Shown here piece after piece: positions 1-64,000 of a DNA stretch of 64,000 bases. The stretch is taken from contig JBHGNT010000009.1 of assembly GCA_043228905.1 (NCBI GenBank), positions 744,001 through 808,000 on the forward strand. The letters are read 5' to 3'. A model generated the notes under the pieces. It saw nothing but the letters and a program-made list of their open reading frames with translations. It made no database searches and had not been told where the DNA came from. Numbering within the stretch: the first letter of the stretch is position 1; the number at the start of each line of letters is the position of its first letter. The translations under genes were made by a program, and so were the position numbers. This DNA comes from Azolla caroliniana (taxonomy: Eukaryota > Plantae > Polypodiophyta).

Positions 1-930
1 GAACTTTTCTAGAATATTTACTCCTTTGACATATTGAACAAACAAGAGAAAACCTTTTTAATGGACTCATGAGTAGTAAAGTTTTATTGTTTATGATATT
101 AAATATTCATGGTTACTTGTGATGGCAATGGGGATTGATGGGGATGTGTTAAAGACTCACGATGAAGTGGTAATTGCATTCGATTCTAGAACTTTAACAA
201 ATTTTAAACAAAATTACTTTGGTCATGATTTAGAGTTGGGGATTTATCCATGCATCAAATCATTGGAAACACCTCTTTGACGTTACAATTGAATTTCTTA
301 CCGACCATCATAGTTTGGGGTTCATTCTTACATATGTTGTATCAAATATTAGGCAAAGAAAAGAAGATTGTTAGAATTGTTTAGTAAATATGATTTTGTT
401 GTCAAATATCTTGAAGGGAATGAAGAATAACGCGGTTGATGCATGAAGTGATTCTATTTCTTAAGCTTGATTTAATTCACCTTACGAGGTTAAGAAAGAA
501 GTGAACAATGATTCCTTTGAGTAAATTTCATAATAATTACTTGTTTGCTCATATAGGTGAAACTTGAAAGTATTGAAGTTGTTCCTTAAAACTTCCTATT
601 TATTGACATGCACCAAGGATGAAATTAGAGACAATGTACATAAATGTTTGAAGTGTCAACATGTGAAATTGGAACATTGGATGAGGGTAGTATGATGACT
701 CGAGTCTAATGACCAATCATCTAGTGCGTATTGGGATCTATGTGCGAGGTTGATGGTGAATCCCAACTAGAGTGGTCATATTGATGAAAGCATGGATATT
801 GAAATGAAGATAACAATGAAAGAAGTCTAAGCAATGTAAATTTTGTGTTAGTTGTCCATGAAACTTATCTATTGTGATTTATTGCAACCAAGGTCGAGGA
901 AGGCCAACTAATTAAAGAGGAGAGTGTGTA
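1..930 (+). mobile_element. Highly decayed Ty3/Gypsy pol remnant
   Basis: Scattered eroded RT/RNase H/integrase-like words (a KG..N.V.DA.S-like stretch near 410-450, C..CQ..K near 645-670) and a purine tract (aaagaggagag, ~914-924) followed by TGT. No open frame. Confidence 0.4.
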
Positions 931-1038
931 AGTCAACTTATTTTGCACCAATCTCTAGGTGGAAATTATGCAAGCTAGTTAGGAGGAGGAGAAAGCCATA
1001 TACGTCAAAATGCTAGGGTTTGGGGTCACACCTTGATC

Positions 1039-1513
1039 TTCTTCTTCTTCTTTAAAAAAAAAAAACACTACTTCCCATTAGTTAGCAAACGAAGTACATC
1101 AAAGTTCAACCATAATCAGCAAAACTCACATTACTCCACACAAAACTAAGCATAATCCCCACCCTAATATTTACAACAAAGGTATCCCACTAACTCTTTT
1201 TACATGGTAACCACATATTTACATCTCTTGTCCACTAATGGAAACCATAGGCGGAAACAACCATCTCAGTGCTTGGTAGTTCCATTTAGGCCCTGACGAT
1301 GATTTTACCATCATAGGAGAATGACCCCATTTCAGCAAAAACTTTGACCGAACCCTTTCTACTTCATCCGAGTTCCCTTCAATCGAGTTGTATCGTCTGC
1401 CTAGCCAAGATACCAGCTCGAACCAAAAGTTTAGCAACACCTCACCACTTGGGAGTTTTCGTTGCTGAAAAACAAACATACATCATCTGGTCCAAATGTG
1501 CCAGACCAAGAAG
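1039..1513 (-). mobile_element. 5'-truncated L1-type LINE 3' fragment with 12-bp TSD
   Basis: CACACCTTGATC is repeated at 1027-1038 and 1514-1525. The minus strand reads W.IW..CMFVF..., like the ORF2 C-terminus (ORF 1219-1479), and ends in a short (AAG)n tail. Confidence 0.7.
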
Positions 1514-3129
1514 CACACCTTGATCATTGAGATATTTGGTTGGTCAATCACCACATTCAATATTGACTGAATTACTTTGAAAGATGTTATCGAGTTGGAA
1601 ATGGTCAATGAAGAAGTGGCATGCATCAAACCTTTGTTTAATTGTTGTTGTTTCACCATCAATCACATATGACTGGGACCTAAGAGAACTTGCGTTTGAT
1701 GGTCAAAAGCATGCTACCTTGGATGTGGTGTCATATCAAAGCGCTGAGATAGAGTATTCACTTTTTCTTGTTGTGTCACTGAGTGATACATAATTAAGAC
1801 ATCAAAACATGTTAGGAGTTGCACCCAACAAGCTTGTTGTTAACTGAAAACTCAAAAAGTATGGAAATGTGTGAGGTTCTTATAATCACTATAGACAAAC
1901 TTTTGAAGAAGAAAATGCCTATGAAATTGGAACAATTAGTGCAAACAAAGAGTATGATGTTAGTTTACATATTAATATTAACTTATTTCGAAGAAAATGT
2001 GCGAAAAAAGAGTAGTACAAAGCAAAGGACAGAAAAAAGAATAGTTCAAACAATTATCGCAAACAAAGAGTATGGTGTTAGATTACATGTTTAATAACAA
2101 CTTCTTTCAAAGAAAATGTGTGAGAAAAATAATAGTAGAATTTCTATTTGGGCTATTGGGAAGGAGAGCCATTGTTATGAAGCTAAGCTTACTCACATAC
2201 ATTGATTTTTTAGTCACGTATTATTATTCATTAGAGTATTGTGCATACTTAATTAATGACCCGATATTGATTGGCCAATATTCCATCACTTTAAATATTA
2301 GTTTGAATCGTTGTTAGATTAAATGATTGAGAGATCTTATTGTCATTAAAGCAAGGGCATCAAATTCTAATGTGCACCAACCTCTTTACTGATTGTTTGA
2401 TTTCATTACCTTAACTATCTAATGAAGGTCAATTAGTGAAGTAACATTGTATGAATAACCAATCATCGAAGGTATTAAACTTAAATTTACTATTTTCAAT
2501 TGATTGACGATAGTTACAGATTCATGGACTAAAGTATTTGCATTGAATCGGATATCAAGTTTGTTAAAGAGTATTAAATTTCACAACACATGAGTGTTGA
2601 GAAGATAACCTTTATTTCTCTCGGCGTTGATACAATAATAAGCACAAAAGAGGAATCGATAGGTGACTAGAAGCTCCTATTAACATAAATAAACTTCAAT
2701 GAACAAGTTTTTTCAATACGATAGTTAAGGGCGATTAGGACACGCGAAAAGATGATAATCAAGAGGCCAATTAAAAGAAGGCTCGTAAATTTGGAGGACA
2801 TGTGAAATTATGCAAAAAAGGAGTTAAAATTTAAGAAGCATAGAAACAATTTGGTGTGAAACGTCAATCAGTCAATGCAATGTGAAAAGTGACATTCAAA
2901 TATTAAACTACACTATATAGAAGTAATGGAGCACCAATGACAAGAACAAGAGAGCGTGTGTTGGATAATGATTGACAGACGACATAGGCTGGTACATATG
3001 CAAAGCACAATAGCAAGAAGAAGGAGAGAAGAGGCAATAGAAGCAGATATTATAAAGGTGTAGGTAGAGACATGATGCATTCAAAGTGGGGAACAATACA
3101 AGGTATTTATGTTCTTATGAGTGCCACAA

Positions 3130-3950
3130 AAACAAAGAGTTAGTGTAAAAGTGTTGGCTTGACATCATAAAAGAATCTTGCTATCTTCTTGAATAGATAA
3201 TTCAAGTGTATAAACGTGATGATCAATGTCACACTAAAATTAGTGCTTTGCAACTATTTGATGCTTTACTTGATGTTGCATCATAAAAAAATTGTAATTT
3301 AGTTTACAATCATGCACACACGCTCGTGAATAAATGGCTTTACAACATCAATGATAATATTTAACCCAAACACGAGAAGTGAAAAAGACATCACCTTTTA
3401 AACTTGTATAGACTATTTCTATCAAGTATAATATATCAAAATTGCACATCATGTCATTCGGATGGCAATTTGCAACTGCCACCATTCCTTGACAAAAAGA
3501 CGTAATTAATATTGCCTTAGACTATAAATAATTTCAAATGACAACCTTGAACCCTAAATAGTGATGATTTTGTATGCACACCACTACTCTCACCAAACAT
3601 CCATTGTTAAAGCACGTTTACCATATAAACATCAAGGAAATATTTTCCTTGATAGATTGTATTCATTATCCCTCATGTGATACCCACAACTACATCAACT
3701 ACATCAGTCATCTCACATGGAGCCTTATTGTATTGTCCTCTCAAATGAACCTTTGTTCCATATATCCCTCTAATTACATTATAAGGGTCATGATCCCAAT
3801 GTTTTGGTTTACCCGTCCGTCAAGCTATTTGAGCAAATAAAACTATTCTCATGTCAACCAAAAGTCCAAATGCTAATCAAGGGAATAATAGAGAGTAAGA
3901 TGCATAAATTCTATGAACATTCAAATTTAGACATAATAGGTACTTGTGAA
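3130..3950 (-). mobile_element. Decayed Ty1/Copia RT-RNase H relic
   Basis: Minus strand at 3140-3250 resembles the Copia RNase H end (..DHH.Y....IQE....Q.....TL) and there is an EGYMEQ-like word near 3750-3770. Heavily mutated. Confidence 0.35.
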
Positions 3951-4699
3951 AAAATGGTCAACCTAACAAATCATGTTTCATCATCTCAACAAAAAATCTA
4001 AATAATAATACGGAGAACACTAGAGAACAAGATGCATGGATTCTACGAATGTTTGATTCGAGACATGAAGAGTATGTATGAAGGCAATGATCAATCAAGA
4101 CATAATTGCACATGCCTTAGATAGTGTACATGGTTGGGACAACCTTGCCCTTATTGTATGTGTAAATAGAGAGAGGATTTTCATTAGATATTTAGTAATT
4201 GCAACAAGGAAATATTAAGATTTACTTAATTAGTGTTATAAATTTATAACCACACTTAAAAAAGCATGAACTAATTAGAATATATTAATAATGAGATAAT
4301 CATAATGATACTCTCTAGTGGAATCCTAGCTCCAAGGTACACTATATGGCCTAGCTATTGATTTTCACATAAAAATGCTATAATTTTTTTTTTGATCCCA
4401 ACATTTAGTAGAATCAACGATGTGTGTTTGATGCCCATTGTTTTCTACTCCTGCACTAGATATTAACATAGTTGGAGAGTATATGATGCTCATTTTAGGG
4501 AAGATGTATGTATACGATTCCCATATATGTGGGAAACGATGTATGCTGACTTTGTTGTTGGCTCTAGTTGATTTTGAGTTACTACAATCAACACATTGCT
4601 CTCATGGGATTCAGATATTATGTCCGTTTCTCCAACTTCTGTACGTGTTTCATCGTTCATATGCACATGACATGTAACCTTCTCTTAGATTTGAGAAAT

Positions 4700-5280
4700 T
4701 GTGAGCATATATTCACTTGGATACTCAAATTTCTCGAAGCAACAATAGATAACCTTTACCTCTCAACTGGTTTTCTTCCATTAACATTCAAAGGGTGATT
4801 AGGTGATTGATGGTATTGTGTTGTTTTCGAGAGTCAACTTGTTTATAAGCCCTCTTACCACTTGTTTAGCATATGCACATTTGAGTCCATTATACATCCA
4901 AATTAATTTAGCCATAAGTGAGTAACCATGATTGTTTGGTAGTTGTTTATATTGTTTACATCTCTGCCTTTATGTAAAGGTTTGATCCAATTTGTATTCC
5001 AATTGTAAGGCAAGCCCATTATACATCCAAAATAGTTTTGCCATAAGTGAGTAACCATGCTTGTTTGGTAGTTGTTTATATTGTTTACATCTCTGCCTTT
5101 ATGTAAAGGTTTGATCCAATTTGTACTCCAATTGTAAGGCAAGCCATGATTAAACACATCATTTATCTATGCATGTGTTTCCTTTCCTGTCCATTTGGGC
5201 TTTTCAACCGTTACACACTAAGGATCTCCTATCTTTTGACAGACTAATTTCTTAAGCCACATGCATATATCTTCAATAAT
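4700..5280 (-). mobile_element. LINE (RTE-like) RT N-terminal fragment with 129-bp internal tandem duplication
   Basis: NW..NWIKPLHKGRDVNNINNYQ..MV occurs twice in ORF 4903-5157 (RT domain 0/1, IxPxxKxxDxxxxxNYR-like). Duplicated unit 4887-5015 / 5016-5145. Confidence 0.65.
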
Positions 5281-6359
5281 AACGAAAGCATATGTCAAGA
5301 GAACAAGAATGTACCATTGTTTTTGCATTTGATTGCATCTACTTAACATGTGTTTTGGGCCTCACATCATATTCTTCATCGGTTTTTATTCTCTTCAAAA
5401 TGGCGAGTTCTCATTTTCTCCATTATTCCATGGAAAATCTCTTGTATCTTGGTCTAATAATATGAGATAAAGGACAGGTCACAGAGTACATTATTTAGCA
5501 CGGATCCCTCAATTTAGCAATATTATATTCGAATGTAATTGTTAAAATGAATAATGGTGGTTTTAATTAATCCAAAAGGCTTAAAGATGTTGAGATGGGA
5601 AATTTTGACATATGTTGAGGTAGTATGCATGGAATAGTGTCACACCGATGATCCTAACTAAGATCACCATTTCGAGATATCTCCAATACATTTGTTATCT
5701 AATGCAAAAGTGAAGAATGGGGGAATGGGGGTGAAATAAAAGAATGTATCAATGCCTAACTAATGGGAAAGTAGCTTCATTTTGGAAAAAAAGAATGTAT
5801 CAACGAGGATGTGCATAATGTGGAAAGTCTACGCTAATACAATTTTGTAGTCTTTTGACTTATTCGATGGTCATGCAATTATCTATTTTTTCTGGGAAAC
5901 TTCATTCATAAATTGGATCAAAGAAATGGTTAAACACAAATGGTAGTAGTAAATTATGTTGAGAATGGTTCATTACAGTAGACTACTATCAAGCTTTGAT
6001 GAAACAAGAATGTCCAGTTAGGGCGATAATGGATTGATTGAAAAGCACACATTTTTTTTGGCCCATTTCACGAGAGTTGATGAGTCAAACGGGTTAGGTG
6101 CTGGTATCCCCCACATGCAAAAATGCAAGGAGCAAGTACAAATTTTGTATGTTTTTGAAGGGTACAGGTTCGGTAAGAGATGTTTCTAGATGGATCTCAT
6201 CAAAGCCTAGAGGTTCCAGTTGTTGAGGCTCCTGGGGTCATAAGCAACACAAAAATGTGTTTATAGGAGATTGAAAGTGTCTCGCGGCACCTTGGACCCC
6301 CCCCACCCTTCTCTCTTTTTAATTTTATTGCAGGGTTTTTGCTTCCTTGTATTGATGTA

Positions 6360-6374
6360 TTCTCTCTCTCTCTC

Positions 6375-6407
<33 letters not shown>

Positions 6408-6454
6408 CACACACACACCCACACCCACACACACACACTCATTGCCTCACTGAA

Positions 6455-6524
<70 letters not shown>

Positions 6525-6553
6525 ATTGACTCACTGAAAGTCTGAACTCACTG

Positions 6554-6584
<31 letters not shown>

Positions 6585-6606
6585 ACACACACACACACAC
6601 ACACAC
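6360..6606. repeat. Compound (CT)n/(CA)n microsatellite in the promoter/5' leader of the APRR2-like gene
   Basis: Three CT-then-CA blocks, two separated by a repeated ctcattg.ctcactgaa spacer. Confidence 0.95.
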
Positions 6607-6709
6607 CCGCTCGCTCACCTCAGCCAAACACACATACTCTCTGTGTGTCCCCCTCAGGTTCTTCATCCAACTATGCCACACTTTCGGTTTCTGCGGTGAT
6701 GCAGAACAC

Positions 6710-9700
6710 ATGACTGCCTTTGCAGAGATTTTGGGGAAGTGGAAACATTTCCCCAAAGGCCTCAGCGTCCTGGTGATCGACAGAGACAAAGAATTCTTGG
6801 AAGATTTGAGCTGTAAATTGCAAAGCTATGGTTATTTTGGTGAGTACGAGGTTCTCTATTTTTGAATTTTAAAACATGTTGCGCCCCCCCTACATTTTTC
6901 GTGAATTCGAATGTTCTCTCTCGATCAAGATCTTGAAAATCTTAGCAATACTCTTTTTTTTAGCTTTTCTTTCTTCAGTTTTTCTCTTTTGTACAAAATG
7001 TTATGAAAGTTGTGATCTTTATCTCTTACTTAGGCCATCTAGTGTGGTGAGTATTGACTTTTTGTTTGAAGAAATTATTTTGCAAAGCTTTTCTTTGGGA
7101 TACACAAAATGTTAAGAAAAAAATCTGTATAGCATCTCTGGCCATCTTGTCCATTGAGTATAAATTGTTCCCTTTTCAAGATCACAATTTTAACATTCCT
7201 TTTGTTGTATATGCATTTGAAGAGAACTGCAAAGTTTTTTCTTTGTTCAGAAAATGTTAATGAAACCTGTAACATTAGTCTCTTTATAAGAAAATCTGTA
7301 ACATTAATCTATTGTATCATATTGTGTGCTGAGTGCTGAATTGTCAACTTTCACCTTTTTTTTAATTCCTTTAATTGTTTTTTTGAAGAAAACATAATAA
7401 TAATTTCTTAGATCATCTTGTGTAGTGTATTTTGCATTCCAAAAATAAGCTCATCAATGTTTGGTATCAAAGTCTCTAGACATTTTTAGCAATCTATTCT
7501 TTTATGATTCATTTAATGACCTCTCTTTTAAATCTTTCTGGTCTATATAAGATATAATGACCTCTTCTTTGAACCTTTCTACTACTGAGCCAGATATAGT
7601 GATCTCTTCTTTGAACGTGTCTAGTCTTAAGGCAGATTTACGGGCCTGTTCTTTGAATAGTTAATTCAGCTACCTAATGTTTAAATGTTTCTAGGCTTAT
7701 GTCATATATAATGGCCTCTTTTCGAGTGTTTCCAGTCGTGAGACAAATATAGTGACCTCTTCTTCGGAAGAGAAGATGCAGAGAGTTGGAACCATAATAT
7801 ATGTAAAAACATAATGGAATGAGTTGGGCTGCACAAATGACACTTTGGAAAAGGAAACAACGCATAAATCCTGAGCACTATGTGTGATGTTGCTGGCTGG
7901 ATGGAGGAAAATAGCACTTACGCGATGTAACAAACTTATGCCACAGAGTGGGAGTCGAAAGATCTCCATGTATGAATGCACGGAGATTGGAGAAAGTGCC
8001 ACAAGCAGATATGTGCTGCCTGGAGTTAAATAGCACATACAAGATGTAATAAACTTATGCTACAGAATGGGAGTTAAATATCTCCATTTGTGAATACTTG
8101 GAGAATGGAGAAAATAGCACAAGGCAGATATTTGATCCTCAAACTTCCAGCTAAGGAAGTCAAAGGCTGTTCTTGCCCAGAAAAGGACCATGAAAGTCAA
8201 GATCTATTTGGATGAAGACATGACTCCGACTCAAGTGGCACACAAGAGGGAATATGTGCTGCATATTATGGCAGTGCAAAAAGAAGGGAAATGTAGCATA
8301 TAGAGATAGAAGGGTTATTATAATGAAGAACATTGATCCACATGATGGTTAAAGACCTATCAGAATCCCCCCTAAAGTTGGTGGTATGGAATTGTGACGG
8401 GGATTTCCATCCAGATGTAGGCATGTTTGATGAAAAATTCAAGGATAGAGACATTGCTGAAACACACAAATGTGAAGGAAACCATTTACTAGGGTACAAA
8501 TGGGAGTTAAGCTGTGATTGATCGTCGTCAACCACACACTTTAGGGGACACCAGAGGCTCCGAATGTGTAGCAGTACACTTTAGGTGACATACACCTCAC
8601 ATGGGGAATCACCTTATCTGCCACTATATGTGGCATCCTTTTAGCAGGAGATTTCAATACACTCAGTACAAAGAAAACCATGTTTTCTATGGCATAAATG
8701 AACCAATGCACCTAGAAATTGGAGCCAAGGACTTGGATGCATGAAGATCTGCAAAGTCAAAGGGGAAAGAAACCATAAGAGTATAGAAAACAATTGTTTG
8801 CTTTAGGGGGCATTTATGAACTGATCATATAGCATGACTTATCATGCTAGCAAAAATTAGATGCCTTGACATGTTAGAATAACAATAAAAGAGCAAGAAG
8901 AATGGATTATCTAATTGAATCTCCTAGCTTGATACGAGATATTCAAAGTTTTGTTGTCTCAGGTAAGTTTCTTGGTGTGGCAATGGAATTTGTGCCTAGT
9001 TTGCTTTGTCCATATTTGCAAATGCTCTAGGGCTACACCATTTCAGTATCTACCTCAGAATCTGAAGTATCAGTTCACCTGAGAGACTTCTGGATCATAC
9101 AACAGTGCAATCTTTGAAGCTCTTTGGGGCCTAAATCTTCACAGCCCCACTGTAAGACATCAGTAGAGAGCTTGCACGAGTGTTGCAAACCTCAACAGTT
9201 CTAGTATTTCCACACACTCTAGCGGCCATCAATTGTTCACATAACACTGCCTTTTGCTGGGTAGTATGATGATGACTGTTAGAGTGAGGTCACCCTATGC
9301 ATCATCCGTCATAGACAGGCAAAAGGATATTGACAGATGATATGAAGGAAGCAACACAGTCATTTTGCCAAGTTAACTGATGAATTGTGTCAACTCTTCT
9401 CAGGATAAGACATCAATAGGGATATTTTGTACATGGGTTTGTTGACATAAAAATTGTTGATTTTGTCAATGCCTATGATCAGGTGATTGAAGTTCCTTAA
9501 ATTAAAACTATACATGTGATGGGCATTTCAGAGTGGCGGAATACAAATATGTGTGCATTTTCATCTCACTTTATCACTTTTATTAGAAATGCTCCATTTC
9601 CTAGGGCTGATTATTTAGAAACATGATCCTTTTCTTCGCTAGACTGAAGTAGGCAGCTTTTATTCATTTCTTTCATTGATCTTCAAGATGAGAAATCATC

Positions 9701-12700
9701 ATAAGATGAATACAGTGTTGAGTTCATAGCTCATTTTGGCCATTTAGAGACATTAGAGTATGTGTCTTTTTTACCTTGTTTCTTTGCAGAGGGTTTATCT
9801 TTTGTCTTGCACATGGCCCCAACATATCGGGCATGTGTTTGCCTCGTAGACTAATGCACCAATGTTGGATGTTTGCTATGTAGGAGATGCCACTTTTTAA
9901 AGTAAATTTCTGTTTAAAAGGAAGTCTTACATGCTGTTGACTTTATTCTCTGTTCGTGTTTTCAACCTGAGAGTCTCTTTTGAGTCCCATTTATATTTAT
10001 TTGGAATAAAAGCTTAGGCAAAGGTCTGCGCAGATTTAATGCATGATGGAAATTTGAGCTGTTTCTGTTTGATGATTGTGGTTTTCCACAGTTACAAGTT
10101 TCTCCTCAGGATGTGAAGCATGTGCAGCACTGGCAAATGATGAACAAACATTCCATGTAGCATTGGTTGAGGCAAGAAAACTTCACTTCACAAATTTGGT
10201 TGGTTGTATTTACATTCGATGTATTTTCTGAAAATGCTAGATTTTGTAAATGTACATTCAGGCCACTGAGAGTAATGATGTGGATACTTGCAAAGCATTG
10301 GAATTCTCTAGGAAAATACCAACAATCAGTAAGTTCGAATCCAATGTATATTAGCATGATTTTGGAGGAGAATACACAGATAGCTCAGAAGTACTTACAT
10401 TCTTTTATTATGACAGTGATTTCTGGGATTGAAAACATGTCAATAATGGTCAACGCAATTGCGGTAAGCTTACAATCACAGTTCTACATATTCTAGATCT
10501 CTATTTATGCAAGATATGAGATGTTTCACTTTTAGTATCTAGCTGAACTGTTTAAGGTCATTGCCAAAAAACTCAGTTAATTAATTGCTAGATTATAAAA
10601 TTTATCAAAAAGGACGTTTATGTGAATGTTTAAAGAAAGTGATTTTCTTCCGAGCAGCTTGGAGCAGTGGAATTTTTGTTGAAGCCCCTGTCTGAGGACA
10701 AACTGAAGAATATATGGCAGCATGTTGTCCGGAAGGTTTAAATCAAATTGTAATTCACTGTTCATCTTTGATAATTATAAAGTAATAGACCAAGTGATCT
10801 GAAAATTTCACAGGCTTTAGATTCAGGAGACAGTTTGCAACCTGGATACCTACAGCCAAGAAAGGATGATCCTCATCATATGAGTGATTCAGATGAAAGT
10901 GGCATTATGAGAGCTGGAAATTTGGATGAAACATGTCATGATAACGGATCCCAGTCAACACAACTTTCAGCTAGTTATGACAGGTTTCCAGCACCATCCA
11001 CTCCCCAGCTAGAACAAGGTGGGAGACTAGACGAAAGGCTCGATGAGTCACCTCGATCTCATGATTTAACTGGTAGCGTTAATGGAAGGTCCAATGCAGC
11101 ATTGTCTATATCTAGTTTGTCAAAAGAAAACTCAAAGGAGGTACCTGTGTCAGTACTCGATTCTATCAATGTGAAGAAAGAAGCGAATTATAGTGATCAG
11201 GATGAAATTACCTGTTGTGCAATACCAATGCTTGAATTTGCTTCGCACAATGAAGATGTGGATGCCACTCCGACAAGTGATACAAAGGAACAGTGTGTCT
11301 TGAAAGATGCAAAAGACTACAATGGCTTGAAAATTGACGAAAGGGCATCAGCTGAGGTGAATAAGGATGATAATGAAAATCAGTTGGTCGGGGAAAACAT
11401 AACAGTTCAGAAAGATGTTTTCAGAGTTAGTTTGAACTGCATGAATATAGATTCAACGAGTTCTTCACAATCTTTTAGATATGAAGACCTGAAGGATGGT
11501 ATCAAAAGAAAATCAAATGATTCCCAGAAGACTGGAAAACAAAAGCAATCAAATCAGGAAAAGAAGTCAAAGGTACCATTTCTATGTGATAATTTAAAAT
11601 TATTGTGTACTTTGATATATGATATTATATTTTGCCACGAAGGTGGGTAGCAAAACCACATCATCATTTTGTAAAGGCTATAGAATATCTTGGAAATGAA
11701 CAGGTTATTCCATCCAAAATACTAGAGAAAAGGTTGATGGGCTGACAAGACATAATGTAGCCAGTCATTTGCAAGTAATTTTGCTTTATTCAACATTTTC
11801 TATTTTTTTTGTATTCAGGCTATACCCCAGTGGCGAGTCGTATTTCTTATCACCCCATAGACTTGGGTTCAAACCCTATCAATGTACTATCTTAGAGGTT
11901 GATTACATGATATTATGTCTCCTCAGACAACCGTACTGAAGCTACATCCTTTTGGCCTTTCTTTTTTAATATTTGCTGTTGTCCTTTGCTTTGATCTTGA
12001 TCATACTGCTCCTCTAAATCAATATTGTGGACAGATTTCTTGATAGATACAGTAAGGCATACTCTTGTAAACTGGATTGTAGTAAAATTTTGACCCAGAT
12101 CCATGGGTTGTGTTCCCTTATTCCAAAAGGTTGTGTGTGGTAGTAAGCGTTTGGTCTAGTAGTGGCCTATCATTATGATGAATATGGCATATAAGATATT
12201 ACTTAAGATGATTAATGGTAGATCCTTGTGTACGAGCATACCCCTAGGTCATTAATTCATTACTCCAACCTCACTTATCGCTATCTTTTAGGCGGTAAAT
12301 CTCTTTCATTCCTTTTATTTGCTCGCTCACAATATGAAGAAAATACAAGGCCACTGACCAGTGTAAGAACATAAATGATGCAGCACAAAATGCAAATAGA
12401 CAGAAAAGAGTTAGAATTAGGGCAAGAAACACAAGGGAATAAAGCTCCATCTCTTCTGATGAAAAATGCCTAGAAAATTACAGCAGCATAAATTGCCAAA
12501 GAAGAAGCTCTTTCATTTGACAAATATGACCCACCCAAGTCCTTTTTGCACACCCAAGTCCCTGTTCTCTGCTTTCACTCTCGTTATTGTCATGTTGAAC
12601 ATCTGTGAATGCTAATAAATTGTTACCATCGTATTTCTCTCTCTCGACCCTGGCACCTCTCCGGATCAACACCAATTACTCATGGCTACATCTATCTTGC

Positions 12701-14526
12701 CTTTTATTTTATTTTTTAGGTAGATGAAAAAAGAAAACCTTCTTTTGCTACTCAACGTGTACCCTTTCTTACATTTTACATTTCATAGGTGGTTACCGTC
12801 TTTTAGAGAAGTTAAATAAGTAGTCATTGGATTTGAGTTTTCTTAGTTATTTGCATTTGGGCTTGTTAACGATGAGGAGGGAGAACCTGCTTATTGATAT
12901 ATATATATCATGTTTTTTAATGACAATTTATCATGATATTTCATATGTAGTCCAATTTGACATGAAACATAGTTAAACTTAGTAAAACATATGACGCATC
13001 CCAAAGGTATAAACAACACTTGTAAATTGTACATTCTGCAATTTGATGAATAAAAGATGCATTATGGGTCCAGGTGTGGAGTTTATGTAGCTCTTCATAG
13101 TTCCTGAATCTCACTATCATGTATTATGATGTGCATGTTCCAATATGTTATCATCTCATTACATCTCTTATTAAATTCTTGTAATGCTACATTAGAGTCT
13201 CAATAATTTGTGTACTATGACATGCATATTAATATGTTATCATCTCATTACATCTCTTATTTGGATCCTTGTAATGAAACAAGAAGTTATATTACAACAA
13301 GGGTTCACAACATCTAACTGTGTAGCCCTTTTATTATGCTCAGAAATATCGGTCACAGCAAAAACATCATTTTGGAAAAGAAATGGAAGCAAATAATTGG
13401 CGCCAAAGTAAGATTACCTGTGGGAAACCATGGAATAAGGCAGGCCAAAACAAAATGTGGATCTGTCCACAGCTGCCAATGATTTACCCTTGCCCACCTC
13501 TACATGTATGGGGTCATCCAGCAGTGGATAACTCTACCATTCATGTCATGCCACACCACAACCACTTAATGGTAATTCACCATTCTTTTAAAAATGTTTT
13601 TTTTGTAAAATTAGTCCATCAAAATATTTCAAGATTTTTCCACATTTTTATCTAATATGATATGTTGGTGTTTGCTAGGTACCAGGAATATCTTATGGAC
13701 CACATATGGTATGCATATCACTATACAGTTAAATTGTTTCAGATTAAGTTTAATGTTTTATACTTCTTCTATTATGGAACACGTGGTATGCATGTCTCGA
13801 CAATCGGAGTAAGGTTTTTTGTTTTATTTCTTGCTATTATGAATCACATATGATATGGATGTCATCCCATGATTTTGGATTTAAGGTTTTCCGTTTTGTT
13901 TATTTCAATGATAGATTACATATAGTATGCATGTCACTCCACAATGAAATTTAAATTGTTTCAGCTTAGATGTTATGCTTTATTTATTAATTTCTAGTAT
14001 TCTTTCGTTTTTTGTAGTTTTTTGGAGCCCCCCGAGGGTATGATCAAGGAGGTCTAACATTTTCCACCTTGGACAACATTGACACCTTGGATGTGCCAAA
14101 TCGATATAGAAATTCCACATTTCTAGATATCCACCCAGTAATAGTTATATCTAGAGAAACACAATAAAATCCCTAACTCGTTGGGTATTGATCAGAATGC
14201 CAATATCTCGTTGTAGTACAAATTTATTACTATATAGGGGTATTCTGGTAAATACCCAAAAAGCTAGGGATATTTGTTGTATCTGTTTGCAAGCATTTCA
14301 ACGTTTGTGATTGCATATGCCGTCTTTGTATTACATTGGTTATGTTTATGACAATATTTGTGGTGAATAACAGCCTAAGGAGCTATTAGATGCAGCAATC
14401 AATGAAGCATTGAATGATCCGTGGGCACCATTACCCCTAGGTTTGAAACCGCCTTCGATGGAAAGTGTCATGGCTGAGCTTCAACAACAAGGGATAGATA
14501 CTTTGACCTTGGATATGCAAGAATGA
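6710..14526 (+). CDS. APRR2: APRR2-like pseudo-response regulator (receiver + GLK-type GCT box); GARP/Myb exon disrupted
   Basis: Phase-consistent exons 6710-6839 ([24 protein letters not shown]), 10092-10171 (..TFHVALVE, Glu at the phospho-acceptor position), 10262-10328, 10417-10463, 10658-10735 ([26 protein letters not shown]), 10814-11572, [11643-11774 broken Myb], 13344-13571 (KYRS...PPLHVWGHP), 13679-13708, 14018-14137 (..DIHP) and 14374-14526 ([41 protein letters not shown], the GCT box). 563 aa if the Myb exon is skipped. Confidence 0.9.
8150..8800 (+). mobile_element. Decayed LINE (ORF1 end and AP-endonuclease start) in intron 1
   Basis: [13 protein letters not shown] (ORF1-like) near 8195, then [10 protein letters not shown]...DI.ETH (ORF 8333-8521), the APE N-terminal WN..G / ET motifs. 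Confidence 0.55.
11643..11774 (+). pseudogene. Frameshifted GARP/Myb (SHLQKY-class) exon of the APRR2-like gene
   Basis: Pieces in different frames: V..., then [24 protein letters not shown], then [14 protein letters not shown]. The exon is 132 nt against 141 for the canonical one, and the spliced frame hits TGA at 11697-11699. Confidence 0.85.
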
Positions 14527-14957
14527 ATATGAATCCAGCAGTAATTTGTACATTTCTACCTTGTCGAAAATCTTTCACAAATAGTAGACTACACTTTATG
14601 TGTCTTTATCCTAAAGCTTTTGGGGTGGAGGATGCTTGTTGTACACCCATATAAGAAACCATGTTGCAAAGAAAAGCTTACATGGCTTCATTGAATACTC
14701 TCTAGTGTTAGAATAAGATGATTTATGCATCGGTATGGGCATAACTTCAACTTTTTGACTGCACGTTTTATAATTGTTGAATAAAAAATGGGCACATGGC
14801 ACTTTTGCAAAAGTGCTAATTCTCATACTGAACCAAATAATGGCGTATACTGAGGCATTTTTATTCATGAGAACAAATTTTATTGAGTTTCCATTTACTT
14901 TGTGAAGGATTTTTGTATTTGTAAGGAAAGAGAACTCTAATGGGAATGATAGACCAT

Positions 14958-15158
14958 CCCATTTGTAACAGTGTAGCTTATAATCTTGTAAGCTTATATT
15001 GTATTGAATTACTAGTTTCCATTGCTTGCTAACTTTTTATTGGTGTGGGGTTTTTAGCCCATTTGTAACAGTGTAGCTTATAATCTTGTAAGCTTATATT
15101 GTATTGAATTACTAGTATGTTCCATTGCTTCCTAACTTTAATTGGTCTGGGGGTTTTG
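14958..15158. repeat. ~100-bp tandem duplication
   Basis: cccatttgtaacagtgtagcttataatc... starts at both 14958 and 15058. Confidence 0.9.
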
Positions 15159-15824
15159 GCAATAAAAATTCCTTATTTTCTAATTTGAAGCATTTTTTGG
15201 ATTCCACAATGGAAAATAGTGAGACAAAGTTTGGAGTAAATCATGCCCCTGTTATGATGACAATTCTTTTTGAGGGAGTCACACATTTGCATTTATATTC
15301 TTGATATTGTTATAAAATTGCATGAGTCACACACACTTGCTTAACATAAATGCCAAATTCAAACAAAATTGAGGTATGGAAATTCAAGTAACATACAATA
15401 TGTTGGTGTGTATTTAGTGATAACACACAGAATGTGGATCATTGTGAAGATACTTCCCCTAGTGTTACATGATATTTCTTTGTGATACTCCACATGTTAC
15501 CATGGAGCTACAAGATTAATGGAGGTATGCTCACATCTCTATGTCTTGGTTGTACAATGACCTCGGTATTATTTGCAAACCCTCTATATTAAGTATATTT
15601 TTCTTGTAGCTTCTAAGCATCCAAATATTCTATCTAGCTTTTAGGTAGCCCCTTTCTACCATGCCCTTTTATATGCAACACAAATGTGTATATAAGAGGA
15701 ACAATCGATAGGATAACATATTTTATGGTGGCATTTCATGTTTCATATAGTAATGATCTAATAGTTCCAATGTTGCATTGATTTTCTTTGTTGATGGTTG
15801 TTATTTTCCATGACAAGGGGTTAC

Positions 15825-16064
15825 TGCTACAACTCATATGACTATTGTGCTTTGGTCAAGACAAGAAAAACCATAGTGTAATTGTGAGTCAATGAATAGT
15901 AAGAAATAATTTGGACCAAATTTTATGATACTCCTGATAACATGTGCTACAAGTCATATGACTATTGTGCTTTGGTCAAGACAAGAAAAACCATAGTGTA
16001 ATTGTGAGTCAATGAATAGTAAGAAATAATTTGGACCAAATTTTATGATACTCTTGATAACATG
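15825..16064. repeat. 120-bp tandem duplication
   Basis: tgctacaa.tcatatgactattgtgc... starts at both 15825 and 15945. Confidence 0.9.
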
Positions 16065-16333
16065 TGATGCGTGAACCTAATAATATCTATTTTATTATTC
16101 ACTAATAATTTCTATTTTATTATATTGAACATATCGAATTGTGCTCTCTTTTCTTCCATCTCTCTTAAAACTTGAGCTAAATGTGTCTTAAACAAAAATT
16201 ACTAGCCTTTCAAATGTCATTGCGATACAGAGTGTGAGGTTATCATTGAGTGATGATATCCATCTCAAAATTAAGTGGGCCCAAACCTCAAAATATGTCC
16301 ATGTGAAGTTTTATTACACAAGTATTGACCAAT

Positions 16334-18260
16334 TTACAAAGAGGTAGGTATGCTTTGAGGCTCGTTGAAAATGTTAGTGGGGTCGATCCTTCTTTTAATT
16401 TGCACTAATTTGGCAAAGTTAGGGCCAAAGTAGTGTTTCCCGGCAACGACACCATTGCCCAACTGAAGGTCTATGTAGTTGACATAAGCAGCCCTAGAAG
16501 GGTAGTATGAAACATAGGGTGCCATGTAACTATACAACCCGTTGAGCCATGCTATCAATGCTTGGTCAGGAGAACCATCTTCACTTGGCCACACAGCTTG
16601 ATATTGTATCACAAAAAGGTTTCGTCCCCTATGTGGAAAAGCTATGGCACTCGAGCTTATCTTATTCATCACTCCCCCGTATGGCTCAAGTATCACCCAT
16701 CCTCGTGTGTTCTTTTGTAGTATGTCGAGTGCGCCTCCAATCGCTTGCTTCGTTAGGGGCTTCTCCACATAGTCTGATGTAGCTTTGAAGTAGCTCAGGC
16801 TCGCTTGTCGCTTGATCAAGAGTGAAGTAGTAGGGCCAGACAATCCCGCAATGCTCATCACGGCCTACAAAATATATACAACAATCATGAGTCACGACAT
16901 CATAGAGTATTAGTAATTATCACACATACATATATCGTTTGGATTGAAGTCTATATGAGGAAACAAATAAACAAACCTTATTAAAGTTATCTAGTTCAAG
17001 ACATATTAAAGTTATGAATGTTAGTGAAGTGAAAGCAAGGCATTTTACTATTCCTGTTATGTATTTCAAACATCTGAGATCTCTATGTGTGTGTGTGTGT
17101 TTATTTGCATTGAAAAGAATGCAACCATTCTATTCCCTGTACATGTGAGTGTGTCTCAGGATTTAGGGTTTGTTTACCTGTGCCCAATTACCCTGCGCGC
17201 ATTCTGCAGCCGTCACTCCAAGCTCAGGGAAAAGAGACTTCATCAAAGCCACGGTTTGATCGATGGTACCCCAGTACTGGCCATAGAAAGAGGAACCGAT
17301 GTCTGCACGCCCTGAGGAATCACTTATAGCGGCCATGTACACAGCGATGAAAAGCTCGGGTGGGGCCAGCGATGGAGCCACGGTCTGCCACTTATACACA
17401 AGGTCGGTGACGGAACTCTTTCCGGTCCTCCAGGCATGGAAGGTAGTGAGGACCAAGGGAACAGGGAGGAGCTTCAGTTTCCAAGACACTACAATGCCCC
17501 AACTCCCTCCCCCGCCGCCTCGAATGGCCCAGAACAGATCCTTGTCCTGAGATGCCACACTCCTGATGAAAGTTCCGTTGGGGGTGATGATCTTGGCATC
17601 TAGGATGTTGTCCGCCGCGACCCCGTACTTGCGGGAGAGCATTCCATATCCACCCCCCATGATGTGCCCTCCCACACCGATTGTGGCGCAGGTCCCCGCC
17701 GAGAAGCCATAGCCACTGCCAAGTTTAGGGGAGCTAGAGATGGCATAGTAGAGCTCCCCTAGCCTTACCCCTGCCTCCACCCAAGCTGATTTGCGGGCCA
17801 CATCAATGGAGATGGTGTTGAGGTTCATCAGGTCAATGATTGCAAACTTGCTTGTGTTATTATTACCAAGTATTGTAGAGGAGATGCCCTCATAGCTATG
17901 GCCTCCACTACGGACCCTGAAGGCTAGATTAGAGGCTCTTATGCAAGAATAAGAGGATCTTAGCTCCTTTTGCGTCTTGGGTAGTATGATGGCCGAAGGC
18001 TTGGGGACACCCGGCTCCGTGAACCGAAGGTTTTGGATGGAGAATTGGAGGAGGGTGATGAAGGAGCCTGCATCAGATGGTGTGGTGAAGTTTGTTATGC
18101 CTTTTTTAGTCAAGCAAGAAGCCAAGCTTATGGGCTGGGAGGAGGCCACTAGTATGAGTCCGATCCCATTGTTGTAATTGCTAGATGACAAGGAGATAAC
18201 TACTACTTGTAGAAGAAGAAGTACTAAGATTATGTGATGAGGTCTATTTTGGTGATCCAT
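16334..18260 (-). CDS. Berberine bridge enzyme-like FAD-dependent oxidase (secreted), 2 exons, ~537 aa
   Basis: Exon 1 18260-17178, GT-AG intron 17177-16865, exon 2 16864-16334. Signal peptide, QNLRF, RVRSGGHSYEG (FAD His), GTCATIGVGGH (FAD Cys), DLFWAIRGGGGGSWG, AYVNYIDL and YFGPNF..LV.IK..IDP.N.F...QSIP. Confidence 0.95.
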
Positions 18261-18330
18261 TTTGGTGTAATCAATCACAAGAAGATCTATATTGAACCAC
18301 ACCACACCTCACCTCCCAAGTGTGGTCTTG

Positions 18331-18337
18331 TAGATAG

Positions 18338-18392
<55 letters not shown>
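18331..18392. repeat. (GATA)n(GA)n microsatellite just upstream of the BBE-like gene
   Basis: Read directly from the sequence. Confidence 0.95.
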
Positions 18393-18395
<3 letters not shown>

Positions 18396-18779
18396 AAGGA
18401 GATCAAGAGAATGTAGATCTCAATGGATCATTTTATACCGCGCTCCAATATGATTTTCTCATGTAACAAATTGGGTTTTAACTTTTATACATTTTTCCAC
18501 AATTTTCAACTTTGTAAGTCGCCATTTCTTACTTCTGGGTCTTCTAATTTATTGCACATTGCCATACACTCTCACGTGGCATCACCTTCTTTGAAATACA
18601 AATCTAAGGGCGATTTCATATGCATATGCTTAGACAAATGTTTGAAAAAATGTATTGCACGATGAGAAATTAAATATCTAGATAGACTTGGTAAAAAAAG
18701 TCTAAATCTCCACAGCGATAAAAAAAACTAGCCACTAAGCCCATATGTAGATAGACTTAGTCAACATTAGCGTGCTCGG

Positions 18780-18888
18780 CTCAAAATCAGTAAGTTCTAG
18801 ATATACCTGGTAAAAAACTTGCCCTCTTAAGCTCAAATCAGTAAGTTCTAGATATACCTGGTAAAAAACTTGCCCTCTTAAGCTCAAA
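18780..18888. repeat. ~51-bp tandem duplication
   Basis: atcagtaagttctagatatacctggtaaaaaacttgccctcttaagctcaa occurs twice. Confidence 0.85.
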
Positions 18889-19902
18889 TTTGAAAGGAAA
18901 AATGAATGTATAGATATTGCCGATCATAATTGAGATAACCATCTTAATACTTTAGTTTGATCTATTAATGCAGGAGTAAGTGATATATGGTGGTTGGTAA
19001 GTTGATTGTGATTGAGATAGAGAGAGCTTGCAAAGTTGCATCACCTAGAAATCAAGCATCTTTTCTAAGAAACATGATTGTGACCGAGATAGAGAAAGCT
19101 TGGGTCCTACATTCTCCTAGAAATCATGCATCTTTTCTAGGAAACGTGGTTTATTATGGGCAAGTTGATTGCAATCGAGATAGATAGAACATACAACCAA
19201 GAGAAACAGGGTGTTTCAAACAAGATAGATAGAACAGGTTGTCTTGAACATAGGTGACATGGCTGTATATTTCTATAGTTCCTCGGGCCTTTGAATCTCA
19301 CTTTTTCAATATTTTCCGCATGCTATTTTGCTTCTTTTCTTTGTGGACTAGGAAATGCTCACAAACATTTATGGTCATTGTTGTTTTGCATCTAGTTCAC
19401 AAGGTTCTCTGCTAAGTTCTTTGTTGTTTGCTTTGATAGGTAGTGCATCAAATTTGGGGGAGGGAGAGGAGTGTCATGCAATATGCAACTCTATCAACAT
19501 ATTGAATAAAAATAAGCTATTGCATAAAATGAGTTTTTTAACTAGACCTAGAATGCACATGTTGAGGACATAGGTCTAGAGTGCACCAATGGGCTTGATG
19601 ACATGTCCAAGCTAGTCTCACTAGAATCGACAAGTTAAAGTGAAATTTGCCTCTCCTTGCATTACTTCGCATCAAACCTACTTGAAAATTTTTAGTAAAG
19701 TCTATCAAATCTGGTATGAAGTTGTACGTAATTATTTGAAGTTAGCAAAACCAAGCATACATTTCCTTTTCACTTTTAAGTAACAATCTTGATGAAATAA
19801 CTAGCAAGAAGATGCCAATAATCATCATGGAGAGATAGGTTTACAATGTTTGTATATATGGATAAATATAGAGCCCACACCAAGGGCTTAGAATACAATT
19901 TA

Positions 19903-20215
19903 GGGAAAAGTACCAGTATACCCCTGTAAGTTCGTCTATTTACTAGAATGCCCCTGGAAGTTCCAAATTTACCAAACTACCCCTATGTCCAAAAAATTAC
20001 ACTTTATAAAGTAATTATACACTCAAATCTTTGGTAAATAGGGCTAGTTCGTGTCCATTTCTTCCATCTTTAGTAAATAGGGCTTGTAGATTTGAGTGTA
20101 TAATTACTTTATAAAGTGTAATTTTTTGGACATAGGGGTAGTTTGGTAAATTTGGAACTTCTAGGGGCATTCTGGTAAATAGACGAACTTCCAGGGGTAT
20201 CCTGGTACTTTTCCC
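19903..20215. mobile_element. Mutator-like MITE, 313 bp
   Basis: ~127-bp terminal inverted repeats (GGGAAAAGTACCAG...CTGGTACTTTTCCC) and a 9-bp TSD, TACAATTTA (19894-19902) / TACAATTAA (20216-20224). Confidence 0.9.
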
Positions 20216-23200
20216 TACAATTAAAAATATGGACAAGTAATGGAAAACGGTTATTATGCATTACACTCTCTGATCTCCTATTGAAGATTTTAAAGGACTC
20301 ACATAAGAGGTTTCGGTGAATTGAATCCTCCAAGGTAAGACCATCATTCATTTTCATGATAAATACTCATTTGGGTCTAAACATGGTTGGCTAGTTGAAA
20401 CGAAGCTTCACATGTGTGGTCCTATTGACTAGCAAAGAGAGTCAATGTAATAAAGTATAAAGAGGTGAAGAAGGAGGTAGAAGGAATAAATTTTATTTTC
20501 GTTGTACAACCATGGAGTAGTTTACAACTCACAAAGTATCCTAAAGGCATAACAAGGAAAAATCATACTTAAAAATATATTGTGCAATGAAGTCATTGAA
20601 GAAAGCTCAAGCTTGAACCAAACCGAGCTGAACCTCCAAACCACCAAACTATTGCCGATTCCTATTAACAAGGTTGAGTTCTAATAAGAATAAACACTTT
20701 GCTTTATAGGGTTCACTATCTACATAAGTGCGTCATTGGCAATCATATGTACTTAGCAATAAACATATGGAGTCTATTCTTATGACCAATGACATTTAAG
20801 TGAGTCATGGAGTTCTTCTTAAAATAGAGAGTAGATAGTAAAATATGTTTACTAGCTTAGACTTGACAAGCATTTTGTGAAGAGTTGTCTATATGCTCTT
20901 ATTGTTTTGGTATGTGGCATTTTGAGCTTAACGTCACTTATAAATAAACAAAAAAAGACACAATGAATAGGTACAAATCCTTTTTAATTAGTGATCACAA
21001 ATGTAAAGATTAGATTCAAATGCTCATGAAAAAAGGACACTTTCTATCCGGTGAGGCTAGGCACCTTTTTTTTTTGAAAAAAATATTCTTCATTGGTAGA
21101 ATTCTGCATACATGACGAAATGATTAGGCTAAAAACATTACAATGATGAGGCTAGGCACCTTTGCTCAATGCATTTCTAGTTTCTAAAAATCTTGTGTTT
21201 CAACCAATGCATGCTTCACATACGATATGCGAGATACCTTGAGAGAGGGGAGATTATATATATTTTTATCATCCATGAGGACTCCAATGTTGACCAATAG
21301 GATTGAATAAACATATAAGTTTGTATGTGACCTTGAGAATTACCTTATATGATGAGCATGCATGAAGTAAGTGATGTTGATTCTCCACAACATTTTCAAT
21401 TGCATATCTTCATACTCGTTTGATGATGCCATGATGCTACCTCAACACTTGTATGAGCAACCCTAAAGAAGTTTAAGGGCTCTCTAAGACCAAAATGGCC
21501 ATGGGGATAATAAGATGCAATTGGATATGTTCTAACATTTTTACCTTGAATTGGGGCCAATGTTGATTGTTACAATTCACAACGTAATACTCAAATAATC
21601 ACATTTTAGCATCTTGTCACTTCGTGGTCAACGATATACTTGTATACTAGTGTTTGCATGACCAAAACATCTATAGGCTAAGCACACATTTTTAATAATT
21701 CCTAATTGAATACATAAAACAATACTTGAACTACCAAACATTGAATAACATCAATCTCATGTCCCATCCTCTGATATTACTTTGTTTACATAATTCTCAA
21801 ACCTATAATAATTAATCCAACTTGCTTCAAGTAGAAACTCATATCACACATTGCATCTACATGTCAATGGGACACTTTACCAAGATTTTTTAAGCTTTGC
21901 ACAATTGGATTATTTCTCCCTTGTATGTGAAAATGTGATAGTTTCTTGTTTGTATTGCCTTTATTGTCATCATTTTTGTTTTGTCCATATTAATAGTTAG
22001 CTTGCCGATTTGATAAAAGGTTTTTTAATACAAGAAGTAAGTGTTGCATAACATCCACATTATATGGGAATAAAACATCATGAACGTAGAGGAGTGTAAA
22101 AATAAGTTATTGCATTAGTTTTGGGCCATCTAAAGAGTCTGACTAATGCCATAAGAAAGAACAAATCAATAAATAATAGAAATCATCACATGGGAAAAGA
22201 TCAAAGCAAATGGATAAGTCAAGAATTATTACATGTCATTTAAGAGATCCGTGGAATTAGATAGAGACATATATGGAGATAAATCAAACCAATAAATTAT
22301 AGAAATCATAATATGGGAGAAGAGGAGAGCGAAAGAATAATTCAAGATATGATTGAAATCTTTACATGGATATTGCATGTATTTTGACATGAGGATAAGT
22401 ACTAAACTACCAAGTGGCAATACCTTTCGGTGTGCCCAAGATATGAAAGTAGTCTATAGTAATACACGATCACATCTTTAATGGAAGAAAATACAAAAGT
22501 TTCTTTACACGATATGGAGACATTTAGATAATATATGGTTAGGAGTACAAATGATGTCGAAAACATTGCACATGCAATTGACTCAACTTTGTATTACATT
22601 ACAATAATAATAGCTTGAATTCAAACCCCTTTGCTCAAAATTCAATATCTTGGGGCCATCCTTGAACCCCTAAACCCTAACCAATTGATATGAGTCTTTA
22701 TGAGATTTGCATTGACTAAAGGGATAACTTTATTGTAGAAAATGCCAAAGAATTTGAGTTCTCCTAAAATAGATCCAAATGATTTATGAAAGAATGCATA
22801 ACACTAATATTCATGTTGATAAAACCGTATACCAAATAAGTTACTGGTTTTGCATCATCTCATGTAGATTCCATTGATTGAAGCAACGATAATTTGGAAC
22901 AAACTAAACCTTGGGATTATTTGCACCCTATTCCAACAATTTTCACACTGCACATAGTCTTTCTTATGAGGAAATCTCATTTTTCTTTTGTGTCTGTGAT
23001 TCTATGACATTAAGTTCAATCACATAAAAAAAGGCATTTGAGACAAGGAAATGTATTAAAGAAATAAAAAGGCGTTTAAGGGCTTAGAGATATCGAAAGT
23101 GTTTTGGAGAGAATTGGTTGGGCATAAAAGATAATTTGAATGAGTAGTTGTGATGGCATGGAGGGTTCGATGATAGAAATTAAATGAAAACGGTAAGGTG

Positions 23201-23599
23201 GGGACCTAGTGTTATGTATATGATCAAAATAGATCATGAGATAGGTTTCCATAGTTTTCTTTAATCTTGTGCTAAGTGAAAATAACTTTGGGACTTCGAT
23301 ATATATATTATATATATATATACACACACACACATATATTTCCATGCGATTTCCTGATTTATATACTTGATGTTGAGGTGATATAAGATAGAGCACCACA
23401 CAAACATACACACCCTCATTTCCAACAAATTTGTCTATTGGCATGGCCAAATAGGTTATCTAGCTCATATATTTTGCAAAAAAAGTGAAGATTACAATTT
23501 AGGGCAACATTGTTTCGCATTTACTCGGTCACCTTAAGGGCCTTGTGGTAGCTTTCATGAACATCCAAAATAGAGATAACGAAAAGACATGTTCTATCA

Positions 23600-24700
23600 C
23601 CCCATGGTTTTTAAAACACCTTACACATTCACTTGTGGAAATGTTGGTGCTACAAACAAGGGCCATCAGCTCCATGCTGATATTGAAAGATGGGGATTTT
23701 TAGACACAGATCTTTATGTTTGGATTGTCTTGGTGATTATGTAAAACAAATGTGGCTTTCTCACAGAGGCACTCAATGTGTCCAATAGACTTCCATTACC
23801 GAATATGGTCTCTTAGACATCACTGATTATTTCAGGGTATGCAGACCTTGAACATTTTGATGAAGCTCTTCTTTATTTCAAGGAGATGAAACTTGCAGCT
23901 CAAGAAGTCTTTAATGCACCTCTGATCTGAGGTGTTATTCTAAGGAATATATTAATCAGAAAGTATGCTTACATGTGACTGTGGGAAGGTGCTTGATTGT
24001 TTCAATCGGATGGAACACGAAGGTTTACATTTTTGTCCACAGCTCAAAAGCTTGTGGAAGCATTCATTGTAAAGAAAGCAAAAGATGTATTTGAACGACT
24101 TCCAGTTCGCAATGTTGTTTCCTGTAATGCCTTCATCACCGGATGTGCTCAACATGGGTTAGGAGATGAAGCATTGAAATGCTTCAGGCAAAAAAATACA
24201 AGATGCAGGAATTTGTCCAAATGTGATGAGAATCCTTGTTTCTAATTTGAAGGCTTGTGGAATTATGGGATGGTGAGAGATTGGAGAAGAAATAGAATAT
24301 GATGCTAGGGTTTAGGGTTTAGAAAGGCATCATAATTCTGGAAATTGCATTTATGGACATGTATTCCAAAAAGTGTGATGCATGGGGGAGAAAGGGCAAA
24401 AGAGTAATTGGAGCAAATTCCAGTCTGGAATATAACATAGTATCTTGGAATGTCCTAATCAAGGGATAGATATACATATCCTTGATTGCTAGCATCCCTT
24501 CATAATATCCATGTCCTAATCAAGGGATAGAATATGGGCTTGGTAGTGAAGCCTTGAAATGCTTTAGAATAATGCAAGATGAAGTCCAACTAGTTGTGAG
24601 TTTCATAACACTCGGGGGAAGATATAGATAGATGTCGAGGTCAGGACGCAAGATTTGTTGCAACCAAAATGTTGAGCTTGACAATGCATTGGTGGAAAAT
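23600..24700 (+). pseudogene. PLS-class PPR gene relic
   Basis: KAKDVFERLPVRNVVSCNAFITGCAQHGLGDEALKCFRQ (ORF 23997-24245), plus other fragments (KCGFL.EA, VSWNVLIKG, GLGSEALKCFRIMQDE) broken by stops and frameshifts. Confidence 0.8.
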
Positions 24701-25809
24701 ATATGCAATCGGTGGGTTTCTGTTGGGTACATATTGAAGGATGTACTGGTTTTGGTGGGGGTGGGTGTCGTGATGGTGCAAGACACCCCAACAATATGTC
24801 GTCATTTACGCAATTTTACAGGTGGTGAGGAAGGGGAGAAAAGTAGATAAAAAGAAGGGTTAGTTCAAGGGGCTAGCAGAACTTAGTGATAGGATAAGAA
24901 AATTGGATAAAAAGAAAGTGGTGCCTAAGAGATAAAAGTATAAAGCATTGGGAAAATATGGGGCAAATTTGAGTCCTAGTGGAGCCTAAATGTAGAAGGG
25001 ACATCCTTTTTTGGTGGTGAATTACATTAAAAAGAGGGCGCCTAGGGTTTTCTCTTGTGGTTTCTCCCTCCATTATAAAAGGAAAACTGAGCGAGAAGGG
25101 GTTGGTGAGATTATCATGTTTTGGGTTTCTAGGTTTTGGGAGGAGAAGTCAAGAGTTTGGGCGTTTTTGGTTGTGGTTTATCTTCTTCTTCTACATCTTC
25201 TTCATGGATTAGGGCTTGAGGGTTTGTGTATGAGGGTTTATTGACTTTGATCTACTACTCCAACATTTCCATTTGAAGGGTTTACAACGGTTTATGGAAT
25301 TTTATTGGAGAGAATCTAAGTTAGTTTACATACAATTTATATTCTCAATTTGTTCCAATGATTTTGGTATTTATGTCTTTGGTGGGTTTCATCGTCCTCT
25401 TAAAGACCTCTCGAAAAAAAGTGAATTGCTACCACACCAGTTGTTGTGGATACTACATGTTAAATTGCACTCTGTGTGTGTTGATGGATACATACATATT
25501 GTATGGGCAATGTATTTAAATAGCCATAAGGGTCAAGTTAACCCGAAAATGTATCTTTGATACATACGGTAAACCATGAAGCATGAATCATCATGGTTTT
25601 GGTACATCTGTCCATACCAATTAAACCACCACCATGGCACAAACAAAGAGAGTATGGGTAGCCCTTCATCCATAATTGTGTGTTTAACCCATAGTTTTGA
25701 GGGATGGATTGAAGGTCTTTTTATTGATTTTGCTTCTGAGTGAATGGACCATTTGAAATTTCTTACAAATATGTATTTGGAGCAATTAGAGATTTCCTCC
25801 CCCCCTTAG

Positions 25810-27325
25810 AAATGGATAGTGGATTCTCAAATCACTTTTAAAGTAACATGGGGGTCAAGCAAGGATGTCCACTATTACCCACACTCTTTGGCTTATGTAT
25901 TGATAAATTAGAAGTGGTGAATAAGGTTGCAAGAGAAGAAGAATTGAATACCCCCAAATTGATGCAACATGTTATCTTATTACTTCTATATACAGATGAT
26001 GTGGTACTCTTCTCATATGATAATGATAGTATGCAACATTTACTTGGGGTATTAGAAGAGTTTTGCTATAGTAGTGGACTAGCAGTGAATGTGGAGAAAA
26101 CAAAAATGATGGTAGTGCAAACCATCCAAACTCATCATTACCCTATGCTCACATATAGAGGTGAACATATGCAATTTGTTTGAAGCTTTAAATATCTTGG
26201 TGTTGATGTACCCACCACAAATAAATGGAGTGCATGCTTTGTTTCTAGGCTCCAAGCCGGTTGGAAATTGTATTACCTTTTGGAGAACTAATGTAACCAA
26301 AGTGATACTTGTGGATGGGAAGTAAAACTAATGTTGTTCAATGCCATGGTGGCATTGTTTTATGGAGTAGAAGTATGGGGTGGCACCATGTCTCTTAATG
26401 CATGGAATGAGATTGAGAAAATTCAAAAGATGTTTTTAAGGAGGCAATTAGGAGTTAAATGCACGACCTCTTACTAGGTTATGCTCTTTCAGGTGTTCAA
26501 CCTATAGAAATATTGACACTCCAAAGAGTATATAAATACATTACAAAAGTCAAGAATATGTTGAATCATCGATTACCACATCTTGCTTGGAATGTTGGAT
26601 GTACGCTACAAAAGAATCATAAGAGTAAGATTCTCTCATTCGGTTGGGTTGTTGACATAAGGAAATGATTTAGAAATGGGGTGTGGATGATCTTATACAA
26701 CTTTCGGGCGATGCTATGCATTATGTAATGATTGAGGAAAGGTTGGTGGAATCATTGAGGATGAAGTGGGAAGATACTAAGAGGACAAAGCTAGAATACT
26801 ACATTGCAAATGTCAACCTTGAACTTTGGTCTCAATATAAAGCAAGCATGCGTATTGATCGTATCCAACCTCATCTCGTTTCCAATATGAGTAGTAATGC
26901 GCGTAGAGCCTTTACACTACTTCACACTCGATCTCACAAGTTAGGTATTGAAGTTGCATCATGATAATATCACAATGTAATGAATTTGAAGACATGTAAA
27001 GTATGCAATGAAGGCATGGTAGAGGATGAATGTCATTTGCTCTTCACATGCTGGACATATAGTGCAATTAGTTCAAGATATGCTGACATACTAAGAGGGA
27101 GTGATAACTTAAGTGTCATACTTAAGACACCACCTAGAAGGTTGAGCTCATATGTGTAGGCTTTATTCGCACATAGAGACTTTGTGCTTAAATGTATTAT
27201 TACCCCTTCTTAGGTCCCATAAGTCCTAACTAGCCTCTTTATGGATGATAAAAAATCTAATTCTAATTCTAATTCTCTCTCAAAACTAGCCTCTTTATGG
27301 ACGATAAAAATTTGAATTCTCTCTC
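25810..27325 (+). mobile_element. 5'-truncated RTE-like LINE (RT 3' half + CCHC), pseudogenised
   Basis: GVKQGCPLLPTLF, LLYTDD, GLAVNVEKTK, FKYLG and CKVC....EDECH..FTC near 26995-27050. Ends in (AATTCT)n and a duplicated 3' tail. Confidence 0.85.
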
Positions 27326-27489
27326 ACTCTCTCACTCACTCACTCTCTCTCGTTCATCATAATTAGGTCTTAGGTTCGAACCCGATTCCTCACCTCTCTA
27401 TTACTTCATATATATCTCTCTTAATTTACTAGATACCACCATGGATTGTATCTTAATTTACTAGATACCATTGTGGAATGTAGGGGTGA

Positions 27490-27522
<33 letters not shown>

Positions 27523-28238
27523 ATATCTCTCTCACCATCATTATTCATGCTTCTATTTACATTGCACTATGATTAGCATTGGAGAGGTAGAACTTCTTAA
27601 TCTTCCCGGCGGTTCTACTTTAATTTTACACAACCATTGAGATTGTCCCTAACTTTAGCCCATCAATTACCTTAATCGAAAAACTCAATGAATGTTGCTC
27701 CCTCTTGAGAGACACCTTTGATTACTCCTCCTGAGAAATTGGATCAAGGTATTGTGGTGCAAAGGAAATTGGAGTCACGACACCCTGCTGAAATTGTTGT
27801 TAGATCAATACATCGTATATGTGCTTGCACTCATATCGTTATGGATATCTTCCCATTCGAATGGGACATGACTAACAGACTAGAGACCTTTGGTTAATAC
27901 ACATATGTTACTTATATTTTAGATTAAAAGAAAAGACTCTTGATATACCCACAAGAAGGTATATTCGATTAATGGATTATACAAATACAGGTACAAACTC
28001 CGATTGCTATTGGTGACGCACTCACTCTCTTTAATCGTGGTCTAATGTCACTTTTATTGTCTTTGTATGCCCTCTTTACCTTGCTCAGCTTCCTTTGTTC
28101 AGATGTCTGTGGTACTCAGCCCCCCCTTTTTTTCATTTCACACTTTGTATGGCTTTCTTCGTTGGTTTCCCACTTTGTCCCTTTTGTCCACTGGTTAACA
28201 CTTGCCATGCCCATGGGACAGTGCCTTGCACGTTGAAC

Positions 28239-28692
28239 CCAATAATCGAAAAAGAATCGAAAATCGAAAAGAATTGAAAGAATCGAGAATGTGTAATCTA
28301 CATTTAATTCTTCTTCGAAAATGTGCAAGATGCTCGTCAACTGCTGCGAGTCATCCGCTTTGGCAACGAAATTGGTCGAGTGGTTTGTTGCTCCTCACCT
28401 ATTGGTTCCTCGGCTGGCATCTCCTCGGACGTTCCCTGCGGTGCTATTTCGTTGAGTGCTTCGGCCAATAATCGAAAAAGAATCGAAAATAAAAAAGAAT
28501 TGAAAGAATCGAGAATGTGTAATCTGCATTTAATTCTTCTTCGAAAATGTGCAAGATGCTCGTCAACTGCTGCGAGTCATCCGCTTTGGTAACGAAATTG
28601 GTCGAGTGGTTTGTTGCTCCTCACCTATTGGTTCCTCGGCTGACATCTCCTCGGACGTTCCCTGCGGTGCTATTTCGTTGAGTGCTTCGGCC
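28239..28692. repeat. 226-bp tandem duplication
   Basis: ORFs at 28323 and 28549 share their first ~48 aa almost exactly; units start at 28239 and 28465. Confidence 0.9.
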
Positions 28693-29265
28693 GGGTGGGT
28701 TCGTTGGTCGACCGAGTCTCTCTGCTCATGGTCCTTGTTGGTTTGCTCGTCGTGCCCTAACTCTGCCACTGTCATGATATGGCAAGACTCGAACCCATGC
28801 CCTTATGCTACATGGGTCGAGCTCTTGACCATTAGACTATACATTGTAATACATAGAATATTATTTTCATTTATGTTTTATTATAGAAAATTGATGTATA
28901 TTCAGATTTCTCTGGAACATTCTAGAAGCTTTAGGACTACTCCTGAGAGCAATATAAAAGGAGGCACAAGGCATTATTTCGAACCAAATCGGTTCAACGC
29001 CAGTCTTAAGCCTCCTAGCTACTGTACATTTTCTTCACATAATATATATCTTTTCTTATCATCACTCTCTCTCTCTCTCTCTCTCTCTCCCTCTCACTCA
29101 CTCCTTCCTTCTCTCGAGAGTTCTTCACCTCTCTTAGTACTAATACTTCTTTTAGTACTAATTCCTTCTCTGTCTTAGTACTGTTCCTGACAGTTTGAAC
29201 CGATTTTGCTACCTTCTGTCTCTCTCATTTCCTACTAATCTCTTATTCCTCTTTTCTTTCATCCC

Positions 29266-31283
29266 ATGGCCACTGTTAGCGCTGAAGAATATCAATCTGT
29301 TTTCTCGGAATTTCAATGCTTGAAAGAGAAGTTCCATGCTTTGGAACAAGAAAACCAACGGTTGTTGGGGGATCTTCAGCAAATCTCCTTCGAAAAGTAG
29401 CAAACGTAACAACAACATGGGGAACTTGCGTTACGCGTGCAACAACTCGAAGCAACCATCATAACGATGCAACAACAAGGGCGCGGAACACAAGGGATTC
29501 ATAAAGAACCCAAGATTGGCCTTCCCACGAAGTTCGATGGAACGCGATCGCAGTTTAGAGGGTTCCTTAACTAGGTACGATTAGTTATTCAAATGTATCC
29601 TTCCCAGTATCCCACCGATGCATCACGAGTGGGTTTAGTAGGCACTTTGTTAAGTGGCTCAGTGTTGGCATGGTTCGTTCCACTATTAGAAAAGGAATCC
29701 CCGTTACTCAACAATTTTGAAGAGTTTCTAGGTGAGTTTAAAGCATGTTTCAGAGATACTGACAGCATCAGGACCGCAATCAACAAAATTCGGCAATTAC
29801 GCCAAGGTGACCGTCTAGCCTCTGCATATGCTGCAGATTTTCGCCTACTCGTCGCCGATATCCCTTGGGATGATCAAGCGTTGATGGAGCAATTCCGTTA
29901 TGGTTTACGCTGTCGTGCCTTTCGGCTCCGGATCGTTGCGTGAGTCGGGTGGGAACCACAGAGGTCTTGGACTAGGAGAAAGAAGTTCGTGAGATAAAGA
30001 TTAATTATGAATAAATAGCGAAGAGAAAGATAAGAAACTCGTGAATCACACGAGTATACTATATTAATTGGTACTTAGGGTGTTAAGAGAGAAGTAGATG
30101 TATAAATCGTGAATCCCACGAATAATTTTTGTATTGATTAATACTTAATCCAAATAATCAACAACCCTTTATATATTTCTCTCCTCCTTATATAAGGAAG
30201 GAAGAGCTAAGCATGGCTTCATGCTTTTTTTTTTTTTTTTACAAAAAGTGTTCATGTCCACTAAAATGTGCATGTGATGCTTTTTTATTTCCTAAGTATA
30301 GGGCTCATGCACGCTAGATGTGCATGAGTTATTTTTAGTGTCTCGTGTTTTTCTTTTTCATATATTAAAAAAATACACGATTTACCTTTTAATAAAGGTA
30401 TGCATAAATAAAGGTCTTATACGTATTAAATCTATATTTAAAACACTTAAGATAAGTTAATGTAATGGTAAGGTTGGGGTTTGTCAACGTGGAGGTGCAG
30501 AGTTTGAATCACGCCCTGCGCAGTAGTGAGTATTTCCTTTCTTTTTACATTTATGTCTCTTTATCCGGCTCTTCCTTGCCGGTATGCCGTTTTCTTCCTT
30601 GCCGGTATGCCGTTTTCCTCCTTGCCAGTATGCCGTTTTCCCTCCTTGCCGGTATGCCGTTTTTCCTCCTTGCCGGTATGCCGTTTTCTTCCGGTTCTCA
30701 CCGAGCACTCCATTCTCTATCCGGAGGGACAAAAATATAATTTCCACATAGTGTGCAACCTACACTACGACAACGCAACGACGTCAAGGATTTACTCTTG
30801 ACCTTCCTCGAAGAGCCAAAGTCCTTAACAGAAGCAATCAGTCGCGCGGTGAGATGTGACAACCGCCTCTTTGAGCAACATTCGGAACGACAACTACAGA
30901 TGCCGAGGGCAAGATCAGAGCCCACCTACGCCTCAATGGTAGCAAGACCTTTTCCGAGGGAGTCATATAATGCGCCTCCAGCGAATACTCTGACTCCGAT
31001 GGAGATTGACACTACACGTCGTCGAGGGCCATTATCCGAAGAAGAAAAGCAGCGACGCCGTACAAATAGACTATGTCTTTACTGCGGTGGACCAAGACAT
31101 ATTGCAATAAATTGCCCCCATAGGCCAAGAAGACAGGTAAACCAAATAGTCGCTAGTTCTCATTGTACTAAACTCGAGCCTATTTCAGTAGGGATATCTG
31201 ATAGTCCTAAAAGTACTAATAGCCCAAATCTAGCAAACAGATTTGATGTCCTTAGTCAGTTAGAAGAAGAGTTAAACGACTAA
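29266..31283 (+). pseudogene. gag: Chromovirus gag (stops, split by solo LTR)
   Basis: MATVSAEEY..., LPTKFDGTRSQFRGFL, LRQGDR...YAADF, QFRYGLR | NDVKD (rejoins across 29911-30772), PMEID and CLYCGGPRHIAINC. Confidence 0.9.
29911..30772 (-). mobile_element. Solo LTR (862 bp) of the Trp-primed Gypsy family B, inserted in chromovirus gag
   Basis: Reverse complement of 47079-47940, with 4-bp TSD ACGC (29907-29910 / 30773-30776). Confidence 0.95.
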
Positions 31284-34200
31284 GTCCAGCCAAAATAGGA
31301 GCCGTTTGGTTGGACAACCCTAGATCTGTGCAACCCATTAGTGGTTCCATTCCCTCTAAGCAAGTTAGTGATGTGTTCGTAGCCCAAGTAATAGTTAGTA
31401 CTAAAAGTACCCCTCTAGTACATGTCCTAGCACTCCTAGATTCCGGAGCTAACTCTTGCTTTATGGATAAGAAATTTGCTCAAGCTCATAAGATATCCCT
31501 AAGAAAACTCCAGTGTCCAGCCTCTGTAGTAGTCATTGATGGACGTCCCATTGCTTCTGGAAATATCATAGAAGAGTCAGAGCCCATTAATATTGTCCTA
31601 GATAACTTAGCTTGTGTAGTATCATTTAATATTATTAGTATCCCAGAACATCCCATAGTTTTAGGATTACCGTGGTTTGAGTTACATAACCCAGACATAG
31701 ATTGGAGAACAAGAGAAATCCGGTGTCGACAAACCCAAGGGTCAACTCAGAAGATGGCAATCATTTCGCTACGTCAGTTGCGTAAAGAAGGGCACAAGGA
31801 GGAAATGTTCCTCTTTGCAATATCAATAAACCCCTCCAACACCACTAAAGAAGGATCCACCGTTCAACTTCCCGAGAAGTATTGTCATTACGCCGATGTG
31901 TTCGATAAAGTACAAGCCAACACACTTCCTCATCATCGACCGTACGATTGCCCCATCGATTTACAACCGGGAAAAGAGCCGCCATGGGGACCGATCTACA
32001 ATTTGTCACCAACCGAGTTGGAAGTCCTTCGGGCCTATATAGAGGAGAATTTGGAAAATGGTTTCATCTGACATTCGAAATCTCCAGATGGCGCATCCAT
32101 TTTCTTCGTCAAGAAAAATGATGGATCACTTTGTCTTGTTGTAGATTACCGTGGCCTGAATAAGGTTTTAATCAGGAATAGGTATGCTCTTCCCCTTATC
32201 TCAAGTCTTTTAGAACGGATCAATGGTGCCAGGTTCTTCACGAAGATCGACTTACGGGGAGCATATAACCTCGTACGGATCCAACCAGGAGACGAATGGA
32301 AGACCGCGTTTCGCACCAGATATGGGCACTTCGAGTATACGGTCATGCCGTTCGGCCTCACTAATGCACCGACAGTCTTCCAGCACATGGCTAATGATAT
32401 ATTCCGAGATCTATTGGATGATTGTTTGATCATCTATTTGGATGATCTACTGGTTTATTCAAAGACCCAAGAAGAACATGATTCTCATGTACTATTAGTA
32501 CTAAAACGACTTCGAGAACATGGTCTGTATGCAAAGCTGGAAAAATGTAGTTTCGGGTGCAACCAAGTGGAATTTCTCGGCTACATCATTTCGTCAGAAG
32601 GCATCTCCATGGACCCAGCTAAGGTCAAAACAGTGGTAGAATGGCAGACTCCACGTTTGGTGCGGGATGTGAAATGCTTCCTAGGCTTTGCCAATTTTTA
32701 CCGGAAGTTCATACAAGATTACTCAAAGATCGTTCTACCTCTCACACAACTTACCAGGAAGGGACAATCGTTCATTTGGTCTGAAGAAACGGACGTGGCT
32801 TTCGAGAGTCTTAAAAAGGCATTTACATCGGCTCCAATTCTAGCTCATGTCGATCCAGAAAAACCATTTATTATCGAAGCTGACGCATCGGATTTTGCAT
32901 TGGGGAGCATTCTGTCACAACAAGGGAATGATGAGAAGCTACATCCTGTGGCTTTTCACTCACGCAAGTTTGACGCCGCCGAAATCAATTACGAAATTCA
33001 TGATAAGGAGCTATTGGCAATAATGGATTCTTTTATGCAATGGAGGCATTTTCTGGAGGGATCCTCTCATCCGATCACCGTATTTAGTGACCACAAGAAC
33101 CTTGCCTACTTTCAGGATGCTCGTGTGTTGAATCAACGTCAAGCTCGGTGGGCCCACTTCCTCACGCGTTTCGACTTCAAAATTACATATCGTCCGGGGA
33201 AGCACCAAGGGAAGGCAGATGCATTATCACGACGTTCGTATCTAGCACCCCGTCCCAGCGAGCCAACTTTCGATAACCAAAAACAAGTCATCTTGGGACC
33301 GGCACGACTACAAGCAACAAAGATCTTTGTCATGCCCATGGATTCCCGCGTTATCGATACCATACGCGAAGACTTGAAGACAGATGCGTTCGCCCAAGCT
33401 ATACTAGCACAAATTGATCCCTCTCGAGCGTCGTGTTCACAGTCGCAACCACCAGGTACGGACTATCGGCAATTCAAATACCATGATGGATTACTCTTCT
33501 TTAAAGAACTTTTGTATGTTCCTAATGGTTCTTGCCGCCTTCAAGTAGTACAAAACTGTCATGACACATATATAGCTGGGCATTTTGGTAGTACTAAAAC
33601 ACTACATTTAGTACAACGATCATTCGGGTGGCCCTGTATGCGACAAGTTGTCGAGGATTTTGTTCGAACTTGTGATACATGCTGTAGAGCGAAAATGCCA
33701 AGGCATCATCCATATCGTTTATTAGAACCATTACCAATTCCAAGCAAGCCGTGGCAATCCATTGCTCTAGACTTCATCACAGATCTTCCAGTCTCTAAGG
33801 GGTTCAATGCGATTCTAACGGTGGTCGATCGATATACGAAGATGGCTCATTTCTTGCCATGTATTAAGGAGATCTCCAGTGAAGACACTGCCGAAATTGT
33901 CATGCGTGAAGTATGTCGGCATCATGGACTTCCCGATAGTATCATTAGCGACCATGGACCCCAATTCGTGTCAAAATTCTGGAACACCTTTTTAACATGC
34001 TCAAGGTCACTTGTAACCTCTCCTCCGGCTACCACCCACAAACCGACGGCCAAGCCGAACGAACCAATCAAACGCTGGAGCAGTATCTGCGGTGCTTTCT
34101 CAACTATCATCAGGATGACTGGGCAGATATTCTCCACTTCGCCGAATTTGCCTATAACAACTCTATCCACGCATCCAGGAAAGTTACGCCATTTTATGCT

Positions 34201-34866
34201 TATACGGGATGTCACCCCCGGTGGTGTGTACTTGAAACCCCAGAGGTGTCCACAAATCCTTGCGCAGAGGATCGTTTGGAGAAGTTACGCAAGATACAAG
34301 CGGATTTATCTACTCATCTCCAACAAGCTCAACAAACACACAAGGTTTATGCGGATCGTCATCGACTCCCATCTAGTTTTAACATTGGAGATCGGGTATG
34401 GCTACTCCGACGACACATCAAGACTACTCGCCCATGTGAGAAGTTGGATTATCGGCGATTAGGTCTTTTCCGTATTATCGGAAAGATTAATGATGTCGCT
34501 TTTCGTCTTGATCTACCTCCACAACTTCGGATACATCCGGTGTTTCATAGTTCTCTCCTCAAACCCTATCAAGAAAGCACCATCCCAGGACGTATTACAC
34601 AACCTCCACCCCCGATCGAGCTTGAAGATGGACCTGAGTACGAGGTTGCTGCCATCCTTGATTCCAAGCTTGTTCGCAACAAGCTCTACTATCTAGTCGA
34701 CTGGCTAGGATATAGTCCCAGCGAGCGTACTTGGGAACCGATAGAGAATGTCACCAATGCTCGTGCTCTTCTTGAAGACTTCCATCGTCAATATCCAGAC
34801 AAACCGGGTCCTCAATCCAAAACGACTCGTTACACTCGTCGTTTTAAAGGGGGGATAGTGTCATGA
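31271..34866 (+). pseudogene. pol: Chromovirus pol (PR, RT, RNase H, integrase, group I chromodomain)
   Basis: ALLDSGA; IYLDD; EADASD and DHKNL; H..GH...CDTC, LDF, SDHG, DGQAER; PEYEVAAILDS....YLVDWLGY....TWEP. TGA at 32069-32071 and a frameshift near 33990. Confidence 0.92.
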
Positions 34867-35151
34867 TATGGCAAGACTCGAACCCATGACCTTATGCTAC
34901 ATGGGTCGAGCTCTTGACCATTAGACTATACATTGTAATACATAGAATATTATTTTCATTTATGTTTTATTATAGAAAATTGATGTATATTCCAGATTTC
35001 TCTGGAACATTCTAGAAGCTTCAGGACTACTCCTGAGAGCAATATAAAAGGAGGCACAAGGCATTATTTCGAACCAAATCGATTCAACGCTAGTCTTAAG
35101 CCTCCTAGCTACTGTACATTTTCTTCACATAATATATATCTTTTCTTATCA

Positions 35152-35197
<46 letters not shown>

Positions 35198-35301
35198 TCA
35201 CTCACTCCTTCCTTCTCTCGAGAGTTCTTCACCTCTCTTAGTACTAATACTTCTTTTAGTACTAATTCCTTCTCTGTCTTAGTACTGTTCCTGACAGCCA
35301 C

Positions 35302-35961
35302 ATGGTCGGTCGTGCTTCCTCTGGGGGCTTCTTCTTCTGTTCTTGTTGGGCCTGGAGTTGTTCTTGTTCATAATTGTTCAGATGAATGGCGAGTTGTAGT
35401 TGTTCGTTGACGAATTCCTCTATTAGGTTCCCGATCTCCGTGGTGTGTGTCTGGGCTAGGGAGTGGAATTCATTGGTGAAGTCCTGTCAAAGCAGTTGAA
35501 TGATGTTCTTGTCCATTTTAAAAAATCCTCGGCCCTCCTTTTTGTAGTTTTTGGAATCGGCCCGGAGTATTTGTAATTCGCCCACTTGGGCACACCAATC
35601 TTTCCAACCCCGAGACAAAGTTTCGTTGAAGTTTTGGTTTAGCCGCTTCTAATGTTTTGCCAACAAGGCTTGGACGTGATTTTCCCCCATTTCGTATTTG
35701 ACGCGAAGCTCCTGTAATTCGGTTGTGGCTGTGTAGGCGGTGATGTCGAGCTTGGCCTTAGCCCGGTTGAAGGAGGAGATGATCCCGTCGAGGTTCTTCC
35801 GGAAGAACTCTATGTCTTGCTCATATTTGTGGATGAGCCTTGGCTTCTCCTCCTCGACCTCCTGCTTGCACTAGTCTGGTTCTTGTTTAGATGTTTTCTG
35901 AAGATACCGGAGGAAGTCTTCTAACACATGCGTCTGACTATTCATTTCACACATCAACTGG
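35302..35961 (-). pseudogene. Decayed coiled-coil ORF of unknown (probably TE) origin, continuing at 28769-28563 and 37313-37041
   Basis: A ~200-codon Q/E/K/L-rich minus frame broken by only a few TAG/TGA codons; related-looking coding sequence resumes beyond the chromovirus TSD. Confidence 0.45.
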
Positions 35962-37040
35962 TGTCGTCGGCCTACATCTCCCTGCAGTTTTGATATCGTG
36001 AAGATTTTTGGCTACGGTGAGAAAACCGGATGGAATGGGCAATGTTGTCAATGTGCAACATGTGCATTAGGGAATGTATGTAAAATAATAGGGGGAATTT
36101 ATCCCACATTATAACGTCCTTCTCTCTTTGGACTATAAAATCAGGGAGGGCTCTCTTGTGAAGGGGTTGCCCATTTTGAGTTAGAACTTCGGAGGGTATA
36201 TCGTTAGATCTAAGGTATGGTAGTTGTCTCTTCCTTTTACTTTCCTTTAGGGTTTGGTAACTTTCTTCTTCTTCTTTCTTTTGGTTGTTCTTCTTGGAGT
36301 GGAGGTTTAGGGTTTCTCTCGGTTTCGATCTCTCTTCTTGGTTAGGTCCGGTTTAGAGCTCGTATGATTTGAGGGTTTCCGTTCGTAGATCTGTCTCCTG
36401 TGCAAGACCCCATTCGCGTAGGCGAGCCCGAGTGCTCCTCGACTAGTGGCTTGGCGACAGACAACTGTTGTGCTTTGGTAAGAAGGCACGTCTTCAACGC
36501 AAGGCTTCCACTTGCATAGGCGAGCCCGATTACTCCCCGACTGGAGCTTGCCTGTAGACGACTGTTGTATCTATTCGGTATTGGACCATCTCGAAACCGG
36601 CAGTGTAACTTGTGTCCCTTGTAAATATATATGAGAAAACTTAGGTGTGCATATGTTTGTGTCAGCGTCTTTGGATTTCGTCCTATCGGATGTGCTTGTG
36701 ATGTGATGTGATGTGTGTGTGTATTGAGTCATTCTGTGTTGTCGCGTGTCTCCTCTTTCGGTTCGGAGACTCGTCGTCTTGTATATAAGAAGGTACGAAG
36801 AGCCGGTGTGCGTGCGTGTGCTCTCCCTCTCTTCAATCCGGTTGCTTTCAGAACGCATCCGGACCCATCCGGATCTGTTTGGTTCGGTTGGTTTCGGCTT
36901 GCATCTGGAATTGTCCCGGTTGGTGCCACAGTCGGTGTAACCGGCCCTAGAGAAATCGTCCTTCCAGTATCAATCACTCCCTAGTCCATGACCCCCGTGG
37001 TGTCGCCTTTTCCGACACGCACACGCAAATTTCTACGACA
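35962..37040 (+). mobile_element. Older solo LTR related to the Trp-primed lineage
   Basis: TGTCGT...ACGACA ends, TATA near 36133, U5 motif cctagtccatgacc..cacgcaa, and similarity to 60980-61623 (ggggttgcccattttgagttag). TSD is imperfect. Confidence 0.65.
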
Positions 37041-38334
37041 CCATGTGCTCGCATTGGAGATCGACGAGTTTTTCATTCCGACTGCGAAGCACTTGGTGGA
37101 ATACTTCTATCTATTGTAGCATCATAGCAACCGAGTTGTTCTTCCGAGTTGGCGACATTGGCGGAAGTGGGAATGGCCAGGGGGGGTGTCTTGACCCTGG
37201 ATGTTTATTGCCTGAAGCTCACGTTCGAGGTTGAAGACTCTTGCTTCTGAAGCCTGCCATAGCTCCGTCACTTGGTTGGCCTGTTTGCGGGCATGCTTAC
37301 TGCTAGAGGCCATATCCTTAGCCGCGCGGTGTCGCGTTGTTACGCGCGTACGTGTAGAAAGGGGCGGGATCACGGGGGTCTTGGACCGAGGAGCGAGAGA
37401 GAGAGAGAGACAGAGAGAGAGATTCACCGACACGTAGAAGCGAGAAAGAGAGAGATAGAATCGTAACACTTAATTATAATGACAAGAGATTACAATCCCT
37501 GACAGTTACAACCGACGAGGCGGCGACGGACCCGACACAGGGACCCTACTCACGCACACCGACGACAGTCACACGACTCCAAGAAACAAAGAGGAAAGGG
37601 AGCGACTTTGCTAGAAGCACACGGGTTGTCCACGAAGCAGAGGCAGCGCACTCCCATAGGCGGCGACGGACCCGCAGAGAACGATGGCTCGAGGAGAAGA
37701 GAGAGCTCGGCTTCCCTTCTGCAGCATCGCTTCTTTTTTCCCCCCAACGCGCGATCTCCCCCCAATCTCTTCTCCTGTTCCTTCCCTTTATTCCCTGTCC
37801 CTCCGTCTGACAGAGATACGCACCATCCCCTGATAAATGCGTGCCACTTCATATTTTCACCCACCGATCTGTTTATGAATCGGGTATGAAATATCGAGTC
37901 ACGCGTCCATCCGTGTAAGAGCCGGTTCACGCGCTTTTCTCTCCGATTCTGCCTATGGCCGGTTTTCTTCACGACATCCACCCCCACCAAACCGCGCATC
38001 CACTGGTATGCGCTAGAGACGGGTAGATATCGGAGAAATCCGGCCTCACTCGTTGCTCTCCGATTCTCCATCGGACCCGAACTGATCGTCGTCGTCGCTC
38101 CCGCTCGCAGGCTCCGGCTCGTCTTCGAACAGCTTCTTGAAAGCTTTGATCTGCTTTCCGGCCACTGACACCGCTAACCGTGTCTCATCGAATTCCGCGA
38201 GGTGGTACGTGCCGTTGCCGTTCGCGCTCGTCACTATGTAGGGCCTGAACCACCTCCTGGCAAACTTTCGCACCGCCTTGTGCTGATTGTCGAGGCTGCT
38301 GTCGTATACCAAGACCCAGTCGCCTTCCTCGATC

Positions 38335-41300
38335 TGATGTGCAAAACAGCGCTCGGTCACAAACCGAGGAACAGGGTCGATTCACAGAAAACGGGAAATG
38401 CAAGAATGCACGAAGACAATAGAGAGAAGAGTACACTGGATGTTTTACGTGGAAAACCCTAAATGGGAAAAAAACCACGGGAGTCCTCAAACTCCAACTA
38501 TCACTAAAACAGAGATGTACAATGGCGAAGCTACAAGGCAACAACCTTGAGCTCACTATCTTCACCACAGGCGGCGGTAATACACAGAGGCAACGACCTC
38601 TTCGTCTCTCTCTCTCTCGGCTGCTCTCACTTCGCTCCCTCTTCGTGGAAAACAGAAAAATGAGCAACAACATAAAACTGTTTGCCCTAAGTCATATTTA
38701 TACATATATGACTTTCGGGCTATTTACAAATATAGCCTCAAGGGACCTTGGCAAACATATTCACAAATATGTCCCCGCATCCGGATCTCTCTCCGGGTAC
38801 ATACGTCATCCGGCTCGTAACCGGGGTCTTCAGCATCCGGCTCTGTAACCGGGGTCTTCATCATCCGGATCCGCAGCCGGGTACTCTTCATCCGGCTTCA
38901 TGCCGGGTACTCTTCATCATACGGTTCCGTAACAGCCTCCGGGCTTGCCTTCATTCATCTCCGGACATCCCATCCGGAGGGACCGAAATCCCAACAAGCT
39001 CCCCCTTCACTTCGGCATGGGATGTCTCTCCAACCCGATCCTCTTCCGGCATGCTTCCAGCTTGTCGGGTGTGAGCACCTTGGTCAGCATATCCGACCCG
39101 TTCTCGTCCGTGTGGATCTTCGTCAGCACGAACTCCTCGTCTTCTATCCTCTCCCGGATCCAGTGGTATCTACGCTGGATGTGTTTCGTCCGGGAATGGT
39201 AGGCCGCGTTCTTCGCAAGGTGGATGGCACTCTGACTGTCACAGTAGAGTCGGTACTCCTCTTGCCGGATACCGAGCTCTCTAATGAAGTCCTTCATCCA
39301 TATTATTTCCTTGCCTGCTTCAACAGCCGCCATGTACTCCGCCTCCGTGGTTGACAGCGCAACCATCTTCTGCAGCCTCGACTGCCACGAAACAGCTCCA
39401 CCTGCATACGTCATCACATACCCTGATGTGGACCGGCTGGTATCTGCATCAGCCGACATATCCGAATTGGTAAAGCCGTCGAGTTCGGGCTTACCGGAGC
39501 CGAATCGGAGGCACACGTTTGCCGTGCCCTTCAGGTATCGGAGTATCCACTTGACCACGTTCCAGTGCTCTTTGCCGGGGTTGCTCATGTACCGGCTCAC
39601 CACTCCAACTGCATATCCTATGTCCGGTCTTGTACACACCATAGCGTACATCAAGCTTCCGACGGCAGAGGCATATGCTACTTTCATCATGTCCTCCTTC
39701 TCAGCCTTTGTCTTGGGGCTTTGCTTGCTGGACAACTTGCAGTTTGCCGGTAGGGTTGACCCGACCGGTCTTGCTTCCAACATGTTAAACCGGTGAAGCA
39801 CCTTTGTCACGTACTTCTCCTGTGACAGCCACAACTGCTTCTTCTTCCGGTCCCGGATGATGTGCATCCCTAGTATTTGCCTCGCCGGACCCAGGTCCTT
39901 CATTGAGAAGGTTCGGTGAAGCGCTTTCTTCAGCATCCGTATCTTGACCTGGTCCCGTCCGACGATCAACATGTCGTCCACGTACAGGAGGAGTATTAGA
40001 GAGTCTCCTCCTTCGAACTTCTTCACAAACACGCAGTGATCAGACTGCGTTTTGTGGTACCCTTCGTCGGTCATGAAGGAGTCGAACTTCCGGTACCATT
40101 GCCGGGGAGCCTGCTTCAGTCCGTAAAGGCTCTTCTTCAACCGGCATACCAGGTGCTCCTTCCTTTTCTTCTCGAATCCTTCCGGTTGCTGCATGTAGAT
40201 CTCTTCGTCGAGGTCACCGTGAAGGAATGCCGTCTTCACGTCCATCTGTTCTACCTCGAGGTCCATACTTGCCGCTATGCTCAGCACCGTCCGGATGGAG
40301 GTCATCTTCACTATCGGGGCAAATATCTCGTCGAAGTCGACGCCCTTCTTCTGCTGGAACCCCTTCACCACGATCCTGGCTTTGTATCTCAGGGGGTTTT
40401 CGGCATCTCCCGGTTTCAGCTTGAACACCCACTTGTTTCGAAGTGCCCGCTTTCCTTTCGGCAACTCCACAAGTTCATATGTGTGGTTCTCATGCAGGGA
40501 ATCCATCTCCTCCTGCATGGCACTTAACCACCTGCGGCTATGGGTGTCAAGTTTTGCTTCTTCAAAACTCTCCGGCTCCCCCTCGTCGGTCAGCAGCACG
40601 TGCTCAGGTTCCGGAAATCTCCGGGGGGCCCTTCTCTCTCTTAGAGGATATCTCCGTTCCGGAGCTTCGGTAACCGGCTCCTCCGATTCCTCTTCATCCG
40701 AATCCATTTCGGGATCGGGGCCGGTTCCGGTATCAGTTTCATCTTCCTCGGCCGGTTTTGTTTCTTCACCGTCTTCGGCCGGATCCTCGAGTGCTAACCG
40801 GTCCCTTGCCGGTCGGGACTGCTCCTCGTAGAGTTGATTCTCACCGGTCGACTTGGAGCTCTTCATCTTCTTCTCCGACTCCCAGTCGGCGAGCGTCTTG
40901 TCCTCCATGAAGATGATATCTCGACTCCTGAATATCTTCTTGTCGACCGGGTCCCATACTCGGTAGCCGAACTCGTCGTCGCCGTAACCGAGGAATATGC
41001 ATGGCCGGGTCTTTGGATCTAGCTTTCCTCTCCGGTCCTTTGCCACATGCACATATGCGAGACACCCGAACACCTTCAGATGCCGGTAGGATACTTCCCT
41101 ACCGGTCCACACTCTCTGCGGCGTGTCTCTGTCCAAAGGTACTGAGGGTGATCTGTTTATCACGTATGTCGCCGTCGACATTGCCTCAGCCCAAAACCCC
41201 TTGGGCAATTTCGCATGCGCCAGCATACTCCGGACCCTCTCCATTTTGGTCCGGTTCATCCTCTCGGCCAGCCCGTTCAGTTCCGGCGTCTTCGGCACAG

Positions 41301-43773
41301 TAAACTCGAGCCGGATTCCCTTCGAGCGACAGTACTCCTCGAACTGCCCCCGGTATTCCCCTCCGTTATCCGCTCGTATCGCTTTCAGCTTCTTACCGGA
41401 TTCCCTTTCCACTCTCGCGTGGAGTTCTTTGAAGATGCACAACACTTGGTCCTTTGTCTTCAACGGTGCCGTCCACAGCTTCCGGCTATGGTCATCTATG
41501 AATGTTACGAAGTACTGGGCTCCGCCATGTGACTTCGTTTCTACCTGACACACATCAGTGTGTACCAACTCCAATGGTACACTACGTCTCATCGGTGGTC
41601 TTGAGCGGAAGGAGGTTCGGTTCTGCTTACCGGCCAGGCAATCGGTGCACTTCTCCAGATGCACATGCTTCACTGGAATAAGGTTGTCTTCTGCAAGCCT
41701 CTTCATCCCCTTCTCGCTCATGTGGCACAGTCTCTTGTGCCACAGCTCACCGGCAGTGTCAGCTGCCACGTTCAGCTCCTCCGGACATAGCCGAGAATTC
41801 ATCAGGTACAGTGTGTTGACCTTCCGGGCCCGAGCCACTATCAGGCTCCCTTTGCTGAACTTCATGACACCGTTCCGGATGCTACCCGTGTAGCCTTCAT
41901 CGTCTAGCCTCCCGGCCGAAATCAGGTTCAATCGAACCTCCGGAACGTGTCGAACATCCTTCAACAGCATCTTGCATCCGGTTGATGTCATCAGCCACAC
42001 GTCTCCTATGCCGGTAATCCGGCATGTACCTTCATTTCCCATCCGGACACAGCCGTGCTCACCGGCTGTGTAGGATGAGAAGTATTTCTTCTCCGGGGTC
42101 AGGTGGAACGACGCTCCGGAATCGACCACCCAGGTCATCTCTTCACCGGCAAGGTTCAGCTCCCTCTCTTCGGTAATGAGCATTATCTCTTCTTCACTTG
42201 CCGCGAGTGCCGTCGTTCCTTTCCGGTCCTGTCCTCGCCGATCCGGACCTCTCCGGTCCGTGGCTCCCCGGTATGCGCCGTTTCGCTCCGGTGACTTCTT
42301 CGAATCGGTGTCGTCGGCTCCGTTGTCTTTTCGGTAATGCCGACAATTCTTCCGGAAGTGCCCCGGCTTCCCACAGTGGAAGCATGTGGGCCTTCCTCTT
42401 GACTGCGACCGGGTCCCCGACTTCTCCCGTCTTTGCGGACTCCGGTTCCGTTGTCTTCCCCATTCCGATTCGGTAAGCAGCATCTTCGGATCGGAGGCCG
42501 GTTCTTTATCTCTCCGACGCGCTTCTTCGTTCAAAATACTTGTCTTTACCGTTTGTAGGGACAAGTTATCTTCGGTGCAGGAGGTGCTGAGAGTCACCAC
42601 CAAGTTCTCCCAGCTTTCCGGCAATGTACACATCAGGATGATGGCTTGCATTGCATCCTCCAACGGGAACTTGATCGCCGCAAGCTGGTTCACGAATCCC
42701 ATGAACGTGCTTACGTGTTCCACCATACTCTCGCCGTCCCGGTACTTGAGGTTCACTATCTTTCTCATCAGGGAGGTCCGGTTCAACGCATTCTTCCTCT
42801 CGTAGAGGCCCGACAGCTTCCGCCACATCTCATATGCGTTAGTGTCGTTCGCCACGTGTTGTAGAACGCTCACGTCGACGTATTGCCGAATGGTTGCAAC
42901 GGCTTTCCGGTTCAGAAGCCTCCATTCCGTCTCAAGTACCCCCTTGGGTATTTCCGACCTGTCGATCGGTTCATACAGGTCCCGAACAATGAGCAGATCC
43001 TCCATCTTTATCTTCCAGTCGGCATAGTTCTACGCATTCAGCACCATCATCCCCGGCTGCCCGCTGCTGCCGCCTTCCATTTTCTGTGTTACCGTGCTCT
43101 GATACCACTTTGATGTGCAAAACAGCGCTCGGTCACAAACCGAGGAACAGGGTCGATTCACAGAAAACGGGAAATGCAAGAATGCACGAAGACAATAGAG
43201 AGAAGAGTACACTGGATGTTTTACGTGGAAAACCCTAAATGGGAAAAAAACCACGGGAGTCCTCAAACTCCAACTATCACTAAAACAGAGATGTACAATG
43301 GCGAAGCTACAAGGCAACAACCTTGAGCTCACTATCTTCACCACAGGCGGCGGTAATACACAGAGGCAACGACCTCTTCGTCTCTCTCTCTCTCGGCTGC
43401 TCTCACTTCGCTCCCTCTTCGTGGAAAACAGAAAAATGAGCAACAACATAAAACTGTTTGCCCTAAGTCATATTTATACATATATGACTTTCGGGCTATT
43501 TACAAATATAGCCTCAAGGGCCCTTGGCAAACATATTCACAAATATGTCCCCGCATCCGGATCTCTCTCCGGGTACATACGTCATCCGGCTCCGTAACCG
43601 GGGTCTTCAGCATCCGGCTCCGTAACCGGGGTCTTCATCATCCGGATCCGCAACCGGGTACTCTTCATCCGGCTTCATGCCGGGTACTCTTCATCATACG
43701 GTTCCGTAACAGCCTCCGCGCTTGCCGTCATTCATCTCCGGACATCCCATCCGGAGGGACCGAAATCCCAACA
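38335..43773 (-). mobile_element. Full-length Ty1/Copia (Tnt1/Tork-like), young
   Basis: LTRs 43773-43111 and 38996-38335, TSD CGATC (38330-38334 / 43774-43778), tRNA-iMet PBS TGGTATCAGAGC (43107-43096), PPT gaagggggag. Confidence 0.97.
39007..43080 (-). CDS. Copia Gag-Pol polyprotein (one TAG at codon 17; remaining 1332-aa ORF open)
   Basis: CFHCGKPGHFRKNC, WVVDSGAS, WHKRLCH, HTD/DNGGEY/AER, MDVKTAFL, YVDD, AEY and YCDSQSA. TAG at 43032-43030. Confidence 0.93.
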
Positions 43774-46700
43774 CGATCTTCTTTGGTCGTAACCGGTGCG
43801 TCCGGTTGAACCAGGTCTTGTTCCGCTCCCTTGCTGCTCGCAGCTTTTCCTTCGCTTGTATCATGTCCTCCGGCCTCCGCTCGAGTTGCCGAATCCACGC
43901 CGCCAACAACTCCTCCCGGCTCATTTCGTCCTTCCAATCTACCGCCGCCCACGAAGTAACCGTCCGTTCCACCGGCATGATCGGCTTTTGTCCGTAAATT
44001 AGCTCCGCCGGCATAAACCCTGCCACCGGAAGGAGTCGCGGCCAATTCCCGACCTGCCCACCACATGCACGCACCAACGCCTTTACAATCGGTCCGTGCC
44101 CACGTTCAACCTTTCTGTTCGCTTCCGGATTGTACGCCGTGGTGAGGGAGAGTTTGACGCCTAGCCGGTCGAACAGCTCCTCGGCCTCCCACGCATCCAG
44201 CTCTCCCCGGTCCGGCACGATCCTCCCGACGCACCCGTACTGACACACTACTTCTTCGATCAGGAACCGGCATACCACCGCGGTTGTCTTGCTTTGCAAT
44301 GCACGACCTTCCACCTGGTTTGTTAAGTCCTCTCGTGCAAGCACCAGGTATCGCATCTGTCCTACCCCCATCGACATCGTCACCAAGTCGACCATCCACT
44401 TGAAATGGACCGTAGGCGGGTAGGTCGGGTGTAACTCGTCCCGATGTCGGACTACAGAGTGCATCTGACAGCTTTCGCAAGTCGTTACGTACCGATGCAC
44501 GTCCTGGTACAACCCCGACCACCAGTACTTCTCCTTCAGCTTCTCGAAAGTGGCCCACGTTCCGCGGTGTCCGGCCCAGGGGCTCTCGTGAAATGCCGCC
44601 AGTAGTTTCCCCTGTTCTTCTTTCTTTGCCACTACTCGGAGTGGAGTGCCACTTCTCTTCTTGGGGTGCCTCCATATGCACCCATCCCGCAGGAAGAATC
44701 GGTACGCCTTCCTCCGTATCCGACTCGCCTCCTCTCTCGCCCATGCTGCGTCTGGCGTCATCGTCCGTAGGAACCTCCCGATTTGGAGCCACTCCCTGTC
44801 GTACCTGCTTTCGTCAAATTCGTTAAGCGCCGGAGAGTTCCCTTTCCTCGTCGTTACGTTAGCCAACCCGAAGAAGTCCTCACCGACTTCTTCGTCATCC
44901 GAAACCATGCCGTCTTCGTCGTTGAACCTTGCCCTCGAAAGCATGTCGGCCATGGCGTTGTCCTTTCCGGAGATGTGCCGTATCTCCGGGTTCAGGGACT
45001 TAATGTACGCTATCCACCGGAGCATTGCGAGGTCTGGCGTCGCGCATCCGGAAACCATGCCGAGTATCGGCAGGCAGTCCGTCTCGATAATCACCTCCGT
45101 CCCGATCAGATAATCCTTGTCGGCCTTGACTGCCGAAACGACACCCCAAAGTTCGCGCTTAACTTGGGCGTATCCTCGCTGCCACTCGCTCAATACCTTC
45201 GCCCCGAACCGGATCGGGAATCGTACGCCGCCCTTGCCCTCTTGGCTGATTACCCACCCGATCCCGGTCGGGCTGGTGTCCACCGTTACGCAGATGGGAA
45301 CATCCTTTCCGTAAACCGCCTTACGGAGAGCCGGCGCTGCCGTAAGCGCCTCCTTTAGTCTCCGTACCGACTCCGTGTGCTCCGTCCTCCAGTCAAAGCT
45401 ATGCCCCTTTTTCAATAGTTCGTAGAGGGGTTCCACGACATGTGCGTAGTGCGGGATCCAGATGTGGTAGAACGCGCATGCCCCCAGGAATCTGCGGACC
45501 TCCATGACCGACCCGCAATCGTTCCTCATCGTGGAGATGGCCTCTACCTTTGCCGAAGACGGTTTCCTACCGTAGGGCCCGCACAAGTGTCCGACCACCA
45601 AGATCTCCGACTGTCCGAAGGCCGACTTTTCCCCGGAGAAGGTGAGCCTCGCGCCTTCTAGTCTCTCCTCGCAGTCATCGATGTGAGTCGCCACGAAATT
45701 TCGACATCCGTCCGGCTCGACTGCCTCGTCCTTTTCCTCCACCGGGCATCCCTTGATCGGGATGTCGTCTAAGAATGGCATGGTGATGTCCAGGATACAA
45801 TCCCTGAGCACTTTGTTCATCGCGTTCACCATGTGAGCCACTGAGTTCGTCCCTCCTTGTGGCAGGGTACACATCCGCACTAGGCCTAGAGGAGTCCGCA
45901 TCGTCGTAATGTCTCGGCACTCCACGGCTAGTTGGAACTGATCATACCCCGAGTACAGATCACCGACAGAGTAAATCGACCTTCCGGCGAAGGCCTCCGC
46001 GAACTCGTCTATGGTCGGTCCGATTCCTGCGTTACGGATGGTCACCTTGTTGACCGGTTGCAGGTGTCCTGAATGAAGCGCAACGTGCCATTCTTCTTTG
46101 GCACCGTAAACCACCGATTCGAATACGGGGCACTCGACGGTTCGAGGATGCCCATCTCCACCTTTTGCTTTAGGAGCTCCATCAACTTCGGGATGTGAGC
46201 TCTTGGCACCGGAATCGGCTTGAGATTCCACAGTACATGCGGTATCATGAAGATCACCATCGGTTCGACAACTGTCGGGTCTACGCACCCGATCTCCTCC
46301 GGTGAGAATGTGAAAGCCTTCCCATGCCTCCCGAGCATTCTTCGGAACCGGTCCTCCTCTGCCGGCAGTAGAAAGCCGCCCCCACCGACCTTGAGCTCCC
46401 GTAGCGTTATGTCGGTGAACCGGTGCCCTATGCCAGCCAGATTTCGTAAACTTGGGTCTGACAAGACCCCCTTTATCCGCTCCTCGTTGTGCTCCGGCAA
46501 GCGTGCCGCGACTGGCCTCACCTTCCGGTCCACAGTCTTGTATTTCGTATCCACGCGGGCCGTCCAATCCGACCCGATCCTTTCCCCGAAGTCTGCGATG
46601 ACTTCGTACATTCCCATCGCTCCTCCGCTTGCTTCCTCTCCCTGCCGCTGACGCTGTTTATAGTACAACCTCCGCTGTCGGAGAACCAAAATTTCCTACC

Positions 46701-47162
46701 TATGGTACAAGTCTTCTTCCGTACTGTACATTTGTGGGGTTGTTCCCGGGTGTCCGGACTATCGCGGCCCCACGCCTTGATAGCCCTCTCTAAAAATCCC
46801 CTCGGGTTTTGCTGCCGAGGGCCTCGCGGTTACGCTCGTGGTTTGGTCGCACCGTTAGGAACTGGACCGAGTGACGCCCGTCTTGGCTCTTGACTCTTGC
46901 ATAGGCTGAACCGTTGTCCAACACCTTGGTCTCCATCCGTGCCGCCGTGATATATGGCTCTCCTAGTATAACCGGATGCGAGGACGTCTCTTGCACGAAG
47001 AAGTGCTGGTCGATCTCGACATCGCCGATTTTCACCTGTACGTTCGGACAGGCCCCATGTAGTTCTTCCGTGGCGCGCTGTCGTAGTGTAGGTTGCACAC
47101 TATGTGGAAATTATATTTTTGTCCCTCCGGATAGAGAATGGAGTGCTCGGTGAGAACCGGAA

Positions 47163-47280
47163 GAAAACGGCATACCGGCAAGGAGGAAAAACGGCATACC
47201 GGCAAGGAGGGAAAACGGCATACCGGCAAGGAGGAAAACGGCATACCGGCAAGGAAGAAAACGGCATACCGGCAAGGAAG
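47163..47280 (+). repeat. 24-25-bp tandem repeat in family B U3
   Basis: GAAAACGGCATACCGGCAAGGA.. occurs 5 times here and in the solo LTR, 4 times in the 3' LTR (~53683-53775). Confidence 0.92.
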
Positions 47281-47944
47281 AGCCGGATAAAGAGACATAA
47301 ATGTAAAAAGAAAGGAAATACTCACTACTGCGCAGGGCGTGATTCAAACTCTGCACCTCCACGTTGACAAACCCCAACCTTACCATTACATTAACTTATC
47401 TTAAGTGTTTTAAATATAGATTTAATACGTATAAGACCTTTATTTATGCATACCTTTATTAAAAGGTAAATCGTGTATTTTTTTAATATATGAAAAAGAA
47501 AAACACGAGACACTAAAAATAACTCATGCACATCTAGCATGCATGAGCCCTATACTTAGGAAATAAAAAAGCATCACATGCACATTTTAGTGGACATGAA
47601 CACTTTTTGTAAAAAAAAAAAAGAAAGCATGAAGCCATGCTTAGCTCTTCCTTCCTTATATAAGGAGGAGAGAAATATATAAAGGGTTGTTGATTATTTG
47701 GATTAAGTATTAATCAATACAAAAATTATTCGTGGGATTCACGATTTATACATCTACTTCTCTCTTAACACCCTAAGTACCAATTAATATAGTATACTCG
47801 TGTGATTCACGAGTTTCTTATCTTTCTCTTCGCTATTTATTCATAATTAATCTTTATCTCACGAACTTCTTTCTCCTAGTCCAAGACCTCTGTGGTTCCC
47901 ACCCGACTCACGCAACGATCCGGAGCCGAAAGGCACGACACAGT

Positions 47945-47962
47945 TGGTGAACCCGACGTGAA
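47945..47962 (+). promoter_or_regulatory. Primer binding site complementary to the tRNA-Trp(CCA) 3' end
   Basis: TGGTGAACCCGACGTGAA is the reverse complement of ..TTCACGTCGGGTTCACCA, the plant cytosolic tRNA-Trp 3' end as I recall it. Confidence 0.85.
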
Positions 47963-47978
47963 AACGGGTGGCAAGGAG

Positions 47979-50009
47979 ATGGAGGCTCAACAAGCTAACA
48001 ATATGATGGCGATGTTCGAACGGATGCTTCAAGAACAACGCACGATGTCGGAGATTTCGGCATCAGTAGAGCGGCTCGTGCAACGCAACGGGCAATTTAA
48101 TGGTAAGGATGTGTCGCGATATTTGCAGGACTACAAGGCGGAGATGCTCCGGTGCCGGGCTTCGGAAGGACTGCAAGTGACATCCTTTAACCGGGTGGCG
48201 ACCGACGGGCTTCAAGGGAGTATCCACGGGTTACAAAATCCGACGTGGGAAGCATTCGAAGAGGCGTTAAAGACCACGTTTGCCATCGAGGACTCCTCCA
48301 AGGCAACACGGAGGGGATTCGAGGATTGGGTGGAAACGTCAGGTAAGGGGCTGAAGGTCCTCGAAGTGTTTTCGACATTCGAAAGTCGGTTCGGGAGGTT
48401 GTCCGCGAGAGATCAAACTATTCTTGCACCGGACAAAGTCATCATGTTTTTGCGAGCTGTGGACGTCCGGGACCGGAAAGATCTCGGAGTGCTTCTTGAG
48501 GACACGACCACCGAAAGCGGCCTCACCGAAACATGGGAAAGCGTGCGGGATATCGTCGCGCGGTACACGAAGAGGGGGCAATGGCTTGCCAACGAAGAAA
48601 AGAGGGTTTCGGAACCGATTCCGAAACCGAGAACGGGACTGGAAGACCATCAACCGAGGGCTCGGGAGATTACGGCCGAGAAGGGAGTCGACGCGTCTAC
48701 GGTGGAGCAGCTGCTGAAGGAGATGGAGAATCTAAAGATCGCGATGGTGAAGAAGTCGGATGACCGCCCCACAAGCTCCAAATATACGGATCGACGGTGC
48801 ATATGGTGCGATAGCGCCGAACACGATCGGAGGGATTGCGACGACCATAAGGAGGCGCTACGACGGGATCTCATCTACTACGAGGGAAACCGGATTCATT
48901 CGATGGACTCTCGGAAGCCACTCCGACCGAACTTCCGGAAAGGCGGCATGAAGAAGGTGCTCGAGGAGGAGTTAGCGGCAAGAAGCAACTATGCAACAAC
49001 CGCGGGAATATGTGTCGGGGAGTCATCGGGAGCGAAGGCGTCTTTCTGGCCGGAGGTGCTAGGAAACACCGAGAAAACCGACTCCAACGATATCCGAAAC
49101 ACCGCGGAAGGCGTCCGGGAAGCTACGGGATGGGAGTGCCCTGTCGACAAGAATAGCATATACGCCCTGTGTCAATTACATGAGGTGTATGTGGACGAGA
49201 AACGACGGCGCACGGAGGATGCGGCCGGACCATCGAAGATACCGGAAAGCTGGAACTCCGGAGGTAAGGGAAAAGAAAAGGCGACTCCGGCATTCAAGCT
49301 CGCCTCGGACATAGAACAACAAACCGACTTGAAAAGAGTGTTCGAGGAAAGAATCTTGGATAGCCGGGTAGATTTTTCGTTGCGGGAACTACTCGGAATA
49401 GCGAAGAAGGAGTTTCACGATCTTCTCGTGGATCTCGTGAAAAGGAAGAGACAAAGTACGGAGGAAAATGCTCCAAGGGTGAATGCAAATACCGTTTCAA
49501 CGAACGACACCGAAGTGGAAGGCGAAATTCCGAACTCCCACTATACAAGGCCACACTGGGCCCGTGCGACTACGGAGACTCCGGTCCGAATCGGCAACAT
49601 CAAAGAACCCGTGCTAGCATTGATTGATCACGGATCGGAGATCAACTTGATGTCCGAGTTCTACCGAAAGGGGAAGTGGCCTATAAACACCAACCATGGA
49701 TGGAAGATTCGGGCAGCCACGAAAACGACAGAAGACCTATTTGCGGCTTGTCCGGATGTGACGGTAAAGATCGGGGATGTCGAAATTGACCAAAATTTCT
49801 TTGTGCAGGATGAGGTTTCACATTCTGTCATCCTCGGCCAACCCTTTATCACGGCTTCACGGATGGAGACGAAGGTGCTCGATAGTGGTGTGGCTTTTGC
49901 GCGAATTCGGAGCCAAAACGGAGGGAAATCCGTCCAATTCCTAACGGTGCCGGCAAATCACGAAAGGAACAAGAGGGAACTCTTGCCCCAAGTGAGAATG
50001 GATTTTTAA
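47979..50009 (+). CDS. gag: Gag-protease ORF of family B (~676 aa)
   Basis: FNGKDVSRYL, zinc knuckle CIWCDSAEHDRRDC, aspartic protease ALIDHGSEIN...VILGQPF, all before the stop. Confidence 0.9.
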   Translation: MEAQQANNMMAMFERMLQEQRTMSEISASVERLVQRNGQFNGKDVSRYLQDYKAEMLRCRASEGLQVTSFNRVATDGLQGSIHGLQNPTWEAFEEALKTTFAIEDSSKATRRGFEDWVETSGKGLKVLEVFSTFESRFGRLSARDQTILAPDKVIMFLRAVDVRDRKDLGVLLEDTTTESGLTETWESVRDIVARYTKRGQWLANEEKRVSEPIPKPRTGLEDHQPRAREITAEKGVDASTVEQLLKEMENLKIAMVKKSDDRPTSSKYTDRRCIWCDSAEHDRRDCDDHKEALRRDLIYYEGNRIHSMDSRKPLRPNFRKGGMKKVLEEELAARSNYATTAGICVGESSGAKASFWPEVLGNTEKTDSNDIRNTAEGVREATGWECPVDKNSIYALCQLHEVYVDEKRRRTEDAAGPSKIPESWNSGGKGKEKATPAFKLASDIEQQTDLKRVFEERILDSRVDFSLRELLGIAKKEFHDLLVDLVKRKRQSTEENAPRVNANTVSTNDTEVEGEIPNSHYTRPHWARATTETPVRIGNIKEPVLALIDHGSEINLMSEFYRKGKWPINTNHGWKIRAATKTTEDLFAACPDVTVKIGDVEIDQNFFVQDEVSHSVILGQPFITASRMETKVLDSGVAFARIRSQNGGKSVQFLTVPANHERNKRELLPQVRMDF

Positions 50010-53000
50010 AGCAGACTGTTGTGGAGTGGGGAAGTGATAGTCCGAGAAGCCCTGATACCCCACACAGGAAGAAAACTCTCGGAGCAAAACAAGTACGAAT
50101 CGGCCCGGATGGGGCATCTACGTACACGGCCGTAACCGGAGGAATGAAGAAACAATACCGACAAGTGGAGGATAAGTTACGGTCGGCATCAATAATAAAA
50201 GAAGACGAAGAAATCGTGGGAGTGATCGAGGAAGTGTTCTATGGGAATACACTACAACGGCTTGAAGAGCTTGCGAAAGATAAAAGCCAAGGGAACCGGG
50301 TAGTCCCGGTGGAATCGGTCGAGATGTACGAGATCGTTGCGAAAATGGGGCCGGATGCGCTCCGCAAAGAAGAAGCAATGGTAAGTACGAAATACAAGAC
50401 TGTGGAGAAGAAGGTGAAACCGGCCGCGGGACCACTACCCGCCGATAGCGAACAAAAGAGGAAAGAAGTCTCGGGAGATCCGACACTTCGGAAGACCGTG
50501 GATATCGGACATGCCTTCACAGATGAGACCCGGAAGAAACTTCGGATCGGTGGAGGTGGGTTCCTCTTACAAGAAGAAGAAAAACGGTTTCGAGAGATGT
50601 TGGAGCAACACGGCAAAGCATTCGCGTTCACATCGAGGGAGATCGGATGCATTGATCCAAAGATAGTGGAGCCGATGGTGATCTTCACGATTGATCATGT
50701 ACCGTGGAACCTGAAGCCGATTCCGGTGCCACGGGCGCATATTCCGAAAGTCATCGACTTGCTCAAGGAGAAGGTGGCGATGGGGATTCTAGAGCCATCA
50801 AGTGCTCCGTACTCAAATCGATGGTTTACGGTTCCGAAGAAGAATGGGTCACTCCGATTCATCCAAGACTTGCAACCGGTGAACAAGGTCACGATCCGGA
50901 ACTCGGGAGTCGGTCCGATAGTGGATGAATTCGCGGAAGCTTTTGCCGGACGTGCGATATACTCCATCGGGGACCTATACTCGGGGTATGACCAATTCCA
51001 ACTAGCCGTGGAGAGCCGAGACATCACTACCATGCGGACACCGATAGGACTAGTTCGAATGTGCACACTACCACAAGGAGCGACAAACTCGGTTGCACAT
51101 ATGATGAACGCGATGAACAAGGTGCTTCGAGATTGCATCCCGGAGATAACGATGCCGTTTCTAGATGACATTCCGATGAAAGGATGCGCGGTGGAAGAAA
51201 AAGATGAGACTATGGATGATCGGGGATGCCGAAAGTTCGTGGTCGACCATATTCATGATTGCGAGAAAGTGTTGCGAAAGCTAGAAGATGTGCACCTAAC
51301 ACTTTCCGGGGAGAAATCGGCATTCGGGCAAGAAGAAATATTGGTGGTCGGACATCTATGTGGACCCTACGGCCGAAGACCGTCACCAACAAAGATCGAT
51401 GCGATTCAAGCTATGAAGGAAGTTTGTGAGTCAACATCGGAAGTTCGAAGGTTTCTGGGTGCGTGTGCATTCTATCACATATGGATTCCGCACTATGCAC
51501 ATATAGCGGACCCGCTCTATCACTTGTTGCGGAAAGGTAAGAAATTTGAGTGGAAACCGGAACACACTAAAGCCATGAGGAAGCTCAAGAAGACACTATG
51601 GAGGGCGGAATCACTTAAGAAGCCAAGCTACGAGCGGCCAATCATAGTAACGGTTGATACAAGTCCAACCGGTATCGGGTGGGTCATCAATCAAGCCGAC
51701 TCGGATGGTTCGCGGTATCCGATCCGATTTGGAGCAAAGGTCCTCAACGAAAGGCAACGCGGATATGCACAAGTCAAAAGAGAATTGTGGGGAGTCGTGT
51801 CGGCGATAAAATCGGATCGGGATTATTTGATCGGAGCTGAAGTGGTGATCGAGACGGATTGTCTTCCGATACTCGGGATGATGCGGTGTTGTACGATACC
51901 GGATGTGGCTATGCTAAGGTGGATTGCATATGTCAAGTCACTTAATCCGGAGGTTCGACACATCTCGGGGAAGGACAACGCGGTAGCGGACATGTTATCG
52001 AGGGCGCGGTTTGAAGACGACATAACCGAATCAGATAATGAAGAAGTTTCCGAAGACTACTTCACGTCAGAACACATATGCCGAGTGAACGTGATCCGAG
52101 AATTCCGGGAAGAAGAATACGAGGGGGAAACCTTGATGATCGGGAAGATGCTACAAGAGGTCGAGGATTCAACCAATGATAAAGAAAGGAGAGCCGAGAT
52201 CCGAAGGAAGAAGAGGCAAGTCCAAAAGTTCTTCTTGGAAAACGGTTTAATATGGAGGACGCCGAAAAGACCGGATGGGATACCACTTCGAGTAGTCGGG
52301 ACGAAAGAGCAACGAAACCGGATAATGTCCGAGTTCCACGAATCCGATTGGGCTGGACATCGAGGAACATGGGCAACTTTTGTGAAAATCAAGCAAAGAT
52401 ATTGGTGGAAGAACATGTATAAAGATGTCGCGGAGTTCACAGAAAGCTGCGAGAAATGTCAAGTCTACTCCGGGGTCCGACACCGAGATGAGCTGCATCC
52501 GACATTCTCACCGACAATCAACTTCAAGTGGATGGTCGACATTGTAGCTATGCCGACCGGGATTGGACAAAAGAAATACTTGGTGTTAGCTCGAGAAGAT
52601 CTCACAAACCAAGTTGAAGGTCGAGCGCTTCGGAGGAAAACGTGTGCCGCGGTGTGCCAATTTCTTTTGGAAGAAGTGTTTTGTAGGTACGGCTGCGTAG
52701 GACAAGTGATTGCGGACCGGGGAGAACTCGACTCGGACAAAGCTAGGGGATTCTTCGCCAAACATGGAGTTCGGTTAACGTTGACAACGGCCTACAATCC
52801 GGAGGCCAACGGGAAGATCAAACGAGGACATAGTCCGATCGTGAAAGCACTTGCGAAGGCATGCGACGGAAGGGTGAAGGATTGGCCACAAATGCTTCCG
52901 TATGCACTATGGGCGGATCGGACGACGCATAGCTCCGTGACCGGTTACATGCCGGCAGAACTCATGACCGGACAAGCACCGGTAATGCCAACGGAAACCG

Positions 53001-53611
53001 CAATCGCGACATGGACAATACTACCGTGGAAGGAAGAGATGAGCCGGGAAGAACTACTAGCGGTCCGGATACGACAACTGGAGGGAAGACCGAAAGATGT
53101 AGCAGAAGCGTCACGCCGACAACAAGAAGCACGGTTCCGGAACAAAAGCCGGTTCGACACAAAGCACCGACTACGACCGAGGAGGATTGAAGAAGGAGAT
53201 TGGGTGATCGTCTATGATAGTAGCTTGGACCATCAACATACAACGATGCGGAAATTCGCGAAAAGGTGGTTCGGGCCGTACGAGGTTCGGAAGGTCTTCG
53301 ACAACGGGACGTACCGACTGTCCGAGTTGGATGGAACAATACTACGAGTGCCTATAGCCGGGAAGCGGGTGAAGATTTTCAAGAAGCGGACCGACGACAA
53401 ACCTTATGTGATCCAAGTCGAGGCCGACAACGAGGAGCAATCGGACGAAGACCACAATGATGCGGGAAGCGAAGAAAGTGGATTACAACTCATAATCGAC
53501 ATAAGGGGAGAATCGGAGGAAGCTTCGGATGAAGACGGATACGAAGAATCAAGAACTTCGGCACATACCGGAGGATGTGCGGGTTTGGAGGGGGCGAGTG
53601 TCGTAGTGTAG
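50000..53611 (+). CDS. pol: RT-RNase H-integrase ORF of family B (-1 frame relative to gag-PR)
   Basis: DLYSGYDQF, LPQGATNS, PFLDD, VDTS..ELW..ETDC..NAVADMLSR, HESDWAGH..CEKC, VD..ADRG..NGKIKRGH and a GPY motif; no chromodomain. Confidence 0.92.
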   Translation, partial: GFLKQTVVEWGSDSPRSPDTPHRKKTLGAKQVRIGPDGASTYTAVTGGMKKQYRQVEDKLRSASIIKEDEEIVGVIEEVFYGNTLQRLEELAKDKSQGNRVVPVESVEMYEIVAKMGPDALRKEEAMVSTKYKTVEKKVKPAAGPLPADSEQKRKEVSGDPTLRKTVDIGHAFTDETRKKLRIGGGGFLLQEEEKRFREMLEQHGKAFAFTSREIGCIDPKIVEPMVIFTIDHVPWNLKPIPVPRAHIPKVIDLLKEKVAMGILEPSSAPYSNRWFTVPKKNGSLRFIQDLQPVNKVTIRNSGVGPIVDEFAEAFAGRAIYSIGDLYSGYDQFQLAVESRDITTMRTPIGLVRMCTLPQGATNSVAHMMNAMNKVLRDCIPEITMPFLDDIPMKGCAVEEKDETMDDRGCRKFVVDHIHDCEKVLRKLEDVHLTLSGEKSAFGQEEILVVGHLCGPYGRRPSPTKIDAIQAMKEVCESTSEVRRFLGACAFYHIWIPHYAHIADPLYHLLRKGKKFEWKPEHTKAMRKLKKTLWRAESLKKPSYERPIIVTVDTSPTGIGWVINQADSDGSRYPIRFGAKVLNERQRGYAQVKRELWGVVSAIKSDRDYLIGAEVVIETDCLPILGMMRCCTIPDVAMLRWIAYVKSLNPEVRHISGKDNAVADMLSRARFEDDITESDNEEVSEDYFTSEHICRVNVIREFREEEYEGETLMIGKMLQEVEDSTNDKERRAEIRRKKRQVQKFFLENGLIWRTPKRPDGIPLRVVGTKEQRNRIMSEFHESDWAGHRGTWATFVKIKQRYWWKNMYKDVAEFTESCEKCQVYSGVRHRDELHPTFSPTINFKWMVDIVAMPTGIGQKKYLVLAREDLTNQVEGRALRRKTCAAVCQFLLEEVFCRYGCVGQVIADRGELDSDKARGFFAKHGVRLTLTTAYNPEANGKIKRGHSPIVKALAKACDGRVKDWPQMLPYALWADRTTHSSVTGYMPAELMTGQAPVMPTETAIATWTILPWKEEMSREELLAVRIRQLEGRPKDVAEASRRQQEARFRNKSRFDTKHRLRPRRIEEGDWVIVYDSSLDHQHTTMRKFAKRWFGPYEVRKVFDNGTYRLSELDGTILRVPIAGKRVKIFKKRTDDKPYVIQVEADNEEQSDEDHNDAGSEESGLQLIIDIRGESEEASDEDGYEESRTSAHTGGCAGLEGASVVV

Positions 53612-56600
53612 GTTGCACACTATGTGGAAATTATATTTTTGTCCCTCCGGATAGAGAATGGAGTGCTCGGTGAGAACCGGAAGAAAACGGCATACCGGCA
53701 AGGAGGGAAAACGGCATACCGGCAAGGAGGAAAACGGCATACCGGCAAGGAAGAAAACGGCATACCGGCAAGGAAGAGCCGGATAAAGAGACATAAATGT
53801 AAAAAGAAAGGAAATACTCACTACTGCGCAGGGCGTGATTCAAACTCTGCACCTCCACGTTGAAAAACCCCAACCTTACCATTACATTAACTTATCTTAA
53901 GTGTTTTAAATATAGATTTAATACATATAAGACCTTTATTTATGCATACCTTTATTAAAAGGTAAATCGTGTATTTTTTTAATATATGAAAAAGAAAAAC
54001 ACGAGACACTAAAAATAACTCATGCACATCTAGCGTGCATGAGCCCTATACTTAGGAAATAAAAAAGCATCACATGCACATTTTAGTGGACATGAACACT
54101 TTTTGTAAAAAAAAAAAAAAAGCATGAAGCCATGCTTAGCTCTTCCTTCCTTATATAAGGAGGAGAGAAATATATAAAGGGTTGTTGATTATTTGGATTA
54201 AGTATTAATCAATACAAAAATTATTCGTGGGATTCACGATTTATACATCTACTTCTCTCTTAACACCCTAAGTACCAATTAATATAGTATACTCGTGTGA
54301 TTCACGAGTTTCTTATCTTTCTCTTCGCTATTTATTCATAATTAATCTTTATCTCACGAACTTCTTTCTCCTAGTCCAAGACCTCTGTGGTTCCCACCCG
54401 ACTCACGCAACGATCCGGAGCTGAAAGGCACGACAACGTAGTCCATTCCGACGTACGGGGACCGGCACAGACGGCTACATTCGGCGGATGCCGATATTAC
54501 GTGCTCTTCATCGACGACTTCTCTAGGCACACTTGGATTTACCCAATGCGGCAAAAGAGCGAAGTGTTCGGACACTTCCAAAACATTCAAGAATGAAGTC
54601 GAGAAAGCCACGGGCCGACATGTATGTTGTCTTCAATCGGACGGCGGCAAGGAGTACTTCTCAAACGATTTCACGGCGTATCTCCGAAAGGAAGGAATTC
54701 GGCGAGAATTCACTTGCCAACACACTCCGTAACAAAACGGGGTAGCCAAGCACAAAAATCAGCACATCCTCGAAGTAGCGCAGGCCATGATGAACGAGAA
54801 GCATATGCCCAAGTCATATTGGGCCAAAGCTGCAAATACGACCATCTACCTAATGAACCGGTGTACAACATCCGGCGTGCACAAGGTCACTCCGCATGAA
54901 AAATACTTCAAAAAGAAGCCAGACTTATCACACACCCGAATATTTGGGGCGATAGCGTACGTGCACATCCCTGACGAGAAGCGTCAAAAGCTTGACCTGA
55001 AATCAGAGAAATGTATCCTCGTAGGATACTCATTGGAGCAAAAGGGGTACAAGTGCTACAACCCATCAACTCGAAAATCTCGAGTAAGTCGAGACGTCGT
55101 ATTTGACGAATCTGCATCCTGGTACGCACCAAAGACAACTTCGACTCTGACTCCGACTCCGCTCAACCCGGAATCCGCCGAACAAGAGGTAGAGGATGAA
55201 GATCGCCTTACGCGCATTTTCGAAGAAAGTCCGATCACGACCCGACTGAGCGGACCACAAGAGCCTTTGAGCGATCAAAGCGCATCACGACCTAGCCCGA
55301 AGATGGACAAAGGCAAGGCGAAAATGTCGGAATACGAAGACGATCGCTTCGATGACGATGAGTCGACTCACTCACTCGACAGTGAGTTCGGTGGCTTCGA
55401 TGTACCAATTGGAGCTAAGAAAGCCCTCATCTCTGCAAATGAAAAGCTTTGTCTCTCCACCCGTGAAAAGAATCCGGTCAGCCGATTCGGCTACAACGAC
55501 TACATGGCATATCACTATGCCTTTATGATGAAGGTGGCGATAGTACGCGAGCCAGAAAAATTCTCCGAAGTAGCCAAGGATCTGCGATGGATCGAAGCCA
55601 TGAACGAGGAGATGCATGCACTACGCAAGAACAAGATGTGGGATCTCGTTCCCACCTCACCACACAAAAAGGAGATCGGATGCAGATGGATTTACAAAGT
55701 GAAGTACAACGTTGGCGGTTCTGTCAACCGCTACAAAGCGCGACTCGTAGCGAAAGGCTACGCCCAAACGGACGGAGTTGACTACAAGGAAACCTTTTCC
55801 CCGGTGGCAAAGATGACGATGGTACAGACCGTAATTGCGCTTGCCGCGGCGAATGGGTGGCACCTCCATCAAATGGACGTCAAGAACACCTTTCTACAAG
55901 GCGAATTAGAAGAGGAGGTGTACATGATACAACCACCCGGCTTCAACTCGAGCACCCATCCGAAAGCTGTATGCTGACTCAAGAAGCCACTCTACAGCCT
56001 CAAACAAGCACCACCTGCTTGGCATTCGAAGATAACGCAATATCTTCATCACATCGGCTTCCGCATGTCAAAATCAGACAACTCTCTCTACATACGAAGC
56101 AATTCCGCAAGTCCGATCGTCATCATCTTATATGTGGATGACCTAGTCATTGGAGGTGAGCATCTCGTCGAAATCAAGAAGGTTAAAACCCTCCTTTCCG
56201 ACAAGTTCAAGATGACGGACATGAAGAAGCTCCACTACTTCCTCGGCATCGAGGTAATTCGGACTCCGGCCGGAATCATGATCTCTCAACGGCACTACAT
56301 CCTCAACTTGTTATGGGTGAAAGCATGAGAGTGGAAACAATTAGCTATGTCCTTGACATAGCTAATTAGCTATGCAAAAAGCTACCATTGATAAATAGTC
56401 ATTTTAGTAAAAGCCATCATTAATAAATTAACTATGCAAAAAACTACCATTGAAAATACTAGAGTGTTTTAATTACATATGTAAATGAGTGCCATAAATG
56501 TGCAACATAAACATGCAACATAAATTGATATGTGCACCATAAATGTGTACCATAAATTATATATCGAATTCCTAGGTCCATTATGCATGATCCTTTGCCA

Positions 56601-56679
56601 CATCACGTAGGCCATCTCTAGTTGAGTATTGTGGGTTAGTTGCTACCACTGTTGCTAAACCCTATCAAATCCACCTGCC

Positions 56680-57290
56680 GCCACTCTACACTCAGGGGCT
56701 GCTACTGTGCGTTACAAGCATCATTAAAGAGTTGTTCAATCTGACGGGGTTCTCTTCCCTGTGCCACTCTACACTCAGGAGCCATTACTGTGCGTTCCAA
56801 GCATCATCAAAGAGTTGTTCAATCTGACGGGGTTCTCTTCTCTGTGCCACTCTACACTCAGGGGCCGCTACTGTGCATTCCAAGCATCATCAAAGAGCTG
56901 TTCAATCTGACGGGTTTCTCTTCTCTGTGCCACTCTACACTCAGGGGCCGCTACTGTGTGTTCCAAGCATCATCAAAGAGCTGTTCAATCTGACGGGGTT
57001 CTCTTCTCTGTGCCACTCTACACTCAGGGGCCGCTACTGTGCGTTCCAAGTATCATCAAAGAGCTGTTCAATCTGACGGGGTTCTCTTCTCTGTGCCACT
57101 CTACTCTCGGGTGCCTTCTCTGTGTGTTCCAAGCATCATCGGTAACTGTTCAATCTGACGGGGTTCTCTCCTCCATTGCCATCATTCTACACTCAGTTGC
57201 CGCTACTGTCCAGTCCTAGATTGCTTCCACATTTCGATTTGACGGAGTTCACTCATCCAACGGCAACATTCTACACTCAGTTGTCGCCAT
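56680..57290. repeat. 83-bp tandem array (~5 conserved + degenerate units)
   Basis: gccactctacactcagggg..gctactgtg..ttccaagcatcatcaaagag.tgttcaatctgacggggttctc; ORFs recur at 56790, 56873 and 56956. Confidence 0.93.
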
Positions 57291-58399
57291 TGGTAGGTCC
57301 TGGATCGCCTCCTCAACTGTTCGATCCAACGGAGTGAACTCCTCTGTTGTTCGGTCTTGGATTGCAATAACTTTTCTGTTTATTGATTATCTTGTGTATT
57401 GTTGTGTCTAATCTTGTGTATTGTGGAATATTTTTGTGTATTGTTGTTGCCCATAGCCATCTTAAATACTTGATTTTTTTCCTGGAAATTTAGGGTTTTA
57501 ATATGTCCAGCCAAATGGAAGGGGAAGAAGGGTGTTTAGAATTACCCCTCAATGATCATAACAATAGGGATGATGCTATCAGGACACAACAAGCCATACG
57601 AAACTATTGGGCAGAAACAAAAAGGAAACATCGTCAATTGTTGAAGGATACGAAAGCCACACTCAGTAAAGGTAAGGATAGTTTAGCTGAGAATGTAAGT
57701 AATGCGACTACCATCATAGAGAGAAAGGTTGTAGACTATTTCAATGTTCAAACCAAGCACATCAGCAATGAAGAAAAGAAGGTAGTACTTTATGGAATAT
57801 GTAATGATCCATCGATAAAGGACTTAGTTGATTGTGATGGTCTTAATGCAAACATATCATCTATTTTAGTAAATAATCTTCGTAATAGTTTCGTATCCAT
57901 GAGCAGGTCAGAAGATGATCCTGTCTTAAAAAGGTCTAGTCTAATGATGTTACTTAATAGTGATGTTGACAATATAAACATCAGTGAGCTATCTAAAGTA
58001 ATTGGTGTTAGTAGAAAAACAGTGTACAATACAATGAACCGTATAATTTCCTCGGGTGAAGGAACTAGTCTACTAAAGCTAACTACAAGATGTAAGCCAA
58101 TGACACCCATAACATTTGAAATCAAGGATGTAATCACAATGTTTTGGACTAATGAGAGTAGGGTTTCACCCAATAAAAAGGATTTATGTAGGAAACGTGT
58201 TGGAAGAAATCAATACGAGGAGCATCCCATTCATCTTCTTGATGTACCTCAGGTATTTACATTTATCTCAACATTTGTTTTGACTCTACACGGAAAGTTA
58301 ATTAGCTCAATTAGTAGAAAAGCTAATTAGCTTATCAGTTACATTTACCTCTGTTAGCTACTAGGATATCTACTACATAGGTAACTGGCTACTCTCAAT

Positions 58400-58981
58400 A
58401 GCTACTACCATGATAGCTAATTAGCTATTCTCAATAGCTAATTTAGTTACTACCAGATAATTAGCTACCAAAATAGCTAACTAGCTACCATGATAGCTAA
58501 CTAGCTACCATGACAACTAATTAGCTATTAGGATAGCTAATTTCGTTATTACCAGCTAATTAGCTACTAGGAAAGCTAATTAGCTACCATGATAGCTAAT
58601 TAGCTACTAGGACAGCTAATTAGCCACCATGATAGCTAATTAGCTACTAGACCAGCTAATTAGCTACCATGATAGCTAATTAGCTACTAGGAAAGCTAAT
58701 TAGCCACCATGATAGCTAATTAGCTCCTATACCAGCTAATTAGCCACCATGATAGCTAATTAGCTACTAGGACAACTAATTAGCTACCATGACAACTAAT
58801 TAGCTACTAGGACAGCTAATTAGCTACCATGACAGCTAATTAGCTACTAGAATAGCTAATAAGCTACTAGAACAACTAATTAACTACTAGAATAGCTAAT
58901 AAGCTACTAGAATAGCTAATTAGCTACTAGAATATCTAATTAGCTACTAGGATAGTTAGCTAGTTACGAGAATAACTAATT
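58400..58981. repeat. 20-bp palindromic minisatellite with 40-bp A/B higher order, in the transposase intron
   Basis: TAGCTACTAGGA(A/C)AGCTAAT alternates with TAGCTACCATGATAGCTAAT; the core TAGCTAATTAGCTA is a perfect palindrome. Confidence 0.93.
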
Positions 58982-60944
58982 CCCCTTTATTACGCAGGTC
59001 GATTTATTTATTAGGTTCAAACGAATGCATCCAAATATCAAAGTTCAACTACGAACATTCGAGTCTCTTAAGCCACACTTTGTGAGACGCTTAAAGGATC
59101 GATACACATGTTGTTGCATTTACCATGTACAGATGGGTTTTCTTAAGGACTCTGTTAATCTACTACGTCACCATTCGAGTCTCTTAAGCCACACTTTGTG
59201 AGACGCTTAAAGGATCGATACACATGTTGTTGCATTTACCATGTACAGATGGGTTTTCTAAAGGACTCTGTTAATCTACTACGTCACCATAGCGCATCCC
59301 TAACTAATACAGTTTGCACATGTGGGTGCCCAATCTGTCGATCAAGCCTGCAAGAGGAGTGTAAATCATCTGAGCACGTTATCTCTTCCATGAGTTATTT
59401 ATTAGATTCAATATTGTGTTCGAGAGAAACTGACGCTATCTTCCATATTCATAAATGTCTCACGGGTTTATGTCAAGATTGTGGCCCTAAATACTAGTTC
59501 GGGATGGCTGAGTGCAAATCTGCGGCAACCCCGCTCGATCGCAATCTCAAACTAGATGCGAACTTCGGCACCAAAGCGTGTGAGCCAACTCAATATCAGA
59601 AACTCATCGGAAGTCTCATCTATCTCACGATCACTCGACCCGATCTCAATTATCCGGTCGGTCTCCTTAGCCAATTCATGCAAACATCGCGTGATGCTCA
59701 CTTGGATTGCACTAAACGAGTTCTACAATACGTGAACAGCACAATGGATTTCGGCATCCTCTACAAGACCGCGATGCCAATACGACTCAAGGGGTACACA
59801 GACGCCGATTGGGCCTGCTACAAAGCCGGTAGAAGATCAACCTCCGGATTTGTTTTCTCCCTCGGCAGCGGAGCAATATCCTGGAGTAGCAAGAAGCAGC
59901 CTAACGTCGCTCTTTCAAGTACGGAGGCGGAATACAAGGGCGCGGCAGTGGCCGCATGTGAAGCCGTATGGCTCAAAAGGATACTAAAGGATCTGGGCGT
60001 ACCCATCAAGGATCCGACCTCCCTTTACTACGACAACATGAGCAGTATCTATCTGGCTCGGAACCCGGTGTTCCACGCGCGGACAAAGCACATCGAAGTG
60101 CACTATCACTTCATCCGAGAGCGTGTTCTAGCTGGCGATGTCGACCTACAACACATTAGCACCAATCTTCAAACGGCCGACATATTCACTAAAGCCTTAG
60201 GAGCCGACAAGCTATGGAAATTCATGACCGATCTAGGACTGACGATCCCTGACCTACCAAGCTTGAGGGGGAGTACGGAAGACACTACACAATAACGCAT
60301 AGATTCCACTACGCAATAACGAGTAGATTCCGCACTACGCAATAACACGTGGATTCCACAACCACGCAATGAAGCCACGAAACCGCGAAGCTGCGAAGAG
60401 CCGATCTACCGCGCAAAGTCGCGAAGAGAGACACAAGCCGAAGCATAGACTTTGCAACTACGCACAACGCAAGCTAGAGCACGGATTCCGCAACTCCGCA
60501 TAAATGCGAGTCGACGCGAACTCCGAAACGTCAAAACATATTTCGGATACCGTCTGAAACTGACCCGACTTGAGCTTGAGGGGGCGTGTTGAGAATCAAG
60601 CTCAACTTGGTCTAGTGTGTGAACTCACCTTGAGAGTGAATAGACACTCCAACGATCAAGAGTCACCATTATGTCACCACTTTGTATTCTAGCATTTAGT
60701 ATGAGTCATAAAATCATATTCTATGACACATAACTTATGAGCTTTCACATTCCCCATGCTCCATGAGTCTTGTAGTTAATGAAGAGAGAGGGTGACTATA
60801 TAAAGCACCCTCCTCCCACCTTGTATGATGTCAAGTCTTTCTCCTTTGTTAATATACTTTTACCTTGCGTATTCTCTGTGTCTTACTCCTTGTCTCTCTC
60901 ACTCTCTCATACACACACATAACTCACATCTCTTCCGCTTAACA

Positions 60945-61623
60945 AGAATCATATCCGATTCTTTATAGGTCCCTTATAGAGGGGTTGCCCATTTTGAGTT
61001 AGGAGGGTATACCGTTAGGTTTAGGGTTTGGGGGTTTTCTCTTAATCTTATTTTCTTAGGGTTTCATTTTGGTCTTCGTCTTCTTTGTCTTATGGGTTTG
61101 ATTCCTTCTTCTTGAGTGGAGGTTTAGTATTCCGTTTAGTTTCTTCTTCTTCTTCTCCCCCTTCGTGTCTGTCTAGGGTTTTAGCCCGGTGAAGAGCTTG
61201 TATGTTCTGTGGGGATTTACTTCTGCTCGGCCTCCTGTGCAAGACCCTGCTCGGCGCAGCAAGCCCGAGAGCTCCCCGACGGCGGCTTGGCAGCAGACTG
61301 TTGTTGTGACCTAGCTTACCTCAGTCCGGCTCAAAGCCGGAGTTGTAACTCACTCTTGTAATCATATATATAAAGGGTTGTGCATATTTGTGTCTCTATT
61401 GGTGTCGGGTGCATTTCTTTCCCGTTGTTTCCTGTACATAAGAGGCGTGTGTTGTGTCGGTGTTGCACGCGTGCTCTCTCTCTCTCTCTCTCCTTTTCTC
61501 TCTCTCTTGTGTTCGATTGCCCCTGGTACATGTCCGGGGTCAGTTTCTTCGCATGCCTTCCTCCCTCGTCCAAGACCCATGTGGTCCCACCCCTTCTACA
61601 CGCACGTGCGTAATAACGTGACA
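60945..61623 (+). mobile_element. 3' part of another LTR of the Trp-primed lineage
   Basis: Similar to 36163-36480, has the U5 motif gtccaagacc..acacgca, ends CGTGACA and is followed by ACGT. Confidence 0.65.
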
Positions 61624-61649
61624 ACGTACCGGCAGAATACCGCGACAAC

Positions 61650-64000
61650 GGGTAGACCAAATTGTGCCATGGTTTGGGACATGCTCCAAGTGGCTATGAT
61701 GGAGAACATGTCTTCCGTCAAGAGCGTTAGGAGTTTAGCGAAAATTTTCTTCAACATTGTATTGGGTGATGATGCGTTGTCACAACGTTTGGTAGAGCTC
61801 AAGGTACTTTAATTGAAGTACGACAAGGTGTTGCTCCAGCCATGGTCACCAAGGTTCGATTCAAGTGAAGAGTTACGAAAACTTAACAACCCTAGGGTGA
61901 TCTTCACAACATTTCCTGGCCTCTCTCCCCACTTGTGCCATCTGCTTCCTTTTTTTGGCGAACAGTCTATGGCAGATACAATTGCGAAGGTGCCTAAGTT
62001 GCGCATCTTAGTGCCTTCCCTCCATGGACTACCAACAAGAATTAGGCTCTACTCTGAAGAGCTAGGTCTCACAGTGCTGAAAGTGGTTTATGAGGGACTC
62101 CCTGGCAGTGTTTCATTTGCAAATAGAAATGACACCTACCTAAGGAGTGTCCTCATAATATTGGAAAGGGAAGCTCAGGACCTCGAGCCTCGGGGAAGGC
62201 CGCATCAACCAAGGGTGACGAGGCTCCTTGGCAGCCCGCTAAGAAGAAGGGAAAACTTGGAAGCCTAGGTGCGGCCTCCCCCCCTCTCAAGACCTTCCCT
62301 TAGAAAGAAGTCCCACTACCTTGTCACCAGCAAGTGCGGACGAGCAACCCTTGAAACAGGTGAAGATCCTCTGAGGGAGTGTGGCGGCACACAACCTACA
62401 AGTGTGAGCTACCAACATATTTACATTGCTCCAAGGGCTAGGGGATGGCGACCCAGAAGCATTGGCAGCAACGTTGTCCCCATGTTACTCCTTGTCCCTT
62501 ACACACAAGATCCTCAGCTCGTGTTCCCCACCCCAATGGAGTTGCAACCACATCTTGTACTATCCACCTCAGAGGAGATGTTGGCAAAGGCCCCCCTCAT
62601 GATGGAACGCGAATGTGGTGGTGACCTCAGATTAGTGAAATCGTGGATCCGAAAGGGCAAGATCAGGGGAAAAGGGAAGGGCAATATAGGCAAACCATCA
62701 CCTAGTTTGGCAAGGACTGCTTGGGATAAATGGATGTAGGTTGTGCAACCACTTAGGAGCCAAAATGTATCGCAAGAACTATTTGAAGCGGGTCAAGATC
62801 GTCAGGACGAGAATCCCTTAGGTGCTCTTCAGTCCTCATTGGAGCCCATACCCCCAGAAACAATTGTTTGTTTGCCCCATAACATGGGGATCAACCTGAA
62901 CATGGGCGTCAACCTCACCGTTTTCGGATGAGGATCCTAACGTGGAATGTACAGGGCCTTGGTGGAGGCCGGCAGCACCAAGAGTGCAAAAGACTTCGGG
63001 AGGAGTTGAATCCCCTTAATCTTGGGAGCAATATCGACATATTGCTTTTGCATGAACACAGTAAACCCCTTGTCAGGTGGGTGGACCACGTGGTGGTTGG
63101 CGGCACAAGGTGACCTCCACTGAAGGGGAGGGGTATGCATCTTGATTAGCAATAAGGCCCGATACAAAGTAACATCACATGCCACGTTGGTCGCAGGTAG
63201 AGCCTTATATGTGCTTCTGAAATGGAATCTCCTACAAATTGGGGTGCTAAACATTTATGCCCCTAACTCATCCCCCAAGAGAGCAAGGTTATGGACCCGG
63301 ATGTTAGCAACCACATTACCTGATGTAGAGGCATGGATAATGGCTGGTGATTTCAACATGATTGAGCACCTAGGAGATAGGAAACGGGGAACCCAAAGAC
63401 CAATTCATGGTGAAAGATACATGGGGCTCTTCCCTTAGAAGATGCTCACATTCGCTACACTTCTTTAGAGCTGTTGTAAATGTTAGGGGTGGTAGCCTTG
63501 CATGGCTAGACCACATATACATTAGCTCGTCCCTTGAAGAGTTGGGGGGCTCCTTCACTATCTTGGAAGGTCTTACCTTCTCTTATCACCAACTGATGAG
63601 ACTAGACCTTAACCCACCCAACGGCAGCAAGGGGAGTCTCAATGTGAAAATCCCCAGAAAGATCATGAAGAGTGCAGAGGTGAAGGCAGGCCTACAAAGT
63701 ATATGACGGGAGACCACTGTAAGTGAATCGGCCAGTGATTATTGCAGAAAAAATTGGCCCTCTCCACCTTTTTACAACAGGAGACCAAGCGGGCCCTCCA
63801 GCAGGTCAGAGCCATTGAAATAAAATTAAGGAAGTCTGTTGCGGCAGCACAATGGTTGCTACAGGCAAACCCTAGTTGCATTGGTCTAGATCTAAACTGG
63901 AGGAAGCAAAGATGAAGGTGTAGGAAAGGACGGCGGAGAGGAACCAAATGCTATTTAGAAGAACCGTGACATGGTGGGCTAGAACAGACGATAGGGTCAA
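61650..64000 (+). mobile_element. Decayed L1-type LINE (ORF1 remnant; ORF2 endonuclease from 62928), runs off the window
   Basis: LLQPWSPRFD (ORF1-like), then MRILTWNVQGLG, DILLLHEH, NIYAPN, WIMAGDFN and WLDHIY, the APE motifs, with frameshifts. Confidence 0.85.

Follow-up and report, generated by a model that had tools for sequence, protein, structure and literature searches.

The window analysed here, a 64,000-nucleotide stretch of an Azolla caroliniana contig (JBHGNT010000009.1) numbered from its first letter, contains an 11-exon gene on the plus strand at 6710-14526, modelled by inspection of splice sites. The gene is a real APRR2 variant without a DNA-binding domain. Its seventh exon, which encoded the Myb/GARP domain, is broken and skipped in transcripts while the other ten exons remain open. 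The features of the locus are the following:

6710..6839, + strand: exon 1, coding part, with the start and the receiver N-terminus (RNA-like contig joint 6838-10091)
10092..10171, + strand: exon 2, receiver, with Glu replacing the phospho-acceptor Asp and a GC donor (splice sites, RNA-like contigs, alignment)
10262..10328, + strand: exon 3, receiver (splice sites, RNA-like contigs)
10417..10463, + strand: exon 4, receiver (splice sites, RNA-like contigs, substitution counts)
10658..10735, + strand: exon 5, receiver C-terminus (splice sites, RNA-like contigs, substitution counts with exon 4)
10814..11572, + strand: exon 6, a 253-codon linker with a basic patch at its end (splice sites, RNA-like contigs; frameshifts inferred in two related alleles)
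11573..13343, + strand: intron of the mature mRNA, 1771 nt, GT..AG, made of old intron 6, the dead exon and old intron 7 (1771-nt skips in X6, X7 and X11)
11643..11774, + strand: dead Myb/GARP exon with -5 nt, -4 nt and a TGA at 11697-11699, skipped in transcripts (RNA-like and DNA contigs)
13344..13571, + strand: exon 8, coding for the last part of the Myb helix and for a proline-rich region that contains VWGHP and falls about 25 aa short of orthologues (RNA-like contigs, alignment)
13679..13708, + strand: exon 9, 30 nt, compared with 60-63 nt in paralogues (splice sites, RNA-like contigs)
14018..14137, + strand: exon 10 (RNA-like contigs)
14374..14526, + strand: exon 11, with the stop codon and the GCT box, which matches five fern orthologues at 74-86 % identity (RNA-like contigs)

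The Myb-skipped mRNA comprises 1692 nt and encodes 563 aa with a single terminal stop, consisting of a pseudo-receiver, the linker and the GCT box. The initial annotation had proposed that the introns on both sides of the Myb exon are phase 0 and that skipping this exon gives an in-frame 563-aa product, and computation from the splice sites bears this out. Its statement that the ten remaining exons are open with good splice sites stands as to the reading frame and needs two amendments: exon 2 has a GC rather than a GT donor, and the exons are not untouched, with in-frame losses in the proline-rich part. A Pfam scan of six exons taken singly gave no match because the pieces are too short.

The Myb/GARP exon is 132 nt long; its counterpart measures 141 nt in both paralogues of this genome and 47 codons in all 7 fern orthologues. 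At the first lesion the HHHF codons are preceded by 16 nt instead of the 21 of orthologues, and at the second ILE and KVDG lie 2 nt apart instead of 6; at neither can the exact lost bases be placed. Inclusion of the exon leads to a TGA at 11697-11699. The damage is thus as first described (-5, -4 and a TGA in the spliced frame). Over 11590-11800 a DNA contig (X3 record 6) agrees with the window at every position, and X9, which behaves like DNA, shows no difference from the window over 11650-11820. Four further alleles (X15, X17, X18 and X3 record 7) have no insertion at either site, so that both losses are shared. X3 record 7 differs from the window at 15 places, and together with X18 it has lost the acceptor AG at 11642 and a further nucleotide at 11739/40. 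X17 lacks 27 nt from 11660, and X15 reads as this same 27-nt loss plus a 27-nt duplication, a form matched by L011 and P0125. Read in its original frame, the dead exon has 9 distinct nonsynonymous substitutions (N; one of them a stop) and 2 synonymous ones (S), with p values of 0.018 against the receiver exons and 0.063 against exons 4-6, in a domain that is almost invariant across orthologues. The lesions in the Myb exon are real and old. Old intron 7 was searched for an inserted repeat as a possible trigger; the search, which skips common words, returned only the self match.

Eight of the 22 sequencing runs listed were compared with the window, four over 6400-14900 (X6, X7, X9 and X11) and four over 11470-11800 (X3, X15, X17 and X18), leaving out X19 and X20, which are recorded as RNA. 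X6, X7 and X11 were typed as RNA by guess, and every one of the nine spliced joints of the model is found in their contigs. The skip junction 11572 to 13344 (contig joint 11570-13342, GT..AG, 1771 nt) is present in 3 of 3 of these RNA-like runs, which derive from three studies, and a single 2084-nt contig of X7 spans all ten kept exons. Among the joints listed for these contigs, in which rare isoforms may be hidden, none has an end in the Myb exon. The junction predicted by the initial annotation is therefore found in every RNA-like run and the included exon in none, while the alternative AAG acceptor at 11732 that it offered does not appear among the joints listed for the three runs. Missing RNA-contig cover over the dead exon was not counted as evidence, and the evidence of skipping concerns alleles other than L011/X15.

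Among the matches listed, the closest named relatives of the protein come from the ferns Pteridium (P0003), Adiantum (P0005) and Ceratopteris (P0006). A midpoint-rooted tree of 40 proteins without angiosperm GLK (three from this genome and 37 of the 120 hits listed) places the gene within an 8-row fern clade (100/100), on a long end branch (0.68) flagged in the tree; the sister of this clade is a set of 7 rows that includes seed-plant APRR2 (100/98). The Myb domain is kept in 7 of the 7 fern orthologues found, and the gene is the sole member of this clade in the assembly. Each search for a second copy in the assembly returned one place only, and a search with the GCT box found just two other loci, both with an open frame: C5, with 659 aa and a receiver, Myb and GCT, and C10, with 534 aa, in which Myb and GCT are present and a receiver was not found. 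Because the gene is single-copy and both paralogues fall in another clade, it is, by these searches, not a recent duplicate that decays while its sister copy lives on.

For the domain layout we followed the available part of PMC11366661, and an Asp-to-Glu receiver is described for APRR2 in the accessible text of PMC6518804. The phospho-acceptor position is Glu in the window protein, as in the orthologues (the Asp of ARR1 aligns with the Glu of P0001). The Glu receiver-like domain, the C-terminal GCT box and the place in the tree make the gene by descent an orthologue of APRR2; with its GARP/Myb exon broken and skipped, its product is not a canonical APRR2 protein. Protein searches (444-2000 aa, 139-443 aa and representatives) found no full-length Myb-less protein, a result of little weight. 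A 21-residue match, L012 (E 1e-5), was set aside.

A metagenome contig of the X15-type allele, L011, provides a comparison that is informative about selection: L011 also carries the dead exon, and the differences between it and the window therefore post-date the loss of Myb. Over exons 4-6 we count 23 N and 22 S differences, corresponding to a dN/dS of 0.28-0.40 depending on transition weighting (binomial p 3e-5 to 2e-3). Such a ratio between two dead-exon alleles argues that selection on the rest of the gene outlasted the loss of the Myb exon. The receiver exons 4-5 contribute 1 N and 5 S and the linker 22 N and 17 S (dN/dS 0.34-0.49), and by these counts the pseudo-receiver shows the strongest constraint of the parts compared. 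The low ratio is partly inflated because silent divergence (9-12 %) exceeds intron divergence (6.4 %, 34/533); nonsynonymous divergence (pN) is 3.4-3.6 % against 6.4 % in introns (p 0.02-0.04), which indicates moderate constraint only. The two exon-6 indels of L011 are both in frame (-6 and -9 nt), as are 3 of 3 coding indels in the non-frameshifted alleles. In protein identity no part is better kept than the GCT box (74-86 % over residues 514-555, against 24-42 % in the linker, five fern orthologues), and its exon has 2 S and 0 N among the differences listed, L011 ending before this exon. The per-exon dN/dS proposed as a check by the initial annotation thus falls below 1 after the loss in exons 4-6, with the constraint moderate relative to introns and the GCT exon outside the comparison. 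The view taken in that annotation, that the gene skips an exon and is not a pseudogene, is upheld by the skip joint in 3 of 3 RNA-like runs, the open 563-codon frame and the dN/dS of 0.28-0.40, two frameshifted alleles aside.

Compared with APRR2/PRR2 of Arabidopsis, tomato and pepper and with the fern orthologues, the product shares the Asp-to-Glu pseudo-receiver, VWGHP, the GCT box and the placement in the fern clade, whereas its mRNA lacks the GARP/Myb domain and its proline-rich part is shortened. With GLK proteins, including MpGARP8, the single Marchantia GLK (MpGLK; 10.1101/2023.01.23.525199, available part), it shares VWGHP, PLGLKPP and the GCT box, but it lacks the DNA-binding domain and its AREAEAA-like motif is degenerate. 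Against the GLK motifs defined in the accessible text of that source (AREAEAA-type, VWG(Y/H)P, PLGL(R/K)(P/S)P and GARP), the degenerate AREAEAA-type motif and the missing GARP domain set it outside GLK. The PEL/RPGE/BPG4 repressors of GLK and APRR2 possibly act on the same surface, the GCT box, but they form a separate protein family (PF09713) and may be partners of the window protein rather than analogues.

MicroProteins are small single-domain proteins. The window protein, at 563 aa and with two conserved domains, is not small, while its domain anatomy, and the presence of intact relatives in the genome, fit the siPEP/microProtein pattern. In siPEPs and microProteins such as ZPR, MIF and the PtrSND1-A2 splice form, as described in the available part of PMC3664756, an interaction domain is likewise kept and the DNA-binding domain is gone. 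The loss at this locus differs from these cases in affecting an internal exon and in being genomically fixed, with its remains decaying in an intron, rather than one isoform among others of a functioning gene. It also differs in that the gene is the only one of its clade in the assembly and in that interference is putative here.

The gene likely makes a DNA-blind protein, and we hypothesize as its most probable use, with a probability of about 0.45, that this protein has an interfering role, pairing through its GCT box with the products of C5 and C10 and dampening them. The phase-0 flanks would have made the Myb exon removable; the exon may have been skipped or broken first, after which frameshifts and splice-site loss would have accumulated without cost. 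The skipped mRNA would be translated into the 563-aa pseudo-receiver and GCT protein, and the basic patch retained at the new junction suggests a nuclear location. Pairing of the GCT box with the intact Myb and GCT paralogues is suggested by pepper GLK2 and PRR2, which interact in a way that deletion of the GCT box abolishes or weakens (PMC12967849, available part); in the accessible text of PMC10774444 the box is bound by BPG4 and is cited as linked to homo- and heterodimerisation. The negative direction of the effect would follow the siPEP/microProtein principle, the dominant-negative action of factors with a dimerisation domain and without a DNA-binding domain (PMC3664756, available part). 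A complex prediction for the GCT exons of the window gene and C5, in which alignments were not used, scored 0.00 and is evidence neither way. More tentatively, the retirement of one exon may have made the only APRR2 orthologue of this genome a DNA-blind regulator devoted to the GLK/APRR2 chloroplast programme, with C10 having lost its receiver and the three members splitting the ancestral domains between them.

One other explanation is stepwise gene death, in which APRR2 became dispensable beside C5 and C10, lost its Myb exon first and is still transcribed while drifting to a pseudogene. The seven versions of exon 6, including protein fragments that are calls on relatives' DNA found by exon-6 protein searches, bear directly on this question. 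Three are without a frameshift (the window, L011/P0125 and, covered in part, a second copy in X6/X11), two have inferred frameshifts and two are ambiguous: P0122, which departs from the frame into an unrelated tail where its cluster-mate P0125 continues, and P0127, a partial fragment. The best fit is a 5-nt deletion near 11240 for P0123 and P0124, which share the diagnostic changes of X18 and each come from a contig of 2452 nt, probably one and the same, and a 10-nt deletion near 10960 for P0126, both deletions inferred from protein and not DNA. Two related alleles thus appear to have lost the gene and are probably pseudogenes, and such frameshifts imply that the remainder of the gene can be lost. 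Gene death would also fit the eroded proline-rich region (in-frame losses of about 25 residues, undated), exon 9 at half the paralogue length (also undated), the dN/dS of the linker, and the second copy, which has 19 N and 11 S among the differences listed in contigs that may be two-copy mosaics and were not relied on. The 1 N to 5 S of the receiver exons and the ratio over exons 4-6 between two dead-exon alleles argue against it, as do the in-frame indels and the full-length spliced contig, and we consider it unlikely.

The effect could also be positive, since the repressors BPG4/RPGE bind at the GCT box as well (PMC10774444 and PMC12967849, available parts). The protein might act as a sink for GCT-binding repressors (PEL/RPGE/BPG4 type); alternatively it might be a scaffold or co-activator that an intact partner brings to DNA. 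The domain layout that led the initial annotation to suggest a decoy or dominant-negative regulator would suit these roles too. Four loci with PF09713, the domain of BPG4, lie above the cut-off in this genome (not classified further), and pepper GLK2 and PRR2 act additively in the available text of PMC12967849. Co-activation is disfavoured because the proline-rich region, named as the transactivation domain in the same text, is shortened; the sink version is unaffected. We judge a positive role improbable, to about the same degree as gene death. It is very improbable that the broken exon reflects an assembly error or a mutation private to the sequenced plant, or that a remnant of the exon is rescued through the AAG at 11732. 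An assembly error, which the initial annotation had raised, is contradicted by independent DNA contigs that match the exon (X3, and X9 over 11650-11820) and by lesions common to relatives, and the presence of these lesions in four other alleles also argues against a private mutation. An in-frame remnant of 14 codons could begin at 11733, and contigs drop rare isoforms; against rescue, no joint to 11733 is listed for the three RNA-like runs, and the further -1 nt breaks the frame of the remnant in X18 and X3 record 7.

That factors without a DNA-binding domain can interfere is a known principle; what appears to be new is this instance of interference, which is putative, and its route, in which the only member of a clade has had an internal exon retired at the level of the genome. 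We found no report of a Myb-less fern APRR2 in titles and abstracts, with subscription papers outside this scope; the supplementary trees of 10.1101/2023.01.23.525199 could list the gene. GLK and APRR2 set chloroplast development and are targets of crop engineering, and the brakes known for them, PEL/RPGE/BPG4, target the GCT box. An APRR2 that in nature keeps the pseudo-receiver and the GCT box without a DNA-binding domain offers a ready test of both domains alone, including the poorly understood pseudo-receiver. Annotation pipelines would probably call such a gene a pseudogene, or overlook it in surveys of the family based on Myb. At this locus a transcription factor has clearly lost an internal domain through the retirement of one exon, and if the interfering role is true, the dead exon in the intron would record the birth of an interfering factor and the sister alleles would show that it can be lost again. 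The related alleles stand at different stages, with the gene kept, the exon further decayed or the whole gene broken.

Alongside the window type of the APRR2 orthologue, three of the sequencing runs examined as contigs (X3, X6 and X11) carry a clearly divergent second copy of the gene (window 6621-14900), which is absent from the assembly. Around the dead Myb/GARP exon the second copy of X3 differs from the window at 15 of 211 nt. We hypothesize that the second copy reflects hybrid, polyploid or mixed samples. The junction that skips the dead exon, joining 11572 to 13344, appears to be used by the second copy too.

One codon of the dead exon varies among the runs:

Window 11766-11768, His codon of SHLQ in the dead exon.

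The window has CAT at this codon; among the rows listed, X17 and the second X3 contig have CGT, and X15 and X18 have TGT. Both CAT and TGT would fit CpG decay of CGT, taking place on both strands, and the His of the window may thus be a chance reversion.

A paralogue retaining Myb and GCT lies elsewhere in the assembly:

G000:C10, about 6654500-6657800, - strand, paralogue with Myb and GCT (L009).

Receiver exons were not found within about 15 kb upstream of it, a region that contains a copia-type ORF. Its domain loss is complementary to that of the window gene. The orthologous protein of the fern Adiantum nelumboides (P0007) stops shortly past the Myb exon, without the GCT box; its end looks like intron read-through and the truncation is probably an annotation artefact.

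The window gene has a GC-AG intron:

Window 10172-10261, intron 2, GC-AG, + strand gene.

This intron is used in all three RNA-like runs (X6, X7 and X11); the receiver, Myb and GCT paralogue on C5 has GT at the donor in place of GC. By eye, the end of exon 9 and its donor region recur as several near-copies 3' of the exon (13690-13950), which may be remnants of local duplications connected with the short exon 9.

Elsewhere the window contains the following:

17163-18305, - strand, FAD_binding_4 ORF, presumably berberine-bridge-enzyme-like.
31310-55977, clustered LTR retrotransposon ORFs of gypsy and copia type.
57503-58330, + strand, 275-aa ORF with weak HTH matches under Pfam cut-offs.
59504-60295, + strand, 263-aa ORF without any family.

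The FAD_binding_4 ORF ends about 2.6 kb downstream of the window gene. Several retrotransposon ORFs are long and open, and the last two ORFs possibly represent a DNA transposon.

What the first reader, a model, noticed from the sequence alone, without database searches (positions are those of the whole stretch)
29907..61627. Integration sites of the Trp-primed lineage are centred on CpG
Seen: the 4-mers flanking LTR ends are ACGC (true TSD at 29907/30773), GCGC (47075-47078), ACGT (54436-54439), GCGG (37326-37329) and ACGT (61624-61627), all NCGN. The older solo LTR has CTGG/CCAT, which are the two deamination products of a central CG. The insertions lie in or next to other TE-derived DNA and none is in the CpG-poor gene region. 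Inference: the integrase may read a central (possibly methylated) CpG, steering insertions into young TEs and away from genes without a chromodomain. The sample is only 5-6 sites.
Basis: partly seen in the sequence, partly recalled or inferred. Interest (0 to 1): 0.75.

Follow-up and report, generated by a model that had tools for sequence, protein, structure and literature searches.

The report
CpG-targeting Phygy-type retrotransposons in fern
A family of jumping genes in this plant genome, likely a fern, inserts almost only at the two DNA letters CG, a habit already published for its likely moss relatives (Phygy), and this alone accounts for its scarcity in CG-poor DNA, so reading of methylation is not needed, though it remains untested.

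Summary
The CpG-centred target is real and genome-wide. 299 of 316 LTR starts not preceded by the polypurine tract in family A follow NCGN, against 4.5% CG per position in random DNA. A sister family gives at least 228 of 279. A chromovirus and a copia of the same window show no such bias. The trait is published: Neumann et al. 2019 define the moss lineage Phygy by a 4-bp NCGN duplication, mostly Trp priming and no extra domain, and these elements fit; tree placement could not be tested. The host is probably a fern; I found no paper on NCGN targeting in ferns. Corrections: only one window site is a true duplication; GCGC/ACGT are two sites joined by recombination; CTGG/CCAT needs a third change. 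Insertion neighbourhoods match random CpG sites (6.3% vs 7.5% CpG-poor; random positions 27.9%), so sequence readout alone explains the bias towards repeats. Methyl-CpG reading is unsupported: no reader domain, no matched TG/CA duplication. It is not excluded, because CpGs here look methylated. Verdict: new member of a known kind, modest interest.

The parts
29907..29910 (.). Left copy of 4-bp target-site duplication ACGC
   Evidence: the first 9 spanning sister copies of the host chromovirus examined are continuous across the site, the 7 closest with a single ACGC
29911..30772 (-). Solo LTR of family A inserted in the gag region of a Tcn1-like chromovirus
   Evidence: 99.5% identical to LTR 47079-47940; ends TGT...ACA
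30773..30776 (.). Right copy of the duplication ACGC
28770..35296 (+). Host and control: Tcn1-like chromovirus, LTRs 95.7% alike, chromodomain, 5-bp duplication GCCAC
   Evidence: PF00385, PF24626; Tcn1 name inferred from chromodomain, 5-bp TSD and size against the table
35962..37040 (+). Old solo LTR related to family B (72-76% over about 200 bp); flanks CTGG (35958-35961) and CCAT (37041-37044)
   Evidence: its exact 23-nt end occurs once in the genome
37326..37329 (.). Host 4-mer at the 3' end of a family-B element (GCGG on +, CCGC in element orientation); partner copy lost
37330..37976 (-). 3' LTR of family B, after a purine tract
   Evidence: end motif has 443 genomic matches
38335..43773 (-). 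Control: young copia nested in family B, LTRs 99.1% alike, 5-bp duplication CGATC
43694..46657 (-). Family B pol (RT, RNase H, integrase), integrase 58% identical to family A
47075..47078 (.). Host 4-mer GCGC, native sequence of family B
   Evidence: 6 of 7 sister matches carry GCGC at this place
47079..47940 (+). 5' LTR of family A
47945..47961 (+). Primer-binding site; match to the 3' end of tRNA-Trp is recalled, not tested by a call
   Evidence: same motif in 35 of 80 related metagenome loci
47880..50009 (+). gag-protease reading frame (stop to stop, 709 aa)
   Evidence: only DUF4100 found
49886..53611 (+). pol reading frame: RT, RNase H, integrase, acidic tail; no chromodomain or second RNase H found
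53581..53598 (+). Polypurine tract before the 3' LTR
53599..54435 (+). 3' LTR of family A, from a different insertion than the 5' LTR
   Evidence: 96.6% to the 5' LTR against a median 0.28% divergence in 47 pairs with matched duplications
54436..54439 (.). Host 4-mer ACGT, native sequence of a copia integrase gene
   Evidence: sister copia copies carry ACGT (2 of 5) or ACAT (3 of 5) there
60946..61623 (+). Truncated LTR of the B/C group; its 5' part is cut by the copia ending near 60944
61624..61627 (.). Host 4-mer ACGT at the LTR 3' end
16334..18308 (-). Berberine-bridge-enzyme-like host gene in the CpG-poor half of the window; nearest named relatives are ferns

Best explanation
These Ty3/gypsy retrotransposons, likely members of the Phygy lineage, insert with a 4-bp duplication centred on CG, and their integrase likely recognises the CG letters themselves whether or not they are methylated. 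Shown: the 4-bp NCGN duplication, avoidance of T at position 1 and A at position 4 in family A, no detectable reader domain, and insertion neighbourhoods that match random CpG sites. Inferred mechanism: a symmetric intasome cuts both strands 4 bp apart and kinks the target at the central pyrimidine-purine step, as in foamy virus. Added base-specific contacts narrow that step from any YR to CG. Inferred consequence: gene regions and old repeats have lost most CpGs (o/e 0.37 in window 1-27000) while young TEs keep them (o/e 0.9-1.3), so the element is steered passively into young TEs, its own kin included. Methylation would act through past CpG decay in the host, not through being read.
For: 299 of 316; at least 228 of 279 in B/C. 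75 matched duplications, all VCGB but one (T at 1 or A at 4: 1 of 150 vs 47.8 expected; CG itself was partly selected in this set). Controls: CG anywhere in the 5-mer in 2 of 17 chromovirus and 2 of 16 copia flanks. TG and CA are each more common than CG (6.7, 6.8 vs 4.5%), yet none of the 7 TG/CA flanks whose partner was found is a matched duplication; 4 keep CG on the other side, 1 is ATGC/ACAC. CpG-poor surroundings 4 of 63 vs 7.5% for random VCGB sites vs 27.9% for random positions. Integrase is a plain three-domain enzyme closest to foamy virus and Ty3. 4-bp-TSD integrases favour central YR and avoid T/A at the edges (PMC4422553, passages). Drosophila ZAM-group elements target CGCG (PMC5408687, passages); that the fly has almost no CpG methylation is recalled.
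Against: No methylation data for empty sites, and no biochemical test. CpGs in these LTRs mutate about 4 times faster than CHH cytosines (40 of 5368 vs 37 of 19888; 24 of 201 vs 35 of 800 distinct contexts), so targets may well be methylated; if nearly all CpGs are, genome counts cannot tell the two readings apart. The background is only 40 stretches from parts of 12 contigs. CpG-poor DNA is an imperfect stand-in for genes: host-gene domains in 4 of 9 such stretches, TE domains in 3 or 4. Present-day copies are filtered by selection. No residue that reads the CG was identified.
Confidence: 0.7

Rival explanations
1. The integrase needs or strongly prefers methylated CpG (direct contact with the 5-methyl groups, or easier bending of the methylated step), and so is drawn to methylated DNA.
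For: CG cytosines in young LTRs mutate faster than CHH ones and non-CG duplications look like deamination products, so target CpGs are methylated at least after insertion. A 1992 paper on CpG methylation and retroviral integration in vitro is a precedent (title seen in a reference list; text not held; its result is recalled).
Against: No reader domain found. No matched TG or CA duplication, although thymine mimics the methyl group. Insertions follow VCGB availability in CpG-rich and CpG-poor DNA alike. CGCG targeting exists in Drosophila. In a tree fern genes are CG-methylated too, so the proposed benefit is doubtful.
Confidence: 0.12
2. Sequence readout of CG plus a separate chromatin tether (host factor or nucleosome feature) that favours TE-rich heterochromatin.
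For: 62 of 75 sites lie in repeats vs 418 of 600 random positions (p 0.021). Weak A/T excess 10 bp either side of the site (p 6e-4 uncorrected, one of 13 positions). Phygy nested in Tcn1 is common in moss and Phygy is enriched at liverwort centromeres (PMC6911290, PMC12885004, passages).
Against: Against random VCGB sites there is no excess of repeats: 82.7% vs 90.3%, bootstrap difference -0.18 to +0.02.
Confidence: 0.13
3. Pure shape readout: the intasome wants a flexible YR step, and CG is simply the best one.
For: YR preference is general for 4-bp-TSD integrases (PMC4422553).
Against: TG, CA and TA steps together are about four times as common as CG but give no matched duplication among the resolved sites.
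Confidence: 0.04
4. Artefact: small sample, CpG-rich surroundings, or LTR-end miscalls.
For: The window holds one true duplication, and its TE half is CpG-rich.
Against: Genome-wide counts, matched pairs and two control families in the same DNA.
Confidence: 0.01

Closest known systems
Phygy clade, non-chromovirus Ty3/gypsy of Physcomitrium patens (Neumann et al. 2019, PMC6317226; passages and supplementary file 3 read)
   Same: 4-bp duplication, NCGN preference, mostly tRNA-Trp priming, no extra domain, no extra ORF, coding region filling the internal part.
   Different: Host is probably a fern, whereas Phygy was described as specific to P. patens. Family A is about 7.1-7.5 kb vs 7.7-10.0 kb. 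Family A narrows the motif to VCGB; family B accepts TCGN and NCGA. No sequence comparison with Phygy itself was possible.
TatI (OTA/Tat clade, same table)
   Same: 4-bp duplication and tRNA-Trp priming.
   Different: TatI always carries an archaeal-type RNase H and has no listed NCGN bias; Pfam found no second RNase H here.
Drosophila ZAM/Tirant group (PMC5408687, passages)
   Same: Ty3/gypsy-group integrases with a palindromic target centred on CpG-rich sequence (CGCG).
   Different: Errantivirus lineage in insects, target CGCG rather than NCGN; relationship not tested here.
Prototype foamy virus intasome (PMC4422553, passages; PDB 3oym, 4bac) and Ty3 intasome (7q5b)
   Same: Best sequence and fold matches; foamy virus makes a 4-bp duplication with a kinked central YR step and avoids T at the joining position.
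   Different: Their sequence bias is weak; here CG is near absolute. The position aligned to foamy virus Ala188 holds a conserved Glu (76 of 77 rows).
Chromoviruses such as Tcn1 (RLG1)
   Same: Accumulate in TE-rich DNA; one hosts the solo LTR here.
   Different: Chromodomain, 5-bp duplication, no CG bias.

Membership tests
Phygy | 4-bp target-site duplication | tested here: met
   63 of 74 fetched CG-selected family-A sites plus 12 earlier pairs have identical 4-mers on both sides; 8 of 12 resolved family-B pairs
Phygy | NCGN insertion preference | tested here: met
   299 of 316 and at least 228 of 279
Phygy | tRNA-Trp primer-binding site | tested here: inconclusive
   A constant 17-nt site follows 5' LTRs; its match to tRNA-Trp is recalled, no host tRNA was compared (none in the window)
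Phygy | No chromodomain, no archaeal RNase H, no extra ORF | tested here: met
   Pfam scan of both reading frames; the two frames fill the internal region
Phygy | Size 7656-9968 bp | tested here: inconclusive
   Most family-A full copies are 7.1-7.5 kb, slightly below the moss range; the authors rate size as a weak character
Phygy | Monophyly with Phygy in RT/RH/INT trees (the primary definition) | not testable with these tools
   No labelled Phygy sequence was available; the named hits among the 120 listed were Riccia proteins at 50-68%
TatI | Archaeal RNase H in the polyprotein | tested here: not met
   No such Pfam domain in the 709-aa or 1241-aa frame
Chromovirus | Chromodomain after the integrase | tested here: not met
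   Absent in families A and B, present in the neighbouring chromovirus
Selgy | tRNA-Ala priming, 4.4-6.7 kb | tested here: inconclusive
   Family A is longer than the Selgy range; primer identity rests on recall
Methyl-CpG-reading protein | MBD, SRA or other known reader domain | tested here: not met
   None in Pfam; Foldseek rows shown are all integrases. A reader built into the core is not excluded
Methyl-CpG-reading protein | Preference for methylated over unmethylated target | not testable with these tools
   Needs methylome data or biochemistry

The most novel reading that the evidence does not exclude
Phygy-type integrases are intrinsic methyl-CpG readers: the intasome itself contacts the symmetric 5mCpG at the kink, so a retrotransposon finds silenced DNA through the host's methylation mark with no chromodomain or tether, in mosses, liverworts and ferns alike.
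Probability: 0.12. Interest if true: 0.8.

Novelty: new member of a known kind. Interest (0 to 1): 0.33.

Why it matters
Near-absolute dinucleotide targeting is rare among plant LTR retrotransposons; Neumann et al. name Phygy as the only exception. Finding it in several families of a probable fern, with relatives in liverworts, suggests an old and conserved integrase property rather than a moss oddity. Family A is very young (median LTR divergence 0.28%) with about 300 sites, a good set for the open question of how an integrase reads a central base step and whether 5mC matters. The data also suggest a simple shielding model: CpG decay in gene regions makes them poor targets, with no chromatin reader needed. 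Duplicated CpGs double as small clocks of methylation-driven mutation.

Tried and rejected
Small-sample artefact: rejected. General property of LTR elements in this DNA: rejected by two control families. TE targeting beyond CpG content: not found. GCGC/ACGT as one mutated duplication: rejected, the flanks are two different hosts. Extended target consensus beyond the 4-mer: only a weak A/T signal at 10 bp and 3 bp. Bisulfite runs: none was listed, which is no evidence. Mapping the CG-reading residue: the C-terminal domain had no sequence match in the PDB, and its single-sequence model (pLDDT 67) gave no Z above 4.9; uninformative. A link to fungal Ylt1-like elements was a recalled lead; the passages read (PMC5014426) gave no Ylt1 target motif, so it was dropped. 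PMC7466625 (passages) and PMC12810828 (passages) held nothing on CpG targeting. The family-B pair analysis rests on 20 of 60 planned stretches, so the 18% non-NCG residue of B/C was not resolved. Five family-A starts with GA at positions 2-3 were not examined. The large element table and sequences of Neumann et al. were not among the 5 supplements held and could bear on membership.
Full report
Setting. The window is G000:C9:744001-808000 of a 523-Mb genome. Bases 1-27000 are gene-type DNA, GC 0.36 and CpG o/e 0.37; 28000-62000 is a nest of retrotransposons with CpG o/e near 1. A host oxidase gene has fern proteins as nearest named relatives (57-63%), so the host is probably a fern. This rests on one gene.

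Anatomy. Family A: LTRs of about 860 bp, a primer-binding site at 47945, gag-protease and pol frames, a purine tract and a 3' LTR. Pfam finds RT, RNase H and integrase, and no chromodomain or second RNase H. A solo LTR of A sits in a chromovirus gag with a true ACGC duplication. The copy at 47079-54435 is a recombinant: its left flank is family-B DNA, its right flank copia DNA, and no fetched locus spans the joint. Family B contributes the LTR at 37330-37976 and pol at 43694-46657, with an integrase 58% identical to A. The LTR end at 61623 and the old solo LTR at 35962-37040 belong to the B/C group. The window thus holds five NCGN sites and one degenerate site whose flanks, CTGG/CCAT, need three changes rather than two.

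Genome-wide test. Of 534 exact family-A LTR starts, 218 follow the purine tract and 299 follow CGN: 299 of 316, against 4.5% CG per position in 40 random 10-kb stretches. Twelve of the other 17 were listed. Two are 3' LTRs with a mutated purine tract, one is GTAG with an unrelated partner, and nine have TG or CA. For seven of the nine a partner flank was found: four keep CG and differ by that one base, one is ATGC/ACAC, two do not match. None is a matched TG or CA duplication. I fetched 74 CG-selected sites: 63 had identical 4-mers, 5 differed and 6 had no end in reach. With 12 earlier pairs, 75 duplications give the motif VCGB (T at 1 or A at 4: 1 of 150 vs 47.8 expected). For B/C, 228 of 279 non-primer ends are followed by NCG, a lower bound. 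Of 20 fetched sites 12 could be paired: 8 identical NCGN, 3 with one CG to TG/CA change, 1 changed at position 4; TCGN is accepted. Seven ends of such families harvested blind from the random stretches gave 4 CG and 3 CA. In 80 related metagenome loci, 35 carry the same primer site, and 8 of 9 visible junctions are NCGN (6 of 7 distinct; collapsed contigs, low weight). Controls from the same window have 5-bp duplications with CG anywhere in 2 of 17 (chromovirus) and 2 of 16 (copia) flanks.

Does it steer insertions to TEs? Yes, but passively. Sites lie in repeats in 62 of 75 cases, random VCGB sites in 542 of 600, random positions in 418 of 600. With 1 kb on each side, CpG-poor surroundings (o/e below 0.6) occur in 4 of 63 sites, 7.5% of random VCGB sites (95% CI 4.0-12.1%) and 27.9% of random positions. 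CpG availability therefore explains the whole bias. In the window, missing the gene half has p 0.30-0.39. Limits: a 400-kb background, survival bias, and CpG-poor DNA as a rough stand-in for genes (61 of 117 listed ORFs scanned; host-gene domains in 4 of 9 stretches).

Is methylation read? Not shown. Against: no reader domain; thymine, which carries the same methyl group, is not accepted; insertions follow VCGB supply in both compartments; CGCG targeting occurs in Drosophila (PMC5408687, passages; scarcity of fly methylation recalled); a tree fern has 88.87% mCG and CG gene-body methylation (PMC9122828, passages). For: in 47 LTR pairs CG cytosines mutate 7.5 per 1000 vs 1.9 for CHH, and CWG 25. 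Events recur at shared sites, and by distinct contexts the shares are 24 of 201, 35 of 800 and 8 of 33. So the targets probably are methylated, and genome counts cannot exclude a methyl preference.

Mechanism. The integrase is a standard three-domain enzyme (model pLDDT 79.6) closest to foamy virus and Ty3. Foamy virus bends its 4-bp target at a central YR step, avoids T at the joining base, and contacts bases through Ala188 and Arg329 (PMC4422553, passages). Family A shows the same edge rule. I infer the same geometry with added base contacts that fix the step as CG. A conserved Glu at the Ala188 position and a conserved loop before the GPY motif are untested candidates.

Known or new. Neumann et al. 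2019 state that Phygy elements prefer NCGN and list 186 elements with 4-bp NCGN duplications and 81% tRNA-Trp priming. The testable features fit; tree placement was not possible. A search for NCGN with retrotransposon listed three papers, only this one relevant by title and abstract start. Searches for Phygy (18 papers) and for Phygy with fern (3 papers) listed none on fern target sites; I saw listings only for most of these. A search on methylated CpG and target preference listed two papers, one read in passages and irrelevant. PMC6911290 reports 4-bp duplications and nesting in Tcn1 for moss Phygy (passages); PMC12885004 reports Phygy in a liverwort (passages). The library lacks most subscription papers.

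Verdict. Observation confirmed and strong, but published for the lineage. New here: a probable fern host, family-level variation (VCGB vs NCGN), and the result that CpG supply alone explains the bias away from CpG-poor DNA. Interest 0.33; methyl-reading case probability 0.12, interest 0.8 if true.

Noticed in passing
window 47941-53598 and 47079-47940: Family A is strongly depleted of CAG/CTG (o/e 0.23 internal, 0.21 LTR) while CpG is enriched (1.27); gene-type DNA shows the reverse for CpG (0.37) and CWG 0.62. Suggests long exposure to CHG methylation or selection against it.
   Followed up: partly
L009/L010, L020/L021, L122, L147: Four family-A duplications differ at position 1 or 4 exactly where the LTR end creates a new CAG or CTG, as expected from CHG deamination after insertion. 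One-sided logos will overcount A at 1 and T at 4.
   Followed up: partly
window 47079-54435: Recombination between two family-A copies deleted the DNA between a family-B element and a copia, leaving a chimeric element.
   Followed up: yes
L122 (G000:C3:21668302-21678301) and window 47075: A second family-A insertion sits at the homologous position of another family-B copy; chance, hot spot or co-mobilisation not resolved.
   Followed up: no
L123, L142, L108: Family A inserts into primer-binding sites and LTR ends of its own group, which themselves contain NCGN.
   Followed up: no
L285, L299, L301: Family B includes short copies of about 4 kb with near-identical LTRs, probably non-autonomous.
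   Followed up: no
window 52283-53443: The window copy of family A departs from its 76 aligned relatives at one catalytic position of the integrase core, so it is probably inactive.
   Followed up: no
window 56280-59497: An insert of about 3.2 kb splits the second copia; it holds 83-bp and 20-bp tandem arrays and a frame with a weak helix-turn-helix match (57494-58330), perhaps a DNA transposon or Helitron piece.
   Followed up: no
window 1-27400: Several two-copy tandem duplications of 51-129 bp lie in the gene-type half, and one of 226 bp at 28239-28692.
   Followed up: no
family A sites, 10 bp either side of the duplication: Weak A/T excess at one helical turn (p 6e-4 uncorrected), possibly nucleosomal targeting.
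   Followed up: partly
G000 genome-wide: The two control families are large: 1935 exact LTR starts for the chromovirus and 1541 for the copia.
   Followed up: no

What the first reader, a model, noticed from the sequence alone, without database searches (positions are those of the whole stretch)
47079..54435. Unusual Gypsy lineage: tRNA-Trp primed, Gag-PR / RT-RH-IN split, 4-bp TSD, four LTR families in 32 kb
Seen: PBS TGGTGAACCCGACGTGAA 4 nt after the LTR, protease inside ORF1, RT core FLDD, no chromodomain, a 4-bp TSD, and related LTR ends at 29911, 37040, 37330 and 61623. Known: most plant LTR elements prime on tRNA-iMet (Athila/Tat clades on Asp, Lys or Arg), make 5-bp TSDs and put PR with pol or in one ORF; tRNA-Trp priming is typical of avian alpharetroviruses. 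Inference: this is a poorly characterised non-chromovirus lineage with a retrovirus-like expression and priming design. I cannot tell from here whether it is already named.
Basis: partly seen in the sequence, partly recalled or inferred. Interest (0 to 1): 0.8.

Follow-up and report, generated by a model that had tools for sequence, protein, structure and literature searches.

The report
Phygy retrotransposon with conserved frameshift signal
This plant jumping gene very likely belongs to an already named group (Phygy), so its tryptophan-tRNA primer site and 4-base target duplications are not new, but a slippery site and predicted RNA knot kept at the end of its first gene likely make ribosomes slip back one base to reach the enzyme gene, and a related sub-group with the knot one base closer would slip back two.

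Summary
The element is real: LTRs 47079-47940 and 53599-54435, an 18-nt PBS matching host tRNA-Trp(CCA), Gag-protease in ORF1, RT-RH-IN in ORF2, no chromodomain. It is not an unnamed lineage: REXdb's Phygy clade is listed with tRNA-Trp (81%), 4-bp NCGN TSDs (100%) and no extra domain, and Physcomitrium proteins are homologous; the RT could not be placed against REXdb references. This copy has no TSD of its own (GCGC/ACGT, unrelated flanks) and a damaged integrase; the 4-bp TSD is at the solo LTR and in 24 of 28 other insertions. What REXdb leaves undetermined is the ORF layout. ORF1 ends G_GAU_UUU-stop, followed after 6 nt by a covarying stem and predicted H-type pseudoknot; pol is in the -1 frame in 54 of 57 relatives. 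This predicts -1 ribosomal frameshifting between protease and RT. A nested sub-clade (83 motif copies in this genome) has pol in the +1 frame under purifying selection, AG_GUU_UUU and the same knot 5 nt away: a likely natural switch to -2 frameshifting, as spacer-length experiments predict. No translation was measured.

The parts
47079..47940 (+). 5' LTR, 862 nt, TG...CA, with five 23-24-nt tandem units
47945..47962 (+). Primer binding site, 18 nt complementary to host tRNA-Trp(CCA) 3' end
47979..50009 (+). ORF1, Gag-protease, 676 aa from first ATG; CX2CX4HX4C knuckle at 48798, DUF4100, protease motif DHGS at 49626; ends ...MDF-stop
50000..50009 (+). Slippery heptamer G_GAT_TTT and ORF1 stop; predicted -1 frameshift site
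50013..50063 (+). Predicted H-type pseudoknot: stem 1 about 50013-50022 with 50034-50043, stem 2 about 50026-50031 with 50058-50063; this copy has private substitutions that weaken stem 1
49886..53611 (+). ORF2 (stop to stop, 1241 aa) in the -1 frame: linker, RT (FLDD 51158), RNase H, integrase with HHCC (52337) and SH3-like tail, no chromodomain; last acidic residue of the integrase DDE triad (52820) is substituted in this copy
53587..53598 (+). Polypurine tract directly before the 3' LTR
   Evidence: same tract in other copies
53599..54435 (+). 3' LTR, 837 nt (four tandem units); flank ACGT does not match the 5' flank GCGC
29911..30772 (-). Solo LTR of the same family with exact 4-bp TSD ACGC, inserted in the gag of a chromovirus
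37330..47078 (-). Sister-family element (3' LTR 37330-37976, pol 43694-46657, protease end and the same frameshift cassette at 46750-46799), cut at 47078 and interrupted by a Copia element
35990..37040 (+). Degraded LTR of a third related family; start approximate, no TSD resolved
60975..61623 (+). 3' part of an LTR of a fourth related family, followed by ACGT; start approximate

Best explanation
The stretch is a young but damaged, likely recombinant copy of a Ty3/gypsy LTR retrotransposon that is very likely of the Phygy clade, and its RT-RNase H-integrase gene is likely made by -1 ribosomal frameshifting at the end of the Gag-protease gene. Shown: LTRs, a PBS matching host tRNA-Trp, a PPT, two overlapping ORFs with pol in the -1 frame, 4-bp NCGN target duplications in the family, and a heptamer-stop-spacer-stem cassette kept across divergent families. 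Inferred: most ribosomes stop at the ORF1 stop and make Gag-PR; a minority, held on G_GAU_UUU by a pseudoknot 6 nt downstream, slip one base and make Gag-PR-RT-RH-IN, which sets the Gag excess; tRNA-Trp primes the minus strand and the PPT the plus strand; the integrase cuts 4 bp apart with CG in the middle. In a nested sub-clade the ribosome would meet the same knot one base later (5-nt spacer, AG_GUU_UUU) and slip two bases. This copy itself likely arose by recombination between two insertions that deleted the DNA between them.
For: Phygy features: REXdb table; tRNA-Trp; 24 of 28 exact 4-bp TSDs, 28 of 28 NCGN right flanks; no chromodomain, no aRH; three Physcomitrium patens proteins at 43-51% identity to Gag-PR, E 1e-66 to 1e-77; also Riccia and Adiantum; Riccia pol 48-68%. 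Frameshift: of 80 metagenome loci, 57 had protease next to RT; pol is in -1 in 54, and 48 have an X_XAU_UUY-type heptamer directly before the ORF1 stop; the stop is TAG 24, TAA 22, TGA 11. Stem 1: 96.6% of cells paired, 6 of 8 pairs with changes on both sides, 0 of 500 shuffles as high, slid controls 23-44% (26 sequences). In 23 non-redundant cassettes the best stem-1 score is 19.9 against 10.9 +/- 0.6 for shuffles and stem 2 15.8 against 11.7 +/- 0.6. 3,417 matches to the cassette pattern in the genome, 0 for the reversed control. The same heptamer with a nearby, interchangeable stop drives -1 frameshifting in umbraviruses in wheat germ extract (PMC4737148, passages). No TSD and unrelated flanks for this copy.
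Against: No translation, ribosome or RNA data; structure is predicted only. Stem 2 is weaker evidence: own loop beat the mean of swapped partners in only 15 of 23 cases (15.8 against 14.1), because G and C runs are shared. The covariation shuffle ignores relatedness, and most metagenome loci carry accessions of one series, so they are not independent hosts. The window copy's own cassette does not fold into stem 1 as its minimum-energy structure (z -0.72). The RT was not placed against REXdb Phygy references, and 7,357 bp is below the listed Phygy range of 7,656-9,968 bp. GAU re-pairs poorly in the -1 frame (PMC4737148 notes the same for its site). An assembly collapse between two copies could also explain the missing TSD.
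Confidence: 0.75

Rival explanations
1. Pol is reached by splicing out the ORF1 stop region, as in Ogre elements, and the stem serves splicing or packaging.
For: Ogre has the same Gag-PR / RT-RH-IN split and uses an intron (PMC6317226 section 13). A Physcomitrium gene model joins protease to RT across this junction (P0315), though that is only a prediction.
Against: The ORFs overlap instead of being separated by 170-270 nt as in Bianca and Ogre; the heptamer lies in register with the stop in 48 of 57 loci; the 130-codon linker after the junction is under purifying selection in the +1 clade (dN 0.175, dS 0.77).
Confidence: 0.08
2. Pol is made by reinitiation or internal initiation at an AUG after the ORF1 stop, or from a separate RNA; the frame relation is incidental.
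For: In-frame AUGs exist 27-48 codons after the junction. It would explain why both -1 and +1 layouts are viable.
Against: It does not explain a conserved heptamer and fixed spacer; ORF2 is open across the junction in nearly all loci and the residues right after the shift site resemble each other in both layouts, though RNA structure could also hold them; free Pol would lack Gag for packaging (established retroelement biology).
Confidence: 0.07
3. The element belongs to a separate, unnamed non-chromovirus clade that only shares PBS and TSD type with Phygy, or to TatI.
For: RT not tested against REXdb references; size just under the Phygy range; TatI also has Trp PBS and 4-bp TSD.
Against: NCGN preference is given as unique to Phygy; no aRH between protease and RT, which TatI requires; close Gag-PR homologues in P. 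patens, whose non-chromovirus clade is Phygy.
Confidence: 0.12
4. For the +1-frame sub-clade only: pol is reached by a +1 frameshift or by polymerase slippage on the U run, not by a -2 shift.
For: Frame alone cannot tell +1 from -2; the P-site GUU codon cannot re-pair well after a -2 shift; some copies have six U's, which would allow a +1 slip.
Against: Most copies read GUU_UUU_GAC, poor for +1 at the U run; the site matches the PRRSV -2/-1 site GG_GUU_UUU with a -1 stop right after (PMC4937337; 30 of 33 close the -1 frame after 2 codons); the knot is one base closer, as -2 shifting requires (PMC3458567 abstract).
Confidence: 0.3

Closest known systems
Phygy clade, non-chromovirus Ty3/gypsy (Neumann et al. 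2019, PMC6317226; sections 8, 9, 13 and Additional file 5 read)
   Same: tRNA-Trp PBS, 4-bp NCGN TSD, no chromodomain, no aRH, no extra ORF, coding region filling the internal part; homologous Gag-PR in P. patens; nesting into a Tcn1-like chromovirus as reported for P. patens (PMC6911290, passages).
   Different: ORF organisation is ND in REXdb; here it is Gag-PR overlapping RT-RH-IN in -1 (or +1 in a sub-clade). 7.4 kb against 7.7-10.0 kb. Defined as species-specific there; homologues here in Riccia and Adiantum, and Phygy is reported in the liverwort Apopellia (PMC12885004, passages).
TatI, Ogre and Retand (same paper)
   Same: TatI: Trp PBS and 4-bp TSD. Ogre, Retand: split between Gag-PR and RT-RH-IN.
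   Different: All carry an aRH domain, absent here; their split is a stop codon or an intron, not an overlap.
Umbravirus -1 frameshift signal (pea enation mosaic virus RNA2; PMC4737148, passages)
   Same: G_GAU_UUU heptamer, stop of any kind at or near its 3' side, 5-6-nt spacer, structure downstream, plant ribosomes.
   Different: Stimulator there is a bulged hairpin with a long-distance pairing; here a compact predicted H-type pseudoknot, untested.
Rous sarcoma virus gag-pol (PMC5009743, passages; Trp priming and protease in Gag recalled)
   Same: -1 shift at the end of gag with a pseudoknot; layout Gag-PR then pol.
   Different: A retrovirus with env; no sign of kinship was tested, likeness read as convergence.
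PRRSV nsp2 -2/-1 frameshift (PMC4937337, passages) and spacer-length experiments (PMC3458567, abstract)
   Same: For the +1-frame sub-clade: G_GUU_UUU site, -1 frame closed at once, shorter spacer favouring -2.
   Different: PRRSV needs a protein complex on a C-rich motif and has no RNA structure; here an RNA pseudoknot would be the stimulator and the -2 product would be the essential polymerase.

Membership tests
Ty3/gypsy LTR retrotransposon | LTRs, PBS, PPT and domain order PR-RT-RH-IN | tested here: met
Phygy | Non-chromovirus: no chromodomain, RT apart from chromoviruses | tested here: met
   No Chromo hit while the window's chromovirus hits it; separate 100/100 clades
Phygy | PBS for tRNA-Trp | tested here: met
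   18-nt match to host tRNA-Trp(CCA) genes; 5,539 pattern matches in the genome, some double-counted
Phygy | 4-bp TSD with NCGN preference | tested here: met
   Family level: 24 of 28 exact, 0 of 28 5-bp, 28 of 28 NCGN right flanks. This copy itself has none
Phygy | No aRH, no extra ORF, coding region fills the internal part | tested here: met
Phygy | RT-RH-IN cluster with the REXdb Phygy references (the primary definition) | not testable with these tools
   REXdb FASTA and Additional file 1 too large to read; indirect support from P. patens Gag-PR homologues
Phygy | Length 7,656-9,968 bp (descriptive, one species) | tested here: inconclusive
   7,357 bp here; +1-frame family about 7.9 kb; the paper calls size weak for classification
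TatI | aRH domain between protease and RT | tested here: not met
   No Pfam hit at E up to 5 in 50000-50698
Selgy | tRNA-Ala PBS, GAG:o:PROT-RT layout | tested here: not met
   Trp PBS, protease in ORF1
Canonical -1 programmed ribosomal frameshift signal | Slippery heptamer in the 0 frame with overlapping -1 ORF | tested here: met
   48 of 57 directly before the stop, 54 of 57 in -1
Canonical -1 programmed ribosomal frameshift signal | 3' stimulatory structure 5-9 nt downstream | tested here: met
   Stem 1 covaries; stem 2 above shuffles but weakly above swaps; structure not probed
Canonical -1 programmed ribosomal frameshift signal | Measured frameshifting or transframe protein | not testable with these tools
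   no translation data
-2 programmed ribosomal frameshift (sub-clade outside the window) | Functional downstream ORF in +1 frame behind a U-rich site | tested here: met
   RT in +1 in 26 of 33; dN/dS about 0.09-0.12; young insertions with 4-bp TSDs
-2 programmed ribosomal frameshift (sub-clade outside the window) | Direction of shift is -2, not +1 | not testable with these tools
   needs the junction peptide

The most novel reading that the evidence does not exclude
Phygy elements are a widespread plant retrotransposon lineage that makes Gag-Pol by pseudoknot-stimulated -1 frameshifting between protease and RT, and one still-mobile sub-clade has switched to -2 frameshifting at AG_GUU_UUU by moving the same pseudoknot one base closer: a natural, RNA-structure-driven -2 shift for an essential polymerase and an evolutionary test of the mRNA-tension model.
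Probability: 0.55. Interest if true: 0.75.

Novelty: new variant of a known kind. Interest (0 to 1): 0.5.

Why it matters
The priming and TSD features are already in print, so the finding as written is mostly ordinary. The expression signal is the part worth keeping. A 2016 review (PMC5009743, passages) reports that a 2003 survey found only two types of plant elements with separate gag and pol frames, both +1, and REXdb leaves the Phygy layout undetermined; my searches listed no paper on a frameshift signal in Phygy, but the library lacks most subscription journals and the 2003 survey itself. If confirmed, a lineage with thousands of copies in this genome would be a plant retrotransposon case of -1 frameshifting, and the paired -1 and -2 cassettes, which differ by one base of spacer, would make the spacer-tension model testable on natural signals. 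It would also correct gene models that splice across this junction.

Tried and rejected
TSD around the element itself: rejected (GCGC/ACGT). TatI and Selgy: rejected. Viral contigs: no relative. PDB sequence search with the protease: nothing. ESM Atlas: nearest clusters unnamed with no taxa, the rest generic Gypsy pol; not informative. Cluster look-ups gave no organism names for the more distant relatives, so a link to the fungal Ylt1-like clade (PMC2864245, passages) stays untested. DUF4100: no paper found; my recollection that it was built from Physcomitrella proteins is from memory only. Expression: no RNA holder listed; contigs of four runs laid on the internal region listed no joint across 50000-50050 among the 15 shown of 21, but they are contigs and probably DNA, so this is no evidence on splicing. 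P. patens RLG2/RLG3 paper does not give clade or layout in the passages read. Two papers (the 2003 recoding survey, by a recalled id, and Fang 2012) were not held. Earlier notes on a tRNA-Arg site replacing the PPT concern another lineage; this element has a normal PPT. The host species was not determined.
Full report
Observation. The window holds a full-length Gypsy-type element at 47079-54435. Its LTRs are 862 and 837 nt, with 4 substitutions and 25 gap columns, mostly one tandem unit. The PBS starts 4 nt after the 5' LTR. A pattern built on its reverse complement found 62 sites in the genome; in all 7 loci scanned, of 10 fetched, ARAGORN called tRNA-Trp(CCA), and the PBS pairs with that tRNA plus CCA over 18 nt. 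I did not compare it with a full tRNA set. ORF1 (47979-50009) carries a zinc knuckle, DUF4100 and a DHGS protease motif; ORF2 carries RT (FLDD), RNase H and integrase, with no chromodomain or second RNase H. The four LTR families are there.

One point is wrong. The element's flanks are GCGC and ACGT. The left flank is the cut protease of a sister element on the minus strand, the right flank a Copia integrase. The copy therefore joins the ends of two insertions, likely by recombination, possibly by assembly collapse. The 4-bp TSD is at the solo LTR (ACGC). The family has 2,927 exact LTR-end matches in a 523-Mb genome. Among 11 solo LTRs and 17 two-LTR elements resolved from 50 loci on contig C1, 24 of 28 have an exact 4-bp TSD, the other 4 differ at one base, none has a 5-bp TSD, and all 28 right flanks are NCGN. 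The window copy is damaged: the last acidic residue of the integrase triad, invariant in 67 of 67 homologues that match the motif and 9 of 9 same-family copies, is substituted, and its frameshift stem has 7 of 8 core pairs against 8 of 8 in 29 of 30 sister copies.

What it is. Neumann et al. 2019 (PMC6317226; outline, sections 8, 9, 13, passages, Additional file 5 whole, file 6 searched; files 1 and 3 unreadable) list Phygy as non-chromovirus, 4-bp TSD 100% (NCGN), tRNA-Trp 81%, no extra domain, 7,656-9,968 bp, ORF organisation ND. Every feature I could test matches except length (7,357 bp). TatI shares Trp and 4 bp but needs an aRH, which is absent. Gag-PR has homologues in Physcomitrium patens (43-51%), Adiantum and Riccia, and pol in Riccia. 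In an RT-RH tree of 85 rows the element sits with these relatives in a 100/100 clade, far from the window's chromovirus; no named REXdb reference was in the tree, so membership rests on features, about 0.85. Phygy insertions into Tcn1 elements, as at 29911, are reported for P. patens (PMC6911290, passages). The host is a plant; I did not determine which.

How pol is likely made. ORF1 ends ATG GAT TTT TAA and ORF2 overlaps it in the -1 frame. The sister element in the window and other families in the genome, with Gag only about 43% identical, end the same way. Of 80 metagenome loci, 57 held protease next to RT; 54 have pol in -1 and 3 in +1; 48 have G_GAT_TTT, G_GAT_TTC, A_AAT_TTT or G_AAT_TTT directly before the stop, which may be any of the three. 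Of the other 9, three have the heptamer 1 or 5 codons before the stop, three keep it but lost the stop, one is deleted and two are the +1 type. P. patens proteins end ...KDFGEVPL, like the 5-codon group. Six bases after the heptamer lies a stem: in 26 aligned cassettes 96.6% of cells pair, 6 of 8 pairs change on both sides, no shuffle of 500 reaches this and slid controls pair 23-44% (I left two divergent cassettes out of that alignment, and the shuffle ignores relatedness). The loop's G run can pair with a C run downstream, giving an H-type pseudoknot; over 23 non-redundant cassettes both stems beat dinucleotide shuffles (19.9 against 10.9; 15.8 against 11.7), while stem 2 beat swapped partners only modestly (15 of 23). 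The cassette pattern has 3,417 matches in the genome. The same heptamer, with a nearby stop whose identity is free but whose presence matters, drives -1 frameshifting in pea enation mosaic virus (PMC4737148, passages). I infer -1 frameshifting, about 0.85; nothing was measured. Most metagenome loci share one accession series and may come from a few related hosts.

A variant outside the window. Two metagenome loci and one genome locus have pol in +1. Their motif has 83 matches in the genome. In 33 sequences examined (30 of the 83, plus L175, L176 and L127, which repeats one of the 30) the protease is in the CAG_GTT_TTT frame in 33, RT is in +1 in 26, in other frames in 5 and missing in 2, and the -1 frame closes after two codons in 30. 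These form a 100/100 clade nested among -1 families. L176 is a separate family, 78% identical in DNA. Pol is under purifying selection (dN 0.10, dS 1.13; dN 0.024, dS 0.21). Of 16 copies fetched whole, 9 of them chosen because their frames looked open, 8 have both ORFs open; 10 had both LTRs resolved, with 0-7 mismatches per about 1,100 nt and exact 4-bp TSDs in 7. The same stem and G/C runs follow, but 5 nt after the U run instead of 6. The site matches the PRRSV -2/-1 site GG_GUU_UUU (PMC4937337, passages), and -2 shifting is optimal at spacers 1-2 nt shorter than -1 (PMC3458567, abstract). I read this as a likely switch to -2; a +1 shift or polymerase slippage is not excluded.

Comparison and novelty. 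Trp priming and 4-bp TSD are known for Phygy, and the Gag-PR / RT split is known for Ogre and Retand. The review PMC5009743 (passages from the first 300,000 characters) says the 2003 survey found plant elements with separate frames only in +1, and names -2 shifting for phage Mu, arteriviruses and a Trichomonas virus. REXdb does list overlapping ORFs for Tcn1, Selgy and SIRE without frames, so -1 shifting in plant elements may be known to specialists. Searches listed nothing on a Phygy frameshift signal; PMC5580714 (passages) names no plant frameshift case in the passages shown. Other papers seen: PMC12885004, PMC7466625, PMC2864245 (passages), PMC4350172 (abstract). Verdict: a member, very likely, of a known clade, with an undescribed predicted recoding signal and a predicted -1 to -2 switch in a sister sub-clade. 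New variant of a known kind; interest 0.5.

Noticed in passing
G000 loci L221-L278, L127; metagenome L175, L176: Sub-clade with pol in the +1 frame, AG_GTT_TTT site, 5-nt spacer and the same predicted pseudoknot; candidate -2 frameshift.
   Followed up: yes
L032, L033, L035, L036, L039, L044, L045, L048, L050: 9 of 20 fetched LTR pairs are short non-autonomous elements (internal 1.6-2.8 kb) with the same LTR ends, Trp PBS, PPT and 4-bp TSD, and a single ORF that starts like Gag and runs into charged repeats; they resemble TR-GAG elements (PMC4350172, abstract).
   Followed up: partly
L191, L219 and P. patens proteins P0268, P0282: Subgroup with the ORF1 stop 5 codons after the heptamer and a different downstream hairpin.
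   Followed up: no
G000 C5 10.1 Mb, C8 17.80-17.82 Mb, C16 4.99-5.11 Mb: tRNA-Trp genes occur in tandem arrays; 62 matches to the 3' end pattern in all. Any link to the abundance of Trp-primed elements is untested.
   Followed up: no
window 28770-35297: Chromovirus (Tcn1-like by layout, not tested) with chromodomain and 5-bp TSD GCCAC; the solo LTR sits in its gag.
   Followed up: partly
window about 38335-43780, minus strand: Copia element with an open 1,340-aa ORF, tRNA-Met-type PBS at 43107 and 99% identical LTRs, nested in the sister Phygy-type element.
   Followed up: no
window 54436-61000: Broken Copia element holding 83-bp and 20-bp tandem arrays and an HTH-bearing ORF at 57494-58330.
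   Followed up: no
window 16334-18308, minus strand: Host gene with FAD_binding_4 domain, berberine-bridge-enzyme-like by my recall of the family.
   Followed up: no
L044, L275: Tandem arrangements in which an LTR is followed by a second internal region (three LTRs in L044).
   Followed up: no

Follow-up and report, generated by a model that had tools for sequence, protein, structure and literature searches.

Element A, an LTR retrotransposon in the 64,000-nucleotide stretch of Azolla caroliniana DNA analysed here (the window), encodes its capsid-like and protease-like domains in one reading frame and its reverse transcriptase (RT), RNase H and integrase in another, which raises the question of how the second frame is reached. 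It is very probable, judging from the sequences compared below, that some ribosomes would shift by -1 into RT-RNase H-integrase at the protease/RT junction of this Phygy-like Ty3/gypsy element, prompted by a slippery heptamer and, after a gap of 6 nt, a covarying stem that likely belongs to an H-type pseudoknot. With less assurance, we also favor a wider reading, in which an old Ty3/gypsy clade of non-seed plants (mosses, liverworts and ferns, with look-alikes in fungi) would reach RT by pseudoknot-stimulated -1 frameshifting after the protease, with some 4,000 such sites in a single genome. This would be the first pseudoknot-driven -1 shift to be described in plant retrotransposons. Its layout would be convergent with that of alpharetroviruses and its heptamer with that of plant RNA viruses, and it would place an unusual D-H-G protease at the Gag level.

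Element A and its two-frame layout

The features of element A, which is 7,357 bp long, and of the decayed copy C are collected in Table 1. The primer binding site (PBS) has a 15-nt match to a genomic tRNA-Trp gene plus TGG. The flanks GCGC and ACGT each fit NCGN but are unequal to each other; a solo LTR of the same family (29911-30772) has GCGT on either side, a 4-bp NCGN target-site duplication. The pol linker spans about 120-125 codons from the shift site to RT, and neither a protease nor a chromodomain was found in the pol frame; the pol protein P0002 has RT, RNase H and integrase, with a single RNase H stretch and no Chromo match. Similarity to Physcomitrium patens proteins, the PBS, the NCGN target and the domain order make element A a Phygy-like Ty3/gypsy LTR retrotransposon as judged from its sequence. 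Phygy is a non-chromovirus Ty3/gypsy lineage of P. patens, with a tRNA-Trp PBS in 81% of its members (Neumann et al. 2019, cited in part). It shares with element A this PBS, the 4-bp NCGN target site, the lack of a detected chromodomain or aRH, and a short interior filled with coding sequence, the length of element A comparing with 7,656-9,968 bp for Phygy in P. patens, a descriptive range from another species. Among the matches listed, the homologs with names that come nearest are from P. patens, and relatives extend to Riccia and Adiantum.

Table 1. Positions in the window of the features of element A and copy C
Feature	Positions	Strand	Remarks
5' LTR, element A	47079..47940	+	TG...CA, 862 bp; GCGC just upstream
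PBS, element A	47945..47962	+	18 nt, complementary to the tRNA-Trp(CCA) 3' end including the CCA tail
ORF1, element A	47880..50009	+	stop to stop, 709 aa, C-terminal end MDF
ORF1 domain order			capsid-like (about residues 45-240), Cys/His zinc-knuckle-like motif, DUF4100, aspartic-protease-like with D-H-G (about 565-690)
Slippery heptamer G GAU UUU	50000..50006	+	adjoined by ORF1 stop UAA (50007-50009)
Spacer, 6 nt	50007..50012	+	between heptamer and S1
Stem S1	50013..50043	+	50013-50021 pairs with 50035-50043
Stem S2 (helix of the initial annotation)	50026..50063	+	50026-50031 pairs with 50058-50063; crosses S1
Pol frame (-1)	49886..53611	+	linker, then RT, RNase H, integrase; stop just within 3' LTR
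Polypurine tract	53587..53598	+	
3' LTR, element A	53599..54435	+	ACGT just downstream
Same signal, decayed host element C	46734..46799	-	heptamer 46799-46793, stop TAG
Copy C stems		-	S1 46786-78 with 46764-56; S2 46773-68 with 46739-34

A retropepsin fold or family at the end of ORF1 is weakly supported, with results that are consistent across several searches. The protease match on ORF1 is weak by Pfam (E 0.015; 9/34 members) and by Foldseek (E 0.16-0.25), and the protease Pfam scores of distant ORF1 homologs pass or come near the cut-offs. The D-H-G motif, where D-[ST]-G is expected of a retropepsin, is present in 114 of the 120 ORF1 homologs listed, and the domain that bears it may be an active protease. 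Foldseek with the whole ORF1 model gave no match at E<=0.001, the wide structural search covered the capsid part of ORF1 only, searching PDB sequences with a profile yielded no informative match, and no relative was found in IMG/VR; the fungal look-alike proteins come from the ESM Atlas alone.

The initial annotation had named ORF1 and pol sharing one frame in most intact copies as evidence against a shift; pol lies in the -1 frame at 28/30 family-A and 25/30 family-C genomic loci (the 30 best of 150 scored, which favours intact copies) and at 55 of the 58 metagenome loci with an RT match. In 55/58 metagenome loci no stop interrupts the -1 frame between the heptamer and RT, and in 26 linkers, which had been chosen as open in this frame, the other two frames hold 209 and 285 stops in 3,285 codons. 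Genome-wide, 3,868 sites match a 31-place pattern (heptamer, 6-nt spacer, S1 5' arm and GGG), with none for the reversed control, whereas a 7-nt spacer, in which an extra base would fuse the frames, is found at only 8 genomic sites (reversed control 6). The -1 layout after the protease is thus the rule in these families and not one copy's damage, an explanation that was rejected on the genomic and metagenome loci and on these site counts. Stop-codon readthrough was rejected because pol is in frame 0 at none of the 58 metagenome loci. Most of these loci belong to one record series, in which some copies are 99% identical to the family seen in the window, and host diversity is therefore narrower than the 33 families described below suggest. 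In copy C, decay has shut the -1 frame after 93 codons and pol is spread over three frames.

The heptamer and the downstream stems

As initially annotated, ORF1 ends G_GAT_TTT_TAA (G50000 GAT TTT TAA50009) with the -1 pol frame open through the site, and copy C reads G_GAT_TTT_TAG (46799-46790, minus strand). Across 33 diverged families the heptamer is GGAUUUU in 25, GGAUUUC in 3, GGGUUUU in 2, GGUUUUU in 2 and GGUUUUC in 1. The base 5' of GAU is G in all 33, though 14 different codons precede, so that conservation of the heptamer is at the level of nucleotides. It stands in the 0 frame before the ORF1 stop. GGAUUUU also serves as a slippery site in dianthoviruses. Relative to X_XXY_YYZ, the P site of G_GAU_UUU is non-canonical, but the heptamer is a tested -1 shift site in the umbravirus PEMV (PMC4737148, cited in part), and -1 shifting with an adjacent stop has been described for RCNMV. 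The spacer has 6 nt in 31/33 families and 5 nt in 2/33, so that S1 starts at a distance that fits the rule of an RNA structure 5-9 nt downstream (PMC5382211, cited in part). At such a site, tRNA-Asp and tRNA-Phe would slip in tandem from GAU UUU to GGA UUU, giving in copy A a transframe product that would read ...RMDF and then LKQTVV..., and most ribosomes would stop at the adjacent UAA, UAG or UGA, making Gag-PR abundant and Gag-PR-Pol scarce.

The transframe peptides of copies A and C, initially described as the same, are only alike (7/14 residues). Distant families have lost this peptide similarity, and therefore the constraint acts on the RNA; peptide-driven conservation was rejected, since the peptide diverges while the pairing stays. 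Among the matches listed, 62/120 ORF1 homologs end in DF, including named Riccia and Physcomitrium proteins, and in a further homolog group (including Physcomitrium and Adiantum) DF lies five residues from the C-terminal end. Among the more distant representatives, 28 have a complete tail; it ends in D/G/N-F in 8 of these, and in 5 DF is followed by five residues.

The best-supported element of the stimulator is S1, a 9-bp helix that had been missed in the initial annotation. The GTGGGG/CCCCAC helix proposed there as the stem is present in both copies A and C, and it takes the place of S2, which crosses S1 as the second stem of the pseudoknot predicted here. The suggested check for covariation across copies gave clear support for S1 and mixed results for S2. 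In S1, 92.6% of cells are paired across the 33 families, against 23-44% for slid controls, with two-sided (compensatory) change at 7/9 pairs. RNAalifold recovers 8/9 of the pairs unaided, and 18 co-changes were counted on the protease tree where 6.2±2.0 were expected (0/20000 draws). The first position of S1 is A in the window copy and G in 28/30 family-A copies. S1 alone folds at -4.8 to -17 kcal/mol in three copies tested. The structural evidence is comparative. Folded as single sequences, copy A did not reach significance (z -0.6 to -1.3; +0.9 for a 101-nt stretch), and copy C gave a modest signal (z -1.2 to -2.4). Both stems also encode protein in the -1 frame, and an Rfam search of 49900-50200 returned no family up to E 5.

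S2 is predicted from sequence comparison to form an H-type pseudoknot with S1, presumably folding together with it, and its support is weaker than that of S1. In copy A the predicted loops L1, L2 and L3 measure 4, 3 and 14 nt, and an L2 of 3 nt is unusual for compact H-type pseudoknots. The same -1 frameshift could be stimulated by the S1 hairpin alone, S2 being incidental or an alternative fold, and we regard this as unlikely while giving it some weight. It would agree with the varying register of S2 (L3 of 14 nt in 16/33 families and 16 nt in 10/33), with its weaker covariation, and with the single-sequence fold of copy A, which uses other pairings. Only 17/33 families beat all 23 control windows, and two measures that count pairs were not above shuffles (124/500 and 141/500). 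Several points speak against a hairpin acting alone: in one fixed register 73% of S2 is paired (two-sided cells 18 vs 7.2), the loop and the 3' segment match family by family (-8.9 kcal/mol with a family's own downstream segment vs -6.6±0.4 with those of other families; 0/20000 cross-swaps), A-U replaces G-C in S2 of several families, and S1 by itself folds only at the energies given above in the three copies.

Other routes to pol

Routes to pol other than a ribosomal shift were weighed against the same alignments. Ogre-like splicing could remove the region of the ORF1 stop and join gag-pro to pol, with the stems acting as splicing or packaging signals. Ogre elements do join in this way between GAG-PROT and RT (PMC6317226, cited in part), the protease is fused to RT in 21 Riccia gene models and 1 Physcomitrium model, and in some families the U-run with AG after it looks like a splice acceptor. 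However, GT does not recur at any one position of the 15 nt that precede the heptamer (at most 5/33 families), nor does AG at any one position of the spacer (at most 12/33), the -1 frame is free of stops up to RT in 55/58 loci while the other frames are rich in them, and those fused models that are readable join at differing points and skip the peptide encoded by the stems. Splicing is thus very improbable, and the introns of the fused models may be the bridging of a frameshift by gene finders; the signal would explain such seeming introns at the protease/RT junction.

Slightly less probable still is re-initiation or internal initiation at an AUG of the linker, which could draw on a Met located about 20 codons before the KYKT motif in 20/26 families. 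This Met is missing in the other 6/26, the position of the first Met in that frame varies between codons 1 and 109, and initiation there would leave the heptamer, the fixed spacer and the open frame upstream of the Met unaccounted for. We give the least credence to the idea that slippage on the T-run during transcription or reverse transcription, or indels that arose by chance in copies no longer active, set the frame relation. The 8 genomic sites with one extra base, which at 7 of them is an additional T in the run, would agree with it, but such sites are rare next to the 3,868 others, the run has only five T and is shorter or interrupted in the GGAUUUC families, and covarying stems at the distance of a ribosome spacer are not predicted by it.

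Comparison with known systems and significance

The initial comparison with alpharetrovirus gag-pro/pol is supported. RSV has a 0/-1 pattern, and in RSV/ALV, as in element A, Gag and the protease share one frame and a single -1 shift leads into pol (PMC1224870, cited in part); a pseudoknot stimulator has also been reported for RSV (PMC12789967, cited in part). Unlike these viruses, element A is a plant Ty3/gypsy element in which no env was found, and there is no room for one because pol runs into the 3' LTR. Element A would work like an alpharetrovirus and is not a member of that group, and the layout common to both is most simply convergent. It also differs from RSV in its heptamer, which in RSV is A_AAU_UUA, in its predicted pseudoknot, which is compact at about 50 nt, and in having about 120 linker codons ahead of RT.

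Among plant RNA viruses, PEMV and four other umbraviruses share G_GAU_UUU with element A. The signals of umbraviruses, dianthoviruses and luteoviruses also resemble it in having a stop at or 3 nt past the shift site and in acting on plant ribosomes, and a spacer of 5 nt compares with 5-6 nt in the element families (PMC4737148). The BYDV heptamer GGGUUUU is also that of 2/33 element families. In PEMV2, RCNMV and BYDV the stimulator is a bulged stem-loop that makes a long-range contact with 3' sequence (PMC5382211, PMC4737148), whereas a local crossing helix is predicted for element A, whose fold would be nearer to the polerovirus H-type class and whose product is RT-IN, not RdRp as in umbraviruses, dianthoviruses and luteoviruses.

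Among retrotransposons, Ogre and Retand of the plant Tat clade likewise have a break in the polyprotein after the protease. The spacer is an intron or a stop in Ogre and a single in-frame stop in Retand, neither being given as an overlap in the portions of the sources cited, and the overlaps of Tcn1 and Selgy lie before the protease, unlike that of element A. PEG10, PNMA3 and insect gypsy combine a heptamer and a pseudoknot and are Ty3/gypsy-derived (PMC5009743, cited in part); they belong to animal hosts, and their shift precedes a protease located in the shifted frame (for PEG10, PMC7212762, cited in part). The portion of Neumann et al. (2019) cited here gives the coding organisation of Phygy as 'ND' (supplement file 3) and lists no plant lineage with a protease/RT overlap. 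A 2016 review, in the portion cited, recounts a 2003 survey, gives only +1 cases for plants and calls them puzzles (PMC5009743). The layout of protease then frameshift is known from bird retroviruses, and our search of openly accessible literature found no paper that describes the signal in plant retrotransposons.

Control of the Gag:Pol ratio in plant LTR retrotransposons is known mostly from splicing. The signal described here is defined, short and covarying, which makes it suited to direct testing in plant extracts, and it may serve as a diagnostic mark for the lineage. A putative endogenous substrate of -1 frameshifting in bryophytes raises the question of whether hosts control transposons via frame maintenance, and a D-H-G protease that would be made at the Gag level raises that of how premature particle maturation is avoided. 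An exception to the two-frame layout is P0209 (1374 aa, a single member), a distant relative whose protease and RT share one open frame.

Slippery heptamer and downstream structure

On comparative sequence evidence, the junction between ORF1 (gag-protease) and pol of element A, a Phygy-like Ty3/gypsy LTR retrotransposon, carries a -1 frameshift signal that is real and conserved, and very probably functional. The initial annotation was right about the coordinates of the heptamer at the ORF1 end of element A and of G GAT TTT TAG (46799-46790) in element C, the diverged relative that hosts it, and about the -1 frame being open into pol at element A. However, the "same peptide" it read in both -1 frames proved to be 7 of 14 residues shared between A and C. 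Copy C is decayed.

The junction was usable in 124 of 133 loci; the nine left out were contig ends, loci with nearby indels or stops, truncated copies, and one with a changed first base. The 124 loci formed 33 families at 88% identity, with a gap-free alignment across the signal. Most metagenome loci come from one record series, which includes near-identical copies of the window's family, and the 33 families therefore represent much element diversity but few hosts. The heptamers were GGAUUUU (25 families), GGAUUUC (3), GGGUUUU (2), GGUUUUU (2), and GGUUUUC (1), found by a junction finder that demanded a slippery pattern, with one clear failure among the nine dropped loci. The heptamer's first G occupies the third position of the codon before it; this G was seen with 14 different codons, while the background of third-position G is 21-66%, depending on the amino acid. 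The heptamer is kept at the RNA level. A stop codon follows the heptamer directly in 24 of the 33 families (UAG 11, UAA 9, UGA 4); later stops lie 3 nt on in three families, 15 nt on in five, and 132 nt on in one copy.

The helix GUGGGG/CCCCAC (S2) proposed by the initial annotation is probable. The main 9-bp stem (S1), which starts 6 nt past the heptamer (5 nt in 2 of 33 families), had been missed. Covariation across copies, which had been suggested as a check, was found for S1: pairing held in 92.6% of cells (23-44% in slid controls), with two-sided change in 7 of 9 pairs, and on a tree of the protease region its paired columns co-changed 18 times compared with 6.2±2.0 in matched unpaired columns (0 of 20,000 draws). 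RNAalifold recovered 8 S1 pairs. S2 begins inside the S1 loop and its partner segment lies 11-18 nt beyond S1, so that the two stems cross in a predicted H-type pseudoknot. S2 reached -5 kcal/mol or lower in 29 of 33 families, and own-family pairing exceeded cross-family pairing (0 of 20,000 draws, which ignore kinship between families), but it surpassed all 23 control windows in only 17 of 33 families. In one fixed register, 73% of S2 cells were paired, with 18 two-sided cells compared with 7.2 after shuffling and a second peak at +2, while both count-of-pairs measures were not above shuffles. From these comparative tests, we therefore regard S1 as well supported and S2 as probable. In the window copy of A, S1 is weakened by an A where G stands in 28 of 30 family-A copies (-4.8 versus -11.6 kcal/mol).

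Reading frame of pol and routes to its expression

The frame break falls between protease and RT, as deduced from the domains on either side. In an AlphaFold model of ORF1 (34-sequence alignment, mean pLDDT 63.5), residues ~45-240 matched retroelement capsids (Arc, MOAP1, RSV capsid; Z 7.6-8.7), values that are middling for helical domains, yet consistent over many capsids. The C-terminal all-beta domain (~565-690) weakly matched the DDI1 and XMRV retropepsins (Foldseek E 0.16-0.25, probability 0.69-0.92), Pfam Asp_protease_2 matched at E 0.015, and ESM Atlas placed this domain against aspartic-protease clusters with scores of 0.94-0.95. Protease matches occurred in 9 of the 34 aligned members and were stronger in more distant homologs (E 1.7e-6 to 3e-4). 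In 114 of 120 homologs, the protease motif (ORF1 residues 583-585, ~window 49626-49634) reads D-H-G, not D-[ST]-G; its middle residue in distant relatives is S, T, N, A, G, Y, or P. Pol contains RT, RNase H, and integrase; neither a protease nor a chromodomain was found in it. Among named homologs of the element proteins, the nearest come from Physcomitrium patens, Riccia sorocarpa, and Adiantum nelumboides, which suggests a non-seed plant, with a moss the likeliest, as the probable host.

ORF1 and pol sharing one frame in most intact copies would have spoken against frameshifting, and this was not observed. Among the best 30 of 150 scored genomic loci per family, sets which favour intact copies, pol occupied the -1 frame in 28 of 30 for family A (+1 in one, RT match absent in one) and in 25 of 30 for family C (+1 in two, two without an RT match, and one in frame 0 that keeps its stop behind DF). 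The protease end and stop were present in 73 of 80 metagenome loci and an RT match in 58, of which 55 were -1 and open from heptamer to RT, three were +1, and none was in frame 0. Two related families (L114:2483-2577 and L108:2821-2915) have G_GUU_UUU with a 5-nt spacer; their -1 frame shuts within 2-7 codons of the heptamer and RT is in +1, and they are either decayed copies or else use another route to RT. Searched genome-wide, a motif combining the heptamer, the spacer, an S1 arm, and GGG was matched at 3,868 genomic sites when the spacer was 6 nt long (control, 0) and at 8 when it was 7 nt (control, 6).

Homologous proteins end accordingly at the protein level: among the 120 listed of 192, DF ended 62 (including Riccia P0058, P0088, and P0112 and Physcomitrium P0119), GF two, and NF two, while 23 ended in PL or PF, many with DF or GF five residues earlier. 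Named proteins with DF at that distance include Physcomitrium P0006, P0054, P0078, and P0087 and Adiantum P0086. Of the new 50%-level representatives with a protease motif, 10 were left out for a short tail and 28 scored: 8 with a D/G/N-F end, 5 with DF five residues earlier, and 15 with another end. In P0209, a distant relative, protease and RT share one open frame, with DF still at about the usual distance past the protease; the signal therefore does not extend to every member of the wider clade.

Splicing, re-initiation, and polymerase slippage could each in principle give access to pol, and all three are disfavoured by the sequence comparisons. A search for the longer form returned 22 matches, all eukaryotic gene models (21 from Riccia, P0161-P0182, and one from Physcomitrium), which at face value join protease to RT by splicing. 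In the readable fused models, however, the joins vary in position and omit the stem-encoded peptide, and the fusions probably reflect predicted introns that span the shift site. Frameshifting would use the standard -1 parts, namely a heptamer, a 5-9 nt spacer, and a downstream structure (PMC5382211). Although non-canonical at the P site, G_GAU_UUU is a tested site in PEMV2, in which changes to the U run abolish shifting and a nearby stop aids it (PMC4737148). We infer that tRNA-Asp and tRNA-Phe would slip in tandem and that most ribosomes would end at the adjacent stop, which would then make Gag-PR abundant and Gag-PR-RT-RH-IN scarce.

Relation to known elements and genomic setting

The alpharetrovirus-like layout that had been proposed agrees with the 0/-1 pattern of RSV (PMC1224870), and the element would therefore work like an alpharetrovirus at the frameshift step, but is not one. 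It fits Phygy by its tRNA-Trp PBS, NCGN target site, and domain content rather than by phylogeny. In the available portions of Neumann et al. 2019, Phygy organisation is given as 'ND' and a GAG-PROT / RT overlap is listed for no lineage; in Ogre and Retand the break follows the protease, via a spacer or in-frame stop, and Tcn1 and Selgy overlap before it (PMC6317226). A 2016 review cites a 2003 survey in which plant cases were +1 only (PMC5009743), and a 2025 review of plant LTR elements, in the part available, names frameshifting only in general terms (PMC12786077). The signal had no match in Rfam, is not described in the accessible parts of PMC7466625, PMC3248453, PMC11963269, PMC8310308, and PMC12789967, and was not found in our literature search, although papers beyond the searched set or bioRxiv supplements could have one. 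Mechanisms of this class are well known. What appears to be undescribed so far is the position after the protease, the predicted pseudoknot, and the host group (non-seed-plant retrotransposons).

In the 523-Mb genome, in which the window is G000:C9:744001-808000, the proposed frameshift site is surrounded by a nest of LTR elements (table).

Features of the LTR-element nest around the proposed frameshift site
Feature	Position	Strand	Remarks
Element A	47079-54435	+	Sits in protease region of element C
ORF1 of element A	47880-50009	+	Stop to stop; last codons ATG GAT TTT TAA
pol frame of element A	49886-53611	+	-1 relative to ORF1; open through shift site
Element C		-	Broken by element A (protease region) and by copia element (integrase)
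Copia element	38335-43773	-	1,340-aa open frame; LTRs 99.1% alike; inserted in element C integrase
Chromodomain-bearing Ty3/gypsy element	30741-34866	+	Protease, RT, RNase H, integrase, Chromo; several frames
Solo LTR	29911-30772	-	GCGT either side; 99.5% like element A 5' LTR

The flanks of element A are unlike (GCGC, 47075-47078; ACGT, 54436-54439) and its LTRs are 96.6% alike; the gag part of element C was not found beyond element A. Element A may be a recombinant of two insertions with the intervening DNA lost. Matches to the 3' end of tRNA-Trp, the primer of the lineage of element A, cluster on two other contigs of the genome (G000:C8:17796786-17823371, spacing ~1.2 kb, and G000:C16:4989495-5105657), which suggests tandem tRNA-Trp arrays. 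A host-like gene with a FAD_binding_4 domain lies at window 16334-18308 (-).
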